Assembly: GCA_963848135.1 (NCBI GenBank)
Contig: CAWKCK010000012.1
Location: 94,061 to 135,101, forward strand
DNA from: an uncultured delta proteobacterium
GTDB taxonomy: Bacteria > Desulfobacterota > Desulfobacteria > Desulfobacterales > SG8-13
Direction of reading: 5' to 3'
Length of the DNA stretch: 41,041 nt
This document shows positions 1 through 41,041 of this stretch, one piece after another. The notes under the pieces are model-generated. The model made no database searches, was not told where the DNA came from, and worked only from the letters and a program-made list of their open reading frames with translations. Each line of letters opens with the position of its first letter. Position 1 is the stretch's first letter. Made by a program: the position numbers and the translations under genes.

Positions 1-200
1 CAGCCGATGATAGTGGGAACGATCGATGCGTACAGGCCGTATTGGACCGGCAGCCCGGCGATAAGGGCATATGCCATGGACTGGGGGACAGCAACAACCG
101 CCACCGTCAGTCCGGCAAAAAGATCGGCTTTGATGAAACGCCGGCCATAGCCACGGATCCAGGAAACAAAGGGAACGAAATCTTCGATATGGACGTGCAC
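1..200 (-). CDS. SulP family inorganic anion transporter, 5' part (runs off the window edge)
   Basis: Manual translation from GTG at 200 gives MHVHIEDFVPFVSWIRGYGRRFIKADLFAGLTVAVVAVPQSMAYALIAGLPVQYGLYASIVPTIIG, which carries the SulP N-terminal signature (D..AGLTVA...PQSMAYA..AG.P...GLY). Confidence 0.92.
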   Translation of the reverse strand, partial: MHVHIEDFVPFVSWIRGYGRRFIKADLFAGLTVAVVAVPQSMAYALIAGLPVQYGLYASIVPTIIG

Positions 201-233
201 AGGTGAATTCCTGCCCGATTGATTTTATGCTAT

Positions 234-459
234 CCTAATTTGAGCGATTGTCGAGGTTGCCGCAGCTACAAGGAAGATGTCGTTCCGCTATAGTCAGCTA
301 TGCGGAATTGCATATGACGCCGCAGATGCGACAACCCTCCAGAGGCGGATAAAGATCGGCAATCCCGATGGGTTTCAAATTTAAAATCAAACTATGATAG
401 AATTCCTTATAAATAAAGCAGTTCCCCCTCCATTTAAAATCTGAAACGCTCACTTTAGG
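234..459. mobile_element. MITE family A, copy 1 (226 bp, non-autonomous)
   Basis: Terminal inverted repeats are CCTAATTTGAGCG / CGCTCACTTTAGG. Flanks GCTAT / TCTAT form a near 5-bp TSD. A near-identical inverted copy lies at 32993-33201, and the interior has nested hairpins. Confidence 0.85.
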
Positions 460-460
460 T

Positions 461-667
461 CTATGGTACCGGTTTTACCATGTCCACCACCCGGCGGACG
501 TCGGGAAGGCATCAGCGGCCTTTGGGATTATTGGTGGCACACTGGCAGCCGCCGAGCTGCTTGGTGGTCCTGATCTCTTCCATGATTAAGGAATGGCCGT
601 TAGTGAAGACATCCTGCCGTATGTCTTCGGCCGAGTAACCAAAGCAGTAGCAAATCAGCTCTTGCAA
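461..667 (-). CDS. Small BFD-like/CopZ-N-terminal-like Cys-rich metal-binding selenoprotein (68 aa, Sec52)
   Basis: Not in the ORF track. TTG start follows RBS GAAAGGAG: MQELICYCFGYSAEDIRQDVFTNGHSLIMEEIRTTKQLGGCQCATNNPKGR-U-CLPDVRRVVDMVKPVP. TGA at 512-514 takes the first Cys position of the family motif NPxGxCC. A SECIS-like hairpin follows at 482-499. Confidence 0.85.
482..499 (-). promoter_or_regulatory. Bacterial SECIS-like hairpin
   Basis: mRNA GUCCGCC-GGGU-GGUGGAC is a 7-bp stem starting 13 nt after the UGA, with a GU-containing apical loop. Confidence 0.7.
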
Positions 668-1043
668 ATGGTGGTGCTCCTTTCCAGAAGATCGCTATTA
701 TTTTGTCAGCAAACCATATATCAATCGGCTTCAGACCGCAAGTGTCGCATCTCCGTCGGCAACACAAAACCGTTTAACAAGGGGAAGGTATTGACTTTAG
801 TTTTGATCCGAACTTGTTACATCTGTTGGCAAGTTTTGGTCATTGCTTTCCGGTACTTTGGAATTGTTTCGAATTTCGTGCTTATCTTTTCGGATTTATA
901 CCGCTTGGGATATTGCCCCTGCCCCCTTTTGAGGATGACCTGATGTCATCCGCTCGGTGGGTGGAGCGTCGTAGGAGGGTGCCAGTTTGGTCTCTAAGCT
1001 GTGAGGGAGGGGTTTTTCCGCCGGGTGCGGTGCCATTGCCGAA

Positions 1044-1559
1044 TTATTCGGCGGTTTCCCCGAACCGTTCGACACATGATTCCAAGCATTGCCGGCAGTC
1101 ATTGCGATCGGCCGCCTGTTTCGAATAGTAATTCACGAATGCCTGGATCCAGTCTTCACCGGTCCTGGGGCAGTACTGGATATATTCGATGAACTGAACC
1201 AATCTTTCAACCGCGGTGCGATCCATGGCGTGTTCCATGCGGCAGGCGTTTTCCTCCGCCCGTTCGTCATCGAGCAGCAGTACGTTCCGGAGAAAATCTT
1301 TTATAACCGAATGCTTTCTGGCGATTTCTGATGCCAGGGCTTTTCCTGCGGGTGTCAGGGTGATGAAACTGTAAGGTTCATAGTTGATCAGGTTTTTTTC
1401 AGCCAGAGATTTGAGCGCACCGGTTACCGAGCCCTGCATCACACCCATCTTAGCGGCGATCGCCTTGGATCGGGCCACCTTGTTGGCCCTTTCGAGTTCA
1501 AGGATTGTCTCGAGATAATCCTCGAGGTTGTCCGATATTTTTCGGAGTGCTTTGGCCAT
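1044..1559 (-). CDS. DtxR/MntR family metal-dependent transcriptional regulator
   Basis: LEDYLETI...HTH (VMQGSVTGALKSL), YEPY, ARKH...ACRMEHA metal-site motifs, and a Cys-rich C-tail. Confidence 0.93.
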   Translation of the reverse strand: MAKALRKISDNLEDYLETILELERANKVARSKAIAAKMGVMQGSVTGALKSLAEKNLINYEPYSFITLTPAGKALASEIARKHSVIKDFLRNVLLLDDERAEENACRMEHAMDRTAVERLVQFIEYIQYCPRTGEDWIQAFVNYYSKQAADRNDCRQCLESCVERFGETAE

Positions 1560-1651
1560 TTTCGCTCCCCTGCCTTATCGACATATTGAAAGCGACGATC
1601 AACGGGTTGAAAATCACCGCGATCGTGCAAATTTTGGTTGACATGAAAGAA

Positions 1652-1669
1652 AGTTAGGTATACCTAACT
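1652..1669. promoter_or_regulatory. DtxR/MntR-type operator over the feoA promoter
   Basis: Perfect 18-bp palindrome AGTTAGGTATACCTAACT (TTAGG...CCTAA core) just downstream of TTGACA at 1638-1643, between the divergent regulator and feoA. Confidence 0.8.
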
Positions 1670-1711
1670 CCGTCATCTTGTACTGTCAACATTAAAATTG
1701 GAGGCATACAT

Positions 1712-1954
1712 ATGCCGTGCATGAACATGCGCCATATGAAGGACAATCAGGAAGGTGTTATCTGCACCATCAAGGCTCGTGGCGAGCTGGGCCGCCGCAT
1801 CCGTGACATGGGGCTCGTACCGGGAACCCGGGTCAAGGTTCGCGGGAGAGCGCCCCTGTATGACCCGGTCGCCTTGCGCCTGATGGGTTTCACCCTGACA
1901 CTGCGCAACAACGAAGCGGATTACATCGAGGTGGATGTTGACGAACTCCATTGA
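1712..1954 (+). CDS. feoA: Ferrous iron transport protein A
   Basis: RRIRDMGLVPG...RAPLYDPV..LTLRNNEA FeoA motif, RBS GGAGG, overlaps the feoB start. Confidence 0.95.
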   Translation: MPCMNMRHMKDNQEGVICTIKARGELGRRIRDMGLVPGTRVKVRGRAPLYDPVALRLMGFTLTLRNNEADYIEVDVDELH

Positions 1955-4163
1955 AGCTACGATCGCTCTGGCCGGCAACCCCAATTCGGGCAAGACGACG
2001 TTATTCAACGCTTTGACCGGTGCCCGCCAGCACGTGGGGAACTACCCCGGTATCACTGTTGAAAAAAAAATCGGGGCTTATATTAAGGACAACCGGCGGT
2101 TTACTATTGTCGATCTGCCCGGGACCTATTCACTGACAGCCTATTCCCTTGAAGAAATAGTTGCCCGGGATTTTTTGATCGACGAGAAACCGGCGGTTGT
2201 CGTCGACATCGTCGATGCCGCAAACCTGGAGCGAAACCTCTACCTGTCGATTCAAATGCTGGAAATGGGCCTTCCGGTGTGTATCGCCTTGAACATGGTG
2301 GATGCTGCAAAGCGCCGTGGGATCGAGATTGACGAAAAGCGGTTGGCGGAGATGCTCAATGTGCCGGTGATTCCCACCATTGCCCGCAACGGCAGCGGTA
2401 AAGATGAATTGATGCAGGCTGTAGAAGAGATCGCCAAATCCCATGAAACCCGTTCACCCTTGCTGATTTCTTACGGCCAGGACATCGATCAGGCTCTCTT
2501 CGAGATGGAGCGGTTGATCAGAGACGCGCAATTCCTGACCGAAACCTACCAGCCTCGCTGGATCGCGTTGAAGTACATGGAAGCGGACAAAAAAATGCGC
2601 GAGCGCGGTAAACGCCGGAATTCGCACCTGTCGGCTGTACTGGACGGTATCGCTGATCGGGTCAGCGACCACCTCGAAGAAACCCTCGCAATCGATCCGG
2701 AGGCCATGATTGCCGATCACCGTTACGGATACATTCGCTCGATCGTGAACCAGGGGGTTATTACGCGCGCCGATGATCTTTCCCGATTGCATGTGTCCGA
2801 TAGGCTAGACGGCATTTTCACCCACAGGTTTTTCGGTCCCCTATTCATGGTGGCCGTGCTCTTTGGTTTGTACCAGTTTACGTTCACTTACAGCGAGATA
2901 CCGGTAAGCTGGCTGGAAACCGGCTTCGCAAAGCTAAGCCAGCTGGTTTCCGATCACATGCCGGAAGGTGTACTCAAATCCCTTCTTATATCAGCCGTCA
3001 TCAATGGTGTCGGCGGCGTTCTGGGCTTTGTGCCCCTGATTGTCTTTATGTTTTTCGGTATTGCGATCCTGGAAGATTCCGGGTACCTGGCCCGGGTCGC
3101 GTTCATGCTCGACCGCATATTTCGTATTTTCGGACTTCACGGCAGTGCGGTCATGCCGTTTATCATTTCCGGCGGCATTGCCGGTGGATGCGCGGTACCT
3201 GGTGTCATGGCAGCCCGCACCCTGAAGTCACCCCGCGAGAGGCTTACCACGATACTGACCGTTCCGTTCATGAACTGCGGCGCCAAGCTGCCGGTATTTG
3301 CGCTGCTCGTGGCGACGTTCTTTGCCCAATACGAAGCCATAATGATGTTCGGCATCACCCTGGGTGCCTGGGCTGGCGCCCTTTTGGTGGCCAAACTGCT
3401 GCGGTCAACAGTTATCCGGGGCGAAGCCACTCCGTTCGTCATGGAGCTGCCGCCCTACCGTCTGCCGACGCTCAAAGGGGTGACCACCCATACCTGGGAG
3501 AGAACCTGGCAGTACATAAAGAAAGCCGGAACGATCATACTGGCCATATCGATCATCATGTGGGCCTTGATGAGTTACCCGGGGCTCCCAGAAAGCGCAA
3601 AACAGGAATTCCAGGCCGAGCGACAGGCACTGCTGGCCAGAGCTGCCGAGCCGGTTATCCGCGAGATCCAATATGACGGCGACGATGGAACCCTTTCAAA
3701 CCAGGCGCGCGACCTCAAGAAGAAATTGGCACGGATCGATGCCCGCGAAGCCGAGACCGGGTTAAAAAACTCTGTCGCCGGCCGTATCGGCCAGAGGCTT
3801 GAATCGATCAGCCAGATGGCCGGTTTCGACTGGCGCGTGAACATCGCGCTGTTGGGCGGTATCGCTGCCAAGGAGGTCGTCATCTCAACCCTTGGTACGG
3901 CGTATTCTTTGGGGGAGGTGGATCTTGAAGACAGCAAACCTTTAGGGGATACCCTGGCCCAGGCGCCGGGATGGCGGCCGTTGACCGCTTTTAGCCTCAT
4001 TCTATTCATCATGTTTTACGCCCCTTGTTTCGTTTCTGTGGTTTGTATTTCAAGAGAAAGTGGATCCTGGAAATGGGGTGCGTTTTCGATTGTCTTCAAC
4101 ACCCTGTTGGCGTTCACGCTGGCGACAACGGTTTTCCAGCTGGGATCGCTGATGGGTTTCTGA
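1935..4163 (+). CDS. feoB: Ferrous iron transport protein B
   Basis: G-domain GNPNSGKT, GNYPGITVE, DLPGTYSL, NMVD; membrane Gate motifs LEDSGYLAR, PFVMELPPY, AAKEVV, YAPC. Confidence 0.97.
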   Translation: MLTNSIEATIALAGNPNSGKTTLFNALTGARQHVGNYPGITVEKKIGAYIKDNRRFTIVDLPGTYSLTAYSLEEIVARDFLIDEKPAVVVDIVDAANLERNLYLSIQMLEMGLPVCIALNMVDAAKRRGIEIDEKRLAEMLNVPVIPTIARNGSGKDELMQAVEEIAKSHETRSPLLISYGQDIDQALFEMERLIRDAQFLTETYQPRWIALKYMEADKKMRERGKRRNSHLSAVLDGIADRVSDHLEETLAIDPEAMIADHRYGYIRSIVNQGVITRADDLSRLHVSDRLDGIFTHRFFGPLFMVAVLFGLYQFTFTYSEIPVSWLETGFAKLSQLVSDHMPEGVLKSLLISAVINGVGGVLGFVPLIVFMFFGIAILEDSGYLARVAFMLDRIFRIFGLHGSAVMPFIISGGIAGGCAVPGVMAARTLKSPRERLTTILTVPFMNCGAKLPVFALLVATFFAQYEAIMMFGITLGAWAGALLVAKLLRSTVIRGEATPFVMELPPYRLPTLKGVTTHTWERTWQYIKKAGTIILAISIIMWALMSYPGLPESAKQEFQAERQALLARAAEPVIREIQYDGDDGTLSNQARDLKKKLARIDAREAETGLKNSVAGRIGQRLESISQMAGFDWRVNIALLGGIAAKEVVISTLGTAYSLGEVDLEDSKPLGDTLAQAPGWRPLTAFSLILFIMFYAPCFVSVVCISRESGSWKWGAFSIVFNTLLAFTLATTVFQLGSLMGF

Positions 4164-4174
4164 AGGATGTTGTC

Positions 4175-4372
4175 ATGTGGCAAAACATTGTCGTTACTTT
4201 GATCGTCATTCTGGCGGTGGCATTCACGGCCCGAAAGTTTTATCGCAGCTTCAAGCAAACGGATAGGTGCAGCTGCAATAGTGGCTGCCCAGCTGGAGAG
4301 ACCAGCGTTTGCTGCAGCACTCCGAACCAACTTTTCCCTCTGCACAGCGATAAAAAGGAATTCGAAAAATAA
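4175..4372 (+). CDS. FeoB-associated Cys-rich membrane protein (65 aa)
   Basis: ATG 4175 just after feoB; one TM helix followed by CSCNSGC...CC. Confidence 0.8.
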   Translation: MWQNIVVTLIVILAVAFTARKFYRSFKQTDRCSCNSGCPAGETSVCCSTPNQLFPLHSDKKEFEK

Positions 4373-4380
4373 CGCCCTAA

Positions 4381-4406
4381 CCCGGATATTTCATGAAATA
4401 CTCGGG
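4381..4406. mobile_element. Minimal 26-bp palindromic element of MITE family B
   Basis: CCCGGATATTTCATGAAATACTCGGG flanked on both sides by CTAA (4377-4380, 4407-4410). Its ends match those of the elements at 31239 and 34102. Confidence 0.65.
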
Positions 4407-4630
4407 CTAAGTGCGGTTACTCCCGTTGACTTTGATCCGATTGGACATACTGTTCGAATTAGGGATTACAGAGTGTCCGATTCATACATGAGAATTTTTT
4501 CCGGGCCGGCACCCGCTGAGAACATCCCCCAGAGGAAAAAAGGCCATACTTGGAAAGACACTCATTAAAACCACGAATCTGTGAATAACCAAAGGTGCCA
4601 CACCTAATTTCTATAGAAAGGAGCCATGTT

Positions 4631-4924
4631 ATGACCACCCAAGACAGCGGTTCCAGGTTTACCTTTTATTTTCCGGAAGCCCGGGTCTTGAGCAACGCCG
4701 AAGTCGCCGGACTTCCACCGGAAAAGAAACAGGCGGCTGACAATACCGGTAAGCGAGGGATCTGGTTGGAAATCGATTGCCCGGACCAAGCTTGTGTCAG
4801 CACTGAAGGAAAAATCACCATACCGGCTGCGGGCATAGAGCCCAAAAGCCATAAAGGGGTTTGGTTAAACGTCTTTTGCCCCAACGACAGCTGCGAGATG
4901 CATGAAAGTACGGAATTGCCATAA
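4631..4924 (+). CDS. Hypothetical protein with duplicated G(I/V)WL...CPxxxC motif (97 aa)
   Basis: RBS AAAGGAG; internal repeat GIWLEIDCPDQAC / GVWLNVFCPNDSC. Confidence 0.7.
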   Translation: MTTQDSGSRFTFYFPEARVLSNAEVAGLPPEKKQAADNTGKRGIWLEIDCPDQACVSTEGKITIPAAGIEPKSHKGVWLNVFCPNDSCEMHESTELP

Positions 4925-4981
4925 GAATTGCGGAGGATGGGAATGGCGCGGCGAAACAAAATGGTTAAGTAAGCAAGGTGC

Positions 4982-5017
4982 AGCCCTTCAAACCGATGGC
5001 GTTTGAGGGGCTTTTTT
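4982..5017 (+). terminator. Rho-independent terminator-like hairpin
   Basis: AGCCCTTCAAAC-CGATGGC-GTTTGAGGGGCT followed by a T run. Confidence 0.65.
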
Positions 5018-5061
5018 ATTGGGAAAATATCAAGAAGGAAAACAAGGTTGGAGGGAAGACT

Positions 5062-5940
5062 ATGCGGTCGAAATTGATGGCGCTTTTTGTTACCTTGGCA
5101 ATTCCGTTTCTCTCAGTTGCTGCGGTGAATGCCGGTGACCATGGCCAGAAGGCTCTCAAGAAAACCGGGATACTACTCGTCGCCTTCGGGTCGAGCCAGG
5201 CAGAGGCTCAGGTTTCCTTTGAAAATATCGAGCATAAGGTTAAACAGAGGTATCCTGACATACCGGTTCGCTGGGCCTATACTTCTCATATTATTCGTAA
5301 AAAACTTGCCAAACAGGGAAAATATCTGGATTCGCCTGAAGTCGCTTTGGCAAAGATGCAGGATGAGGAGTTTACCCATGTGGCCGTTCAGTCGCTTCAC
5401 ACAATTGCCGGGGAGGAATATCACGATCTGCGCCGCACCGTAGGCGCTTTTAAAATGATGGGTGGTTTTCAGAAAATTATCCTGGGCTACCCCCTTATGG
5501 CGACTCAGGAAGATATGCAGCGGACCGTGGAGGCCATCTTGGAGACCATTCCCGAACACCGCCAAAAAAATGAAGCCGTTGTCCTGATGGGCCATGGTAG
5601 TCATCACCCGTCAAATGCGTTTTATGCCGCCCTCATGTTTCAGCTGCAACTCCGGGACCCTAACATTTTCGTCGGCACGGTCGAAGGCTATCCCGAAGTC
5701 GATCTGATCAAGGAGCTTCTGCTAAGAAAGAAAATCAAAAAAGCCTACCTGATGCCCTTTATGTCTGTGGCAGGGGACCACGCCAAGAACGATATGGCCG
5801 GTGATGAAGACGACTCTTGGAAATCGGTTTTCACAAAGGCAGGGATCGAATGTGCTCCCATCCTGAAAGGAACTGCGGAATACGACCCCTTCGTTGAGAT
5901 CTGGGTCGATCACATAAAGGGCCCGCTCGACCATTTCTGA
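5062..5940 (+). CDS. cbiK: Sirohydrochlorin cobaltochelatase CbiK with signal peptide (periplasmic CbiKP type)
   Basis: ILLVAFGSS, AYTSHII, QSLHTIAGEEY, MGHGSHH, GTVEGYP, PFMSVAGDHAKNDMAG. ATG 5062 follows GGAGGG and starts a hydrophobic signal peptide ending AVNA. Confidence 0.92.
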   Translation: MRSKLMALFVTLAIPFLSVAAVNAGDHGQKALKKTGILLVAFGSSQAEAQVSFENIEHKVKQRYPDIPVRWAYTSHIIRKKLAKQGKYLDSPEVALAKMQDEEFTHVAVQSLHTIAGEEYHDLRRTVGAFKMMGGFQKIILGYPLMATQEDMQRTVEAILETIPEHRQKNEAVVLMGHGSHHPSNAFYAALMFQLQLRDPNIFVGTVEGYPEVDLIKELLLRKKIKKAYLMPFMSVAGDHAKNDMAGDEDDSWKSVFTKAGIECAPILKGTAEYDPFVEIWVDHIKGPLDHF

Positions 5941-6213
5941 TTCCCTACCTCCCCAAGGGTTACGGGAACTCCCCGCATAGTATTAAATTCATATGGGACG
6001 TCTTTCTGTCTAATCCTTGACAGCGCTTTCTTCACACTGGCTGTTTTTGCGGCCAGCTCGCTGTTTTGCCCCATGACTCTCGGTAGCCATTTGATCGATT
6101 CTGTGTCGTTCACGACTCTTCGTCTCGTGAGCGTCGCATTGGCATTGTTTACTTATTCGTGACGGGTTGCCATCGATATGGCCCATGAAAAAGTATTGGC
6201 GCAACAGGCCGTT

Positions 6214-7155
6214 TCATCGAGAACGCGATGAAACCTCGCTGCGGACAGGCCAGACAGAAAAATCTGCTTTTTCTTTGAACCCCACCCCCACGTTGCCATC
6301 GTTAGTATATAAAATCCAGGCATAGGCGGGATCGTAAACACTCGTCGTGGACGACCAATACCCTTCACCAATATTTTGAAAGGGATGGGATTCGGGAAGG
6401 GACGGGCTGTGCTGATCGAGCGCAACCAGACTCTCAAGTTCGCGGATGTTGGGAAGACGCCAGTCATCATAACCGTGTGTTCTGTTCGCATTCAATCGCT
6501 GCACCTCTATCAGGGATGCGGGCCAGTTCAAAACATCTTTCGAGCCCATGGCCGAACGCAGCCACATCAATCCCGTCGATCGATCGGAGACAAGATGACC
6601 GGAAAATTTGAAGCGATCACCAGGGGCAATCGGGTTGACTGCTTGCAATTGTCTCACCGGCCAGACCAGATAAGAGCCCTGCTTCATCCCCTTAAATACC
6701 CTACCACCGCCAAGGTGCACATACCATGCCTGTTTTGGCCACTGGGCGCTGGGGCTGGACGTCCAGTAATATCCTGCGAAGACATTGGTAAATGGATGGG
6801 CGGCCGGCAGCGCCGGATTGAATCGGCTATGGCTGATCAGACTGAACAGCTCACGTCGATCCGGCAACCGCCAGTCGTCATGCCCATGAAAGCATGACGC
6901 ATTCATCCAGTCGACATATTCAAGGGCTTCCCCCCACGTCTGGGGAAACTCAGCCGGCGTAGCGTTTTTCGTCCATATCAAGCCACTAAGGAAATCTTTA
7001 ACCACCACCTCCTGCTCTTCGAACCGCGGCATTGGCCAGGTTCGTCCGGCACGGATGTCTCCATCCTGTCCGGTTCCCTTGCAGTCGATCTCCTGTCCGC
7101 GGGAATCATAGCACCGAGTTTGATCTGTTTGATAAAGGGGCGAATATGCGTTCAT
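6214..7155 (-). CDS. DUF1566 (Lcl C-terminal-like) tandem-domain protein
   Basis: Two copies of D..(S/T)GL.W...W.......LN....G.DDWRLP...EL.SL and YW(T/S)S...AW...G...VWPVR. Confidence 0.85.
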   Translation of the reverse strand: MNAYSPLYQTDQTRCYDSRGQEIDCKGTGQDGDIRAGRTWPMPRFEEQEVVVKDFLSGLIWTKNATPAEFPQTWGEALEYVDWMNASCFHGHDDWRLPDRRELFSLISHSRFNPALPAAHPFTNVFAGYYWTSSPSAQWPKQAWYVHLGGGRVFKGMKQGSYLVWPVRQLQAVNPIAPGDRFKFSGHLVSDRSTGLMWLRSAMGSKDVLNWPASLIEVQRLNANRTHGYDDWRLPNIRELESLVALDQHSPSLPESHPFQNIGEGYWSSTTSVYDPAYAWILYTNDGNVGVGFKEKADFSVWPVRSEVSSRSR

Positions 7156-7183
7156 TGCAAAAAAATATGTTGGCTGAAGTAAT

Positions 7184-7250
7184 AGTTTTAATAGTCCGCT
7201 CAGAACGGTTCACAAGCCATTCCTCCGGATCTGCCGGAGGTCAATGGATC
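7184..7250 (-). mobile_element. IS200/IS605-type end remnant (subterminal hairpin)
   Basis: The reverse complement GATCCATTGACCTCCGGCAGATCCGGAGGAATGGCTTGTGAACCGTTCTGAGCGG aligns with 30309-30363. It contains the CCTCCGG..CCGGAGG hairpin typical of Y1-transposase element ends. Confidence 0.6.
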
Positions 7251-7251
7251 T

Positions 7252-7414
7252 GCGCAGTAATTACCCATCGTTTCCGTTTATCCAGCAGTGACCGGGTATG
7301 TTTTACACAGGTCTGCTTGTAAGCCCGTATGTTATTTTTTGTAAAGAAACAACTAATAATACGTAATATCAAGTACTTAATTTACAAGTGCCACAAAGTG
7401 GCACATAACGTGCT
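7252..7414 (+). promoter_or_regulatory. Sigma-54 promoter with IHF site and paired enhancer sites
   Basis: -24/-12 TGGCAC-ATAAC-GTGCT at 7399-7414; IHF consensus TATCAAGTACTTA at 7367-7379; enhancers GCGCA-N5-TACCC (7252) and GGGTA-N5-TACAC (7294). Confidence 0.75.
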
Positions 7415-7629
7415 TAACTATTTTATAAACAGAATCAAGAAACGTAGCCAGAGATGGAATCAAATCCGTCGGATCGTTCCAGCTAAAGTGCGCATGGCCT
7501 CTCAGATGATTCGATCTTCCCTTGTCACGGTATTCTCGGGCCTTAAGGGTTAGTATTCATAGTGATTTCTATTGGCGGAAAAGAACTCTAATATTTAACC
7601 CTAAAAAGAGTGCATGTCCAGGAGTGATA

Positions 7630-7854
7630 GTGAAATTTTCGCTGAAATCAATTCTGTTCATGTTCTGGTTGTCAATAATGGCAACCGTTGTTTACTTCTA
7701 CCTGCTAAGCGGGATGACATTCATCCAGCTTAGCAGTGATCTTCAAAACCTTATCAGCTCCGCTGGCCCTGGCGCCACTATCGCCTTTGATGTTATTTTC
7801 AGTGGTCTTTTGGACGACTGCCTCTTATTCAATGAGCCAATCCAATCTTATTGA
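7630..7854 (+). pseudogene. Truncated membrane-protein 5' fragment (possibly TVP38/VTT-like) abutting cueP
   Basis: RBS AGGAG plus GTG; MKFSLKSILFMFWLSIMATVVYFYLLSG...LQNLISSAGPGATIAF resembles a VTT-family N-terminus, then runs out of frame into the cueP signal region. Confidence 0.35.
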
Positions 7855-8305
7855 CCAACTTAACGGGGTGGATGCTTACAAGGCTCTGGCCCTTGCGAAC
7901 CAGTGGCACTGGGAAAAGCAACCCGTGAAAACTCATATCACCACTAATGAAGTCGTATTTCAATTTGATAGCGGTACCACCAAAACAATTGCACTTCCTA
8001 GTGAAAAAGTCATGATTGCCGTTGCCCCTTATATTAATAAAACACACACATGAGGGGTTCACTACATGTCCTCCTGTCAGGGGGAATTGACTCAAACAGT
8101 ATTCAACGTCAAAGCCGTCGATTTAAAAGGCGATGTCATTATAAACTCACCCATCATTTCTCTGGAAAACGGATTTATAGAACTTTGGTTGCCAAGAGAG
8201 CGAACAATTAAATTAACCATCGAAGGGTTGAACCGTTCAACCACCGGTGTTATTTCGACCGCGATCGGCAGCAACACTTGCATAACCACCTTTCAACTTT
8301 ATTAA
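7736..8305 (+). CDS. cueP: CueP family periplasmic metal-binding protein, selenocysteine form (joins ORFs 7736-8053 and 8066-8305)
   Basis: Both ORFs share a frame. Readthrough gives VAPYINKTHT-U-GVHYMSSCQGEL...NGFIELWLPR...NTCITT, matching the CueP THxCxxHxxxxCQGE and TCIT motifs with Cys replaced by TGA (8051-8053). The start is uncertain. Confidence 0.85.
8069..8085 (+). promoter_or_regulatory. Bacterial SECIS-like hairpin
   Basis: UCCUCCU-GUC-AGGGGGA, with the loop GU at +23/+24 from the UGA. Confidence 0.65.
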
Positions 8306-8632
8306 CTGGCTTCAGAAAAATTTTTGCGTAAGTCAGGGACATTCAATCCGTTTGACTATATCACCAGAAGGTCCTGCATCAATCTGGTTGAGATGGGCGG
8401 CCAAATAATATGGCCCACTTATCTTATTTAACCTGTGTGTAGAGCACGTTTCATCACGCAGACTACCATTCAGCCATTTTCCCTACATGGATAAATAAAA
8501 TCGGCTTTGATAATTGATATTTTTTGACGGATAATTGTATCTTTGATAGTGACATGATCACCGGTTTTCTTTAAAAATTATACAAATCGGAATTATTTAA
8601 ACTGCTGAGAACAATTAAAAAGGGGGGTAAAA

Positions 8633-9001
8633 ATGAAGAGAAAGATTTTCCTGGTTATGTTTTTCATTTTGACTGTTTTCGCAACTACGGCCTTTGCCAA
8701 TAAAACGGCCGTGACCATCGAATCGCCCCTATCCGTAAAAAAGGGGGCTGAAATAATTATTAAAATCAATATCAGCCACAGCGCTAACAACTTTTTCCAC
8801 TACACAAACTGGGTTTACGTTCATGCCAATGGAAAAGAGATAGCGCGCTGGGATTTTACACGCAGCAATAAACCCGAAAGTAGCAATTTCACCAGGGAAG
8901 TCAGATACACGGTGACTGAAACAACGGAGATTACCGCAATGGGCAACTGCAACATGCATGGGAGTGCGGGCGAGGTTAAAATGGTGATAAAGGTAGAATA
9001 A
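8633..9001 (+). CDS. Exported superoxide-reductase/desulfoferrodoxin-like (SOR-like) protein
   Basis: Signal peptide ending AFA; H....HYTNW and CNMHG SOR-type ligand motifs; no EKH motif. Confidence 0.75.
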   Translation: MKRKIFLVMFFILTVFATTAFANKTAVTIESPLSVKKGAEIIIKINISHSANNFFHYTNWVYVHANGKEIARWDFTRSNKPESSNFTREVRYTVTETTEITAMGNCNMHGSAGEVKMVIKVE

Positions 9002-9021
9002 TTTTGAAGGGAGGCTATCTT

Positions 9022-9217
9022 ATGACCGTAGGGGGAATTTCAATTATTTTGATATTGGGTCTATGCAATCTCATATATGTTGCTTTTTCAAGCAGCTTCC
9101 GGCTTAAGAATAATCAAGGTAAAGTACGGTGTCCACAAAAAAACCGGGATTACTTTATTGATTATTGCCCTGATTCACGGTTTTCTGGGGATAGTCGCCA
9201 ACTCGGTAAGTCAATAG
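9022..9217 (+). pseudogene. Small two-TM His-containing membrane protein, +1 frameshift
   Basis: MTVGGISIILILGLCNLI continues in the +1 frame as (M)LLFQAASGLRIIKVKYGVHKKTGITLLIIALIHGFLGIVANSVSQ*. The shift is at the CATATATG repeat near 9072-9079, and the total length is 196 nt (3n+1). Confidence 0.7.
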
Positions 9218-9417
9218 GGAAAGAAACATGAACGAAAAAGGGGACAACCGTTTAATTCTTCCGCAATCTGAACTAAAGACCTTCTATCCACCATATAAAT
9301 AGCCCCGTAACCGCGCTTTTCCCTTTAACCAATGTAAATTCAATTCGATAGATAGCAAAAGCATACAGTTGATAGGGTATGGCTGTTCTATGTGGTGAGC
9401 AGGTCAAAAACTATCAA

Positions 9418-9468
9418 TTGACGATTCGATTTCTTAACGCTATAAGTATTCTATATATTAATTGAATA
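9418..9468 (+). promoter_or_regulatory. Sigma-70 promoter with ArsR-type operator
   Basis: TTGACG (9418)-17 nt-TATAAG (9441), followed directly by the imperfect palindrome TATTCTATATATTAATTGAATA (9447-9468). Confidence 0.7.
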
Positions 9469-9483
9469 GTTGAGGATGAAGCC

Positions 9484-10155
9484 ATGAAAAGCCCAAATAG
9501 ACAATTCAAAGACGCCATTTACGAGCAGTTTTCACGAATCGGCAAGGCAATTGCGAGCCCCAGGCGGTTGGAACTGCTCGATCTGTTGTGCCAGGGTGAA
9601 AAAACAGTTGAAACCCTTTCAAAAGAAACCGGTTTAACCGTGGCCAACACATCGCAGCACCTTCAGACACTTCGAGCGGCCCATCTGGTCAAAGCGGAAA
9701 AAGAAGGCCTGTACGTGACATATCGTCTCGCCGATCAAAGGGTCTGTGAGTTTTTCCGTTCCATGCGCGTGTTGGCTGAACACCGCTTGGCAGAAGTGGA
9801 AATGATCAAACGCCGTTTCCTGGAAGGCAAGCAAGGCATGGAGCCGGTAAGCAGAGATGATTTGGTACAGCGTGTTATCGAAGGTGCTGTCACCGTTCTA
9901 GATGTTCGCCCGGTGGAAGAGTTCCGGGCCGGACATATACCAGGGGCGTTGTCCGTTCCCCTGGAGCATCTTAAAGAGCTTCTCTCGAAGCTGCCATCGG
10001 ATCAGGAGATTGTCGCTTACTGCCGGGGGCCTTATTGCGTGCTGGCTGTTCAAGCGGTTGATATGCTACGCGGACAGGGTTTTGAGGCCATTCGCCTTGA
10101 AGAGGGTATTCAGGACTGGCGTGCCATGGGCCTGCCGGTGGAGGTTGGCGATTGA
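9484..10155 (+). CDS. ArsR/SmtB regulator fused to a rhodanese domain
   Basis: ASPRRLELLDLLCQG...SQHLQTLR wHTH; C-terminal LDVRP.EEF.AGHIPGA and YCRGPYC rhodanese loop. Confidence 0.93.
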   Translation: MKSPNRQFKDAIYEQFSRIGKAIASPRRLELLDLLCQGEKTVETLSKETGLTVANTSQHLQTLRAAHLVKAEKEGLYVTYRLADQRVCEFFRSMRVLAEHRLAEVEMIKRRFLEGKQGMEPVSRDDLVQRVIEGAVTVLDVRPVEEFRAGHIPGALSVPLEHLKELLSKLPSDQEIVAYCRGPYCVLAVQAVDMLRGQGFEAIRLEEGIQDWRAMGLPVEVGD

Positions 10156-10228
10156 AACATAGAGAAAATGACCATTGCTCCGGTGGGTTTTTAGGTTCAT
10201 GAAGTCTACTGTAAAGCAAGGGTGCACC

Positions 10229-11989
10229 ATGCAAAGCAAAAAATCAATACTTGTGGCAACTGTGGCCATCATCATTACCGCAGTCGCTGTGTGGCATGTG
10301 AAGCGTCCCATTGCGCCGAAGCAAGCCACTTGGGATGACGTCATAGCCGAGGCCAAGGCCGGTGGCTATCGCATCATCACCACCGAAGAACTCGCCGACC
10401 GGTATCACAATGACCCTTCCGGCTCATTGATGGTTGACACCCGACAGGATTGGGAATATCGCACCGGGCATATCGAGGGTGCTCTCAATTTTCCCATGGA
10501 ACCCACCTGGTGGTCTCGCTGGCGCAAATCGTCCGACTTGAGGGCCTTATTAGGACCGGACCAGGATCGCACCCTTGTTTTTTACTGAGCGGGTTTGACA
10601 TGAGTCCGCAGCGACTCGGCGGCCCGTGTGGCTGTTAACCTTGGTTACAAAAATGTCTACCGTGACCCTTACGGATTTCCGAAATGGCAAGAAATGGGCC
10701 TACCTACCGCCAGTGCACCGGCTGGACTTTCGGCACCAGACCAGGATGCCACCAAGCCGAAAGGCAATCTATCCCTCCAGGGTTGGGCCATGCTCTGGAC
10801 TCTTCTGGGCGTTTTCGCCGGCGGACTGGCCCTGAACCTGACGCCCTGCGTTTATCCCATGATTCCCATCACCGTGTCTTTTTTCGGCGGTCGAACGACC
10901 CAGGATAAGCCTGGCCAGATCAAGCTGGTAGCCCATGGACTCTGCTATCTGATGGGTCTGGCTCTGACCAACTCGACCTTAGGCGTCGTGGCAGCACTCA
11001 CCGGTGGTTTGATGGGAGCGATGCTGCAAAATCCCATTGTGCTCATCCTCGTGGCCGGCATTTTGGTCCTGTTCGCCACCAGCCTCTTCGGGCTTTGGGA
11101 ACTGCGCCTGCCCGGTGCCCTGAATCAAATGGCCAGCAAATCATACACTGGATATTTCGGCAGTCTGTTCATGGGGCTCACCTTGGGAGTAGTAGCGGCC
11201 CCCTGCATAGGTCCTTTCGTGCTGGGCTTGCTCACTTGGGTGGCTGGTATGGGCAACCCTTGGCTTGGTTTTCTAATTTTCTTCATCCTGAGCCTGGGGT
11301 TGGGCCTTCCCCTTTTCGTTCTGGCGCTCTTTTCCGGCCAACTGCAACGCCTTCCCCGTGCCGGCGGGTGGATGCTCTGGGTGCGTAACGTCATGGGCTG
11401 GGTCCTTGTCGGCATGGCGGTTTATTTCATCCGGCCGGTCCTACCCGAAGTCCTGAAGGTCATCCTGCCGGTCACGGTTGCTCTTGCCGCCGGGCTTCAT
11501 ATAGGTTGGTTCGATAAGAACCAGGCTGGTTTCAAGGCTTTCCCGTGGCTAAAGACCACCCTGGGCACAACCTGTCTGGTCTTTGCGACCTTTTTGATAA
11601 CCGGCTGGGCCATGCGGGGGCCGGGAATTGCCTGGCATTCCTATTCGGAGCACACCTTGCAGCAGGCCGCAACCCAAAATAAACCCGTGATCATCGACTT
11701 CTACGCCGACTGGTGCGCGCCGTGCCGTGAACTTGAAGAAGTAACTTTTCATCACGCCGAGGTAGTCCGACAGGCGCAAGTTGATTTCTCTATGATCAAA
11801 GTTGATGTGACCAAGGGCGGCGATCCATTTAATGAACGGTTGTTAAAGCAGTACGACGTTAAGGGGGTGCCCACCGTTGTGTTTCTGGATACACAGGGAA
11901 GAGAAAGAGCCGATTTACGTCTGGTGGATTTCCTGCCGCCTGAACTCTTCTTGATCCGAATGGCCAGTTTAAAGAAAGCCGAACCTTAA
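10229..11989 (+). CDS. tsoB: Rhodanese-DsbD(beta)-thioredoxin fusion selenoprotein with two Sec (586 aa; joins ORFs 10175-10588 and 10628-11989)
   Basis: One frame throughout: N-terminal anchor, rhodanese VDTRQDWEYRTGHIEGA...LVFY-U-AGLT-U-VRS (TGA at 10586 and 10601), DsbD TM domain LTPCVYP / AAPCIGP, C-terminal WCAPC thioredoxin. The symbol is recalled from memory of the Tso selenoprotein families and is not verified. Confidence 0.85.
10601..10636 (+). promoter_or_regulatory. Two tandem SECIS-like hairpins, one per UGA
   Basis: UGAGUC-CGCAGC-GACUCG (10601-10618, +13 from the first UGA) and GGCGGCC-CGUGU-GGCUGUU (10618-10636, loop GU at +23/+24 from the second UGA). Confidence 0.6.
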
Positions 11990-12156
11990 TATGGGAACAA
12001 TTCACAGAAGAAAATTTAGCGAGATGTTTTGATTCAAGCCTATCCTCGATGGAGTTGAATCCAGTCGATTTGATTCTCAAATGACTTAATGGGTATTAAG
12101 GTTCTATGGAATGCCCTGTTGATTTTCACGAGCAGCAATAAATAAGGAGAAATATC

Positions 12157-12474
12157 ATGCTTAACGTCCGATTCTTTCTCAACGAACCTAACGGTAAACC
12201 CTGAAAGCATTTCAAGCAAATGATCCCCGTGCTGGGACATAAGTATGAGATAAATATCGAAATTACTTCCAAGCCTAAAGCAGAATATATGACCGATGAA
12301 TATTTTGAGCTGGATCTTCCGGTTGCGCCAGCCGTAATGGTTGGAGACGACATTGTCGTGGAAGGCTCAGACGTCAGCCAATTCGACATTGAAACATCAA
12401 TCTGCAAACAGTTGAACCTGCCGTCGCCGGAACTTGAACACAAGGGGTTTTTGAAGAAGCTGTTCAAAGCGTAA
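12157..12474 (+). CDS. tsoC: NEPxGxxU-motif thioredoxin/glutaredoxin-like selenoprotein (105 aa, Sec16)
   Basis: RBS AAGGAGA and ATG 12157 give MLNVRFFLNEPNGKP-U-KHFKQM..., in frame with ORF 12220-12474. It has the cis-Pro-like segment VAPAVMVG and a hairpin AUG(A)UCCC-CGUGCU-GGGACAU at 12220-12240. The symbol is recalled from memory and is not verified. Confidence 0.82.
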
Positions 12475-12517
12475 CGAAAATTCATCTGAACCAATACGAT
12501 TTCTGAGGGGGATAGAA

Positions 12518-13027
12518 ATGGCCGTTATTGAAAAATTTTTAGGGCAACGTGTAGAGATACCTGAGGATCGCCGCTACGATGTCAAGCAGGGCCTCTGGGG
12601 AAGGTTTGTCGATCAGACCATCATCTTCGGGCTGACACAGCCAGCCCTGGTACTGTCCGGAGGGGTCAAAGACATCGAATGGATAGTCGATGAGAATCAG
12701 ATGGTTCGAAGGGGTGAATCGATCCTGTTTGCCATCACCGGCAAAATTCTGTACCTTGAAGCCCCGGTTGCTGGAAGCGTTCAATTCAATAAGATTACAC
12801 GGAAAAATTCATCCTTAATCACATCAGACCCTTACGATCAAGGATGGTTGTTCCTTATTCAACCGCATGGCGGGCTCGATCAGGCATATCAAAGCCTTTC
12901 GTCTCCAGAAGACTATCTCGAAAAGCTGCGCCACTCCGAAGGGTTCAAAAATCCGGAAGGGGTCAAAGGAGGCGTATCCGGCATCTGCAAAGCCGTTTAT
13001 ACCGGGATCGGGGAACAGAAGATCTGA
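12518..13027 (+). CDS. Glycine-cleavage H-protein-like (lipoyl-domain fold) protein
   Basis: IPEDRRY...W...FGLT, GE....GK...EAPVAG, N....DPY.QGWL GcvH pattern. Lys is retained but the ES(V)K context is replaced by ITGK, and there is a C-terminal extension containing Cys. Confidence 0.75.
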   Translation: MAVIEKFLGQRVEIPEDRRYDVKQGLWGRFVDQTIIFGLTQPALVLSGGVKDIEWIVDENQMVRRGESILFAITGKILYLEAPVAGSVQFNKITRKNSSLITSDPYDQGWLFLIQPHGGLDQAYQSLSSPEDYLEKLRHSEGFKNPEGVKGGVSGICKAVYTGIGEQKI

Positions 13028-13226
13028 TCTTCCGCTTGGTAATTCCAACAAGTTCAGTAGAAAAAGTAGATACCCAGAAAACTGCTCGATAAGAAAACTG
13101 CTCTTAGGTTTTTAATCGGTTCGCCTTCATTAATATACTCATTATCCTCAACGATCCAACGTATGGCAGCGAACGCAGTTACAATGCATTGCGATGGGCT
13201 GATCAGTTCGTGAAGCAAGAAGATGT

Positions 13227-14492
13227 TCATGTAAGACGATAGGCCACTGTTCCCTCAGGATGCTCATACCATCCCGGGTCGCGATCATAGCTCGCCAGGT
13301 GATCCCGGATCTTGATGACCGTAAACATGCCTCCCATTTCGATATTGCCGAAAGGTCCTTTACCCATCATCATCGGCAGTGTGTTTTTCGGCCCACCCAT
13401 ATGCTTGATGTGCTCGGAGTGCTCTGCCATGCCGGTTTCCCCCATGGCCATGTAGCCGGGAATGAGCTCTCGGATTTTTTCTTCCAGCTGCTGCTGGTTT
13501 GCCCCCAATGTGTTGGGAATCGCATGCCCCATCGCGTTCATGGTATGGTGTGACTTGTGGCAATGAAAAGCCCAGTCACCGGGGGCATCGGCAATGAACT
13601 CCACATCACGGGTAGCACCCACGGGTATCAGTGCCGTCGTTTCGGGCCAGCGTGCGCTTGGTGGTATTTCCCCGCCATCGGTCGCCGTTACCCACATGGA
13701 GTGGCCGTGAATATGAATCGGGTGCTCGTCCATGCTCAAATTGGCCAGTCGAATCCGCACGCGATCGCCGGTCCTAACGACTAAAGGATCAATGGCCGGA
13801 AATACTTTACTATTGAAAGTGAACATATTGAAGTCCAGCATCACGGCCGGGTCGGGCCGGTATGTTCCCGGATGCACCGCCCAGGCGTGCAGCATGATGG
13901 CAAAGTCCCGATCGATGGACGGCCCCACGGGTTCCTTCGGGTGAATGACAAAGACTCCCATCATCCCGACGGCCAGCTGTAGCATTTCATCGGCGTGGGG
14001 GTGATACATAAACGTGCCATGCTGCCGCAGGGTGAACTCGTAAACATATGTTTCTCCAGGTTTGATGTGGGGTTGGTTAAGACCGCCCACACCGTCCATG
14101 CCGTTGGGCAGAAAAATACCATGCCAGTGAATGGTGGTGTGCTCCGGAAGTCTGTTTGTCACTAAAATGCGAACGCGGTCGCCTTCGAAGGCCTCGATCG
14201 TAGGTCCAGGGGTTTGGCCATTGTAACCCCAGCATTTGACACTCATCCCGGGCGCAAATTCACGCATCACTGGCTCGGCGATTAAATGGAATTCCTTCAC
14301 ACCGTCTTTCATTTTGTAAGGCAACGTGGTCCCATTGGGGGTTACCACATGTGGTGACGATCGTCTTTTTCGAACCTTTGCAGGCTTTTGTTCGTGCTCA
14401 TTTTGGGCATTAACCCGCGAAGGTCTCAACAGTGCGCCTCCGCCGGATAGGGCAGTGATGGCAGTCATTAACCACTGACGTCGCGTCAGCAT
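13227..14492 (-). CDS. Tat-exported multicopper oxidase (two-domain type with Met/His-rich tail)
   Basis: TRRQWL Tat signal; HWHG, YHPH, HPIHIHGH and FHCHKSHH copper motifs. Confidence 0.92.
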   Translation of the reverse strand: MLTRRQWLMTAITALSGGGALLRPSRVNAQNEHEQKPAKVRKRRSSPHVVTPNGTTLPYKMKDGVKEFHLIAEPVMREFAPGMSVKCWGYNGQTPGPTIEAFEGDRVRILVTNRLPEHTTIHWHGIFLPNGMDGVGGLNQPHIKPGETYVYEFTLRQHGTFMYHPHADEMLQLAVGMMGVFVIHPKEPVGPSIDRDFAIMLHAWAVHPGTYRPDPAVMLDFNMFTFNSKVFPAIDPLVVRTGDRVRIRLANLSMDEHPIHIHGHSMWVTATDGGEIPPSARWPETTALIPVGATRDVEFIADAPGDWAFHCHKSHHTMNAMGHAIPNTLGANQQQLEEKIRELIPGYMAMGETGMAEHSEHIKHMGGPKNTLPMMMGKGPFGNIEMGGMFTVIKIRDHLASYDRDPGWYEHPEGTVAYRLT

Positions 14493-14504
14493 CGCATGCT
14501 CTCC

Positions 14505-15969
14505 TTATTGTTTGTGATGGTGGGTTTCGCGAGCGTCTTTAGGATCCCCGCCCGGTTTTTCGGCTGGTGCCGATGGTGGCAACAAGCTCCCGTCGGCAGC
14601 GGCTACTGGCAGTCGACCACCCACTGCTTTGCGCAAATCAGCCCGAATGATATAGTAGTCTCTGACAGCCTCAAGGTATTTTCCATATGTATCAAACTCA
14701 TGCTGCTTTGCCAGAAGCAAATCGAAGGCACCTACCAGCATGTAGTTGTACTTTTCCAGAGTCAGGGATACAATGCGTTCTCTCAGTGGCACGATAACTT
14801 GTTTGTAGTGATCGATCATATATCGTTGCATGACCAACTTGTCTCCGCAAGGTTCGGACTTCTGAGCGTACATCTACTGCCATTGCGGTCAGTTTGTTGA
14901 CCTCCTGCCTTAGCAGCGCTTCACCTTGGGCAATCTTTGCCTGGCGTTGATCAAACAACGGCAGTTCCAGCACCAACTCAGGGCCTATGACCCAGGTCCG
15001 ATCGGGATCTCGCTCCGCGCTGATTCCAACGTCCAGGTCGCCGATCCAGCGCCAGGTAACTGTCGTTCCCAGAGCTTGCGCAAGTACGTCGATATTTCTG
15101 CGCGCCGATTCAAGATCCAACCGGTTGGTGATCGCCAGGGTTTCCAACTGCACCATGGGGATTTCCTGCTTAGGAATATCCGGAAGCCGTGAGGGCAGTT
15201 GCCAGTCGATGCGCGTGCCCCACAGTCCCATCAAGCGAGTGAGCTGTTCTCTGGCGGTTGACAACAGAATATCACTCTCGGCCAGTCGCACCCTCATCTC
15301 TTCGTATTGCCCTTGTTCATTCGCAAGGTTCAACTCGCTGATGTTGCCGGCTTCGTAAAGGCGACGCGCAAATTCGAAAGAAGCACCAGACGCCTCGACG
15401 ATCTGTGCGCGGACCTGCCTTATGTTGGCAGCTCCTTGAACTTCAAAATAGGCCTTTTCAACTTCCGAAACAATCGAGAGCACTTCGTCGGCCACCATTG
15501 CCTTGGTCTGTTCGAATCGGGCTGCAGCTATCTTTTTGCGGGCCGGCAGCATGAGAAGATCCACGAAATTCTGAACAATGCCAAATTCGAGGTTGCTGGC
15601 AGCCGAGGATACATTGGGAAATCGAATGCTTCCGAACACAATCGGGTTTTTGAGCAGACCGGCCTGGACCACCTCCGCTTGAGTCACCCCCAGTTCTTCA
15701 TAGGTTGCCTGCAGCCGGGCATTGTTTAAAAGGGCGATCTGAACGGCCGAATCGACGGTCAGCTCCTTTTCCAGCAACGATTCGACGACCTGCTGCACTT
15801 CCCGATCTTCCGGCAGGCCCTGGTTCCAGGACACGCGGTAGTCCATGCGTTCGTCGACCATCCGCTGCACGTCCTGGAAGCCGCCTTTGCGGGGTACCTG
15901 GGCGCACCCTGTAATGACAAACCCTATCACGGTGAAGATGACAACTAACTTGCCGCCTGTGGCTTTCAT
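14505..15969 (-). pseudogene. TolC-family outer-membrane lipoprotein (copper resistance), split by a +1 frameshift
   Basis: Lipobox ITGC; AVQIALLNN and LPLFD OEP motifs. ...EVRTLR continues as DKLVMQRY...YNYMLVGAFDLL..K in the frame of ORF 14505-14873 once one extra base at about 14844-14846 is removed. Confidence 0.8.
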
Positions 15970-16307
15970 TGCCCCTTCTCCATGTTATGATGATCCGGCA
16001 TTTCGGAGGGAGACCGATCAGTTTCTCTTCTTTCTTGCTCGAGGGGTGCCGATTGGCCGGCCGGCGATTCAAAAAGATCCCCGCGCGACTTGCGCCGGTC
16101 CGCTTCGATTTCGGATTGATCGTGTGTTTGGGGGCCGGCACTCGTCATTTCAGTGCCAAACGGGTCCGGCGGGGGGATGAACCGGGATTCGGGTGCGCCG
16201 GGATCAGCAGGATGATTCTGCGGTAGCTCGACAGATACCGGATTTCCGGCACAGCCGATCACAAGAGACAGAATAACCAGCAAAACTAAATCTTTTATAT
16301 TAGCCAT
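15966..16307 (-). CDS. Small lipoprotein with HPA motif and His/Met tail
   Basis: Lipobox VIGC, PQNHPADP.APE, C-terminal MPDHHNM; its stop overlaps the TolC start (ATGA). Confidence 0.75.
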   Translation of the reverse strand: MANIKDLVLLVILSLVIGCAGNPVSVELPQNHPADPGAPESRFIPPPDPFGTEMTSAGPQTHDQSEIEADRRKSRGDLFESPAGQSAPLEQERRETDRSPSEMPDHHNMEKGQ

Positions 16308-16328
16308 GGTCTCAATTTTCTATAGGGA

Positions 16329-16925
16329 TTATGAGATGGATGAGGATGCCGAGAACCACATTTCGTAAAGACCTCGGAATAAAACAAAGACAAATACCGC
16401 TCCGAAGAGCCCTCCTCCCGGAATATGGAGCCAGAAAAAAGCAGGAGAAATAAAGCCTTTCAGCCACATTGATGCGATGTCGATCCAGATTCCCAAGAAT
16501 GGGAGGGCAATCAACCAGGCACGCATGTCTGCTCCCAAATTGAGAAATACGACCACCGCGCCCATCAGGATGAATATCGTGCTCATGCCGAAGAGATGAA
16601 TGTGGGTCCATTTCAGCGTCCAAACAAATTGTTCGCTTTTGTAGAAGGGTTCTTGAAGCTTTTTAGGGGAGCTTTCCGTCAGGTTCGAAAATAGGTCGCC
16701 CCGTGCATCGCTCTTAAGGGGGGACTGAGGAGGTTTAGAAACCTCGGGGTTCAACTCAGCTGAGGCGAATTTCGGTATGATGTCGTGAATGACGATTTGC
16801 CCCAGAGCCCCTAACATGCCAACAGCCATCGTAAGCATAATCGCTGTCACCAGCACCTTTGCCGGCAGTGGAAACTGCCTCAGCGTTGGCCAGTTGTGTA
16901 TTGCATCATTATTTTTCACTATCAT
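16329..16925 (-). CDS. Hypothetical membrane protein
   Basis: About four hydrophobic segments with a THIHLFG His motif; co-oriented with the TolC/MCO operon. Confidence 0.7.
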   Translation of the reverse strand: MIVKNNDAIHNWPTLRQFPLPAKVLVTAIMLTMAVGMLGALGQIVIHDIIPKFASAELNPEVSKPPQSPLKSDARGDLFSNLTESSPKKLQEPFYKSEQFVWTLKWTHIHLFGMSTIFILMGAVVVFLNLGADMRAWLIALPFLGIWIDIASMWLKGFISPAFFWLHIPGGGLFGAVFVFVLFRGLYEMWFSASSSIS

Positions 16926-17158
16926 TCCTTTAACCCGGAAATTTCATCAAATGGAGGATTTTATGGCCAAGGCATTTCGAGGTGATGCTGTAGTCAGTTT
17001 ACCGCGATTCTCGAATAATCACGCTATAGCGTGACCATGGGAGCCTCCGGTTGACCCGAAGGGTGCAATCTTTTTAGCTCTTTAATTATATGTTGGGGAG
17101 GTACAAAGTGTCCCTCGGTCATCCGGTTCATGAGTTTGACCAATACCCCGATATGGCG

Positions 17159-17188
17159 CCATTTAAAATTTGAAACGCTCACTTTAGG
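17159..17188. mobile_element. Solo terminal fragment of MITE/IS family A
   Basis: CCATTTAAAATTTGAAACGCTCACTTTAGG matches 430-459 at 29 of 30 positions; no partner end nearby. Confidence 0.75.
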
Positions 17189-17287
17189 TTCAACACAAAC
17201 GTTCTGAAACACCCGCTCGGAAACAGTCACGCCACGTCCTTCGCCAGCAAAACATCACGAGAATTAGTAGCATCTGCAAAAACGATA

Positions 17288-17656
17288 CTACTCGCCGGTA
17301 AAGTTAGAACCGGCATACTCTCCTTGTAGAGTAAAAAATATAAAGACTGATTTCGGGTCGCCCTCTGCGCGATGAAAAGCCACGACCACCTCGGTGTCGT
17401 TTCCCTTCTGCCGATGAGAGACTTCAACCCTTTCAAGGCTGGTTTCCCAGGCTGGATCCAATTTTTGGCTGTCGATCAGCTTGTCGTAAAGCTCAGTGGC
17501 TTTCTTCAGGGCGGCCAGATGAGTGAATTCGCCCATGTCGTGGGCTTTGCCGCCGTGGGCGAATACAACTGCCGCTGCAAATAATAAAATTAACAACATA
17601 AATAGAGTTATTCGAATGGAGTTGCCTCGTATAGGTTTTGTATTATCGCGAATCAT
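17288..17656 (-). CDS. Exported protein with N-terminal His motif (DUF6488-like)
   Basis: Signal peptide ending VFA, then HGGKAH; C-terminal FIFFTLQGEYAGSNFTG. Confidence 0.7.
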   Translation of the reverse strand: MIRDNTKPIRGNSIRITLFMLLILLFAAAVVFAHGGKAHDMGEFTHLAALKKATELYDKLIDSQKLDPAWETSLERVEVSHRQKGNDTEVVVAFHRAEGDPKSVFIFFTLQGEYAGSNFTGE

Positions 17657-17865
17657 TTAGATTTCTCCCATCTACCTGTTTCTCATCCCAAGCTTACTGT
17701 TTAAGTAAATGTTATAATCTTAATCACCGTCGGTGGCAGTATCAAGATACTGCTGGAGATCTCGAAGGCTACCGTGATGATTGATGTAAACAAAATGCTC
17801 AACGCCTATTTGTATATGCGGCACCAGTATCGTTAATCTATAGGATTTAATCTGAATTTTTACAT

Positions 17866-19461
17866 TTATACCTTCACGTAATAATTACGCATCATCCCCA
17901 TATCTTCATGTTCCAAGTTGTGGCAATGGTACAAGAACATGCCGGGGTAATCATCAAAATCAACTAAGATTTTTATTCGCTCACCGGGCATCAGTAAAAC
18001 AGTATCTTTCCAGCCCTCATCCACATAGCCTTGATGCCTGACACCGCTACGTTCAATGACTCGAAACTGCTTACCGTGGAGGTGAATGGGATGCGGCATA
18101 TCCATCATGTTCATCATTCCACCGCCGGTATTATGGAATTCCCAAATCTCTTTTGAGCCTAATTGAACAATCTCGTCATCCGCCACACCTTCCATCTGAA
18201 ACACTCGACCATTGATCGACCATTGCATATGCCGCATCGTGAGATAAAATTGCCGAGGGTTGGAATAGTTAGCAGCTTCATCTATTCGGAGGGGTGTAAT
18301 TTCAGAAAGGTATTCCGGCAGCGACTGTTTTTTTACCACACGCTTTGAAACTTTAATTTTGCATACAGTAAAGCCAGCACCGTTTGGAAGGCTTTGATTC
18401 TGGCGCATTCCTCCGCCCATCATCATTCCGCGTCCCATCCGTCCACCACCCATTCCTCCAACGTCGAAAGGAAGGCTTATTAGGGATGTCTCAAAATCGA
18501 TCGGACTGTCACTAAAATCTGCCCAGATCTCCAACCTTTCCCCAGGGCTTAGAAACGTATACTTTCGGTACACAGGTTTTTCCAATAATCCTCCGTCCGT
18601 ACCGATGATGGTAAGAGGGCGGCCATCTTTCCACGCCAGTTTGTAGATTCGTGAATTAGAACCATTTAACAGGCGTAATCGATACGCACTGGTCGCTACC
18701 GGCAGGGTGAAATCAACCATCCCGTTAACCATTATCCAATCACCCAAAAACCCGGTCATCTGCTCCATCCTGTGACCTGAAGTGTATACGAGCTGATTGT
18801 CTGGATCAAACATGCGGTCTTGCAACACCAGGGGAATATCATATTCATCATCGGGCAAGCCCAAGGCCTGTTCTTCCTCATCAGAAACAAGAAAAAGGCC
18901 TGCCAGCCCGTTATAAACCTGTGGGCCTGTTCTACCGTGGGGATGGGGGTGGTACCAATATGTACCGGCTCTGTTATTGACCTCGAACTCGTATAAGTAA
19001 GATTGTCCTTGTGGAATCACGTAACGCGGATGACCGTCCATAATCGCGGGGACATGAAGGCCATGCCAATGCACAATAGATTCTTCCGGGATTGAGTTGA
19101 AGAAACGAATTCGTATTTTCTCTCCCTGATGAACTTTTATGATCGGGCCAAGATAGCTTCGCGGGAGTTCGATCACCCGGTTTTTATCGCCTTTATGCAC
19201 AATCGCATGGTACTGCCAAACCCGTGTGGGATCTCCTGGGAAAATAGTTACCTCACCAGGTCGCGCTGTGAGGGTAATATCAAGGTCAGGGTTAAATTCT
19301 GTTCCCGGATTTGTCTCTTGATTTTTCCCTGCAAGCGAGGGCTTTAATAGAGGCCAAGCCCCACCTGTTATCATACCCAGCGTTCCGAATCCGGCCAGTT
19401 TCAGAAACTGTCTTCTGTTATTCCTGTCTTCATTCCATAAAACCGTATTTCTCTTTTTCAT
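17866..19461 (-). CDS. Tat-exported three-domain multicopper oxidase (CueO-like, Met-rich insert)
   Basis: NRRQFLK Tat signal; HWHG, WYHPH, HPIHLHG, YHCHNLEHEDMGMM; insert GGMGGGRMGRGMMMGGGM. Confidence 0.93.
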   Translation of the reverse strand: MKKRNTVLWNEDRNNRRQFLKLAGFGTLGMITGGAWPLLKPSLAGKNQETNPGTEFNPDLDITLTARPGEVTIFPGDPTRVWQYHAIVHKGDKNRVIELPRSYLGPIIKVHQGEKIRIRFFNSIPEESIVHWHGLHVPAIMDGHPRYVIPQGQSYLYEFEVNNRAGTYWYHPHPHGRTGPQVYNGLAGLFLVSDEEEQALGLPDDEYDIPLVLQDRMFDPDNQLVYTSGHRMEQMTGFLGDWIMVNGMVDFTLPVATSAYRLRLLNGSNSRIYKLAWKDGRPLTIIGTDGGLLEKPVYRKYTFLSPGERLEIWADFSDSPIDFETSLISLPFDVGGMGGGRMGRGMMMGGGMRQNQSLPNGAGFTVCKIKVSKRVVKKQSLPEYLSEITPLRIDEAANYSNPRQFYLTMRHMQWSINGRVFQMEGVADDEIVQLGSKEIWEFHNTGGGMMNMMDMPHPIHLHGKQFRVIERSGVRHQGYVDEGWKDTVLLMPGERIKILVDFDDYPGMFLYHCHNLEHEDMGMMRNYYVKV

Positions 19462-19480
19462 TTTTAAATCCCTGCAAAGT

Positions 19481-19849
19481 TTATTGGAGTATGTCTTTTT
19501 TCATGGTTTCAAATTCATCCTGGGAGATTTCTCCCCTGGCATAGCGCTCTTTGAGAATATCAATCGCTTTAGGACCCACGCTTTCACCAGAATGCCCTTT
19601 ACTGCTCGTGTTCTGAATCAGCCATCGAATCAGCGACACGAGGCCGACAACAATCAGGCCCCAGAATATAATCATGAAAATCATACCAAACCATCCCATT
19701 CCCCACCCGTCCATCATCCAACGCCCCATGTGCCAGTCATTGTACCGGTCTGATTGGGCCAAAGTGGGATTTGCTAAAAATAAACTGCCTGGTATCAACA
19801 CGGATAAGGATCCCGCCAACACTTTTCGGAACCTGTATTTGTCTTTCAT
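19481..19849 (-). CDS. SHOCT domain membrane protein with Met/Gly/Trp-rich segment
   Basis: HMGRWMMDGWGMGW, a TM helix, and AIDILKERYARGEISQDEFE. Confidence 0.85.
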   Translation of the reverse strand: MKDKYRFRKVLAGSLSVLIPGSLFLANPTLAQSDRYNDWHMGRWMMDGWGMGWFGMIFMIIFWGLIVVGLVSLIRWLIQNTSSKGHSGESVGPKAIDILKERYARGEISQDEFETMKKDILQ

Positions 19850-19969
19850 TTTATACACCCTGTACAATATCGCCTAATGCCATAAATAAGCCGTAAATTG
19901 ACCTTTTCACAAGATCACAGAACTATTGTTATTGGGTTTACCTGGCCGTATAATATTTTTAAAATGAAT

Positions 19970-19989
19970 GGGGCGACTGTCGCCGCCCC
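19970..19989 (-). terminator. GC-rich hairpin after the zraP-like gene (terminator or mRNA stabiliser)
   Basis: GGGGCGGC-GACA-GTCGCCCC followed by ATTCATTTT on the minus strand. Confidence 0.45.
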
Positions 19990-20017
19990 TTTACAAGTCT
20001 TCACTGCGCTTTTAGAA

Positions 20018-20527
20018 TTACCACCTGCAGTAGTATCCGCCACTATTGGGACCATAGCCCATCATCGGGCCATTTCCCATCATTGGGCCATATCCTCCAT
20101 AGCCACGGTCATAATTGGGTGCTGATTTTCTGGCCTGAAGTTCATAGTCCAGCCCTTTCTGATCGAGGTCAGCTTGAAGTTTGGAAATTTCACCCTGCAG
20201 ACTCGATGCTTTCGCAGTGTCCGGATTTTCCTTGGCCAGCTCGCTTCTCAGGGCAAGCTCTTTTTCGTAAAGCTGTTGCCGGGTATTTTCAGTCGCTTTG
20301 AAGAATTCAGCACGTTGTTGATCCAGTTTGGCTATCTCTTCACTTGAAAGGTTGCCAGAGTATCCTTCTTGGCCGTACCCATATCCACCCATTTGATTCC
20401 AACCCGGCCCCATCATGGGCCCCATCATATGTCCGTATCCTCTACCCCAACCGGCAAATGCGAGGGCGGTCATGCCAAAGATCGCTAAAACCGTTAGTAT
20501 CATTATTCCTTTTACTTTCCTGTCCAT
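20018..20527 (-). CDS. ZraP/Spy/CpxP-family periplasmic metal-responsive protein
   Basis: Signal peptide, Gly/Met/Tyr-rich termini, LSSEE...RQQLYEKELAL..EL...PD helical core; RBS GGAGG. Confidence 0.85.
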   Translation of the reverse strand: MDRKVKGIMILTVLAIFGMTALAFAGWGRGYGHMMGPMMGPGWNQMGGYGYGQEGYSGNLSSEEIAKLDQQRAEFFKATENTRQQLYEKELALRSELAKENPDTAKASSLQGEISKLQADLDQKGLDYELQARKSAPNYDRGYGGYGPMMGNGPMMGYGPNSGGYYCRW

Positions 20528-20593
20528 TGTTACCTCCATAAGTGTTAGTTGATGTGTTATAAGGTGGTCACGTTACTTGGACGATCTTCACAA

Positions 20594-20830
20594 TCATGAT
20601 TTGTTGTCATCAGGATTGGAAGGGGTGGAATGAAATCCCTTATGCATGAATACATGCATCAGCGGGCACAACAGAATCAGCAGAAAGTATGCGGAACTGC
20701 CTATTATTCCTGTCCATGAAAGAAACAGCAAAAGAACTAGTGGCGCAGCACAACCGAGAAGCATGAGCAGGGCGTGATTCTGTTTGAGTGATTTCTGCGA
20801 GAATGATTCGATGAGCCGCTTCATATTCAT
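20594..20830 (-). CDS. DUF2933-like small membrane protein
   Basis: HALLMLLGCAAP...LLCPLMHVFMHKGFH motif. Confidence 0.75.
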   Translation of the reverse strand: MNMKRLIESFSQKSLKQNHALLMLLGCAAPLVLLLFLSWTGIIGSSAYFLLILLCPLMHVFMHKGFHSTPSNPDDNKS

Positions 20831-20888
20831 TTTCCGATACTTTGTGTTTATGAGAGAGTGCATTCACTCTTAAGGTTAGCCTCGTGTA

Positions 20889-21146
20889 TCAATGGCAGCT
20901 CGGCGTTTTGCCGCCGGTGGCTTTGTTCAGCCGGTCCAGGTATCTCTGCCAGACTCCTTTACGTTTCATCTTCCCAGTGGATACAAGGTACTTTTGCGGT
21001 TTGTTTTCAAAGGCCTTGCGGCACGATTCGGCACAGAAGAAATAGGTGTGGCCTTCAAAATCGACGGCCTTAACCTTCGTTTCTTGTTCAACAATCATAC
21101 CGCAGACCGGATCCAAATTTTCTATACGTGATCTGTAAAGATTCAT
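20889..21146 (-). CDS. YHS domain protein
   Basis: DPVCGM...YFFCAESCRKAF..KPQKY with a C-terminal PSCH; ATG 21146 follows GGAGG. Confidence 0.88.
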   Translation of the reverse strand: MNLYRSRIENLDPVCGMIVEQETKVKAVDFEGHTYFFCAESCRKAFENKPQKYLVSTGKMKRKGVWQRYLDRLNKATGGKTPSCH

Positions 21147-21282
21147 TTTTTCCTCCTGCTGGTTGATCTCTACACTGGAAATTGGACTTTGACTCATTTG
21201 TTTACCAATTTTAACTTTGGAGGGAAATTTTCCAACGTAGGTAATCTCCAACCTGTTCCATTATCCTTTACTATTATGTCAA

Positions 21283-21455
21283 AGCATAAAGCATGCCAAC
21301 ACTACCACATAGTGGTAATGATGCGTGCAAGTAACTGATTGATCAATAACAATTCAGATAGGAAGAGCTTGGTGGATGTTTGGGGGTTCAGCCGAGTGGA
21401 TAGTTTATACCCACATTTGTGGAAACCCTATACTTCTGCTGCGCACAAATTACAC
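21283..21455 (-). promoter_or_regulatory. Sigma-54 promoter with paired enhancer sites for the YHS-zraP-MCO operon
   Basis: Minus strand TTGGCAT-GCTTT-ATGCT at 21283-21299; palindromes GGATA-N5-TACCC (21398) and GCGCA-N5-TACAC (21441). Confidence 0.75.
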
Positions 21456-21707
21456 ACCTTAGTACAATCGTTATTGTCGTCGAATTCGATATCAGGCACC
21501 GTTGTAGCGAAAACCCGACAAAGAGGTAGTAAAATTTCAGTTTAGATTCAGGCGAATAGATTTTGGAGAAAGAACAACGACAGGCAAAAGGGGATAATAT
21601 TTTCTTTGTTGCGAGCCTTGCCTATGGCTTAATACATAGTAATTAGCGAAACTTTACACCCAATAAAGGTGGATGGTTTCCATATAGAGGGTTTGAGACC
21701 AGGTTTC

Positions 21708-22586
21708 TCAACAACTCGGTGGATCAAGCATCCAAGGTGCTGGGCGGTATGTTTCCCTGCGCCAGCGCCAATTTAGATCGATGATCTCACCGGGCTTGTC
21801 GATCTGGTAGAGGGCTTCGAAGGCCCTTCCAAGAACGGCGGCCTGCTGCGGGATGTTGTGAGCTTCTCCTAATGGATGCCCAAACGGCCAATGTAAGAAG
21901 ATCGACCGCGGTGGTTTGATTTCTTCGGTGTATTTTCGCACGATAGATATACTGATGGTGGCGATACCGACGGATTCGATGACTCGTTGAATCAATCCAA
22001 CGGATTGATTGCAAATCCCTCAGGCCGGCGTCAATAGAACAACATCCACCTCGTCCGCTCTGAGTATAGACGCCACTTTGGGAGCGGTCTGGTTTATCAA
22101 CGTGTCGATGTGTTTACCATCAATATGGCCCATGAAGCTGATATGCCTTTCGGCCAAGGCACCGATGCAGCCCGCTGCTGACATCTCTTTGAGGCGTGTG
22201 ATGGGAAAAACGATATTGATGTCTTTATCGGCATCGCGGTGATCGTAGTAATCGTGTGTGATGGTGAAGTCGTTTTCTATACTGGCGGTATCAAGAATAC
22301 GGTAAGTAGGATCGCCATCGGAATCAGCCATATTGAATGCGGGTTGCTCACGGTGGTGCAATCCGGCAGTGGTTACGACAGCGATCTTGGATTCATTCAG
22401 CGGTTTGGTCACTTCTACCCATGGACTTTTGTAAAATGCCAGGGGCTTAAATGCCTCTATCAGCTTATTGGAGAGGTACGGCCAATAGGTCGTCAGGCGG
22501 GCAATCCCCTGATGAATAAGTCTTCTTATTGCTACAGGCGCTTCAAATCTGTTTATTATTCTCAATCGATACGACCTCTTAATCAT
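21708..22586 (-). CDS. PrdB/GrdB-like (glycine/proline reductase selenoprotein B family) UxxC selenoprotein (joins ORFs 22020-22586 and 21708-21995)
   Basis: IAVVTTAGLH, GDPTYR, HDYYD...DINIVFP, then VLLTPA-U-GICNQSVGLIQRVIE..GIAT in one frame (TGA at 22020-22022), and KPPRS...PFGHPLG. Confidence 0.9.
21990..22010 (-). promoter_or_regulatory. Bacterial SECIS-like hairpin
   Basis: Perfect 9-bp stem AAUCAAUCC-GUU-GGAUUGAUU starting 10 nt after the UGA. Confidence 0.7.
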
Positions 22587-22787
22587 CTCTTTCCTGTTGT
22601 TCGATAAATCGTCATCAACCGGCGGTTTGGCTTGCGGAGGGGTGTGGCGACCATCGTGTCCACCGCAGCAACCGATGCTGCCTTTTATTGAAATAGCAAG
22701 TATATGAACGAACTGACAATAATCAATGTTTATTGTATTTCTTGCTAAAACAATACGCTAATAAAAATCATCGTCAAAATTAAGGTA

Positions 22788-23267
22788 TCAGTACATGAGG
22801 ATGAGCGCACCGGTGAAGGCCGCCAGGACGGACAACAGCCAAAAGAGGACCCTTGCGTTTTTTTGGACACCAGCATAACAGGCGCTATAACTTTCAATAT
22901 TGCTTAATATGGTAAACAATTCAGACGCTATTTCCCAAAAGGCCTGGACGGACACCACAAAAAAGGGCATCTTGAACAAGGCCATCGATCCTGCGCCCCA
23001 AGACACCAATAACAGTATACCTGCATATAACAGTGCCAGAGGAACAGTCTGCAGATGCCCTACCTCATGTTGGATGTTCAGGGAAACCGAGTTCTTCATT
23101 TTCAGTCCCCGCCTGAGAAGCCAGTTTACCGCGGCCGGATGCGGAACTAAAAAATTTCCGAAACCGGTCTTATGCATAAATTTAGATCGAAGGGTTACGG
23201 TTGCGTTTATCCCGTACCATGTCCGGAGCTGCAGAACCTGGGGGTATTGCCATACGTCTGCCGTCAT
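22788..23267 (-). CDS. Hypothetical membrane protein with HExxH motif
   Basis: QHEVGHLQ followed by TM helices and a WEIASE segment. The likely start is ATG 23267; the ORF is open from 23306. Confidence 0.65.
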   Translation of the reverse strand: MTADVWQYPQVLQLRTWYGINATVTLRSKFMHKTGFGNFLVPHPAAVNWLLRRGLKMKNSVSLNIQHEVGHLQTVPLALLYAGILLLVSWGAGSMALFKMPFFVVSVQAFWEIASELFTILSNIESYSACYAGVQKNARVLFWLLSVLAAFTGALILMY

Positions 23268-23362
23268 TTGGCCCTTTTCGTCTCTTTCGGAGACCATCCA
23301 ACCCACTAATGCCGATACACATGGAGTCGACGTAGCGGCGGCATGACACGATCGGTGTCATT

Positions 23363-23379
23363 AGCAACGTTCATGCCGA
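23363..23379 (-). promoter_or_regulatory. Sigma-54 promoter
   Basis: Minus strand TCGGCAT-GAACG-TTGCT with GG-N10-GC spacing. Confidence 0.55.
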
Positions 23380-23528
23380 ATTCCAAGAGACGAAATGCTC
23401 ATTTAAGATCATTGGAAAAATGCAGTTTTTCCCATTTTTTTTTAGCGGAGTAGAGGCACTGGTCAGCACGATTGATATAAGTAGATGCGTCTTCACCGGG
23501 ATCATATCTGCGAGATCAAGCTGAATTA

Positions 23529-24080
23529 TCAGACAATCAGCAGCTTGAAAGCGATGGCTATCAGGAGAAGACCCCCAAATATTTCCATCCGTTGTGTAAG
23601 CCTGCCGGAAAGTTTATTACCCAATTTCATGGCCAGCCAGGTCATTGCGGCTGCCGTGATGCCGATCCACACCGCCATCCAAAAAAAGCTTTGCCCCAGA
23701 ATACCGATTCCAAAACCGACTCCCAGGGCATCGATACTTGTGGCCAGGGAAAGCATCACCAAACTCATGCCTTTTGTGGGATCGGGGCATGATACCTTTT
23801 CTTCACCAGACAGCGTACCTTCTCGAACCATCCTGGCACCGATAATAAAAAGGAGGCCGAAAGCAATCCAGGTTCCCCATCTCTGAGCCCAGTCGATGAT
23901 ATAATGGGCGGCCATCCAACCAATGAGGGGCATCATGAACTGAAAGAGACCGAAATGAAACGACAATCGAAACACTTGCCGGGGTGCACCACAGCGCGTA
24001 CCGACGCCAAACCCGACGGCAAAAGCATCACAGCCGAGCGATACGGCTATCAATCCGATCTCGGTGACGTTTAAGCTCAA
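23529..24080 (-). CDS. mntP: MntP family manganese efflux pump
   Basis: SLGCDAFAV, FGLFQFMMP, IGARM, ATSIDAL, GGLLLIAI motifs. Confidence 0.9.
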   Translation of the reverse strand: MSLNVTEIGLIAVSLGCDAFAVGFGVGTRCGAPRQVFRLSFHFGLFQFMMPLIGWMAAHYIIDWAQRWGTWIAFGLLFIIGARMVREGTLSGEEKVSCPDPTKGMSLVMLSLATSIDALGVGFGIGILGQSFFWMAVWIGITAAAMTWLAMKLGNKLSGRLTQRMEIFGGLLLIAIAFKLLIV

Positions 24081-24107
24081 TGATTATCTTTCCGAATGCC
24101 TGTTTGC

Positions 24108-24875
24108 TCAGACATGAATGACAATGATGGTAATATTGTCCTTGCCGCCGTTTTCCAATGCCGTCTGTAGTAGTTCTTGGGCAGTTTGCTCCGGAGGGAG
24201 TTGGCGCTTGAGTATGTCTTCAATCGTATTGACTGAAACCAAACCATGAAGCCCGTCGGAGGACAATAGGAAACAGTCTCCATGCGCGATATTTAGTCTG
24301 TCGATTTCGATCTCTTCCAGGGGTTCCTGGGTACCCAAAGCTCGGGTGAGCATATTTCGCAGCGGGTGATAAACCGCCTCATCCGGGGACAATTCACCCT
24401 CCTCGATCATTTCCTGGACAAAAGTATTGTCGCTTGTCAGCTGATTTAACCGTCCGTTGCGGAACCGGTAAATTCGGCTGTCGCCCACATGGGCCAATAC
24501 GGCAAAATCGCCTGAGAAAACAATCGCCGATAACGTGGTCCCCATGTGTTCGCATTCCGGATCCTCGATGGCCTCTTGTTTTATTTGCCGGTCTATCGAA
24601 CGGACGAGTTCCTCAATCTGTCTCAAATGGTTTCTTGGAGGTGATCCGGAATGACCGCTGAAGTAAGTTTTCAAAAGATCACAGGCCAACCGACTGGCAC
24701 GATCACCACAGGAGTGTCCACCGATTCCATCGGCCACGGCAAACAACATTCCTCGCCCGTTATTGTGGATAGCGTTATTGTGGATAGCATACGCCACATA
24801 ATCATCTTCATTGCGTTTTCGTTGCAGCCCGATGTCGGAAAGCGCGTAATACCGCATCGTATCGATTGTCGTCAT
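24108..24875 (-). CDS. PP2C-family Ser/Thr phosphatase (Stp1/PrpC-like)
   Basis: SDIGLQRKRNED, VADGIGG, MGTT, HVGDSRIY, LTRALG, SSDGL, GGKDNIT. Confidence 0.95.
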   Translation of the reverse strand: MTTIDTMRYYALSDIGLQRKRNEDDYVAYAIHNNAIHNNGRGMLFAVADGIGGHSCGDRASRLACDLLKTYFSGHSGSPPRNHLRQIEELVRSIDRQIKQEAIEDPECEHMGTTLSAIVFSGDFAVLAHVGDSRIYRFRNGRLNQLTSDNTFVQEMIEEGELSPDEAVYHPLRNMLTRALGTQEPLEEIEIDRLNIAHGDCFLLSSDGLHGLVSVNTIEDILKRQLPPEQTAQELLQTALENGGKDNITIIVIHV

Positions 24876-24897
24876 TGACCCTGGCCTGTTTGAGTGT

Positions 24898-25236
24898 TTA
24901 CTGAAGCCGTTTCATGAATTGAATGCGGCCGTTTTGTTTGTCTACCAATAGTTCATCGATCAGGCTGCCGTCCGGTCGGACGACCCGGGCGACATAGTAC
25001 CTCCCCTTATTTTGCAATCCTTTGAGGCGGTAAGATTCAGTAATACGGCGGCTCGCTTCCCGGTCGATGATTATTCTGGCAGTACCGGTACCCATACCGT
25101 CGAGAATGTCCTGCAGGCGTTGCGAATCCTCCACGCTGTCATTTGTTTTGCCTTGGCCAGCAGTTTCTTCCACATCTGGCAGACGGTGACGGCCGGCTCG
25201 TTTGATCAGCTTTTCTATGGATTCTATCAGATTCAT
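24898..25236 (-). CDS. Hypothetical protein between kinase and phosphatase
   Basis: 112-aa ORF with tight operon spacing; the C-terminal YVARVV.PDGS..DELLVDKQNG resembles a PepSY-like beta motif. Confidence 0.65.
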   Translation of the reverse strand: MNLIESIEKLIKRAGRHRLPDVEETAGQGKTNDSVEDSQRLQDILDGMGTGTARIIIDREASRRITESYRLKGLQNKGRYYVARVVRPDGSLIDELLVDKQNGRIQFMKRLQ

Positions 25237-25257
25237 GTCTTCACCTAAATGTTACCG

Positions 25258-27174
25258 TTATTTCAATGGTAAGATTGTCCGGAAGCCGACATCCTCGAAT
25301 CCTTCCCAGGGCGACCGGCCAACCGGAGGTTCTTCCGCTATTGTGGAGGCCCAATCGATCACGCGGGCCCTGGGACCGGAAGCGGAACTTTTGTATTCTC
25401 CCGTCCACTCTTTCAGCTGCATACCCAAATCGATCAGCGGCATTGACACCACTGATTGAACACTATTTCCCGAATGCGTCAATGAACTCGAGTCAGGAGT
25501 ATTCGACTGTCCCATCATTTGTGAGTGTGCGTTTTGACTTGGAAGGGGTTCGTCCACCGCGGAGGATGAAAAATTAACCGGCATTCTTTCCCTGAGCCAG
25601 CCGGCCGCGGTGCGCCACTCAGCCGCAGTCGGCAGTCTTTTATCATAGTGACTGGCATAAGCATGGGCGCCATAAAAGGTGACACGCACCACTGGTTTCG
25701 GTGCATAGGCCGCCTCTCGCAAGTGAAATCGACCGTCTCTGTAAAGAATCTGCTCATAGGGCGCGGTCCCTGAACCCAGGTACACCCAGATTTGATCACC
25801 GTTGCGAACAACACCATCGGAAACATTTAATTGGTCTTTTAGTTCATTGAGAAATTCAAGAAAATGATGGTTGGTCACTTTTTCTCGGTCTATGTAAAAT
25901 GGGGCCGGTGACGGCTCAGCACTCATTTGAGTGGCCTCCGATTCGATAAGGATCATTTTACGGGCGTCTTTACCCCGGATGTCATTTTTCAGGGTATCAG
26001 GTCCAGATTGCGATTGTGATGTTACCGGCGAGACTTCTCGAATCGCCGCTTCATCATTCGAGCGGTTGAAAAATCCGGGATTGCCCAACAAATGCCATAG
26101 CGTCATAGCAATCAAGGCGATAAAGACAAAGCCGGCACCAAACCTTGTCCAGACGTGAATGTTGGTGCGCTGCGGAGGCATTTTTGCATCGGCTTGATTG
26201 TCGGTGAGATATTTGAAATTGTCTAAAACCGCCTTGATCGCCAGCGTGAGTTCTTCAACGGACTGATATCGTTTAACCGAATCTTCATGGGTGGCTTTCT
26301 GAACGATGGCATCGATTTTTTCTAAGAACGGATTTGCCGTTTCCTTGAGTTTGACCGACTTCAACGGTATTGTTTTCGACTCGATTTTGCCTTCCACCGC
26401 TTCGAAGAGAATCTTACCCAGAGAATATATATCTGCCGGGGGGCCGACTTTACGAAAGTCCATGAATTGCTCGGGTGCCATATAATTCATGCTCCCTTTC
26501 ACGTCCCACGAATTGGATATGGCCCGCATACGAACACTGCGGGCCAGGCCGAAATCGGCAATTTTGGGGATGTCGCCGTCCATGAGAACATTTTCCGGCT
26601 TCATATCCCGATGGACGATGCCTTTTTGATGAATCGCCGTTACGCCCTCCAGTACCGGAAGAAAATACGTTGTCAACCAGTCTCTCAGCAACTCGACTTC
26701 ATCGCCAAACCCGTCTTCGGACATGGTAAAGCGCAGGGTATTGCCGGGTATATACTCCATGGCGATATACTGCACCGGTATGACCTTATCCCTCTTGCGC
26801 GCTTGATAGGTACCGAAATCATAAATCTGGAGGATGTTCGCGTGCCGGACCTGGGCCATGGTTTGTACTTCCCGATGGAGCCGTTCGAGCATCGCCGCCT
26901 TTTCTTCGGGATTGTCCTCGAAACTCTCGAGAAGTTCTTCTGAGATGATTTTAATGGCCACGTCCCTGTTGAGGTTGAGCTGATGGGCACGGTAAACCTC
27001 ACCCATCCCACCCTTGCCGATGCGTTCGATCAGCACCCATTTTTCATCGAGGATGTCACCGGTTTTAAACAGCGGATGAGAATCCGGTTTTTCCATAGTA
27101 CCGTCCTCACTTCCCAAGCGATCTTTCAATCCAACTTCATCCATAATAATAACTTGTCCGCCGAGTGGGAACAT
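25258..27174 (-). CDS. Hanks-type Ser/Thr protein kinase with TM helix and C-terminal FGE-sulfatase (SUMF1)-like domain
   Basis: GKGGMGEV, VAIK, HRDMKPEN, DFGLA, YMAPE, DIYSLG; TM FGAGFVFIALIAMTLW; FYIDREKVTN, PVVRVTF..A.AYA, KRLPTAAEW, EW, VGFR. The start may be 27144 or 27096. Confidence 0.9.
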   Translation of the reverse strand: MFPLGGQVIIMDEVGLKDRLGSEDGTMEKPDSHPLFKTGDILDEKWVLIERIGKGGMGEVYRAHQLNLNRDVAIKIISEELLESFEDNPEEKAAMLERLHREVQTMAQVRHANILQIYDFGTYQARKRDKVIPVQYIAMEYIPGNTLRFTMSEDGFGDEVELLRDWLTTYFLPVLEGVTAIHQKGIVHRDMKPENVLMDGDIPKIADFGLARSVRMRAISNSWDVKGSMNYMAPEQFMDFRKVGPPADIYSLGKILFEAVEGKIESKTIPLKSVKLKETANPFLEKIDAIVQKATHEDSVKRYQSVEELTLAIKAVLDNFKYLTDNQADAKMPPQRTNIHVWTRFGAGFVFIALIAMTLWHLLGNPGFFNRSNDEAAIREVSPVTSQSQSGPDTLKNDIRGKDARKMILIESEATQMSAEPSPAPFYIDREKVTNHHFLEFLNELKDQLNVSDGVVRNGDQIWVYLGSGTAPYEQILYRDGRFHLREAAYAPKPVVRVTFYGAHAYASHYDKRLPTAAEWRTAAGWLRERMPVNFSSSAVDEPLPSQNAHSQMMGQSNTPDSSSLTHSGNSVQSVVSMPLIDLGMQLKEWTGEYKSSASGPRARVIDWASTIAEEPPVGRSPWEGFEDVGFRTILPLK

Positions 27175-27269
27175 GCGTTCTCATATTTTTCCAGTTATCG
27201 GCAGTGATTGTTGAAAAAAGGTCCAGCATATTGCTTTTATTGTTCTCGACAATGAATATCGCTCTTGCT

Positions 27270-27773
27270 CTATCCACAGCAAGCGGCATTCGGGGTTGTA
27301 TTGATGCCGGTGTTGCTCTTAACTCCAGCTGTTTTTGCACGCTCGATGACCCGTGTGATCTGGGGGACGAGCTTCGGGCCAAAGCTCGCTGACTTTGAGA
27401 TGGCCATGGTCATCATAAAACCAAGGGCGAGTCCAAACAGGCCCACCAAGATGGCAGCACCGGTTTCACCTATCTGCCACTCGTTGCCCACACTGGCGCC
27501 GACAAAGGCCCCGGCCATCAGCCACAAGACCGGGATGATGTAAAGAAAAACGGCGCCGGTCCAGAGAGCGGATTCCTTCAGATAGATCGAAACCACGTCC
27601 CCTTGATCGGCCCCAATGGGGTTTTTCACCATAGCGACCATTTTGGCACTGGTTAAACACGACCGGCATCCATGCGAGTGCTCGCACCCTCCGCAGGCGT
27701 TTCTGCGGTCGGTGACGACTTCCGCCATGCCATTGTCAAAAGTATGGAGAACCAATCCATTTCGTTCAGCCAT
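27270..27773 (-). CDS. RseC/MucC family membrane protein
   Basis: ACGGC....GC..C, NPIGA..GD.V, LYIIP and two TM helices; C-terminal CC. Confidence 0.85.
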   Translation of the reverse strand: MAERNGLVLHTFDNGMAEVVTDRRNACGGCEHSHGCRSCLTSAKMVAMVKNPIGADQGDVVSIYLKESALWTGAVFLYIIPVLWLMAGAFVGASVGNEWQIGETGAAILVGLFGLALGFMMTMAISKSASFGPKLVPQITRVIERAKTAGVKSNTGINTTPNAACCG

Positions 27774-27788
27774 TATATTCTCCTCCTC

Positions 27789-30236
27789 TTATGCGATCTT
27801 GGCTTTGTATAGACGCAGGCTGTTTGTGACCACCGAAATGCTGCTCACGGCCATGGCCAGGGCTGCGAGAATGGGGTGAAGTTGTCGCAGCATGATCGGC
27901 AGCGTCTCTATCGGCGCCAAAACACCGGCAGCCAAGGGAATCAGGATAATGTTATAGACAAAGGCCAGAAAAAGGTTCTGACGCACCGTGCGCATGGTTT
28001 TGCGACTGATGAGGATGGCCCGTGGAATGCCTGCCAGACTGCCGCTCGACAGAATCACGTCGGCGGTTTCGATGGCAACATCCGTACCTGTGCCGATGGC
28101 CATGCCCAAATCGGCCTGGGCCAGGGCTGGTGCATCATTGATACCGTCACCCACCATGCCGACCCGGGCGCCGGTCGCCTGAATTTTTTTGATTTGCTCC
28201 GACTTCTCCTCCGGCCTGACTTCGGCGTATATGTCGTCGATACCGACCTTGGCGCCAATGGTGTTGGCCGTATTGACGTTGTCTCCCGTGAGCATCGCCA
28301 CCTTGAGACCTTGTTTGTGAAGCATCTTAATGGCATCGGCCGATTCGGGTTTGAGCGTGTCGGCCACGGCGATGAGGCCGATCAAGCGATCATCCGCCTC
28401 GACGACCATAACCGTTTTGCCCTGCTGCTGGATCTCTTCGATCCGGTCCGAAACAGAATCCATTCCAGTTCCGGCGTCGTCGAACCACTTGGGTTTACCG
28501 ATCCGTATCCGCCGATTGTCGATGACGGCTTCGACCCCAAGTCCACCATGGGCCTTGAAATTCAGAGGCTCCCAAAGTTTGAGTGCTTTCGCCATGGCGT
28601 CCTTGACAATGGCTTTTCCCAGCGGGTGTTCGGAGCCCCTTTCCGCGGACGCCGCCAACTGCAATAACCGGTCTGAATCAACGGATTCGGTGGCCAATGA
28701 GATGATGCCGACAACCGCCGGTTTACCCTCGGTTATGGTGCCGGTTTTATCCAGGACGATGGCATCCAGCTTTGTTGCATTTTCCAGTGCCTCTCCCCTT
28801 TTAAACAGGATACCGTTCTCTGCACCCTTGCCGGTACCGGCCATAATTGCCGTGGGTGTCGCCAACCCCAGAGCGCAGGGGCAGGCGATCACAAGCACGG
28901 CCACCATCCGGATCATTGCCGGCACGAACTCACCGGTGACCAGCCACCACAAGCCGAATGTCACCAGGGCGATTCCGATCACTGTGGGGACGAACACCCC
29001 CGAAATTCGATCGGCCAAAGCTTGAATCGGTGCCTTACTCCCCTGGGCCTCCTGTACGAGTTTGATGATCTGCGCCAGGGCGGTCTCCTTGCCTACCCTC
29101 GTGGCCTCGAAACGCAGCATGCCTTCACCGTTGATGGTACCCCCCACAACGATATCGCCGGGCTGCTTGTCAACCGGCAATGGCTCTCCACTGAGCATCG
29201 ATTCATCAACGGCCGAGTTTCCCTGGAGAACAGTTCCGTCCACAGGTATCTTTTCACCGGGACGAACGATCACGATATGTCCCTTCTTCACAGCTGTCAG
29301 CGGGATTTCCTTTTCCACGTTGTCTTCAAGGACCGTGGCGGTTTTTGGCTGGAGTCCGATCAACTTGCGTATGGCACCGCCGGTTTTGCCCTTTGTCCGG
29401 GCCTCGAGCATTTTGCCCAGCTTTATCAGGGTGATTATGACTGCCGAGGTTTCGAAATAAACATGCGCGCCCAGACTTGGGAAAAGGAGCACACCGAGGG
29501 AGTAAAAGTATGCCACGGATGACCCGAGAGCGATAAGGACATCCATGTTGGCGCTGCCATTGCGCAGGCTCTTGTAACCGCCGGTGTAGTAATCCCAGCC
29601 GGTGTAAAATTGAACCGGGGTCGCCAAAAAGAAAAACATCCAATTGACCCAAGCCCCATGGATCCACGGGCCCGCAAGCCCGAAATCACGCGCCATGCTC
29701 AGCAAAAAGAGCGGGGTGGCAAAAAGGACACCGACGATAAACTTGCGCGTCTGATCTTTAATTTCTGCGTCACGGGCGGCCTGCTCGGCATCGGCAGCGT
29801 CGGGTGCATCTTCTGCTGCAATAGCGCCATATCCGGCCTTTTCGACGGCGAGTACGATGTCGTTGACATCTAACAGCCCCGGCAAGTAGTCGACTCTGGC
29901 TCTTTCAGTGGCAAAGTTGACCTCTGCTTTTATAACGCCCGGCAGCTTTCGGTTCAGCGCGCGTTCGATGTTAGCGGCGCAGCTGGCGCAGGTCATTCCG
30001 GTAATCGGAAGTTCTGCGTGAGCGATGGCCACCCCGTATCCAGCACCTTCGATACCGTCGACCAGGTTTTGGATATCCAATCGTTCAGTATCGAAGGATA
30101 TCACGGCCTGTTCCGCGGCAAAGTTCACAATTACTTCACCGATACCCGGTAATTTGCCGATCGAGCGCTCGATATTTTGAGCACAGCTGACGCAACTCAT
30201 ACCGGTTACCGGCATTGTTACAGATTTAGTCGACAT
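27789..30236 (-). CDS. copA: Cu(I)-translocating P1B-1 ATPase with two HMA domains
   Basis: GMSCVSC and [37 protein letters not shown], and TM YN and MAVSS Cu(I) ligands. Confidence 0.96.
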
Positions 30237-30308
30237 GACGATTTCCTTCCATAATGTTTACAGGTGCAGCTGTTATAAGCGACAGTTTACAGGGCGCAAT
30301 TACTGGTT

Positions 30309-30592
30309 GATTCAATGACCTCCGGTAAAGCCGGAGGAATGGATTGTGAACCGCTCAAAGCGATCATTGAAAACCATTCGTTCGAGCAACCAGCCGGTCA
30401 TTGAATGTAGTTTTTTAAAGGAATATGGTATCGACCTTACCGGTTGTAAGCGGTCCGCAGTTAGGCTGAATCTGCTCCGTGAACACCATATTTTACCTGT
30501 TTTTAAATATATAATAATCATCGTCTCCGGTATTTGTTAACTTCTGGAACTGTCAAACTTTGAGAGTATTCCCAGTAATACTGGGTGGTTAA
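30309..30592 (+). mobile_element. Non-autonomous IS200/IS605-like element
   Basis: Left hairpin ATGACCTCCGGTAAAGCCGGAGG...GTGAACCGCTCAAAGCG (homologous to 7184-7250) and right hairpin CCCAGTAATACTGGG followed by TGGTT; no transposase ORF between them. Confidence 0.5.
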
Positions 30593-30601
30593 CGATGATT
30601 A

Positions 30602-31004
30602 TTATGGTTGCACTTGCCAGGAAAAGATGCGCTCCGAATCCTTGCCGACACCTTTGATAATCAGGGTAACGGTTTCGGTGCCCGGCGCGAGAGCCGGAAA
30701 GGAAAGCGTGCCGCTGCGATGATGGCCACCGGGCGGCGATCCGTCCCAACCAGTCGGCGGAAAGTTGTTGCCCTTGTTGTCTTTGAGACTGCTGATAGCC
30801 GCCAGATCCTGATCGAGTTCAACCGAATGGGTGCTCAATCGAACTTCAAAGCGAGCTTCACTCCCCGCCTTCAGTTCAACGGGTGTGGCATCTATCCGGA
30901 CTCCGTTTTCATTGTTCGATTGACGGTCATAGGCGTGAACATGAATTGCAGCACTCGGCAGTTAAGGGATTCTCTAATTCACCTTTTAGGTATTCTGATT
31001 TCAT
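30602..31004 (-). pseudogene. Exported His-motif protein (THSV..GGHHRSG) with a disrupted N-terminus
   Basis: The frame of ORF 30602-30838 extends upstream as LPSAAIHVHA/YDRQSNNENGVRIDATPVEL...FEVRLSTHSV to an in-frame TAA at 30962-30964. The plausible ATG at 31004 is out of frame. Confidence 0.6.
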
Positions 31005-31047
31005 AAGTTGTCTCTTTATTGTGAAATGGGTTATTGTTAACTAAAGA

Positions 31048-31206
31048 AGCACAAATTATACCACAATGTGATATATAAATTTAACCGTTTGTAATAATTC
31101 GAAATTTATATGTTTTGGGGTAAGCTTGTAAGAGTAAGTGTTTGGAAGTCGGGTAAAAAATACCCACTCAGGGGACCTTGTTGGGAAAGGCGCGAAAAAA
31201 ATGCAC
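31048..31206 (-). promoter_or_regulatory. Sigma-54 promoter with paired enhancer sites for the copA operon
   Basis: Minus strand TGGTAT-AATTT-GTGCT at 31048-31063; palindromes GGGTA-N5-TACCC (31151) and GCGAA-N5-TGCAC (31192). Confidence 0.7.
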
Positions 31207-31238
31207 AGTCGTAAAGGGATGAGACGACGGGACTATAG

Positions 31239-31388
31239 CACGGACATTTCATGAAAATTTTTCGGCTTTTCTCTAGAATTCATAAGTTGCAAATTGTACT
31301 CTGACCAAAATACGTCCATTTCATGTCAGGTATCTAAAATTAAACTAATTTACTCATTGTGGCGAAAAGATTTCATGAAATATTCGGG
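31239..31388. mobile_element. MITE family B (150 bp)
   Basis: TIRs CACGGACATTTCATGAAA / TTTCATGAAATATTCGGG, with a 4-bp TSD ATAG on both sides. Confidence 0.75.
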
Positions 31389-31533
31389 ATAGCAGTGGTG
31401 AGGTACAGGAATAAACGGTGGATTCGATGCACGGCTGGAGGAAGATTATTTCTCGTCTTCAGTGATGATGTAAAGGAGAACGATATGAAAGATCATTATC
31501 CCGTTAGGAGGTCATTTTCCTGCTACAAGAAAG

Positions 31534-32874
31534 TCAATTCTGACTTTTAGGCGTTACATTGACGGTGGTCATCATACCCGCTTCCGCGTGAGATTGTATG
31601 TGGCAATGAGACATCCAAATGCCGGGTTCAGTCGGCACAAGGCCGATGACAACGGATTCCCGAGAACCCAGAAGGACGGTATCCCTCGTAAAATTCTCTG
31701 CCTCAGGTTTTCCATTGCGTTCCAAGACCCTGAAGAATGTTCCGTGGATGTGCATCGGATGCAAGCGCGAGCTGTTGTTGTTAAAAACGATTTTTTGTGG
31801 TTGCCCCTTCGGAATGTCGGCTGTATCGCTATTGGGCCACAGCAGACGATTCATCGCCCACCCGATACCGAATTGCCCCCCCCGGATGGCATCGAGATCC
31901 CATGTTTTGGATGGCGTGGCATTTGAAAAGACCTCTGCCGGCAAAAAATCTTCAGCGGTCGGTGGATCGAAAACCGGCGTCTGGACAGGTTGATCCTCTT
32001 TCACTGTTATCGAAGCCAACGGAAAATTGTTGCGCGTAAATTCATCTTCGACAACGTACCTTTGGCCCTGCGCATCGGTCGGTATGATGATGTCTAAATC
32101 GATTCGGTTGCCCGGGGCGAGATCGAAGCTGCCATATTTGAATATTCGCGTAACCGGCTTTCCGTCCACCGCGATGACATTGGCATCGATTCCTTTAAAG
32201 ACGGGCATCAGTACTCGTGCATTTGCACCATTTATGAGGCGAATGCGGATCCGTTCTCCTGGAGATACTGAAAACTCGGGTTGATAATTGCCATTGATGG
32301 TGACCACGTTGCCCCATCGGCCATCGTGCATCAGGTCGTGGCCGGTGTTGAAGTGCGGAAAAATATTGCCGTCTTTTTGAAGGACCCAGTCGTCGATGAG
32401 CCAGACAAAGTCTTGAGACCAGGGCAATTTTTTATTTGGTTCCACGATCAGCGCCCCTTTGAGGCCGCGCCCCAGCTGCTCACTGCCGTTCAGGTGGGGG
32501 TGGTACCAGTATATTCCGGCATCCCGAAGTTTCAAGCGATAGCTAAAGCTTTCTCCAGCCTTTACCGGGTCCTGGGTGACGCCCGGGACACCGTCCATCG
32601 CGTTGTCGATAATCAAACCGTGCCAATGGATGCTTGAGGATTCGTCCAGTTTGTTGATGAATTCGACCTCGATGGTTTGACCCTCCTTGCCCCGAATGAT
32701 GGGGCCGGGTATCGAACCGTTGTACGCCCAGACCGGGGTAGGCGTGTCGAAAAACGGAAACTGATGTGATGATAGTTCTGCCGTTAGCTTTAACTTTTGT
32801 GCACTGACTGCCGATACTGGCGCTGAAAAACCGATAACCATCAGCAACAGAATTATTTTAGCGATGATTTGCAT
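31534..32874 (-). CDS. Three-domain multicopper oxidase with Sec-pathway-type (non-Tat) signal peptide
   Basis: HWHG, WYHPH, HPMHIHG, HCHIQSHAEAGMM; the signal peptide has no twin arginine. Confidence 0.92.
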   Translation of the reverse strand: MQIIAKIILLLMVIGFSAPVSAVSAQKLKLTAELSSHQFPFFDTPTPVWAYNGSIPGPIIRGKEGQTIEVEFINKLDESSSIHWHGLIIDNAMDGVPGVTQDPVKAGESFSYRLKLRDAGIYWYHPHLNGSEQLGRGLKGALIVEPNKKLPWSQDFVWLIDDWVLQKDGNIFPHFNTGHDLMHDGRWGNVVTINGNYQPEFSVSPGERIRIRLINGANARVLMPVFKGIDANVIAVDGKPVTRIFKYGSFDLAPGNRIDLDIIIPTDAQGQRYVVEDEFTRNNFPLASITVKEDQPVQTPVFDPPTAEDFLPAEVFSNATPSKTWDLDAIRGGQFGIGWAMNRLLWPNSDTADIPKGQPQKIVFNNNSSRLHPMHIHGTFFRVLERNGKPEAENFTRDTVLLGSRESVVIGLVPTEPGIWMSHCHIQSHAEAGMMTTVNVTPKSQN

Positions 32875-32992
32875 GTCAATCCTTTATTAACGTTTCGGTT
32901 TTTAGGAATTATTAACCCGCCGGCGACGGAGGATAATTCACACTTTAATCACCCATCTAAAAATTACAAATGCGCTTGGTTCCTGCCTTACA

Positions 32993-33201
32993 CCTAAAGT
33001 GAGCGTTTCAAATATTAAATGGAGGGGGAACTGCCTTATTTATAAGGAATTCTATTATCGTTTGATTTTAATATTTGAAACCGCTTCGGGATTGCCGATC
33101 TTGCCGCATCTACGGCGTCATATGCCGTCCCGCATAGCCGACTATAGCGGAACGACATCTTCCTTGTAGCTGCGGCAACCTCGACAATCGCTCAAATTAG
33201 G
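32993..33201. mobile_element. MITE family A, copy 2 (209 bp), inverted relative to copy 1
   Basis: Reverse complement of 234-459 lacking a ~17-bp internal segment, with a perfect 5-bp TSD TTACA. Confidence 0.88.
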
Positions 33202-33215
33202 TTACAGTAAGTAGC

Positions 33216-33323
33216 GAGACTGTCGGAAAAGTTCGAAAGGAGCGATTTTATCAATTTCGCATATAATGAAATCAATAACTTAAAATCACCAATATCGCCG
33301 AATTAGGGTTTTTCGACAGTCTC
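33216..33323. mobile_element. MITE family C (108 bp)
   Basis: TIRs GAGACTGTCGGAAAA / TTTTTCGACAGTCTC, with AGC directly repeated on both sides and an AT-rich interior. Confidence 0.75.
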
Positions 33324-33359
33324 AGCAGCTGGGCAATATCGTTACAGGGATGCGATGGG

Positions 33360-34055
33360 CTAAAATCTCAGGGTGGGAATACCGAACAAAGGGTAAACAA
33401 GGTCTACATGACCGATGCCCAGCCCCAGGGTGTCATTGCTGCAGAATATTTGGGGCGCATCGAAGAAATCGCCGTAGCCGTATGGGGCGACATCGAAGTC
33501 GGCAAATGTCATGAACATCATCTGACGCGAATTCATCATGGCGGCGTAATGAGGGTGGGTGATGGACACGAGTTGAAACCCTTCCGGGCCGCAACCGGTG
33601 TCTTTCTGGGCTAACCGTTTACGGAATTTGGCAACCGTTAAATACTGAAACCGCTCCCCGTGTCTGAATTTCGAGAAGTAAAATCCTTTGGGCCTCGGGG
33701 GCGCAGCCGGACGAAGACGTAAATGTTCGCTATGGTCGAAATCGATATATTCGCACTGCCAGGTTTTTGGCTTTCTCCGTTTGACAGCAAAATCCCAGGC
33801 GCTTCGTCCGGACAACGCGGCATCAGAATGGCCGTGCCCGTCATCGCCAAAACCATAGGACAAAATGACGCCTGAAAATCCATCGCGACGGTCCGCTTGC
33901 GATATTTCCGGTTCGGGATCAATCGTTTCGAATTCAGCCTGATCGATACCCCAGTCCATCTTGTGGTTTGCCTTGTGCCATGCTTTAATTTGAGCATCGA
34001 AGGGCAGTATTTCTCTTTGCGGATTCTTGGCGGTTTTTCGGAAGAAGGATTTCAT
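33360..34055 (-). CDS. Hypothetical protein (231 aa)
   Basis: Long ORF with normal composition between two MITEs; no motif recognised. Confidence 0.65.
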   Translation of the reverse strand: MKSFFRKTAKNPQREILPFDAQIKAWHKANHKMDWGIDQAEFETIDPEPEISQADRRDGFSGVILSYGFGDDGHGHSDAALSGRSAWDFAVKRRKPKTWQCEYIDFDHSEHLRLRPAAPPRPKGFYFSKFRHGERFQYLTVAKFRKRLAQKDTGCGPEGFQLVSITHPHYAAMMNSRQMMFMTFADFDVAPYGYGDFFDAPQIFCSNDTLGLGIGHVDLVYPLFGIPTLRF

Positions 34056-34101
34056 TGATAGGGTGTCTGTAATGGCATGCGGCTGATGATTTTAGCCCTA
34101 A

Positions 34102-34356
34102 CCCGCATTTTTCAGGAGTCGCATACGTTCATTTGCAAGGCATTCAGGGGCGCAGCTGTACTCTGGTACCGCAAGCCCCTGATAACGCAGCTAATGGGCG
34201 AATGCGGCTCGCCCAAAGGGTGAATATTTTTTAGCATTTTTGATCTGATTGTTGGGGTACAAAATGAACACTGAAACTTACCGACAGAATATTCTTTAAC
34301 CCGTTGATATTATGTTTTTTGCAGATCTGCTGAAAAATGTTCATGAAAGATGCGGG
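34102..34356. mobile_element. MITE family B-like (255 bp) with internal REP-like hairpins
   Basis: TIRs CCCGCATTTTTCAGGA / TCATGAAAGATGCGGG with CTAA duplicated on both sides. The right CTAA overlaps the stop codon of the glycyl-radical enzyme gene. Confidence 0.75.
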
Positions 34357-36717
34357 CTAAAAAGACGCGTGTTCGGTTCTTTCAATGATCTCCTGCTGGT
34401 GATACGAATCGAGGTCAACAAAATAGTCACTGTAGCCGGCGACACGGACGAGTAAATCCCTGTAGTCATCCGGCGACGCTTGGGCTTTTTTGAGTGTTTC
34501 GGTATCCACGATATTGAACTGGATGTGGTGCCCGTTCAATCGAAAATAGGTTCGGATGAGGTGGGTTAGATTGCTGATATCCTTTTCTGTTGCAAGAAGA
34601 TCCGGCAAGAAACGTTGGTTCAGCAGCGTTCCGCCCGATTTTATCTGGTCCATTTTTCCCAGAGATTTAATAACTGCCGTCGGCCCATGGCGATCGGCAC
34701 CGTGTGATGGTGACGTTCCGTCGGAAATCGGTTTTTCCGCCAGCCGGCCATTGGGCGTCGCTCCCAGCATCTTACCAAAATAGATGTGGCAGGTGGTTGA
34801 CAGCATGTTCAGGTGATAGAGCCCTCCCTTGGTATTGGGTTTGCCATCGATGGCGTCGAATAGAGATGCGTACACCCGTTGCATGAGATGGTCGGCCCGG
34901 TCGTCGTCATTGCCGAAAAAAGGTGTTTTATTTTGCAGCCGGAGCCGAAGTGTTTCGTGACCCTCGAAGTTGCAGCGCATGGCCGTCAGCAAATGATCCA
35001 TCGTTAGTGTGCGTTGATCGTAAACATGGGTCTTTATGGCAGAAAGGCTGTCAGTGATCGTACCGATTCCACAACACTGGATGTAGTTGGTGTTGTAGCG
35101 CGGTCCGCCATTGTAGTAATCTTTTCCATTGGTGATACAATCCTGGATGACCACGGATAGAAGGGGTGCCGGCATATGAGAGGCAAACATCCGTTCAATG
35201 TAATTGTTAACGCGGATTTTCAGCGCGACGATGTGGTTTAACTGCCGGACGAATGCGTCATACAATTCATCGAAACCAGTGAATGCCTTGGGGTCGCCTG
35301 TCGCCAAACCGATTTTTTGGCCGGTCATCGGATCGATTCCGTTATTTAACGCCAGCTCAAGGATCTTGGGTACGTTCAGGTAGCCGGTGAGGATGTAGGC
35401 CTCCTTGCCGAACGCCCCTGTTTCGATGCATCCGCTGCAACCGCCTTCACGGGCATCTTCGATAGTCTTGCCAGCCCGGAGCTGTTCCATGATCACTTCA
35501 TCGGTATTGAATACCGATGGGTATCCGTACCCTTTGCGGATGATGCGGCAGGCCGCCTTCAAGAACCGCTCCGGGGTCTTGTCACTGATCTGAACGTTGC
35601 ACTGAGGTTGAAGGAGGTGCAGCTCATCGATTACCTCCAAGGCAATGTTGGATACCTGGTTGACCCCATCAGTGCCGTCCCTTTTCACCCCGCCCAGGTT
35701 GATGTTCGTAAAGTCGTTGTAGGTCCCACTTTCCTTGGCCGTGACGCCGACTTTTGGTGGCGCCGGGTGGTTGTTGAATTTGATCCAGAAGCAGCTAAGG
35801 AGTTCTGTGGCTGTTTCACGATCGAGGCTCCCGTCGGCAAGCCCTTTTTCATAAAAGGGTGCCAGGTGCTGATCCAAATGGCCGGGGCTCATGGCATCCC
35901 AGCCGTTGAGCTCCGTTATGGTGCCGAGGTGAACGAACCAGTACATTTGCAGCGCTTCCCAAAAATTCCCCGGGGCATGGGCCGGCACTCTGCGGCAAAC
36001 CCGGCTGATTTGCATTAACTCCTTTTTGCGGTCTTCATTTTCTTCGGATTCTGCCAGTTTTGCCGCCAGGTCGGCATGTCTCTCGGCAAAAGTAATCGCC
36101 GCATCGCAAGCGATGTCCATAGCTTTCAACTGATCGGCTTTGCCGGTGGCTTCCGGGTCGTTCAGATAATCGAGTGCAGCAAGGCTCCGGGCGATATCCT
36201 GCTTGAAATCGCGCATTCCCTTGGTGTAGATCGTACCATCGAGAGTCGTGTGCCCGGGGGCCCGTTGCTCCATGAATTCCGTAAAGAAACCGGCCTTGTA
36301 AGCAGTGGACCAGTCTTCAGGGACTTGGCCAAAGACACGGTCCCGCATACTTCTGCCTTCCCAGTATGGGAGAACCCTCGTTTCATATGTATTGATGTCG
36401 GCTTCCGATATCCTAAACGGGGTCATTTCACGAGCGTTAAGAATATTTAGATCCTCCGCGGTATGGCAGTTCAGTTCCGGAAAGGTCGATACCGATTTTG
36501 GCTCCGGACCGCGCTCGCCGACAATGAGTTCATCTGTTCCGATGTAGAGCGTCTTTTTTTCGTAGAGATATTTAAAGAACAACGCCCGCATGACCGGCGG
36601 CGAGTGTTTCCCAAAGTGTGTCTCATAGAATTCAGTCTCCAGAATGGCCCGCTCAATCGATATGCTGGGGACAGCTTCGAAACTGAGTTGTCTAAGCCTT
36701 TTGATTCGTGCATTCAT
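34357..36717 (-). CDS. hypD: Glycyl-radical enzyme, trans-4-hydroxy-L-proline dehydratase-like
   Basis: RVAGYS glycyl loop and SGCIE Cys loop. HypD-type motifs FMEQRAPGHT, NGWDA, KESGTYNDF, EAYILTGY and TTCHIYFG are present. ATG 36717 follows GGAGG. Confidence 0.85.
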   Translation of the reverse strand: MNARIKRLRQLSFEAVPSISIERAILETEFYETHFGKHSPPVMRALFFKYLYEKKTLYIGTDELIVGERGPEPKSVSTFPELNCHTAEDLNILNAREMTPFRISEADINTYETRVLPYWEGRSMRDRVFGQVPEDWSTAYKAGFFTEFMEQRAPGHTTLDGTIYTKGMRDFKQDIARSLAALDYLNDPEATGKADQLKAMDIACDAAITFAERHADLAAKLAESEENEDRKKELMQISRVCRRVPAHAPGNFWEALQMYWFVHLGTITELNGWDAMSPGHLDQHLAPFYEKGLADGSLDRETATELLSCFWIKFNNHPAPPKVGVTAKESGTYNDFTNINLGGVKRDGTDGVNQVSNIALEVIDELHLLQPQCNVQISDKTPERFLKAACRIIRKGYGYPSVFNTDEVIMEQLRAGKTIEDAREGGCSGCIETGAFGKEAYILTGYLNVPKILELALNNGIDPMTGQKIGLATGDPKAFTGFDELYDAFVRQLNHIVALKIRVNNYIERMFASHMPAPLLSVVIQDCITNGKDYYNGGPRYNTNYIQCCGIGTITDSLSAIKTHVYDQRTLTMDHLLTAMRCNFEGHETLRLRLQNKTPFFGNDDDRADHLMQRVYASLFDAIDGKPNTKGGLYHLNMLSTTCHIYFGKMLGATPNGRLAEKPISDGTSPSHGADRHGPTAVIKSLGKMDQIKSGGTLLNQRFLPDLLATEKDISNLTHLIRTYFRLNGHHIQFNIVDTETLKKAQASPDDYRDLLVRVAGYSDYFVDLDSYHQQEIIERTEHASF

Positions 36718-36721
36718 TTTT

Positions 36722-37630
36722 TTAACCTCCCAACGCCACTTCGAGGCCGAAGTCTTCGAGCCGTTTTTTTGCTCTAACGAGTATTTCTCTCTTGGGCAAG
36801 GGGACATTCTCCGTGCTGTGAGACATGTTGAGACGACTATATTTGCCTTTTTGGAAATCGTGATACGGCAAAATATCCACTTTTGTTACATTCGGCAACC
36901 GGTTAAGAAACGATCCTGTGTGGTCAAGGTTCTCCAAGTCGTCGTTGACGCCCGGGATCAAAGGGATCCGGATGACGATATCACCCCCCCGTCCCGCCAG
37001 ATGCCTCAGGTTATCGATGATCAAATGATTGGACACACCAGTGTATCTTTTATGTTTGTCTGAATCCATCATCTTAAGGTCGAAAAGAAAAAGGTCAGTG
37101 TGTTCCGCGACCCTCATCAAGGATTCAAGACTCGCATATCCGGTGGTGTCTACGGCTCTGTGTATTTGTTCCTTGCCACACAATTTGAGTGATTCAATCA
37201 GGAAGTCAACTTGAAGCAGTGGCTCACCGCCTGAAAATGTGACCCCTCCGCCGGATGTTTCGTAGAAAGGGGTGTCTTTTATGATTTCACTGAGAAGCCT
37301 TTGGATTGACATCGATTTGCCGACTTGTTCACGAGCTTCGGCCGGGCAGATTTCCGTGCAGGCAAGGCAGTTTTTGCATGGTGAGCCGGAAGGAATTACT
37401 CCTTCCGAGTCAAGGCACAGCGCTTTCTCCGTGCAATTTTCGACGCAGATCCCGCAGCGGATGCATCGTTCCTGTTTGTAGGCCACAAAGGGCGCCGGGT
37501 CAATTCCTTCCGGGTTGTGGCACCATTGGCAGGCGAAGGGGCACCCTTTCATAAAGACAGTGGTCCGGATTCCCGGGCCATCGTGTATGGCATACCTTTT
37601 TATATCGAAGATGATGCCGGAATCAGACAT
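36722..37630 (-). CDS. Glycyl-radical enzyme activating protein (radical SAM with ferredoxin insert)
   Basis: HDGPGIRTTVFMKGCPFACQWCHNPEG, two CxxCxxCxxxC motifs, GGGVTFSGGEP. Confidence 0.95.
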   Translation of the reverse strand: MSDSGIIFDIKRYAIHDGPGIRTTVFMKGCPFACQWCHNPEGIDPAPFVAYKQERCIRCGICVENCTEKALCLDSEGVIPSGSPCKNCLACTEICPAEAREQVGKSMSIQRLLSEIIKDTPFYETSGGGVTFSGGEPLLQVDFLIESLKLCGKEQIHRAVDTTGYASLESLMRVAEHTDLFLFDLKMMDSDKHKRYTGVSNHLIIDNLRHLAGRGGDIVIRIPLIPGVNDDLENLDHTGSFLNRLPNVTKVDILPYHDFQKGKYSRLNMSHSTENVPLPKREILVRAKKRLEDFGLEVALGG

Positions 37631-37631
37631 T

Positions 37632-39098
37632 TTACTGTGGTTTCCGAGGTAACGTAATGCGGAACAAAGACCCCGAGCCAGGTTCAGATTGAACCGATAT
37701 TGTACCGCCGTGCTTCAGGATGACCTTGCGGGTAACGAACAGACCGATTCCGGTTCCCTGGTTTCCCTTTGATGAACTAAACAACCGAAATATTTTACTT
37801 GCGTCTTCTTCTTCCATACCAGGCCCGTTGTCGGATATGTCGAAAATCACCCTGGTGTCATCGGCGCGGGTCGTAAAACGTATCCAATGGGATACCTTGC
37901 GGGTGTCTTCAATACAGGCCTCCATAGCATTTTCGAGTATGTTTATCAGAGCCGCACGAATTTTTTCCGGATCGATGGAAAAATACCCCAGATCTTGAGG
38001 AAATTCCGTGATGAACTGAATGTTGGCAGCCTTGATACGGTTTTCCAAATGAATAACAACGTCTTTTGCAAAGCGCCAGATTTCCACCGACGCTATTTCC
38101 AGGTCCCGTTCCTTGGAGTAATAGAGAATATCCAGAACTAACTTGCGAATGCGGTCCGCCATGAGTTTGGTGACGTCCAGGCCCTCTTCGATTTGAGCCG
38201 GTTTGTTGCGGTAAAAGCCGGTTTCAATCAGATAGAGACTCGCATTGAGTCCTGTCAGACACCCTCTTAGGCTATGTGAGATGGTACCCACCATGAGGCC
38301 CAGTGTCGACAGATTGTCTTTCATCTGATGGAGATTGGTGACATCCATAAAATAGCCCAGAACGGCCCGTTTGTTTCTGTAAATGACCGATGTGACCGTT
38401 TCCATGACCCAGTGCGTGGCGCCCGATTTATCGTGCACGCAAAACTCATACGGCGTATGGCTGGCGCCTCTCAGCATGGAGATGGCATTTTTACGCACAT
38501 GCTCGCGATAATCCTCATGGACCAGTGATATGGAGGCTTTGTTTATCAACTCCTTCTTACTGTAACCGGTGATGCTGACAAATTGAGGATTGACGTATTT
38601 GAATTTTCCGTCCAGAACAATATAGCTGCCGATAAGAGCGTTATTTTTGCTTTCAATGAGTTGCAGTTCGGAGAGATTTTTTTGAGTGGTGTCATGAATA
38701 AAACCTTGGATGGCAACGGGATTACCTTTCGGGCACCGTAAAACAATCCAACGATCATGCAGCCATCGGATTGAGCCGTCCGGATGGAGGGCTCTGTATT
38801 CAACCTCGCCTTCTTCATGTCCGGCGGTCAGTGATGTCTTCAGGCTTTCGAGAGTTCGTTGGCGATCTTCCGGATGGATGGTCTGAAAAATTTCCTGGGA
38901 GGTTGTTGGGGTGCCGGATTCATTTCCTATCTGGAAAAACGTTAAAAATTTTCGATTATGAAACAGGTACCGACGCGTGGTGACATCGAAATGATAGATG
39001 GCATCCTGGGAAAAATCGGCCAGTCTCTTGAAATCATTAAATAATACCTGGCTGGAATCTATTTTGGTTGACGTCGGTGCATTCTGTGTTTTTGTCAT
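37632..39098 (-). CDS. PAS-PAS sensor histidine kinase
   Basis: IHPED / VHED PAS-PAC segments, H-box ISHSLRG, NILENAMEA, DNGPGM, GTGIGL. The likely start is ATG 39098; the ORF is open from 39275. Confidence 0.9.
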   Translation of the reverse strand: MTKTQNAPTSTKIDSSQVLFNDFKRLADFSQDAIYHFDVTTRRYLFHNRKFLTFFQIGNESGTPTTSQEIFQTIHPEDRQRTLESLKTSLTAGHEEGEVEYRALHPDGSIRWLHDRWIVLRCPKGNPVAIQGFIHDTTQKNLSELQLIESKNNALIGSYIVLDGKFKYVNPQFVSITGYSKKELINKASISLVHEDYREHVRKNAISMLRGASHTPYEFCVHDKSGATHWVMETVTSVIYRNKRAVLGYFMDVTNLHQMKDNLSTLGLMVGTISHSLRGCLTGLNASLYLIETGFYRNKPAQIEEGLDVTKLMADRIRKLVLDILYYSKERDLEIASVEIWRFAKDVVIHLENRIKAANIQFITEFPQDLGYFSIDPEKIRAALINILENAMEACIEDTRKVSHWIRFTTRADDTRVIFDISDNGPGMEEEDASKIFRLFSSSKGNQGTGIGLFVTRKVILKHGGTISVQSEPGSGSLFRITLPRKPQ

Positions 39099-39602
39099 CG
39101 ATTGTACTGTCCGGCCAATGAAGTAAATGCCCCTCCATAAGCGGCAATGTTTCGCTGGGTCCGCCTGCGGCAGGATTCTCCGCTGGTTTCCGGTCGCGTC
39201 GCAGATGGGAAGCGCTCCGACACGATTCTTTGAGTTACTCTCTCTGCAGAAAAGCCTCATATCAGGAGGGGCCACCCCTCAGTGCCACAACCCAACGCGG
39301 AAGGGTACGAGTGAACATATGTGAAATACGACCAATTAGCAAAGCCGCATGCGAATGTCAAAGGATAGGAAATTTCAGTAACCACGAGAAATCAGGACCA
39401 TATTTACTTTTGGGCCGGTCGGTGTCGTCAGGCGGTTGTGTCCGTATACCAAAGGGGACGGAATTTCTGCAGGAAATGGCCTGATGAAGATTGTAAGGCA
39501 GGAAATGGCAGTATCGGCATCGAAAATTTTTTGAAATACATAATGAATCTCCCTGCAGCTTGCTGCAGGGAGATTCATTTATTGGACCAATATAATTAGA
39601 GC

Positions 39603-40931
39603 CTATTTAGAATCAGTTTCTTTTTTTTTCATCACCCCGCCCGGATACCCCGGTGGGATGCGCCAAAAATTGAGACCGACATATTCCAACGGCCGGGCGG
39701 GCGTACCAGGGTCCAGATCGTCGCGCAGCATGAGCACCACATCGGAACTCACTGTCGGGGCGTTGCGAAAATAGCTGTGCCCGTAACTGTCTCCTATGTC
39801 CAAAAAAGAATCGGAGGCTCCCAGGAATTGGACGATTGCAAGATTCCCTTTGCCGAATTCCATAGCTTGTTTCATTCTTTCGGAGACGTTCTCCGGACCG
39901 AAGTTGCCCACGCGACCCTGCGGACTTTGGAAAAGTTTTCTGGCAAAGCCTATGGCCTTGTCTTCAGGTGATGTATAGATTGTAAAGCGCTTGACTGCCA
40001 GGGGAAGTTGGTCTCCCGCGATCCGCTGCTCGGCGACGGCCAGATCGATATCCGGTGCGGCGATGATAAAATTATTAATTTTCAGTTTTTCTCTCGGATC
40101 GATACCCGCAGCTCGTGCCGCTATGGTCAGTTCCCTCAATGCGTTAACGGCCACGTCTGTTCCCCGGCTGTGGGCGATCACGTTTATTTTTTCCACCTCC
40201 GGCAAGCCGGCCAAGAAATTAAGCGCCCTTCGCAGATGGTAAACAGTGAACTCGCTGGACTCGCGATCGTAAGTATACCCGAACAGCCCCGGATACCCCG
40301 CCGGCCAGGTATAGATGAACGGCACGCCGATGCGCCCCAGAAAGTGCCACAGTTCACCCATAGCAAAGGCGGCATCTTCGAAACTGTTGTGATACCCGTG
40401 AACATACAAAAACACCTCTTTGCGGGGTGTCATCGCCAATTGATCTATCAGTATTTGCCTAAAGGCCTGAGTTGCCGCTTCGCGCTCAGCCGATTCTTCC
40501 GGCTGTTCGACGATTTTACCGTCGACCATGGCAAAAGGAACCGGTGTATCCGGACCCCGCAGAACTTCCGTCACCTGACGCACCTTTAGCTCCACTGGTT
40601 TTAACCGTTTTTGTAACCGGCTCGCCAGGAGCAGATCCTCCCAGGTAAGGTCTTCACCAAGATCAACTATAACGGTACCAAACGCCACCGATGACGAACG
40701 GCCATAACCGTATCGGAGGTTGCCTTTCTCGTCTTGTTCAGGCGCTCGGTCCGTAATGTAAAAAAGCCGCACCTCGCTGCTTTGTAACTCCGGGTTGAGA
40801 TCTTGGAAGTGCTGACTCTCTTCTGTTAGATACACGTTGGGCGTCGGCATCATCTGACGCGACTTACTGCATCCCCAAAGCACCACCATGCTGACGACAA
40901 TCACGCCAAAATTGCGTACCAAGGTCTTCAT
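39603..40931 (-). CDS. Alpha/beta hydrolase lipoprotein (DUF900-like)
   Basis: Lipobox LWGC, YITDR, YVHGYHNSF, IAHSRG, AAPDID, GHSYF; ATG 40931 follows GAGGAG. Confidence 0.85.
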   Translation of the reverse strand: MKTLVRNFGVIVVSMVVLWGCSKSRQMMPTPNVYLTEESQHFQDLNPELQSSEVRLFYITDRAPEQDEKGNLRYGYGRSSSVAFGTVIVDLGEDLTWEDLLLASRLQKRLKPVELKVRQVTEVLRGPDTPVPFAMVDGKIVEQPEESAEREAATQAFRQILIDQLAMTPRKEVFLYVHGYHNSFEDAAFAMGELWHFLGRIGVPFIYTWPAGYPGLFGYTYDRESSEFTVYHLRRALNFLAGLPEVEKINVIAHSRGTDVAVNALRELTIAARAAGIDPREKLKINNFIIAAPDIDLAVAEQRIAGDQLPLAVKRFTIYTSPEDKAIGFARKLFQSPQGRVGNFGPENVSERMKQAMEFGKGNLAIVQFLGASDSFLDIGDSYGHSYFRNAPTVSSDVVLMLRDDLDPGTPARPLEYVGLNFWRIPPGYPGGVMKKKETDSK

Positions 40932-41041
40932 AATATACTCCTCTTTAACCATAAACATAACGCCCTTAACTCCATGTAAAACCGCTGTCGCCAATTCGGA
41001 CCATTTGCTGTGAGGCGAATTTATGCAGCTTCACCGTCAGA

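Follow-up and report, generated by a model that had tools for sequence, protein, structure and literature searches.

The closest described counterpart of the gene on which this report centres is CueP of Salmonella Typhimurium (PF21172, NF038094, PDB 4GQZ). According to PMC3935622, its Cys96 is the copper-oxidised residue and forms a Cys96-Cys104 disulfide, and the protein also protects against Fenton damage; PMC10907172 describes how ScsB/ScsC of the DsbD family hand Cu+ to CueP. Selenocysteine (Sec) at a presumed metal ligand has been catalogued in the HMA UxxU protein NF041115, the P-type ATPase UxxC, the SO_0444 transporter and MbdU (PMC13188914). The same 2026 catalogue gives CopZ family form 1 'GxUC' in its Table 1, and lists the Tso operon TsoA/TsoB/TsoC (NF045695, NF045694, NF045708), citing Haft & Tolstoy 2025. 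For a further gene, the nearest known proteins are the D-proline reductase PrdB/GrdB family (TIGR04483, PF07355) and the 'proline reductase' selenoproteins of Olavius deltaproteobacteria (PMC1976440).

The stretch analysed here, called the window, comprises 41,041 nucleotides from an uncultured member of the Desulfobacterales. It carries in-frame TGAs at 512-514 and 22020-22022 on the minus strand and at 8051, 10586, 10601 and 12202 on the plus strand, where an earlier note on this DNA had placed them (its minus-strand positions are low coordinates); read through, each gives one continuous protein that matches its family (Table 1). We put at about 0.85 the probability that all six UGAs are decoded as Sec via SelB and hairpins, with four genes of known types and a fifth encoding an uncatalogued Sec-containing CueP (Sec-CueP).

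Table 1. Features of the window discussed in the text, with the evidence for each.
Feature	Position	Strand	Evidence
Short stand-alone BFD-like/CopZ-N [2Fe-2S] selenoprotein, G-R-U-C (TGA 512-514)	461..667	-	profile searches; GxUC in BFD-like domain
Hairpin of CopZ-like gene	482-499	-	hairpin analysis
Segment at the place that, in the closest relative, holds the promoter, ribosome site and initial codons of cueP	7514..7782	.	comparison with relatives
Sec-CueP gene, CueP family, predicted exported	7736..8305	+	NF038094 129.5 > 60; PF21172 109.6 > 27
Probable UGA = Sec, position of Salmonella CueP Cys96	8051..8053	+	alignment to 4GQZ, numbering of PMC3935622
SECIS of cueP, 7-bp stem, GUC loop at +23	8069..8085	+	conserved among TGA loci
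ArsR-family regulator with rhodanese domain, immediately upstream of tsoB	9484..10155	+	Pfam
TsoB, rhodanese/DsbD fusion selenoprotein, U-x4-U (TGA 10586 and 10601)	10229..11989	+	NF045694 997.5 > 805; 2026 catalogue row
SECIS-like hairpin, first TsoB Sec; base overlaps second UGA	10601..10618	+	similar sequence in relatives
SECIS-like hairpin, second TsoB Sec	10618..10636	+	hairpin analysis, relatives
TsoC, NEPxGxxU selenoprotein (TGA 12202)	12157..12474	+	NF045708 142.8 > 45
Weak 4-bp hairpin of TsoC	12224-12237	+	hairpin analysis
GcvH-related protein, downstream of tsoC	12518..13027	+	NF045810 256.9 > 150
Metal-resistance context	13227..32874	-	Pfam for most members
PrdB/GrdB-like selenoprotein, U-x-x-C (TGA 22020-22022)	21708..22586	-	PF07355 41.2 > 22
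9-bp hairpin of PrdB-like gene	21990-22010	-	hairpin analysis

Hairpins were scored by an in-house scheme, as distinct from a published bSECIS model. Taking the TGAs in order from 512 to 22020, stems start at +13, +16, +13, +15, +20 and +10 and apical loops at +20 (GGGU), +23 (GUC), +19 (CGCAGC), +22 (CGUGU), +24 (CGUGCU) and +19 (GUU); GU occurs in five of the six loops, as had been noted earlier. All five genes have a hairpin 3' of the UGA with a G early in the loop, that of TsoC being weak, with only 4 bp at +20 (+16 if lower pairs are counted). Under one energy filter, 3/6 window hairpins pass, and so do 60 of the 799 TGAs that end long ORFs in the same genome, which makes a hairpin by itself weak evidence. 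Rather, the decisive evidence for Sec recoding is conservation of TGA across relatives: it holds in 25/25 loci for the CopZ-like gene, 25/25 for the PrdB-like gene, 26/26 for both TGAs of TsoB (27 loci fetched, 26 motif-matched) and 27/27 motif matches for TsoC, each set counting the window's own copy. Cys and TGA alternate at the Sec column of CueP only; the other four genes have TGA in every locus examined. The genome also contains selA, selB, selD and a tRNA-Sec(UCA), the last on contig C2, all above curated cut-offs, and among the differences listed between the window and contigs of four other sediment runs none falls at any of the five TGAs in the part compared. Recoding is supported for all six codons, which very probably encode selenocysteine. 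A search for further Sec genes among window candidates and six-frame gaps brought out none that stood out, with a heuristic under which two of the six genuine codons themselves fall short of 14; Rfam gave 0 matches over the window, and a codon-model scan lacking an overlap filter was swamped by antisense artefacts.

Four of the genes are new members of known selenoprotein types, namely TsoB, TsoC, CopZ-family GxUC and PrdB-like. Curated NCBIfam selenoprotein models already recognise TsoB and TsoC, and the 2026 catalogue contains all of the types but one, so the earlier note's description of the selenoproteome as hidden was overstated. The CopZ-like protein shares the G-R-U-C motif and the BFD-like domain with form 1; set against the CopZ-family models NF047645 and NF045877, at ~68 aa it corresponds to the C-terminal half only and stays below their cut-offs. 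It has a probable TTG start at 667, preceded by AAAGGAG, and is matched in 51/121 genomes of the order; because its relatives are equally short, a truncated remnant was rejected. The PrdB-like protein shares U-x-x-C with its family and lies above the PF07355 cut-off, but it scores 169.1 against the 300 of the PrdB equivalog TIGR04483 and has ~50 additional N-terminal residues, and prdA was not matched in the genome by a search whose control was likewise without match. A terminal Cys-Sec in this protein was ruled out because the C-termini of PrdB-like proteins vary. As in the Tso operon, tsoB and tsoC adjoin and both products exceed curated cut-offs, but no tsoA lies upstream of the window's tsoB, and the window does not hold a complete Tso operon; the ArsR-rhodanese gene takes that place instead. 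A search of the genome (G000) for tsoA gave no match, though the control gave none either, while 18/26 loci have a TsoA-like motif upstream of tsoB. The ArsR-rhodanese protein was matched in 13/57 Tso loci, part of which may be other rhodanese domains.

The fifth gene matches PDB 4GQZ with E 2.9e-18, and its structure model (pLDDT 96.4, Sec modelled as Cys) has the Salmonella fold, with a Foldseek TM of 0.88. In the context T-H-T-U-G-V-H-Y-M-S-S-C, the UGA with its SECIS stands in place of Cys96, and the His-Sec-His-Cys-Cys set corresponds to His94-Cys96-His99-Cys104-Cys172 of Salmonella CueP; all five copper-site residues are invariant across 43 aligned sequences. A putative export signal would be a further common feature. 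Sec-CueP is predicted to be exported, by a signal peptide in Desulfobacterota and as a lipoprotein in Bacillaceae; signal-like leaders are seen by eye in the relatives, and the window's leader is altered. The differences from Salmonella CueP lie in the Sec residue, in the hosts, which are Desulfobacterota and Bacillaceae, and in the Salmonella-type model NF038095, on which the window protein scores 96.9 against a cut-off of 195.

In Desulfobacterota, the codon at the Sec column of 37 related genome loci is TGA in 25, TGC in 7 and TGT in 5, and no other. The frame stays open for 83-86 codons past the TGA in 25/25 TGA loci, and the hairpin is intact in all 25 versus 0/12 Cys loci. Codons +7, +8 and +9 are invariant in the 25 loci, where the C-terminal halves average 62% identity, and synonymous sites are frozen in the cueP SECIS; covariation support rests on one paired C-G to U-A change in two loci. 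Either selA or selB is present in 24/24 TGA genomes (selA in 22/24, selB in the remaining 2), and selA occurs in 6/11 Cys-CueP genomes. Few genomes of the phylum carry the family (4/401, with TGA in 3), and 39/50 database protein matches stop exactly before the Sec codon.

A second lineage is found in Bacillaceae, where 18 of the best 80 loci have TGA at the same column and the frame remains open for another 82-83 codons in 18/18. This form scores 189.5 against 60 on NF038094, and its distinct hairpin (loop at +19) occurs in 17/18 TGA loci versus 2/62 Cys loci. A query with the N-terminal half returned 45 matches, 43 of which terminate at T-H-x, and NCBI records truncate Sec-CueP at its TGA. 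One such record is from Cytobacillus oceanisediminis 2691, for which only the truncated protein was observed, the TGA itself being observed in near-identical metagenome loci; the Sec machinery of Bacillaceae is taken from this one strain, given as SelD+/Sec+ with 8 selenoproteins in a table in the supplement of PMC5029168. One single Sec clade is rejected (AU test p=0.00025). The Cys-to-Sec change in CueP thus has at least two origins, both affecting one and the same residue and each with a separate SECIS; gains and losses within Bacillota are uncountable because Sec and Cys rows are mixed on the tree. CueP is absent from the 119-family catalogue (PMC13188914), and no earlier description of a Sec form was found in a search outside whose scope lay Haft & Tolstoy 2025 and the BSepDB family table. 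By its conserved codon, frame and hairpin, the co-occurrence of Sec machinery, its fold and its five site residues, Sec-CueP is very probably an uncatalogued selenoprotein form.

Even with the family genuine, the window's copy may be a silent gene damaged at its 5' end, or an assembly artefact at 7783, and we regard this as a substantial possibility, though the lesser one. Similarity to relatives begins only at 7783; the copy lacks their ATG start and ribosome site, and GTG 7736, the one codon ahead of the signal-peptide core that could serve as a start, has no clear Shine-Dalgarno sequence and leads into a weaker hydrophobic core (2.19 vs 2.72). Another run's contig differs upstream of 7783, and single-base frameshifts occur elsewhere in the window, one of them close to 9076 and another within the efflux gene. 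Positions 7543-7710 recur in one genus member (G038), which has no cueP at this place and in which they run straight into the sequence where the cueP position ends; the left junction of the segment is bridged in two other runs. The segment was also considered as the start of a membrane-protein gene, which neither Pfam nor Atlas supports and which meets a stop in that frame in G038. Against damage, translation from GTG 7736 yields a leader that has a Lys and a hydrophobic stretch and shares its frame with the cleavage region. The mature part is undamaged, as are the TGA and SECIS, and from the TGA on 54 bases agree perfectly with the closest relative. Codon changes from that relative in the mature part (7 synonymous, 6 non-synonymous) indicate only modest constraint. 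The earlier note had neither picked CueP as the uncatalogued gene nor caught its differing 5' end.

By analogy with Salmonella CueP, Sec-CueP would bind copper outside the membrane via its selenolate, would reduce Cu(II), with a Sec-Cys bond arising instead of the Cys96-Cys104 disulfide, and might be re-reduced through a DsbD-type pathway. Alternatively, the protein could be a general extracytoplasmic selenol redox protein, or a scavenger of peroxide or other soft metals (Hg, Ag). Copper genes were found in the fetched flank of 4/25 Desulfobacterota TGA loci versus 5/12 Cys loci, many contigs being short, and a CopA-like gene near 1/18 Bacillota TGA loci versus 9/62 Cys loci; with so few, Sec-CueP is not tied to copper operons. 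This absence of copper neighbours, the prevalence of redox enzymes among characterised selenoproteins (PMC13188914 section 7) and the Fenton protection by Salmonella CueP speak for a non-copper role, whereas the five unchanged site residues and the CopA or multicopper oxidases beside four Sec loci and the window make it unlikely. A bolder version of the copper reading, which we hold doubtful, is that Desulfobacterota and Bacillaceae would each have come separately, at the same residue, to a selenolate that binds copper directly and reduces it, and that in this genus the neighbouring two-Sec TsoB would recycle Sec-CueP in a selenium-based envelope circuit like that of ScsB/ScsC and CueP.

The earlier note had seen the Sec genes as concentrated in and next to a copper/iron island. 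Local density is indeed high, at 5 Sec genes per 22 kb against ~0.14 expected (~38 recognised Sec genes spread evenly over 6.03 Mb), but the window was picked after the fact, and a Hdr/Mvh/Fdh stretch on contig C18 has 7 Sec genes in 48 kb. Of the five genes, CueP alone has family evidence that points to copper. The metal-resistance genes comprise three multicopper oxidases, a frameshifted outer-membrane efflux protein, YHS, Metal_resist, MntP, RseC and a CopA-type P-ATPase, the last and the third oxidase being named by motifs and similarity. That the five genes make up one selenium-based metal-defence system, in which di-Sec TsoB recycles Sec-CueP, is improbable: TsoB and TsoC adjoin Sec-cueP in the window and two other loci (L006 and L007) and the delivery of Cu+ by ScsB/ScsC offers a precedent, but only 2/25 TGA loci have TsoB near cueP, 21 other TsoB genomes and 3 other CueP genomes (samples of 300 and 400) show 0 overlap, genus members differ in gene order, and tsoA is unfound here (with its silent control) yet represented by its motif at most tsoB loci. 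The region is a patchwork, arranged differently even in close relatives; the genes derive from separate modules of it and do not form one system. Finally, that the TGAs are genuine stops in pseudogenes, or are decoded as Trp or Cys, is hardly credible, in spite of Trp at the CueP column in some database proteins (4/50; 9/120 among the matches listed; 3 of 150 family representatives, with Cys in 138 and 9 not covered) and of non-canonical selC* tRNAs in some Sec genomes (PMC13582414), since pseudogenes would not be expected to have frozen synonymous sites, TGG stands at the column in 0/117 DNA loci, the Trp rows branch beside TGA loci in the tree and resemble read-through by gene callers, and the genome is not code 4, more of its long ORFs ending in TGA than in any other stop (799/2037).

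Like the catalogued metal-handling selenoproteins, Sec-CueP has Sec at a presumed metal ligand, in an unrelated fold; unlike them, it has a Cys homologue whose structure is solved and whose copper chemistry is known residue by residue, and two phyla show the switch. That one residue changed twice, and that one conserved peptide accommodates two unlike hairpins, suggests selection for selenium at this ligand. The bacterial selenoproteome gains a family that annotation now cuts in two, cultured Bacillaceae included. An old question is what advantage selenium has over sulfur when it binds a metal, as opposed to acting as the nucleophile of an enzyme. Because the Cys form has known structure and chemistry and close relatives occur naturally with Sec or Cys, this small soluble protein allows the question to be tested directly.

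All six in-frame TGAs that the earlier note proposed as selenocysteine (Sec) codons are in frame at the positions tabulated below, and read-through of them yields five coherent proteins. The stem-loops claimed 3′ of the codons are also present, with loops beginning 19-24 bases past each codon and GU in five of six, and tRNA-Sec, selA, selB and selD were all found in the window's genome (6.03 Mb, 98.65% complete), where selD carries its own TGA. A second, split selB-like copy (contig C15, 43659-45516) sits beside a tRNA-His at a contig end, as does the intact copy on contig C4, and is perhaps an assembly duplication. TGA is the commonest stop among the long ORFs of this genome (799 of 2037); recoding is therefore site-specific. 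Hairpins by themselves prove little; a hairpin filter was passed by three of six window sites versus 60 of 799 terminal TGAs. The observation is confirmed; its interpretation is supported in part.

Genes of the window with in-frame TGA codons
Product	Coordinates	Strand	In-frame TGA
BFD-like protein, 68 aa	461-667	-	512
CueP	ends 8305	+	8051
TsoB	10229-11989	+	10586, 10601
TsoC	12157-12474	+	12202
PrdB-like protein	21708-22586	-	22020

The TsoB, TsoC, BFD-like (CopZ-like) and PrdB-like genes are known selenoprotein types. Table 1 of PMC13188914 (119 families) contains TsoB, TsoC, the GxUC form of the CopZ family and proline reductase, and TsoB and TsoC exceed NCBIfam selenoprotein cut-offs. With the window's copies included, the TGA is conserved in 25 of 25 loci for both the CopZ-like and the PrdB-like gene (the best loci from 51 and 39 matching genomes, respectively, of 121), in 26 of 26 motif-matched loci for TsoB (27 loci in all) and in 27 of 27 TsoC matches. 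Tandem TsoC paralogues, some with N-E-P-C-G-x-x-U, occur in several Desulfobacterota genomes (loci L236 and L262; genomes G259 and G464). Neither the region upstream of tsoB nor a genome search, where the control was also silent, revealed tsoA. The PrdB-like protein scores below the PrdB cut-off, prdA was not found in a genome search with a likewise silent control, and PrdB-like genes have already been counted in Olavius symbionts (PMC1976440). A trans-4-hydroxy-L-proline dehydratase (over its cut-off) and its activase lie 12 kb from the PrdB-like gene (window 34357-37630, minus strand); a connection with proline metabolism is conceivable.

The proposed concentration of Sec genes holds in number, five in 22 kb against ~0.14 under an even spread for a window selected after the fact, but another cluster is equally dense. 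Motifs point to ~33 additional Sec genes across the genome, whose family names are in part provisional; 13 of 18 scanned match NCBIfam families at E <= 1e-12. Salmonella ScsB/ScsC pass Cu+ to CueP (PMC10907172), and by analogy a functional link between TsoB and CueP would be possible but is unsupported; just two of the 25 TGA loci have TsoB beside cueP, and TsoB genomes and CueP genomes do not overlap in the phylum samples.

Elsewhere in the genome, an MtaA/CmuA-like methyltransferase (C17, 303762-304793, minus strand; L183/L304) carries an in-frame TGA in A-P-G-U-D with a conserved hairpin. One TGA is present in 13 of 14 matches within the order, and the nine loci of 12 where the motif could be located all have TGA; the family, not listed in Table 1 of PMC13188914, is possibly a further uncatalogued selenoprotein. 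In a [NiFe] hydrogenase large subunit (C3, 566735-568381; L182), Sec replaces the second of the Cys residues in the N-terminal motif, with TGA in 20 of 30 loci and a common hairpin; this N-terminal CXXU is already published (PMC13582414). An RseC/MucC-like protein, named by resemblance (C17, 55502-55936, minus strand; L196), combines C-x-x-U with a hairpin; one TGA occurs in 4 of 75 matches within the order and was placed at the C-x-x-U Cys in 2 of 12 loci, this genome's own included, and the window's RseC (27270-27773) has Cys. A membrane protein (C3, 661027, minus strand; L184), with a C-terminal domain we take to be phosphatase-like, carries an in-frame TGA close to its start, within Y-G-G-Q-V-U-P.

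The Sec-CueP family is firm. The window's CueP exceeds the cut-offs of NF038094 and PF21172, matches PDB 4GQZ by sequence and in predicted fold (pLDDT 96.4, TM 0.88), and its TGA aligns with Salmonella Cys96, a column that is Cys in 138 of 150 family representatives, Trp in three and uncovered in nine. In the Cys-type relatives P0101, P0130, P0205 and P0243, CueP domains are fused behind others (by eye repeat, beta-propeller-like and DUF305-like). CueP is not among the 119 families listed in the 2026 catalogue (PMC13188914), and was not found in deep-Sep (PMC12013277; term search), the Peng 2016 supplements or the available text of the Olavius paper (PMC1976440). In literature other than Haft & Tolstoy 2025, BSepDB Table S2 (PMC13326102) and subscription journals, full-text queries that paired CueP with either selenocysteine or selenoprotein each gave a single unrelated paper, and the listings of broader searches held nothing relevant. 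Neither of the two CueP models returned from NCBIfam 20.0 is named selenoprotein.

CueP is rare in the Desulfobacterota (4 of 401 genomes, three with TGA) and present in 5 of 15 members of the window's genus. Within the phylum, 39 of 50 protein matches end at T-H-x, directly before the codon, and the 11 full-length matches have Cys (seven) or Trp (four). At the DNA level, 37 genome loci have TGA (25), TGC (7) or TGT (5), and past the TGA the frame stays open for 83-86 codons in 25 of 25. selA occurs in 22 of 24 TGA genomes, with selB in the remaining two, and in 6 of 11 Cys-CueP genomes. All 25 TGA loci retain an intact stem, versus 0 of 12 Cys loci; its codons TCC, TGT and CAG are frozen throughout the 25, in contrast to variable synonymous sites on either side, and both partners of one pair are changed in two loci (one part of this comparison covered 18 of 26 sequences). 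A 49-row tree, built after masking the column, groups the Sec rows with weak basal support (67/95); Trp rows fall inside the Sec group, and one Cys protein nested deep among Sec rows is likely a reversion.

A second lineage, in Bacillota, was traced from three Trp proteins into metagenomes, where the best 80 of 206 loci comprise 18 TGA and 62 Cys. The hairpin differs from that of Desulfobacterota, with its loop at +19, and is found in 17 of 18 TGA versus 2 of 62 Cys loci. Of the 16 Sec loci encoding the peptide LTGCQG, 15 do so with a single DNA sequence and the last with a paired change; across 25 Cys loci encoding this peptide, any one DNA sequence occurs at most twice. Of the matches to the N-terminal half, 43 of 45 terminate at T-H-x; they include Cytobacillus oceanisediminis 2691, C. 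firmus, C. eiseniae, Mesobacillus subterraneus, Salipaludibacillus and Texcoconibacillus, and no named one is annotated as CueP or selenoprotein. The single strain C. oceanisediminis 2691 is listed as SelD+/Sec+ with eight known selenoproteins (PMC5029168 supplement). A single Sec clade was rejected (p-AU 0.00025) in a 48-row subsample (11/25, 10/18 and 27/74 rows). Among the Bacillota, Sec rows are mixed with Cys rows, and a separate branch holds two Sec rows; the origins may therefore number more than two, or reversions may have been frequent.

Activity is not firm for the window's own copy. Upstream of 7783 it is unlike all compared relatives; the closest, L006, shares 96% DNA identity over the 5.8 kb before that and carries a ribosome site and an ATG in the part where the window copy differs. 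The window retains GTG 7736 as its only candidate start, with no clear Shine-Dalgarno. The region is patchwork, and in genus member G038 the flanks are joined without cueP. Copper genes flank only 4 of 25 Desulfobacterota and 1 of 18 Bacillota Sec loci. Frameshifts of one base within a small membrane gene (9004-9260; other runs are one base shorter at 9076-9077) and near the end of an outer-membrane efflux gene (14496-15969) are probably assembly indels.

In Salmonella CueP, Cu2+ reduction is accompanied by Cys96-Cys104 disulfide formation, and single mutants at the site no longer protect (PMC3935622). The four partner residues of the site, two His and two Cys, are invariant across 43 aligned sequences. 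A selenolate is a softer ligand and more readily re-reduced. Because the site is conserved, we infer that Sec-CueP would have a copper function.

Follow-up and report, generated by a model that had tools for sequence, protein, structure and literature searches.

We begin by considering four genes at positions 9484-13027 of a 41,041-nucleotide stretch of DNA from an uncultured delta proteobacterium (the window, from contig CAWKCK010000012.1). Together they form a tso-type operon in a TsoA-less, two-selenoprotein form, in which an ArsR-rhodanese fusion replaces both TsoR and TsoA. Taken as a whole, it is best explained as an inducible tso-type operon whose TsoB would serve as a transmembrane electron relay to a periplasmic diselenol, a reading to which we give a probability of about 0.6. 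What is established here is the identity of the genes, the conservation of three selenocysteine (Sec) codons, the order of domains in TsoB, the conservation of promoter and palindrome, and the exchange of TsoR plus TsoA for the fusion.

TsoA, TsoB and TsoC, with the regulator TsoR, constitute the "three selenoprotein operon" named by Haft & Tolstoy (2025, mSystems 10:e0141724), as related in a review (PMC13188914). The tso families themselves are already named; what differs here is the architecture. A literature search, in which the naming paper was covered only through a review, found no demonstrated function of the tso proteins in print.

Identity and control of the operon

The control sites and the four genes are as follows.

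9418-9446, plus strand: promoter-like site read from the sequence (-35 TTGACG at 9418-9423, 17-nt spacer, -10 TATAAG at 9441-9446)
9447-9468, plus strand: candidate operator palindrome TATTCTAT-N6-ATTGAATA, directly 3' of the -10
9484-10155, plus strand: regulator of the ArsR/SmtB family with a fused rhodanese domain whose active loop is C180-RGPY-C185 (NF033788, 72.2 bits)
10229-11989, plus strand: TsoB, with an N-terminal transmembrane helix, a rhodanese domain with U120-x4-U125, a DsbD-type membrane domain (C207, C326) and a thioredoxin-like domain with C496-AP-C499 (NF045694, 997.5 bits)
12157-12474, plus strand: TsoC, a small cytoplasmic NEPxGxxU selenoprotein with TGA at 12202-12204 (codon 16) (NF045708, 142.8 bits)
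12518-13027, plus strand: GcvH-related protein with the GcvH fold, the lipoyl-lysine position kept (K76) and a flexible C-terminal tail GGVSG-x-C157-KAVY (NF045810, 256.9 bits)

The co-oriented genes with three Sec codons described by the initial annotation are thus borne out (TsoB codons 120 and 125, TsoC codon 16), and its naming of the TsoB and TsoC families was correct, since both proteins exceed the curated cut-offs in an NCBIfam profile search (805 for TsoB, 45 for TsoC). The locus resembles the known tso system in these above-equivalog scores, in the UxxxxU and GxxU motifs, in gene order and strand, and in its match to GcvH_rel_desulf (NF045810, cut-off 150). It differs from that system, as given by the NCBIfam models and the review (PMC13188914), in being without TsoA, TsoR, TsoX and TsoY and having the ArsR-rhodanese fusion instead.

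The regulator passes the cut-off of 55 bits for the ArsR/SmtB model and contains the Pfam domains HTH_5 (residues 25-70, 43.9 bits) and Rhodanese (124-214); C36, C180 and C185 are invariant in seven orthologues. On the TsoR model (NF045707, cut-off 115) it reaches 49.1 bits, compared with 160.8 for the TsoR of another locus (L103). A profile search for TsoA (NF045695) gives zero matches in the organism's own genome (98.65% complete), so the remark that no TsoA-like gene is visible holds genome-wide. This absence is meaningful because the identical search finds TsoA, often adjoining TsoB, in 39 of the 401 genomes of our phylum sample, 26 of which contain TsoB. TsoX and TsoY are likewise not found, and the LULAxC motif of TsoA is absent from the window.

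How general is this replacement? Seven loci carry the ArsR-rhodanese fusion and 18 carry TsoR and TsoA, with both together in none; in the phylum sample, a regulator was identified in two of the genomes that lack TsoA, G000 and G181, and in each it is the fusion, directly upstream of TsoB. The ArsR-rhodanese protein is the rarer alternative, TsoR plus TsoA the commoner one. The expectation that all four genes are co-conserved stands only in part: TsoC adjoins TsoB in 29 of 30 loci and is co-present in 22 of 26 genomes, but the fusion belongs to the minority of loci and the GcvH-related gene is an accessory, found in 5 of the 26 TsoB genomes.

The reading of the upstream region as promoter and operator is backed by conservation and by uniqueness. 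Upstream DNA is available for five ArsR-rhodanese loci; in their alignment the TTGAC of the -35 is invariant, and all five keep the palindrome arms, with the consensus TATTCAAT-N6-ATTGAATA. The strict palindrome has a single match in the 6.03-Mb genome, and the one loose match lies upstream of a decayed paralogue on contig C7. A consensus promoter scan does not list the site at 9418-9446 because its -10 ends in G, and an inverted-repeat search does not report the palindrome at 9447-9468 because the arms in the window agree at just 7 of 8 positions.

Selenocysteine and the architecture of TsoB

The next question is whether the two TGAs of TsoB are read as Sec. The codons and the adjoining candidate SECIS hairpins are listed here.

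10586-10603, plus strand: two Sec codons, TGA at 10586-10588 (codon 120) and 10601-10603 (codon 125), with four conserved codons between them (FY-U-AGLT-U-VRS)
10601-10618, plus strand: hairpin H1 (TGAGTC / loop CGCAGC / GACTCG), 12 nt after UGA-1, candidate SECIS for the first Sec
10619-10635, plus strand: hairpin H2 (GCGGCC / loop CGTGT / GGCTGT), 15 nt after UGA-2, candidate SECIS for the second Sec

All 24 full-length TsoB loci have both TGAs in frame and keep the four codons that separate them, and two TGAs are present in all 30 over-cut-off TsoB places of the 401 sampled genomes. A full-length fused Cys/Cys homologue (P0125, 578 aa, FY-C-TGQT-C-VRS) aligns at both Sec positions; the lack of any such homologue had been named as a ground for refutation, and on that limb the initial annotation is favoured. 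For H2, 99.3% of cells are paired. Its 10 compensatory cells fall at synonymous wobble positions, A-U replacing G-C in seven sequences and U-A replacing C-G in three. The evidence for H1 is weaker, with 89.6% of cells paired across 24 sequences and one compensatory cell. Counting the two hairpins together, the observed covariation score is reached by none of 500 shuffles. The genome has the complete Sec machinery: tRNA-Sec, SelB (374 bits), SelA (622 bits) and SelD (372 bits), all above cut-off. The Sec reading of the TsoB TGAs is well supported by these comparisons of sequence. That the TGAs are instead true stops, so that a truncated rhodanese would be made apart from a DsbD-like protein, or that the genes are decaying, agrees with the gene callers (69 of 70 database matches to TsoB are calls of about 450 aa that begin after the second TGA) and with the damage in some related loci (an extra stop in L016, TsoB remnants in L096 and L132), but the break would hit exactly the catalytic position of the rhodanese loop, and the conserved codons, the Cys/Cys homologue, the covarying hairpins and the Sec machinery make this explanation extremely improbable.

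With both codons read through, Pfam places Rhodanese at residues 52-155 of TsoB, DsbD_TM at 189-405 (PF02683, 147 bits) and a thioredoxin-like domain at 468-554, with WCAPC at 495-499; all 23 sequences compared keep C207, C326, C496 and C499. The structural model has the order N-terminal helix (2-24), rhodanese, eight membrane helices and thioredoxin domain; its quality is only moderate (pLDDT 71, pTM 0.47), too low to tell whether the gamma domain meets the rhodanese loop. The gamma domain compares well with the solved DsbD-gamma (1uc7, TM-score 0.77, 32% identity), and the rhodanese domain aligns with the periplasmic polysulfide-sulfur transferase Sud (1qxn) at a TM-score of 0.64. Loops 1-2, 3-4, 5-6 and 7-8, as read from the sequence, are rich in Lys and Arg, a pattern that agrees with a DsbD-like topology in which the two soluble domains are outside.

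The replacement of the DsbD alpha domain by a membrane-anchored rhodanese, as first proposed, is therefore supported by Pfam, by the model and by structure comparison, the anchoring helix being N-terminal of the rhodanese. TsoB shares with DsbD and ScsB the membrane domain with two conserved Cys and the C-terminal CxxC thioredoxin-like domain; it is unlike them in having a rhodanese with two Sec where the Ig-like alpha domain stands. The ordinary DsbD relatives found alongside TsoB retain an alpha domain, which bears a C-x4-C pair, and TsoB scores 264.4 bits on the DsbD model NF001419, below its cut-off of 330.

TsoC and the GcvH-related protein

TsoC starts 167 nt downstream of TsoB and has the Sec motif NEPNGKPU (U16), with codon 16 being TGA in 30 of 30 loci. 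A short GC hairpin at 12226-12236 (4 pairs) is conserved and has no covariation. A weak full-length profile match (E 7.8e-4, probability 25%) links TsoC to MTH895/ArsE-type thioredoxin-like neighbours. With its single Sec (GxxU), TsoC is not a classical dithiol donor, and ordinary thioredoxin may serve TsoB in its place.

The GcvH-related protein is similar to GcvH in fold (Foldseek, 1onl at TM-score 0.89) and in the conserved position of its putative lipoyl-Lys, K76, which aligns with the lipoyl-Lys of GcvH in 1onl and 3a8i. It is unlike GcvH in its extra, conserved Cys-bearing tail (residues 152-169, pLDDT below 50) and in standing beside thioredoxin-like selenoproteins, not gcvT or gcvP, neither of which is present in the window; its score on the GcvH model TIGR00527 is 25.3 bits, with a cut-off of 115.85. 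K76 and C157 are invariant among the GcvH-related sequences. Lipoate-binding GcvH-like proteins are also found in the sulfur-oxidising Hdr-like systems. Since the gene is absent from 21 of 26 TsoB genomes, its product cannot be an obligatory donor. All eight sampled genomes that have the gene also have TsoC, the two genes being adjacent in either order, and at loci without TsoC its neighbours are other thioredoxin-like selenoproteins (NF047660). As an accessory, the GcvH-related gene goes with TsoC.

Proposed mechanism and substrate

We now turn to what the operon may do. Judging from its homology to DsbD, TsoB likely resides in the inner membrane and exposes its two soluble domains to the periplasm, and it would relay two electrons from a cytoplasmic donor to U120/U125. 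The electrons would pass from the donor by way of C207/C326 and the WCAPC domain to the Sec pair in the rhodanese domain, either keeping the pair as a diselenol or cycling it between diselenide and diselenol. By a weaker inference, the diselenol would capture or reduce thiophilic species in the periplasm. The rhodanese loop of the regulator (C-x4-C) has the spacing of the TsoB loop (U-x4-U), and because of this matching geometry we put at even odds that the repressor would react with the same species as TsoB and release the candidate operator. TsoC and the GcvH-related protein, both predicted to be cytoplasmic, would feed TsoB or handle the same species inside the cell; that they work as a pair is rather probable, while their being the donor to TsoB is a tentative assignment.

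For the substrate of TsoB, metalloid or chalcogen oxyanions (arsenic, selenium or tellurium species, for example) are a reasonable though uncertain candidate. ArsM is nearby in 11 of 37 tso loci (26 of them lack it, and so does the window), both types of tso regulator belong to the ArsR family, and non-tso clusters with the GcvH-related gene contain an aquaglyceroporin, corrinoid methyltransferase parts and DUF2284. Gene neighbourhoods across related loci mainly favour metalloids. The chief competitor is sulfane sulfur, which suits the rhodanese fold and the sensor rhodanese at least equally well.

The context is mixed, the window's own neighbours being copper-type genes.

13227-14492, 17866-19461 and 31534-32874: three multicopper oxidases
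14698-15969: TolC-like gene
20018-20539: Metal_resist protein
20889-21251: YHS protein
27789-30236: CopA

Sulfane sulfur or polysulfide is a possible substrate, at a lower probability than metalloids. TsoB would then be a polysulfide or persulfide reductase, differing from the best explanation in substrate only: U120 would take sulfane sulfur from periplasmic polysulfide, U125 would resolve it to sulfide, DsbD-gamma would re-reduce the diselenide and the ArsR-rhodanese would sense cytoplasmic persulfide. The resemblance to Sud noted above speaks for this possible role, as do the sediment Desulfobacterota hosts of tso, the rhodanese of the sensor and its weak matches to the sulfur sensor BigR, but the BigR score of 33.8 bits is far below the cut-off of 155, and ArsM and other metal-linked genes recur near the tso loci surveyed where sulfur-metabolism genes are not seen to recur. 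Further encouragement comes from MccSep, a periplasmic multiheme Sec enzyme of Geobacter, which was shown to cleave the S-S bonds of polysulfide and to reduce selenite through Sec (PMC13510729). MccSep is a working precedent for the chemistry proposed for TsoB, with an unrelated fold and electrons that come from hemes.

A somewhat less probable alternative concerns the cytoplasmic partners. TsoC and the GcvH-related protein would be metalloid or chalcogen carriers (through Sec16, C157 or a lipoyl arm) that hand over to methyltransferases and are no donors to TsoB, which thioredoxin would serve. The GcvH-related gene also occurs without TsoB, in the non-tso clusters mentioned above, whose members include a B12-binding protein, a URO-D/MtaA-like methyltransferase, RACo and CobW-like GTPases, together with thioredoxin reductase, aquaglyceroporin and DUF2284, and two sampled genomes (G065 and G101) have TsoC and the GcvH-related gene without an over-cut-off TsoB. 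The position of the conserved Cys on a disordered C-terminal tail would suit a carrier, as would the ArsM genes that follow tso in 11 of 37 loci. Opposing it, TsoC is almost always next to TsoB, and no methyltransferase lies near the operon in the window.

Soft metals of the Cu/Hg type are an unlikely substrate, and any substrate outside these classes is equally so. Envelope protection of the ScsB kind, in which the diselenol would bind Cu(I) or Hg(II) or repair metal-damaged periplasmic thiols, is a still fainter prospect. The DsbD-like ScsB acts in copper tolerance, and the operon sits within the metal island listed above; among the tso loci compared, this island occurs only in the window and in a near-identical relative (L097).

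Returning to TsoB as a relay to a periplasmic diselenol, its rhodanese fold, predicted to face the periplasm, is like that of the single-domain rhodaneses Sud of Wolinella and PspE. Npsr-type reductase-rhodanese fusions couple a reductase module to a rhodanese loop, as TsoB does. Unlike all of these, TsoB has two Sec for one Cys, and its reductant would arrive by a membrane relay, not a flavin. One speculative extension, which we consider improbable, combines matched sensor and effector loops (C-x4-C in the repressor, U-x4-U in the periplasmic effector) with a thioredoxin-independent relay from a lipoylated GcvH-like carrier with a swinging Cys tail to mono-Sec TsoC and on to the DsbD-type conduit, a lipoate-to-selenium path that would detoxify thio-metalloid or chalcogen species in sulfidic sediments.

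In practical terms, public gene calls cut TsoB to a "DsbD" fragment in nearly all of its database matches, and the natural Cys/Cys homologue is a form expressible without Sec machinery. Few bacterial proteins carry two neighbouring selenocysteines, as tso proteins do, and the TsoA-less variant, with two selenoproteins only and a defined promoter and palindrome, is easier to study. Since the reactive loop of the sensor copies that of the effector, reporter or gel-shift assays with a few candidate inducers could reveal the substrate.

The tso genes and their selenocysteine codons

We begin with the operon itself, which consists of four genes on the + strand (9484-13027), each preceded by a Shine-Dalgarno-like stretch.

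Features of the operon (window coordinates)
Palindrome 9447-9468, read upstream of the regulator: candidate promoter and operator, TTGACG, 17 nt, TATAAG, then TATTCTAT-N6-ATTGAATA
9484-10155, +: regulator of the ArsR/SmtB family with a fused rhodanese (NF033788, 72.2 vs cut-off 55; Pfam HTH_5 and Rhodanese)
10229-11989, +: TsoB, 586 residues with TGA read as Sec; U120 and U125 in FY-U-AGLT-U-VRS
10601-10618: hairpin H1, starting 12 nt past UGA-1, with UGA-2 inside the stem; 89.6% of cells paired
10619-10635: hairpin H2, starting 15 nt past UGA-2; 99.3% of cells paired
12157-12474, +: TsoC; U16 in NEPNGKPU (NF045708, "NEPxGxxU motif selenoprotein TsoC", 142.8 vs cut-off 45)
12518-13027, +: GcvH-related protein, GcvHr (NF045810, "GcvH-related protein", 256.9 vs cut-off 150; 25.3 only against the true GcvH model)

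The names TsoB and TsoC, which the initial annotation proposed, agree with the NCBIfam profile scores, and the two families are already known. A 2026 review (PMC13188914) credits Haft & Tolstoy 2025 and names TsoA (LULAxC, NF045695), TsoB (UxxxxU), TsoC (GxxU), TsoX and TsoY; in its account the operon comprises three selenoprotein genes, and other selenoprotein genes unrelated to them occur close by. For the Tso proteins we find no demonstrated function in the literature searched, to which the original Haft & Tolstoy 2025 paper does not belong.

Both TGAs of TsoB are in frame in 24/24 full-length TsoB loci of other genomes, where the four codons between them are also conserved (motif [FY][YL]-U-[AED]GL[TAS]-U-[VA]RS). 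Exactly two TGAs are present at all 30 places where TsoB scores over the cut-off (in 26 genomes of an even phylum sample of 401), codon 16 of TsoC is TGA in 30/30 loci, and the genome itself encodes tRNA-Sec, SelB, SelA and SelD. That the TGAs of the operon are true stops is extremely improbable. A database search with the rhodanese part of TsoB finds the fused, Cys-containing homologue whose existence bore on the first reading of this gene: P0125, a full-length protein of 578 aa from a cluster of 24 sequences, has Cys at both Sec positions (FY-C-TGQT-C-VRS). The remaining 69 of the 70 matches are gene calls of ~450 aa that start just past the second TGA.

The RNA 3' of the TsoB UGAs can form the two tandem hairpins H1 and H2. 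All ten compensatory cells of H2 fall at synonymous third positions, the joint covariation score of H1 and H2 is matched by none of 500 shuffles, and in slid controls the pairing drops to 22-53%. A longer outer stem around H1 (columns 4-10 with 36-42) was rejected, being 78% paired with zero covariation. For TsoC, a short GC hairpin lies 21 nt past the UGA; it is conserved but shows no covariation, and so ranks as no more than a candidate.

Downstream of the operon is a metal-resistance island on the - strand (13227-32874) with three multicopper oxidases, a TolC-like gene, Metal_resist/ZraP-like, YHS-domain, SHOCT and DUF6488 proteins, and CopA, a P-type ATPase that has two HMA domains. The only other locus with these copper-type neighbours is that of a near-identical relative (L097). 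At 21711-22586 (- strand), a 188-aa ORF of a PrdB-like protein ends at a TGA, U189 in TPA-U-GICNQ; readthrough raises the score for D-proline reductase PrdB from 112.3 to 169.1 bits (model positions 17-236 of 238; cut-off 300). From its sequence we read it as a further selenoprotein gene, some 9 kb away from tso. The gene for the YHS-domain protein (20643-21251, - strand) was tried as a selenoprotein and rejected, as its TGA readthrough gave no family match. Contig C7 of the same genome (locus L095, 6113-6550, + strand) encodes a lipoprotein-type rhodanese, LY-U-A-U, with two in-frame TGAs two codons apart (NF041203, 172.7 bits vs cut-off 115).

An ArsR-rhodanese fusion in place of TsoR and TsoA

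We turn to the control region. Automatic scans flagged neither a promoter nor a palindrome at 9418-9468. The promoter with operator palindrome proposed at the outset is conserved: TTGAC and both palindrome arms are kept in 5/5 ArsR-rhodanese loci that possess upstream DNA, and the strict palindrome occurs a single time in the genome. A looser copy is found on contig C7 upstream of a decayed paralogue (L095 9846-10400, - strand, ~128.8-129.4 kb of the contig), in which an ArsR-rhodanese-like protein breaks off after its first ~34 residues and continues straight into GcvHr (208 bits). This arrangement has the appearance of a deletion spanning another operon copy. In the paralogue a TGA lies in frame at the codon for the family's Gly75. 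As a family feature this TGA was rejected: the translated GcvHr sequences listed have Gly there with one exception (Ala, in locus L109), and the alignment shows G75 as invariant. A small protein encoded ~480 nt before the regulator (8633-9001, + strand) begins like a signal peptide and contains an iron domain of the desulfoferrodoxin type (CN-x-HG).

The canonical tso order is TsoR-TsoA-TsoB-TsoC. As first noted, there is no TsoA-like gene here: the search returns no TsoA match in the genome, which is 98.65% complete, and likewise none for TsoX or TsoY. The absence of TsoA is meaningful because the same search is positive in 39/401 sampled genomes, often directly beside TsoB (with one TGA per match, except in four weak partial matches). 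TsoA is present in 22 of the 26 TsoB genomes and missing from four (G000, G008, G181 and G325), one of which, G008, is 79% complete; in G181, an ArsR-rhodanese with 71% identity to that of the window is directly upstream of TsoB.

Our comparison spans 55 loci, namely the window plus a TsoB-anchored set of 11 and a GcvHr-anchored set of 43; a tso gene is present in 37. Since these sets are anchored on the very genes being counted, unbiased frequencies come from the even phylum sample only, and related genomes and loci are not independent of one another in any of the counts. Among the 37 tso loci, a full-length ArsR-rhodanese is found in seven (the window, L011, L097, L098, L100, L119 and L132) and TsoA in 18, and in none do they occur together. 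Because the two are never found together in these loci, the fusion takes the canonical position of TsoR-TsoA, and the TsoR profile (NF045707) gives 49.1 for the regulator of the window against 160.8 for TsoR of a canonical locus, the ArsR-rhodanese fusion stands in for TsoR and TsoA. Its rhodanese loop is C180-RGPY-C185, the two Cys having the same x4 spacing as the two Sec of TsoB; C36, C180 and C185 are invariant in the seven orthologues. In TsoA genes (L009 7217-7786 and others), the C-terminal third resembles the winged helix HTH_24 (E 7.4e-4, below the cut-off), and from this weak match TsoA may be a partner of TsoR in DNA binding.

TsoC and GcvHr

The four genes were first thought to be conserved together. 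This holds for TsoB and TsoC, which lie side by side in 29 of the 30 loci having a long TsoB match and share 22 of the 26 sampled TsoB genomes. It does not extend to GcvHr, which is above the cut-off in only 8/401 genomes, including 5 of the 26 with TsoB. The TsoB-anchored set (at least 11 true TsoB loci), with GcvHr in 0/11 among the matches listed, would alone give a false picture of no link between TsoB and GcvHr; the GcvHr-anchored set and the even phylum sample mend this. Three weak matches of 36-46 residues (L139-L141, Nocardia and Gemmatimonadota) were left out of the former before counting.

In the neighbourhood survey, TsoB or TsoC is beside GcvHr in 25/43 GcvHr-anchored loci. The rest show a recurring cluster with thioredoxin-like HUIPC selenoproteins (NF047660), thioredoxin-like proteins of the MTH895/ArsE type, thioredoxin reductase, CobW-like GTPases, a B12-binding protein, a URO-D/MtaA-like methyltransferase, RACo, cobalamin adenosyltransferase, an aquaglyceroporin and DUF2284. 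In L109, L110, L113, L114, L116 and L118, where it lacks TsoB, the cluster resembles a system for corrinoid-dependent methylation. TsoC is present in 8/8 sampled genomes with GcvHr, and the two adjoin in either order (TsoB-TsoC-GcvHr in the window, TsoB-GcvHr-TsoC in genomes G312 and G360). Found in few TsoB genomes, in the phylum sample always with TsoC, and elsewhere with HUIPC selenoproteins, GcvHr is thus an accessory that moves with small thioredoxin-like selenoproteins and stands outside the tso core.

Several loci depart from the common layout. L096 (2796-2945) and L132 (1858-2217) keep TsoC and GcvHr with a C-terminal remnant of TsoB (~50 and ~120 residues). In L097 (4072-7508), the regulator has 99% and GcvHr 94-100% identity to the window, and TsoB only 73-77%, its match being split into two overlapping pieces, which may reflect recombination, faulty assembly or a frameshift. 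In L011 (5543-7182), an uncharacterised protein and an HdrD-like CCG/4Fe-4S protein follow 3' of TsoC, and the pair is also near GcvHr in L130; seen in these two loci only, the pair is a possible reductase partner.

The GcvHr model (pLDDT 88) has the GcvH core (1onl at a TM-score of 0.89). Its invariant K76 aligns to the lipoyl-lysine of solved H proteins, so that lipoylation is possible. Residues 152-169, disordered in the model, bear an almost invariant GGVSG-x-C-KAVY, whose C157 is invariant in two alignments (34 and 31 sequences). Pfam finds no domain in TsoC. In a local profile comparison its whole length aligns, weakly (E 7.8e-4, probability 25%), with MTH895/ArsE-type proteins of the neighbourhood, placing G13 at their first Cys, U16 at the second and APAVMVG at the cis-Pro loop; comparison with HUIPC-type fragments yielded no match (E 0.024 and 0.3). 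As neither TsoC nor GcvHr has a signal sequence, both are read as cytoplasmic.

TsoB topology and a proposed mechanism

The Pfam domains of TsoB are Rhodanese (52-155), DsbD_TM (189-405) and, at 468-554, one of the thioredoxin-like type. The AlphaFold model from 23 sequences (pLDDT 71, pTM 0.47) runs from a helix (2-24) through the rhodanese, a disordered linker (164-183) and eight membrane helices to the thioredoxin domain. Using Foldseek, the last domain matches the solved DsbD-gamma 1uc7 (TM-score 0.77, 32% identity), and the rhodanese matches several rhodaneses, including Sud, a periplasmic polysulfide-sulfur transferase. The membrane Cys C207 and C326 and the WCAPC pair C496 and C499 are invariant. 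Ordinary DsbD relatives from the same search differ in keeping the usual alpha domain, which ends in a Cys pair with C-x4-C spacing. Lys and Arg, as read from the sequence, cluster in loops 1-2, 3-4, 5-6 and 7-8, a pattern that matches DsbD, whose two ends lie outside. By homology, we infer that both soluble ends of TsoB would be periplasmic. A periplasmic rhodanese needs export, for which the N-terminal helix would serve.

According to the mechanism that we propose, the ArsR-rhodanese repressor would hold the palindrome until an inducer reacts with its C-x4-C loop. TsoB would then relay cytoplasmic electrons by way of C207/C326 and WCAPC to U120/U125 on the outer side, where the diselenol would bind or reduce a thiophilic species. 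TsoC and GcvHr may either feed TsoB or serve as intracellular carriers of the substrate. As to that substrate, sulfane sulfur comes close behind our preferred choice: TsoB has a rhodanese fold, the sensor bears a rhodanese as well, and MccSep (PMC13510729) offers a precedent. Our preference for As-, Se- or Te-type species comes from the ArsR-type regulators, the ArsM found in 11/37 tso loci and the metalloid-flavoured neighbours of GcvHr; on these gene contexts, we lean towards such species as what TsoB would act on.

Follow-up and report, generated by a model that had tools for sequence, protein, structure and literature searches.

A putative receptor Ser/Thr kinase with a cysteine-less FGE-fold ectodomain is tied to copper islands of the Desulfobacterota

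Control of copper homeostasis in bacteria is currently attributed to metal-sensing transcription factors (CueR, CsoR and CopY) and to His-Asp two-component systems (CusRS and CopRS). The CusRS/CopRS systems and the ZraPSR-like sigma-54 systems have their genomic niche, and presumably their stimulus, in common with a kinase module found here in copper islands of the Desulfobacterota, and ZraP-like Metal_resist genes and a histidine kinase/sigma-54 response-regulator pair co-occur with the kinase in these islands. However, the described systems operate by His-Asp relay, whereas the present module would use Ser/Thr phosphorylation and has no encoded DNA-binding output. The PknB/Stk1-Stp1 systems (PASTA kinases) share the kinase-transmembrane-ectodomain layout and an adjoining Stp1-type PP2C phosphatase, but have PASTA domains and a cell-wall gene context, in contrast to the FGE-fold ectodomain, without PASTA domains or cell-wall context, of the kinase described here. 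That an FGE-fold protein of the periplasm can act together with a Hanks kinase is already known from TagR, which forms, with the membrane Hanks kinase PpkA and its cognate PP2C PppA, a threonine-phosphorylation pathway of the Pseudomonas aeruginosa H1-T6SS in which the periplasmic sensor is a non-enzyme member of the FGE-sulfatase superfamily (PMC13713981). TagR is a separate protein, whereas the present FGE fold and kinase form one polypeptide, and the genomic context is copper export and oxidation instead of the H1-T6SS; no FHA-domain substrate or T6SS genes of the kind used in the PpkA pathway were found by Pfam among the window ORFs or the 150 neighbours in 22 family loci. With the aerobic FGEs (human SUMF1; Streptomyces coelicolor, 2Q17 and 6MUJ; Thermomonospora curvata), the ectodomain has in common the fold, the motifs FYxDxxxVT, RVT..A.AYA and LPTxxEW, and a C-terminal GFR, but it lacks their Cu(I)-binding catalytic Cys pair, carries a disordered Met/His-bearing insert in the substrate-side region, and is joined to a kinase via a transmembrane helix. 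Literature searches returned no description of a link between such a kinase and copper islands.

The window, i.e. the whole stretch of DNA that was analysed, comprises 41,041 nt from an uncultured delta proteobacterium of the order Desulfobacterales. The gene order given by the first-pass annotation was recovered on one strand, with a multicopper oxidase (MCO), copA, an rseC-like gene, the Hanks kinase-TM-FGE fold gene, a 112-aa gene, PP2C and mntP all on the minus strand, and the short gaps that it described are present from copA through mntP, where successive genes are separated by 15, 95, 21, 22 and 27 nt. The features are as follows.

31534..32874, minus: multicopper oxidase, 446 aa, upstream neighbour (Pfam Cu-oxidase_3, Cu-oxidase_2 and Cu-oxidase)
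31048..31063, minus: TGGTATAATTTGTGCT, previously read as a sigma-54 promoter; weak -24/-12 match and perfect extended -10 box
30602..31004, minus: deletion remnant of an HMA + membrane protein gene and a His-motif exported protein gene (direct sequence reading)
27789..30236, minus: CopA, Cu(I)-type P1B ATPase, 815 aa (Pfam: two N-terminal HMA domains and E1-E2 ATPase; CPC motif)
27270..27773, minus: RseC/MucC-family membrane protein (Pfam PF04246, RseC_MucC, E 4.2e-27)
25258..27174, minus: receptor Hanks Ser/Thr kinase ORF, 638 aa (Pfam Pkinase and FGE-sulfatase)
26257..27033, minus: kinase catalytic domain, residues 48-306 (Pfam Pkinase)
26086..26154, minus: predicted single hydrophobic transmembrane segment, residues 341-363 (sequence reading)
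25261..25992, minus: predicted extracytoplasmic FGE-fold domain, residues 395-638 (AF2 model, Foldseek and profile)
25417..25614, minus: variable low-complexity insert, residues 521-586, holding AHSQMMG (25510-25530)
24898..25236, minus: H112, 112-aa protein (ORF; no Pfam or NCBIfam match)
24108..24875, minus: PP2C Ser/Thr phosphatase, Stp1/IreP type (Pfam PP2C_2, E 5.4e-23, and PP2C)
23529..24080, minus: MntP-type manganese exporter (Pfam PF02659)
21283..21298, minus: TGGCATGCTTTATGCT, near-consensus sigma-54 promoter 32 nt upstream of the neighbouring operon's YHS gene, the one such site in the window
17866..21251, minus: neighbouring copper operon of the same island, encoding a YHS protein, a Metal_resist (ZraP-like) protein, a SHOCT protein and a multicopper oxidase (Pfam)

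Assignment of CopA to the copper P-type ATPases is provided by NCBIfam TIGR01511 (627.5 against a cut-off of 397), and its translation contains MSCVSCA, MTCASCA and ACPCALG; the ZraP-like protein of the neighbouring operon (20018-20539) scores 55.9 with Metal_resist PF13801 against a cut-off of 29.2. A second copper island in the same genome, on contig C7, is without any such kinase. Contigs from an RNA library of a relative, 90-98% alike, extend over the module and span the rseC-kinase and kinase-H112 junctions, and lend weak support to the module as a signalling unit.

From its sequence and structural model, the 638-aa protein is predicted to be a receptor-type Hanks Ser/Thr kinase with a non-catalytic FGE-fold periplasmic domain. 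The kinase domain (residues 48-306) matches Pfam PF00069 with 141.1 bits against a cut-off of 31.7 (E 5.7e-41), and among NCBIfam models a PASTA kinase model comes closest, with 207.5 bits where the cut-off is 450. The catalytic motifs of Hanks kinases, i.e. the Gly-rich loop, the VAIK Lys, HRD, DFG and APE, were correctly noted as intact (GKGGMGEV, VAIK, HRDMKPEN, DFG and APE) and are invariant across 29 homologues, the aligned invariant residues being K75, E102, H188-R189-D190, N195, D207-F208-G209 and P234-E235. As the database form of the kinase (P0001) has 612 aa, compared with 638 in the ORF, translation probably starts at M27 (27096). The predicted topology rests on the requirement that the kinase domain face ATP in the cytoplasm.

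The FGE-sulfatase assignment is supported by Pfam PF03781 (60.9 bits against a cut-off of 23.3, E 1.9e-16, residues 422-597), by a profile search against the PDB that returned FGE at E 2.6e-11, and by an AF2 model of the ectodomain (pLDDT 83.2, pTM 0.80) whose top Foldseek matches were FGEs, the best being 6muj_D at E 2e-5. There were 42 matches at E <= 0.001, which among the matches listed were all FGE-fold proteins (FGE, EgtB, PvdO, CalU17 and CarF), with PorK next in rank at an E just above the cut. These Pfam and structural matches, a copper-bound FGE included, together with the naming of one relative (P0111) in one source as a 'bifunctional kinase/FGE family protein', could be taken as signs of catalytic activity in the C-terminal domain, as a formylglycine-generating or related copper oxidase enzyme that modifies an exported protein of the island. 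That reading is considered highly improbable, given that neither the ectodomain nor the entire 638-aa ORF contains a single Cys, the family profile has no Cys opposite human FGE C336 and C341 (the MCH..YCY stretch), the stretch from LPTxxEW to the WEW-like motif is replaced by the disordered insert, and the structural likeness is modest (TM-scores 0.38-0.47). The absence of Cys therefore indicates that the ectodomain is not an FGE enzyme despite its FGE fold.

The association of this kinase family with copper genes was evaluated with a fixed marker set, consisting of copA (>=30% identity over >=400 aa), MCO, YHS, SHOCT, Metal_resist and CusA, searched for in fetched flanks of up to ~10 kb on each side of the kinase; orthologues of the neighbouring-operon genes in the window (YHS, Metal_resist, SHOCT and MCO) are themselves among the markers recurring around the family. 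Copper/metal-efflux markers were found near the kinase at 42/56 family loci of the same order and 11/24 loci of other orders of the phylum, compared with 0/20 loci for the other Hanks kinases of that order and 0/78 for generic Hanks kinases. Instead of lying mostly away from metal genes, the outcome that the first-pass annotation had named as counting against its proposal, the homologues proved strongly and specifically tied to copper clusters, and the linkage is very probably real. By our own mapping of loci to GTDB family labels, marker-positive loci occur in 16 of the 18 GTDB-coded families in the order and in eight more families outside it. In the kinase tree, copper-linked rows (52/77) are scattered over all major clades and make up the whole of the window's clade (15/15). 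The median distance to the nearest marker was 1309 bp across the 53 loci with a marker, 34 of them within 2 kb, and copA lay within 2 kb of the kinase in half of the copA-bearing loci (14/28), in 11 of these on the same strand. The proposed recurrence of the gene arrangement stood in part, with the copA-rseC-kinase order present in three other families (L109, L118 and L119) and H112 and RseC recurring, but not mntP, which was seen beside the kinase only within the genus and at none of 80 family loci outside it.

A possible explanation for such linkage is that the kinase, phosphatase and H112 are passengers of mobile metal-resistance islands and regulate processes that have nothing to do with copper (growth, envelope synthesis or defence, for example). 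The kinase tree does not track taxonomy and some genomes hold two or three copies, as expected for horizontally moved DNA, and no marker was found at 27/80 family loci, many of which are short contigs, with six having the full 20-kb flank; one five-row subclade from other orders had zero markers, though three of its loci have flanks of 14-20 kb. Further, the module has decayed in two congeners, which indicates that it is dispensable. One (G003) has lost residues 121-302 of the kinase, which form its core, together with H112 and residues 1-82 of PP2C; in the other (G005), the kinase is fragmented and PP2C is reduced to residues 210-255. Both retain full-length rseC and mntP, and copper genes outlast the module, with copA full length beside rseC/mntP in G003 and the sole copA-like gene in the G005 stretch being 44% identical and ~8 kb off. 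Against the passenger explanation, gene order and orientation around the kinase differ from locus to locus, which argues against one inherited arrangement, and the linkage outlasts these many rearrangements across at least 24 family-level groups; the kinase is frequently the immediate same-strand neighbour of copA, MCO or rseC; and the other Hanks kinases in the same genomes and order are unlinked. A passenger role is accordingly judged quite unlikely, and even a module that was only a passenger would still be a clean comparative-genomics marker for copper islands. A role for the module in copper or metal stress is considered likely.

The observation that the FGE-like domain lacks Cys and carries AHSQMMG was borne out, the motif falling at residues 549-555, inside an insert left disordered by the model (pLDDT < 50 over most of its length). 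Conservation of a His/Met-bearing insert was supported, in that 28 of the 46 inserts in the family contain a Met/His cluster, and the other 18 lack one. The 28 compare with 9.2 expected after shuffling each insert, and Met makes up 4.8% of the inserts as against 2.0% of the remaining ectodomain; the window's own insert is weak in this respect, with one His and two Met. In CueO, Met-rich disordered segments recruit Cu+ (PMC11494321), and direct binding of Cu(I) by the ectodomain can be put forward tentatively. A rival reading is that the module belongs to the island, while the ectodomain binds a protein or peptide, not copper, and the kinase reports envelope damage; candidate ligands are an envelope protein that is damaged or mis-metallated, or another product of the island, such as the multicopper oxidase, the ZraP-like Metal_resist protein or RseC. 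This would be in keeping with the FGE fold as a peptide-binding scaffold, TagR contacting PpkA by a loop (PMC13713981), with the location of the invariant ectodomain residues in the folded core and not in the insert, with the 18 members that lack a Met/His cluster yet are copper-linked (e.g. L132 and L134), with the presence of two Cys in place of the cluster in the inserts of L140, L146 and L154, and with ZraP-like and sigma-54 envelope-stress elements in the same islands. However, the enrichment and clustering of Met in the inserts is well above the shuffled expectation and would not be needed by a pure protein sensor, and protein sensing without copper binding is considered unlikely.

Several partner genes were observed to recur around the kinase. 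PP2C is present in 27/56 family loci of the same order and 10/24 of other orders, although pairing of a Hanks kinase with PP2C is generic, occurring also in 11 of the 20 control loci; the window's PP2C passes the NCBIfam Stp1/IreP equivalog NF033484 (231.6 against a cut-off of 230). Four loci without PP2C (L025, L143, L144 and L152) have a calcineurin-like metallophosphatase in its position. Desulfosarcina alkanivorans PL12 (locus L025) is a cultured carrier of the module. An RseC-like gene occurs in 16/56 family loci, and the protein has an N-terminal CGGC..C..C and a C-terminal CC that are kept in 12 island copies; it passes the broad Pfam PF04246 only (95.1 against a cut-off of 24.4). Identity with the E. 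coli-type RseC was rejected, the equivalog NF008115 scoring 39.1 against a cut-off of 184. H112 is found in 17/56 family loci and adjoins the kinase in all except one (L111). Its alignment contains an invariant DGM[GS]T[GA]TA[RK] motif (25075-25101), followed in the model (pLDDT 69.8) by a PepSY-like helix and four-strand sheet. The closest VIA-align matches were the PepSY domain of YpeB (5boi, Z 8.3, rmsd 2.3 over 69 aa), 4exr (Z 7.4) and YpmB (2gu3, Z 7.0), Z values that are middling by the tool's own note, and no PepSY sequence profile in Pfam or NCBIfam matched H112. Pfam detected neither an FHA-domain protein nor any other recognisable kinase target among the 150 neighbours in 22 family loci. 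The small cytoplasmic protein H112 is a candidate substrate or adaptor.

Taken together, a membrane kinase whose outer part is a disabled version of a copper enzyme, a phosphatase and two small partners in copper islands of many relatives of sulfate reducers suggest a hitherto undescribed way to sense or manage copper. On balance, it is somewhat probable that the kinase and phosphatase (PP2C here, a metallophosphatase in one clade) constitute an accessory phospho-signalling module of Desulfobacterota copper islands, often accompanied by the RseC-like protein and H112 and responsive to copper or copper damage. For its ligand, substrate and output, we infer the following sequence of events. Periplasmic Cu(I), or envelope damage caused by copper, would be reported by the FGE scaffold and its flexible, Met/His-rich loop, and the signal would pass the single transmembrane helix to activate the kinase, which may then phosphorylate cytoplasmic targets, the best candidate being H112 via its invariant T-x-T motif; the phosphatase would reset the system, and the output would adjust the export or oxidation of copper in parallel with the sigma-54/ZraSR-like transcription control found in many of the islands. 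A stronger version, in which the module represents a third class of copper sensor whose receptor Ser/Thr kinase reads periplasmic Cu(I) directly via the Met/His loop on a Cys-less FGE scaffold, and acts post-translationally via H112 and the RseC-like protein on copper export, faster than transcription control, is rather doubtful. A Ser/Thr kinase-phosphatase module recurring in copper islands of 24 or more family-level groups would represent a layer of signalling that nobody has looked for. It would also place the widespread but uncharacterised 'kinase + FGE-sulfatase' architecture in a functional context for the first time, and would be an instance of the fold of a copper enzyme being turned to use as a sensor.

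The implied absence of classical regulators from these islands was contradicted by an orthologous histidine kinase and sigma-54 response-regulator pair in at least 11 of the 56 family loci. Family loci also contain 51 exact sigma-54 consensus sites, of which just one lies upstream of a kinase gene; sites of this type precede Metal_resist, YHS/ATPase and SHOCT genes in these loci. Such a pair is found neither in the window nor in the 20 kb upstream, and in the window's genome the island response regulator has its best orthologue, at 62% identity, on contig C5. Copper control could be accounted for by classical regulators alone, and as they share its islands, the kinase is therefore to be viewed as an added layer and not as the sole control.

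Two further elements of the first-pass annotation require reinterpretation. The 'sigma-54 promoter' TGGTATAATTTGTGCT agrees with the consensus at only 7 of the 11 specified positions and can just as well be read as an extended -10 box, TGnTATAAT, to which its match is perfect; it is the best sigma-54 match within 30237-31533 and is identical in a congener (G006), while the exact pattern TGGCACN5TTGCW has zero matches in the whole window, and the promoter type is ambiguous. What was read as a 'His-motif exported protein' is the remnant of a deletion and has lost its start and signal peptide. At the same place, the near-identical congener G006 (locus L024) has two intact genes, encoding an HMA + membrane protein of 279 aa and a His-motif protein of 138 aa with a signal peptide, and the window is ~900 bp shorter there. 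The 5' end of the first gene is fused, in a different reading frame, to the middle of the His-motif gene, of which the 3' two thirds remain, and the remnant region gives an HMA/CopZ-like match.

The first-pass annotation gave the gene order from copA to mntP correctly; with a multicopper oxidase ahead of copA, seven consecutive genes share one orientation on the minus strand. The intergenic gaps from copA to mntP are 15, 95, 21, 22 and 27 nt.

31534-32874, minus strand: multicopper oxidase, with Pfam Cu-oxidase domains
27789-30236, minus strand: copA, with two HMA domains and a CPC motif (TIGR01511 score 627.5, cut-off 397)
27270-27773, minus strand: RseC/MucC-family protein (Pfam PF04246)
25258-27174, minus strand: Pkinase and FGE-sulfatase protein, a 638-aa ORF
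24898-25236, minus strand: H112, a 112-aa ORF without a family
24108-24875, minus strand: Stp1-type PP2C (NCBIfam score 231.6, cut-off 230)
23529-24080, minus strand: MntP (Pfam PF02659)

As the database form of the kinase has 612 aa, its start is probably M27. The cluster is surrounded by a larger copper island with two further multicopper oxidases, an outer-membrane efflux protein and DUF6488, SHOCT, Metal_resist (ZraP-like) and YHS proteins, and the window ends where its contig ends.

This kinase family has a strong, specific and ancient linkage with copper islands. Searches with the ectodomain returned 111 protein clusters, nearly all of which combine kinase and FGE domains and measure 560-690 aa; those with a named organism come, with few exceptions, from Desulfobacterota; in whole-genome searches the ectodomain was found in 50/401 genomes of the class, representing 32/151 genera, and in 24/401 genomes sampled across the phylum. 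Flanks of at most 10 kb in either direction from 54 and 24 of these matches, together with two named records, were compared for a fixed set of markers, namely copA (at least 30% identity over at least 400 aa), multicopper oxidase, YHS, SHOCT, Metal_resist and CusA. An initial locus search on generic kinase motifs had recovered unrelated Hanks kinases at 78 of 80 loci, L025 and L026 being the only family members, and these 78 were reused as a control. Since relatives are not independent, counts are given in place of a statistical test.

Loci with a copper/metal-efflux marker near the kinase
Kinase family, same order: 42/56
Kinase family, other orders: 11/24
Other Hanks kinases, same order (control): 0/20
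Generic Hanks kinases (control): 0/78

The distance between the kinase and its nearest marker had a median of 1309 bp and did not exceed 2 kb in 34 of the 53 loci with a marker, with gene order and orientation varying widely between loci. By our own mapping of loci to family labels, positive loci occur in 16 of the 18 family-level groups of the order and in 8 outside it. Pfam annotation of 150 of the 371 neighbouring ORFs, from 22 loci, confirmed HMA- and YHS-bearing P-type ATPases and multicopper oxidases, along with Metal_resist, YHS, SHOCT, RseC, DUF6488, CusA, CusB and OEP proteins; the remaining neighbours were grouped by all-against-all clustering. Of the 77 rows in a kinase tree, 52 were copper-linked, and these were distributed among all major clades, including every member (15/15) of the clade containing the window's own kinase, and one five-row subclade from other orders contained none.

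The order copA-rseC-kinase, part of the synteny whose recurrence in other genomes had been proposed as a check, was found again in three loci from other families (L109, L118 and L119); mntP adjoins the kinase only within the genus; with 0/80 family loci outside it, MntP was rejected as a member of the module. RseC-like proteins, present in 16/56 loci, share a conserved CGGC..C..C motif as well as a CC at the C terminus. PP2C adjoins the kinase in 27/56 loci of the same order and 10/24 of other orders, and also adjoins 11/20 control kinases, so that the pairing of phosphatase with kinase is generic. Four loci in which PP2C was not found (L025, L143, L144 and L152) have a calcineurin-like metallophosphatase beside the kinase at the usual PP2C position, a substitution that suggests the module requires some phosphatase, whichever kind. 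H112 was found in 17/56 loci, adjoining the kinase in all except L111, with an invariant DGM[GS]T[GA]TA[RK] motif; it has no Pfam or NCBIfam family, and its only ESM Atlas relatives are unnamed Thermodesulfobacteriota clusters. Its C-terminal helix and four-strand sheet are PepSY-like, with middling structural scores (5boi, Z 8.3; 4exr, Z 7.4; 2gu3, Z 7.0). Given that H112 lacks a signal peptide, its T-x-T motif is a plausible phospho-acceptor. A complex prediction for kinase residues 27-345 with H112 scored 0.00, which is no answer and evidence for neither side.

The catalytic motifs of the kinase, reported as intact from the first reading, were all found and are invariant in 29 homologues, and between the kinase and the C-terminal domain lies a single hydrophobic segment, residues 341-363. 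The model of that domain (pLDDT 83.2, pTM 0.80) matched formylglycine-generating enzymes best, copper-bound forms among them (best 6muj_D, E 2e-5, TM-scores 0.44/0.38). There were 42 matches at E of 0.001 or below, and among the matches listed all had the FGE fold (FGE, EgtB, PvdO, CalU17 and CarF), with PorK following just above the cut. A profile built from 46 ectodomains likewise retrieved FGE from the PDB at E 2.6e-11, and NCBIfam holds no dedicated model for the family. The description of a Cys-free FGE-like domain with an AHSQMMG insert also held: AHSQMMG lies in residues 521-586, the whole 638-aa protein has no Cys, and the family profile has none opposite the two copper-binding cysteines of human FGE. 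Given these absences the ectodomain is not an FGE enzyme. A kinase of this size (25258-27174, minus strand) without any Cys is unusual and could be read as thiol avoidance in a copper-exposed protein.

The variable, disordered insert at residues 521-586 replaces the stretch between the LPTxxEW and WEW-like motifs. Conservation of its His/Met character was upheld in part: a cluster of three or more Met/His in a span of seven residues is present in the inserts of 28/46 members, against 9.2 expected when each insert is shuffled, but some members lack the motif. Outside the insert the ectodomain, although longer there, has such clusters in only 7/46 members, and Met content is 4.8% in the inserts versus 2.0% in the rest of the ectodomain. 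The inserts of L151 and L025 contain repeated GMM units resembling classical Met motifs, a small clade (L140, L146 and L154) has two Cys in place of the Met/His motif, and the motif is weak in the window's own kinase. Flexible Met-rich segments recruit Cu+ in CueO (PMC11494321).

Upstream of copA, two elements of the first-pass annotation were not sustained. The sequence taken for a sigma-54 promoter at the 31063 end, TGGTATAATTTGTGCT, agrees with 7/11 consensus positions and also contains a perfect extended -10 box; there were no exact sigma-54 consensus matches in the window, and a scan allowing three mismatches was uninformative (308 matches versus 332 expected). Among the 13 orthologous regions upstream of copA, TGG[CT]A[CT]N5T[TG]GC[AT] was present in four (L109, L124, L125 and L127) and missing in the window and eight others. 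The supposed His-motif exported protein is a remnant at 30602-31004 (minus strand), approximately 900 bp shorter than the corresponding region of the near-identical congener G006 (L024, 15417-16720), which encodes intact proteins of 279 aa (HMA plus membrane segments) and 138 aa (signal peptide). In the remnant, the opening 20 codons of the first gene run out of frame into the middle part of the second, the deletion having destroyed the 279-aa HMA and four-TM gene and the start of the 138-aa His-motif gene.

Sigma-54-type promoters are greatly enriched in related copper islands. The stricter pattern TGGCA[CT]N5TTGC[AT] had 51 exact sites in 808,235 bp of family loci, where our own arithmetic with equal base frequencies gives an expectation of approximately 1.5. 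Most of them precede a Metal_resist (9), YHS/ATPase (6) or SHOCT (5) gene, and only one precedes a kinase gene. One near-consensus site was found in the window:

21283-21298, minus strand: near-consensus sigma-54 promoter TGGCATGCTTTATGCT, 32 nt upstream of the YHS / Metal_resist / SHOCT / multicopper oxidase operon

At least 11/56 family loci, including L025, L110, L125, L131, L136, L137, L143, L144 and L151, carry an orthologous pair made up of a PAS histidine kinase and an NtrC-type regulator with receiver, sigma-54-activator and HTH domains, at 30-91% and 55-97% identity, respectively, to the L025 copies. There was no such ZraSR-like pair in the window or in the 20 kb upstream; the best orthologue of the regulator in the window's genome is on another contig (C5:161857-163194).

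Only four of the 15 other genomes in the genus (G006, G003, G005 and G011) have full-length orthologues or identifiable remains; a 34% relative in G001 likewise adjoins SHOCT and multicopper oxidase genes. G003 has lost H112, residues 121-302 of the kinase (its core) and PP2C residues 1-82, with copA, rseC and mntP full length and 95-97% identical, and G005 has a fragmented kinase and a PP2C reduced to its last 46 residues. The window's genome also has a second copper island (contig C7:106955-117602), which contains copA, apparently in three frame pieces, two Metal_resist genes, YHS, an rseC-like gene and a multicopper oxidase, without an FGE-kinase. The losses in G003 and G005, together with this kinase-free island, are signs that the module may be dispensable. 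Apparent frameshifts in G006 affect PP2C (after residue 228), the multicopper oxidase, the YHS protein, the GrdB-like protein and orf172, and may reflect misassembly instead of decay. One estuary metatranscriptome run contained 12% of the sampled words, in contigs that are 90-98% alike and hence from a relative; being contigs only, they carry no transcription level, strand or single transcript, and the uncovered parts are uninformative.

Judged from sequence, the module is complete for reversible Ser/Thr signalling, with a disabled copper-enzyme fold plus Met-rich loop as its putative sensor, and the most economical explanation would be an accessory copper- or envelope-stress-sensing unit beside sigma-54 transcription control, with either Cu(I) itself or a protein as its possible ligand. 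In its logic the module comes nearest, among described systems, to PpkA/PppA/TagR of P. aeruginosa, where the Hanks kinase is acted on by a periplasmic protein of the FGE superfamily that is separate from it (PMC13713981). Searches of open-access papers and bioRxiv returned no description of the kinase-FGE family and none tying a Hanks or FGE-sulfatase kinase to bacterial copper export or resistance.

Three proteins without a family, all on the minus strand, turn up repeatedly in related copper islands: 231 aa at 33360-34055, 198 aa at 16329-16925 and 172 aa at 22788-23306. The 231-aa protein was found in 4/56 family loci and adjoins the kinase in L105, L106, L127 and L128, and the 198-aa protein was found in 5/56. 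A GrdB/PrdB-like protein at 21708-22586 (minus strand) reads through a TGA that lies in frame at codon 189 (TPA-U-GICNQ in context), has a second TGA as its stop, and is probably a selenoprotein split into two ORFs by translation table 11.
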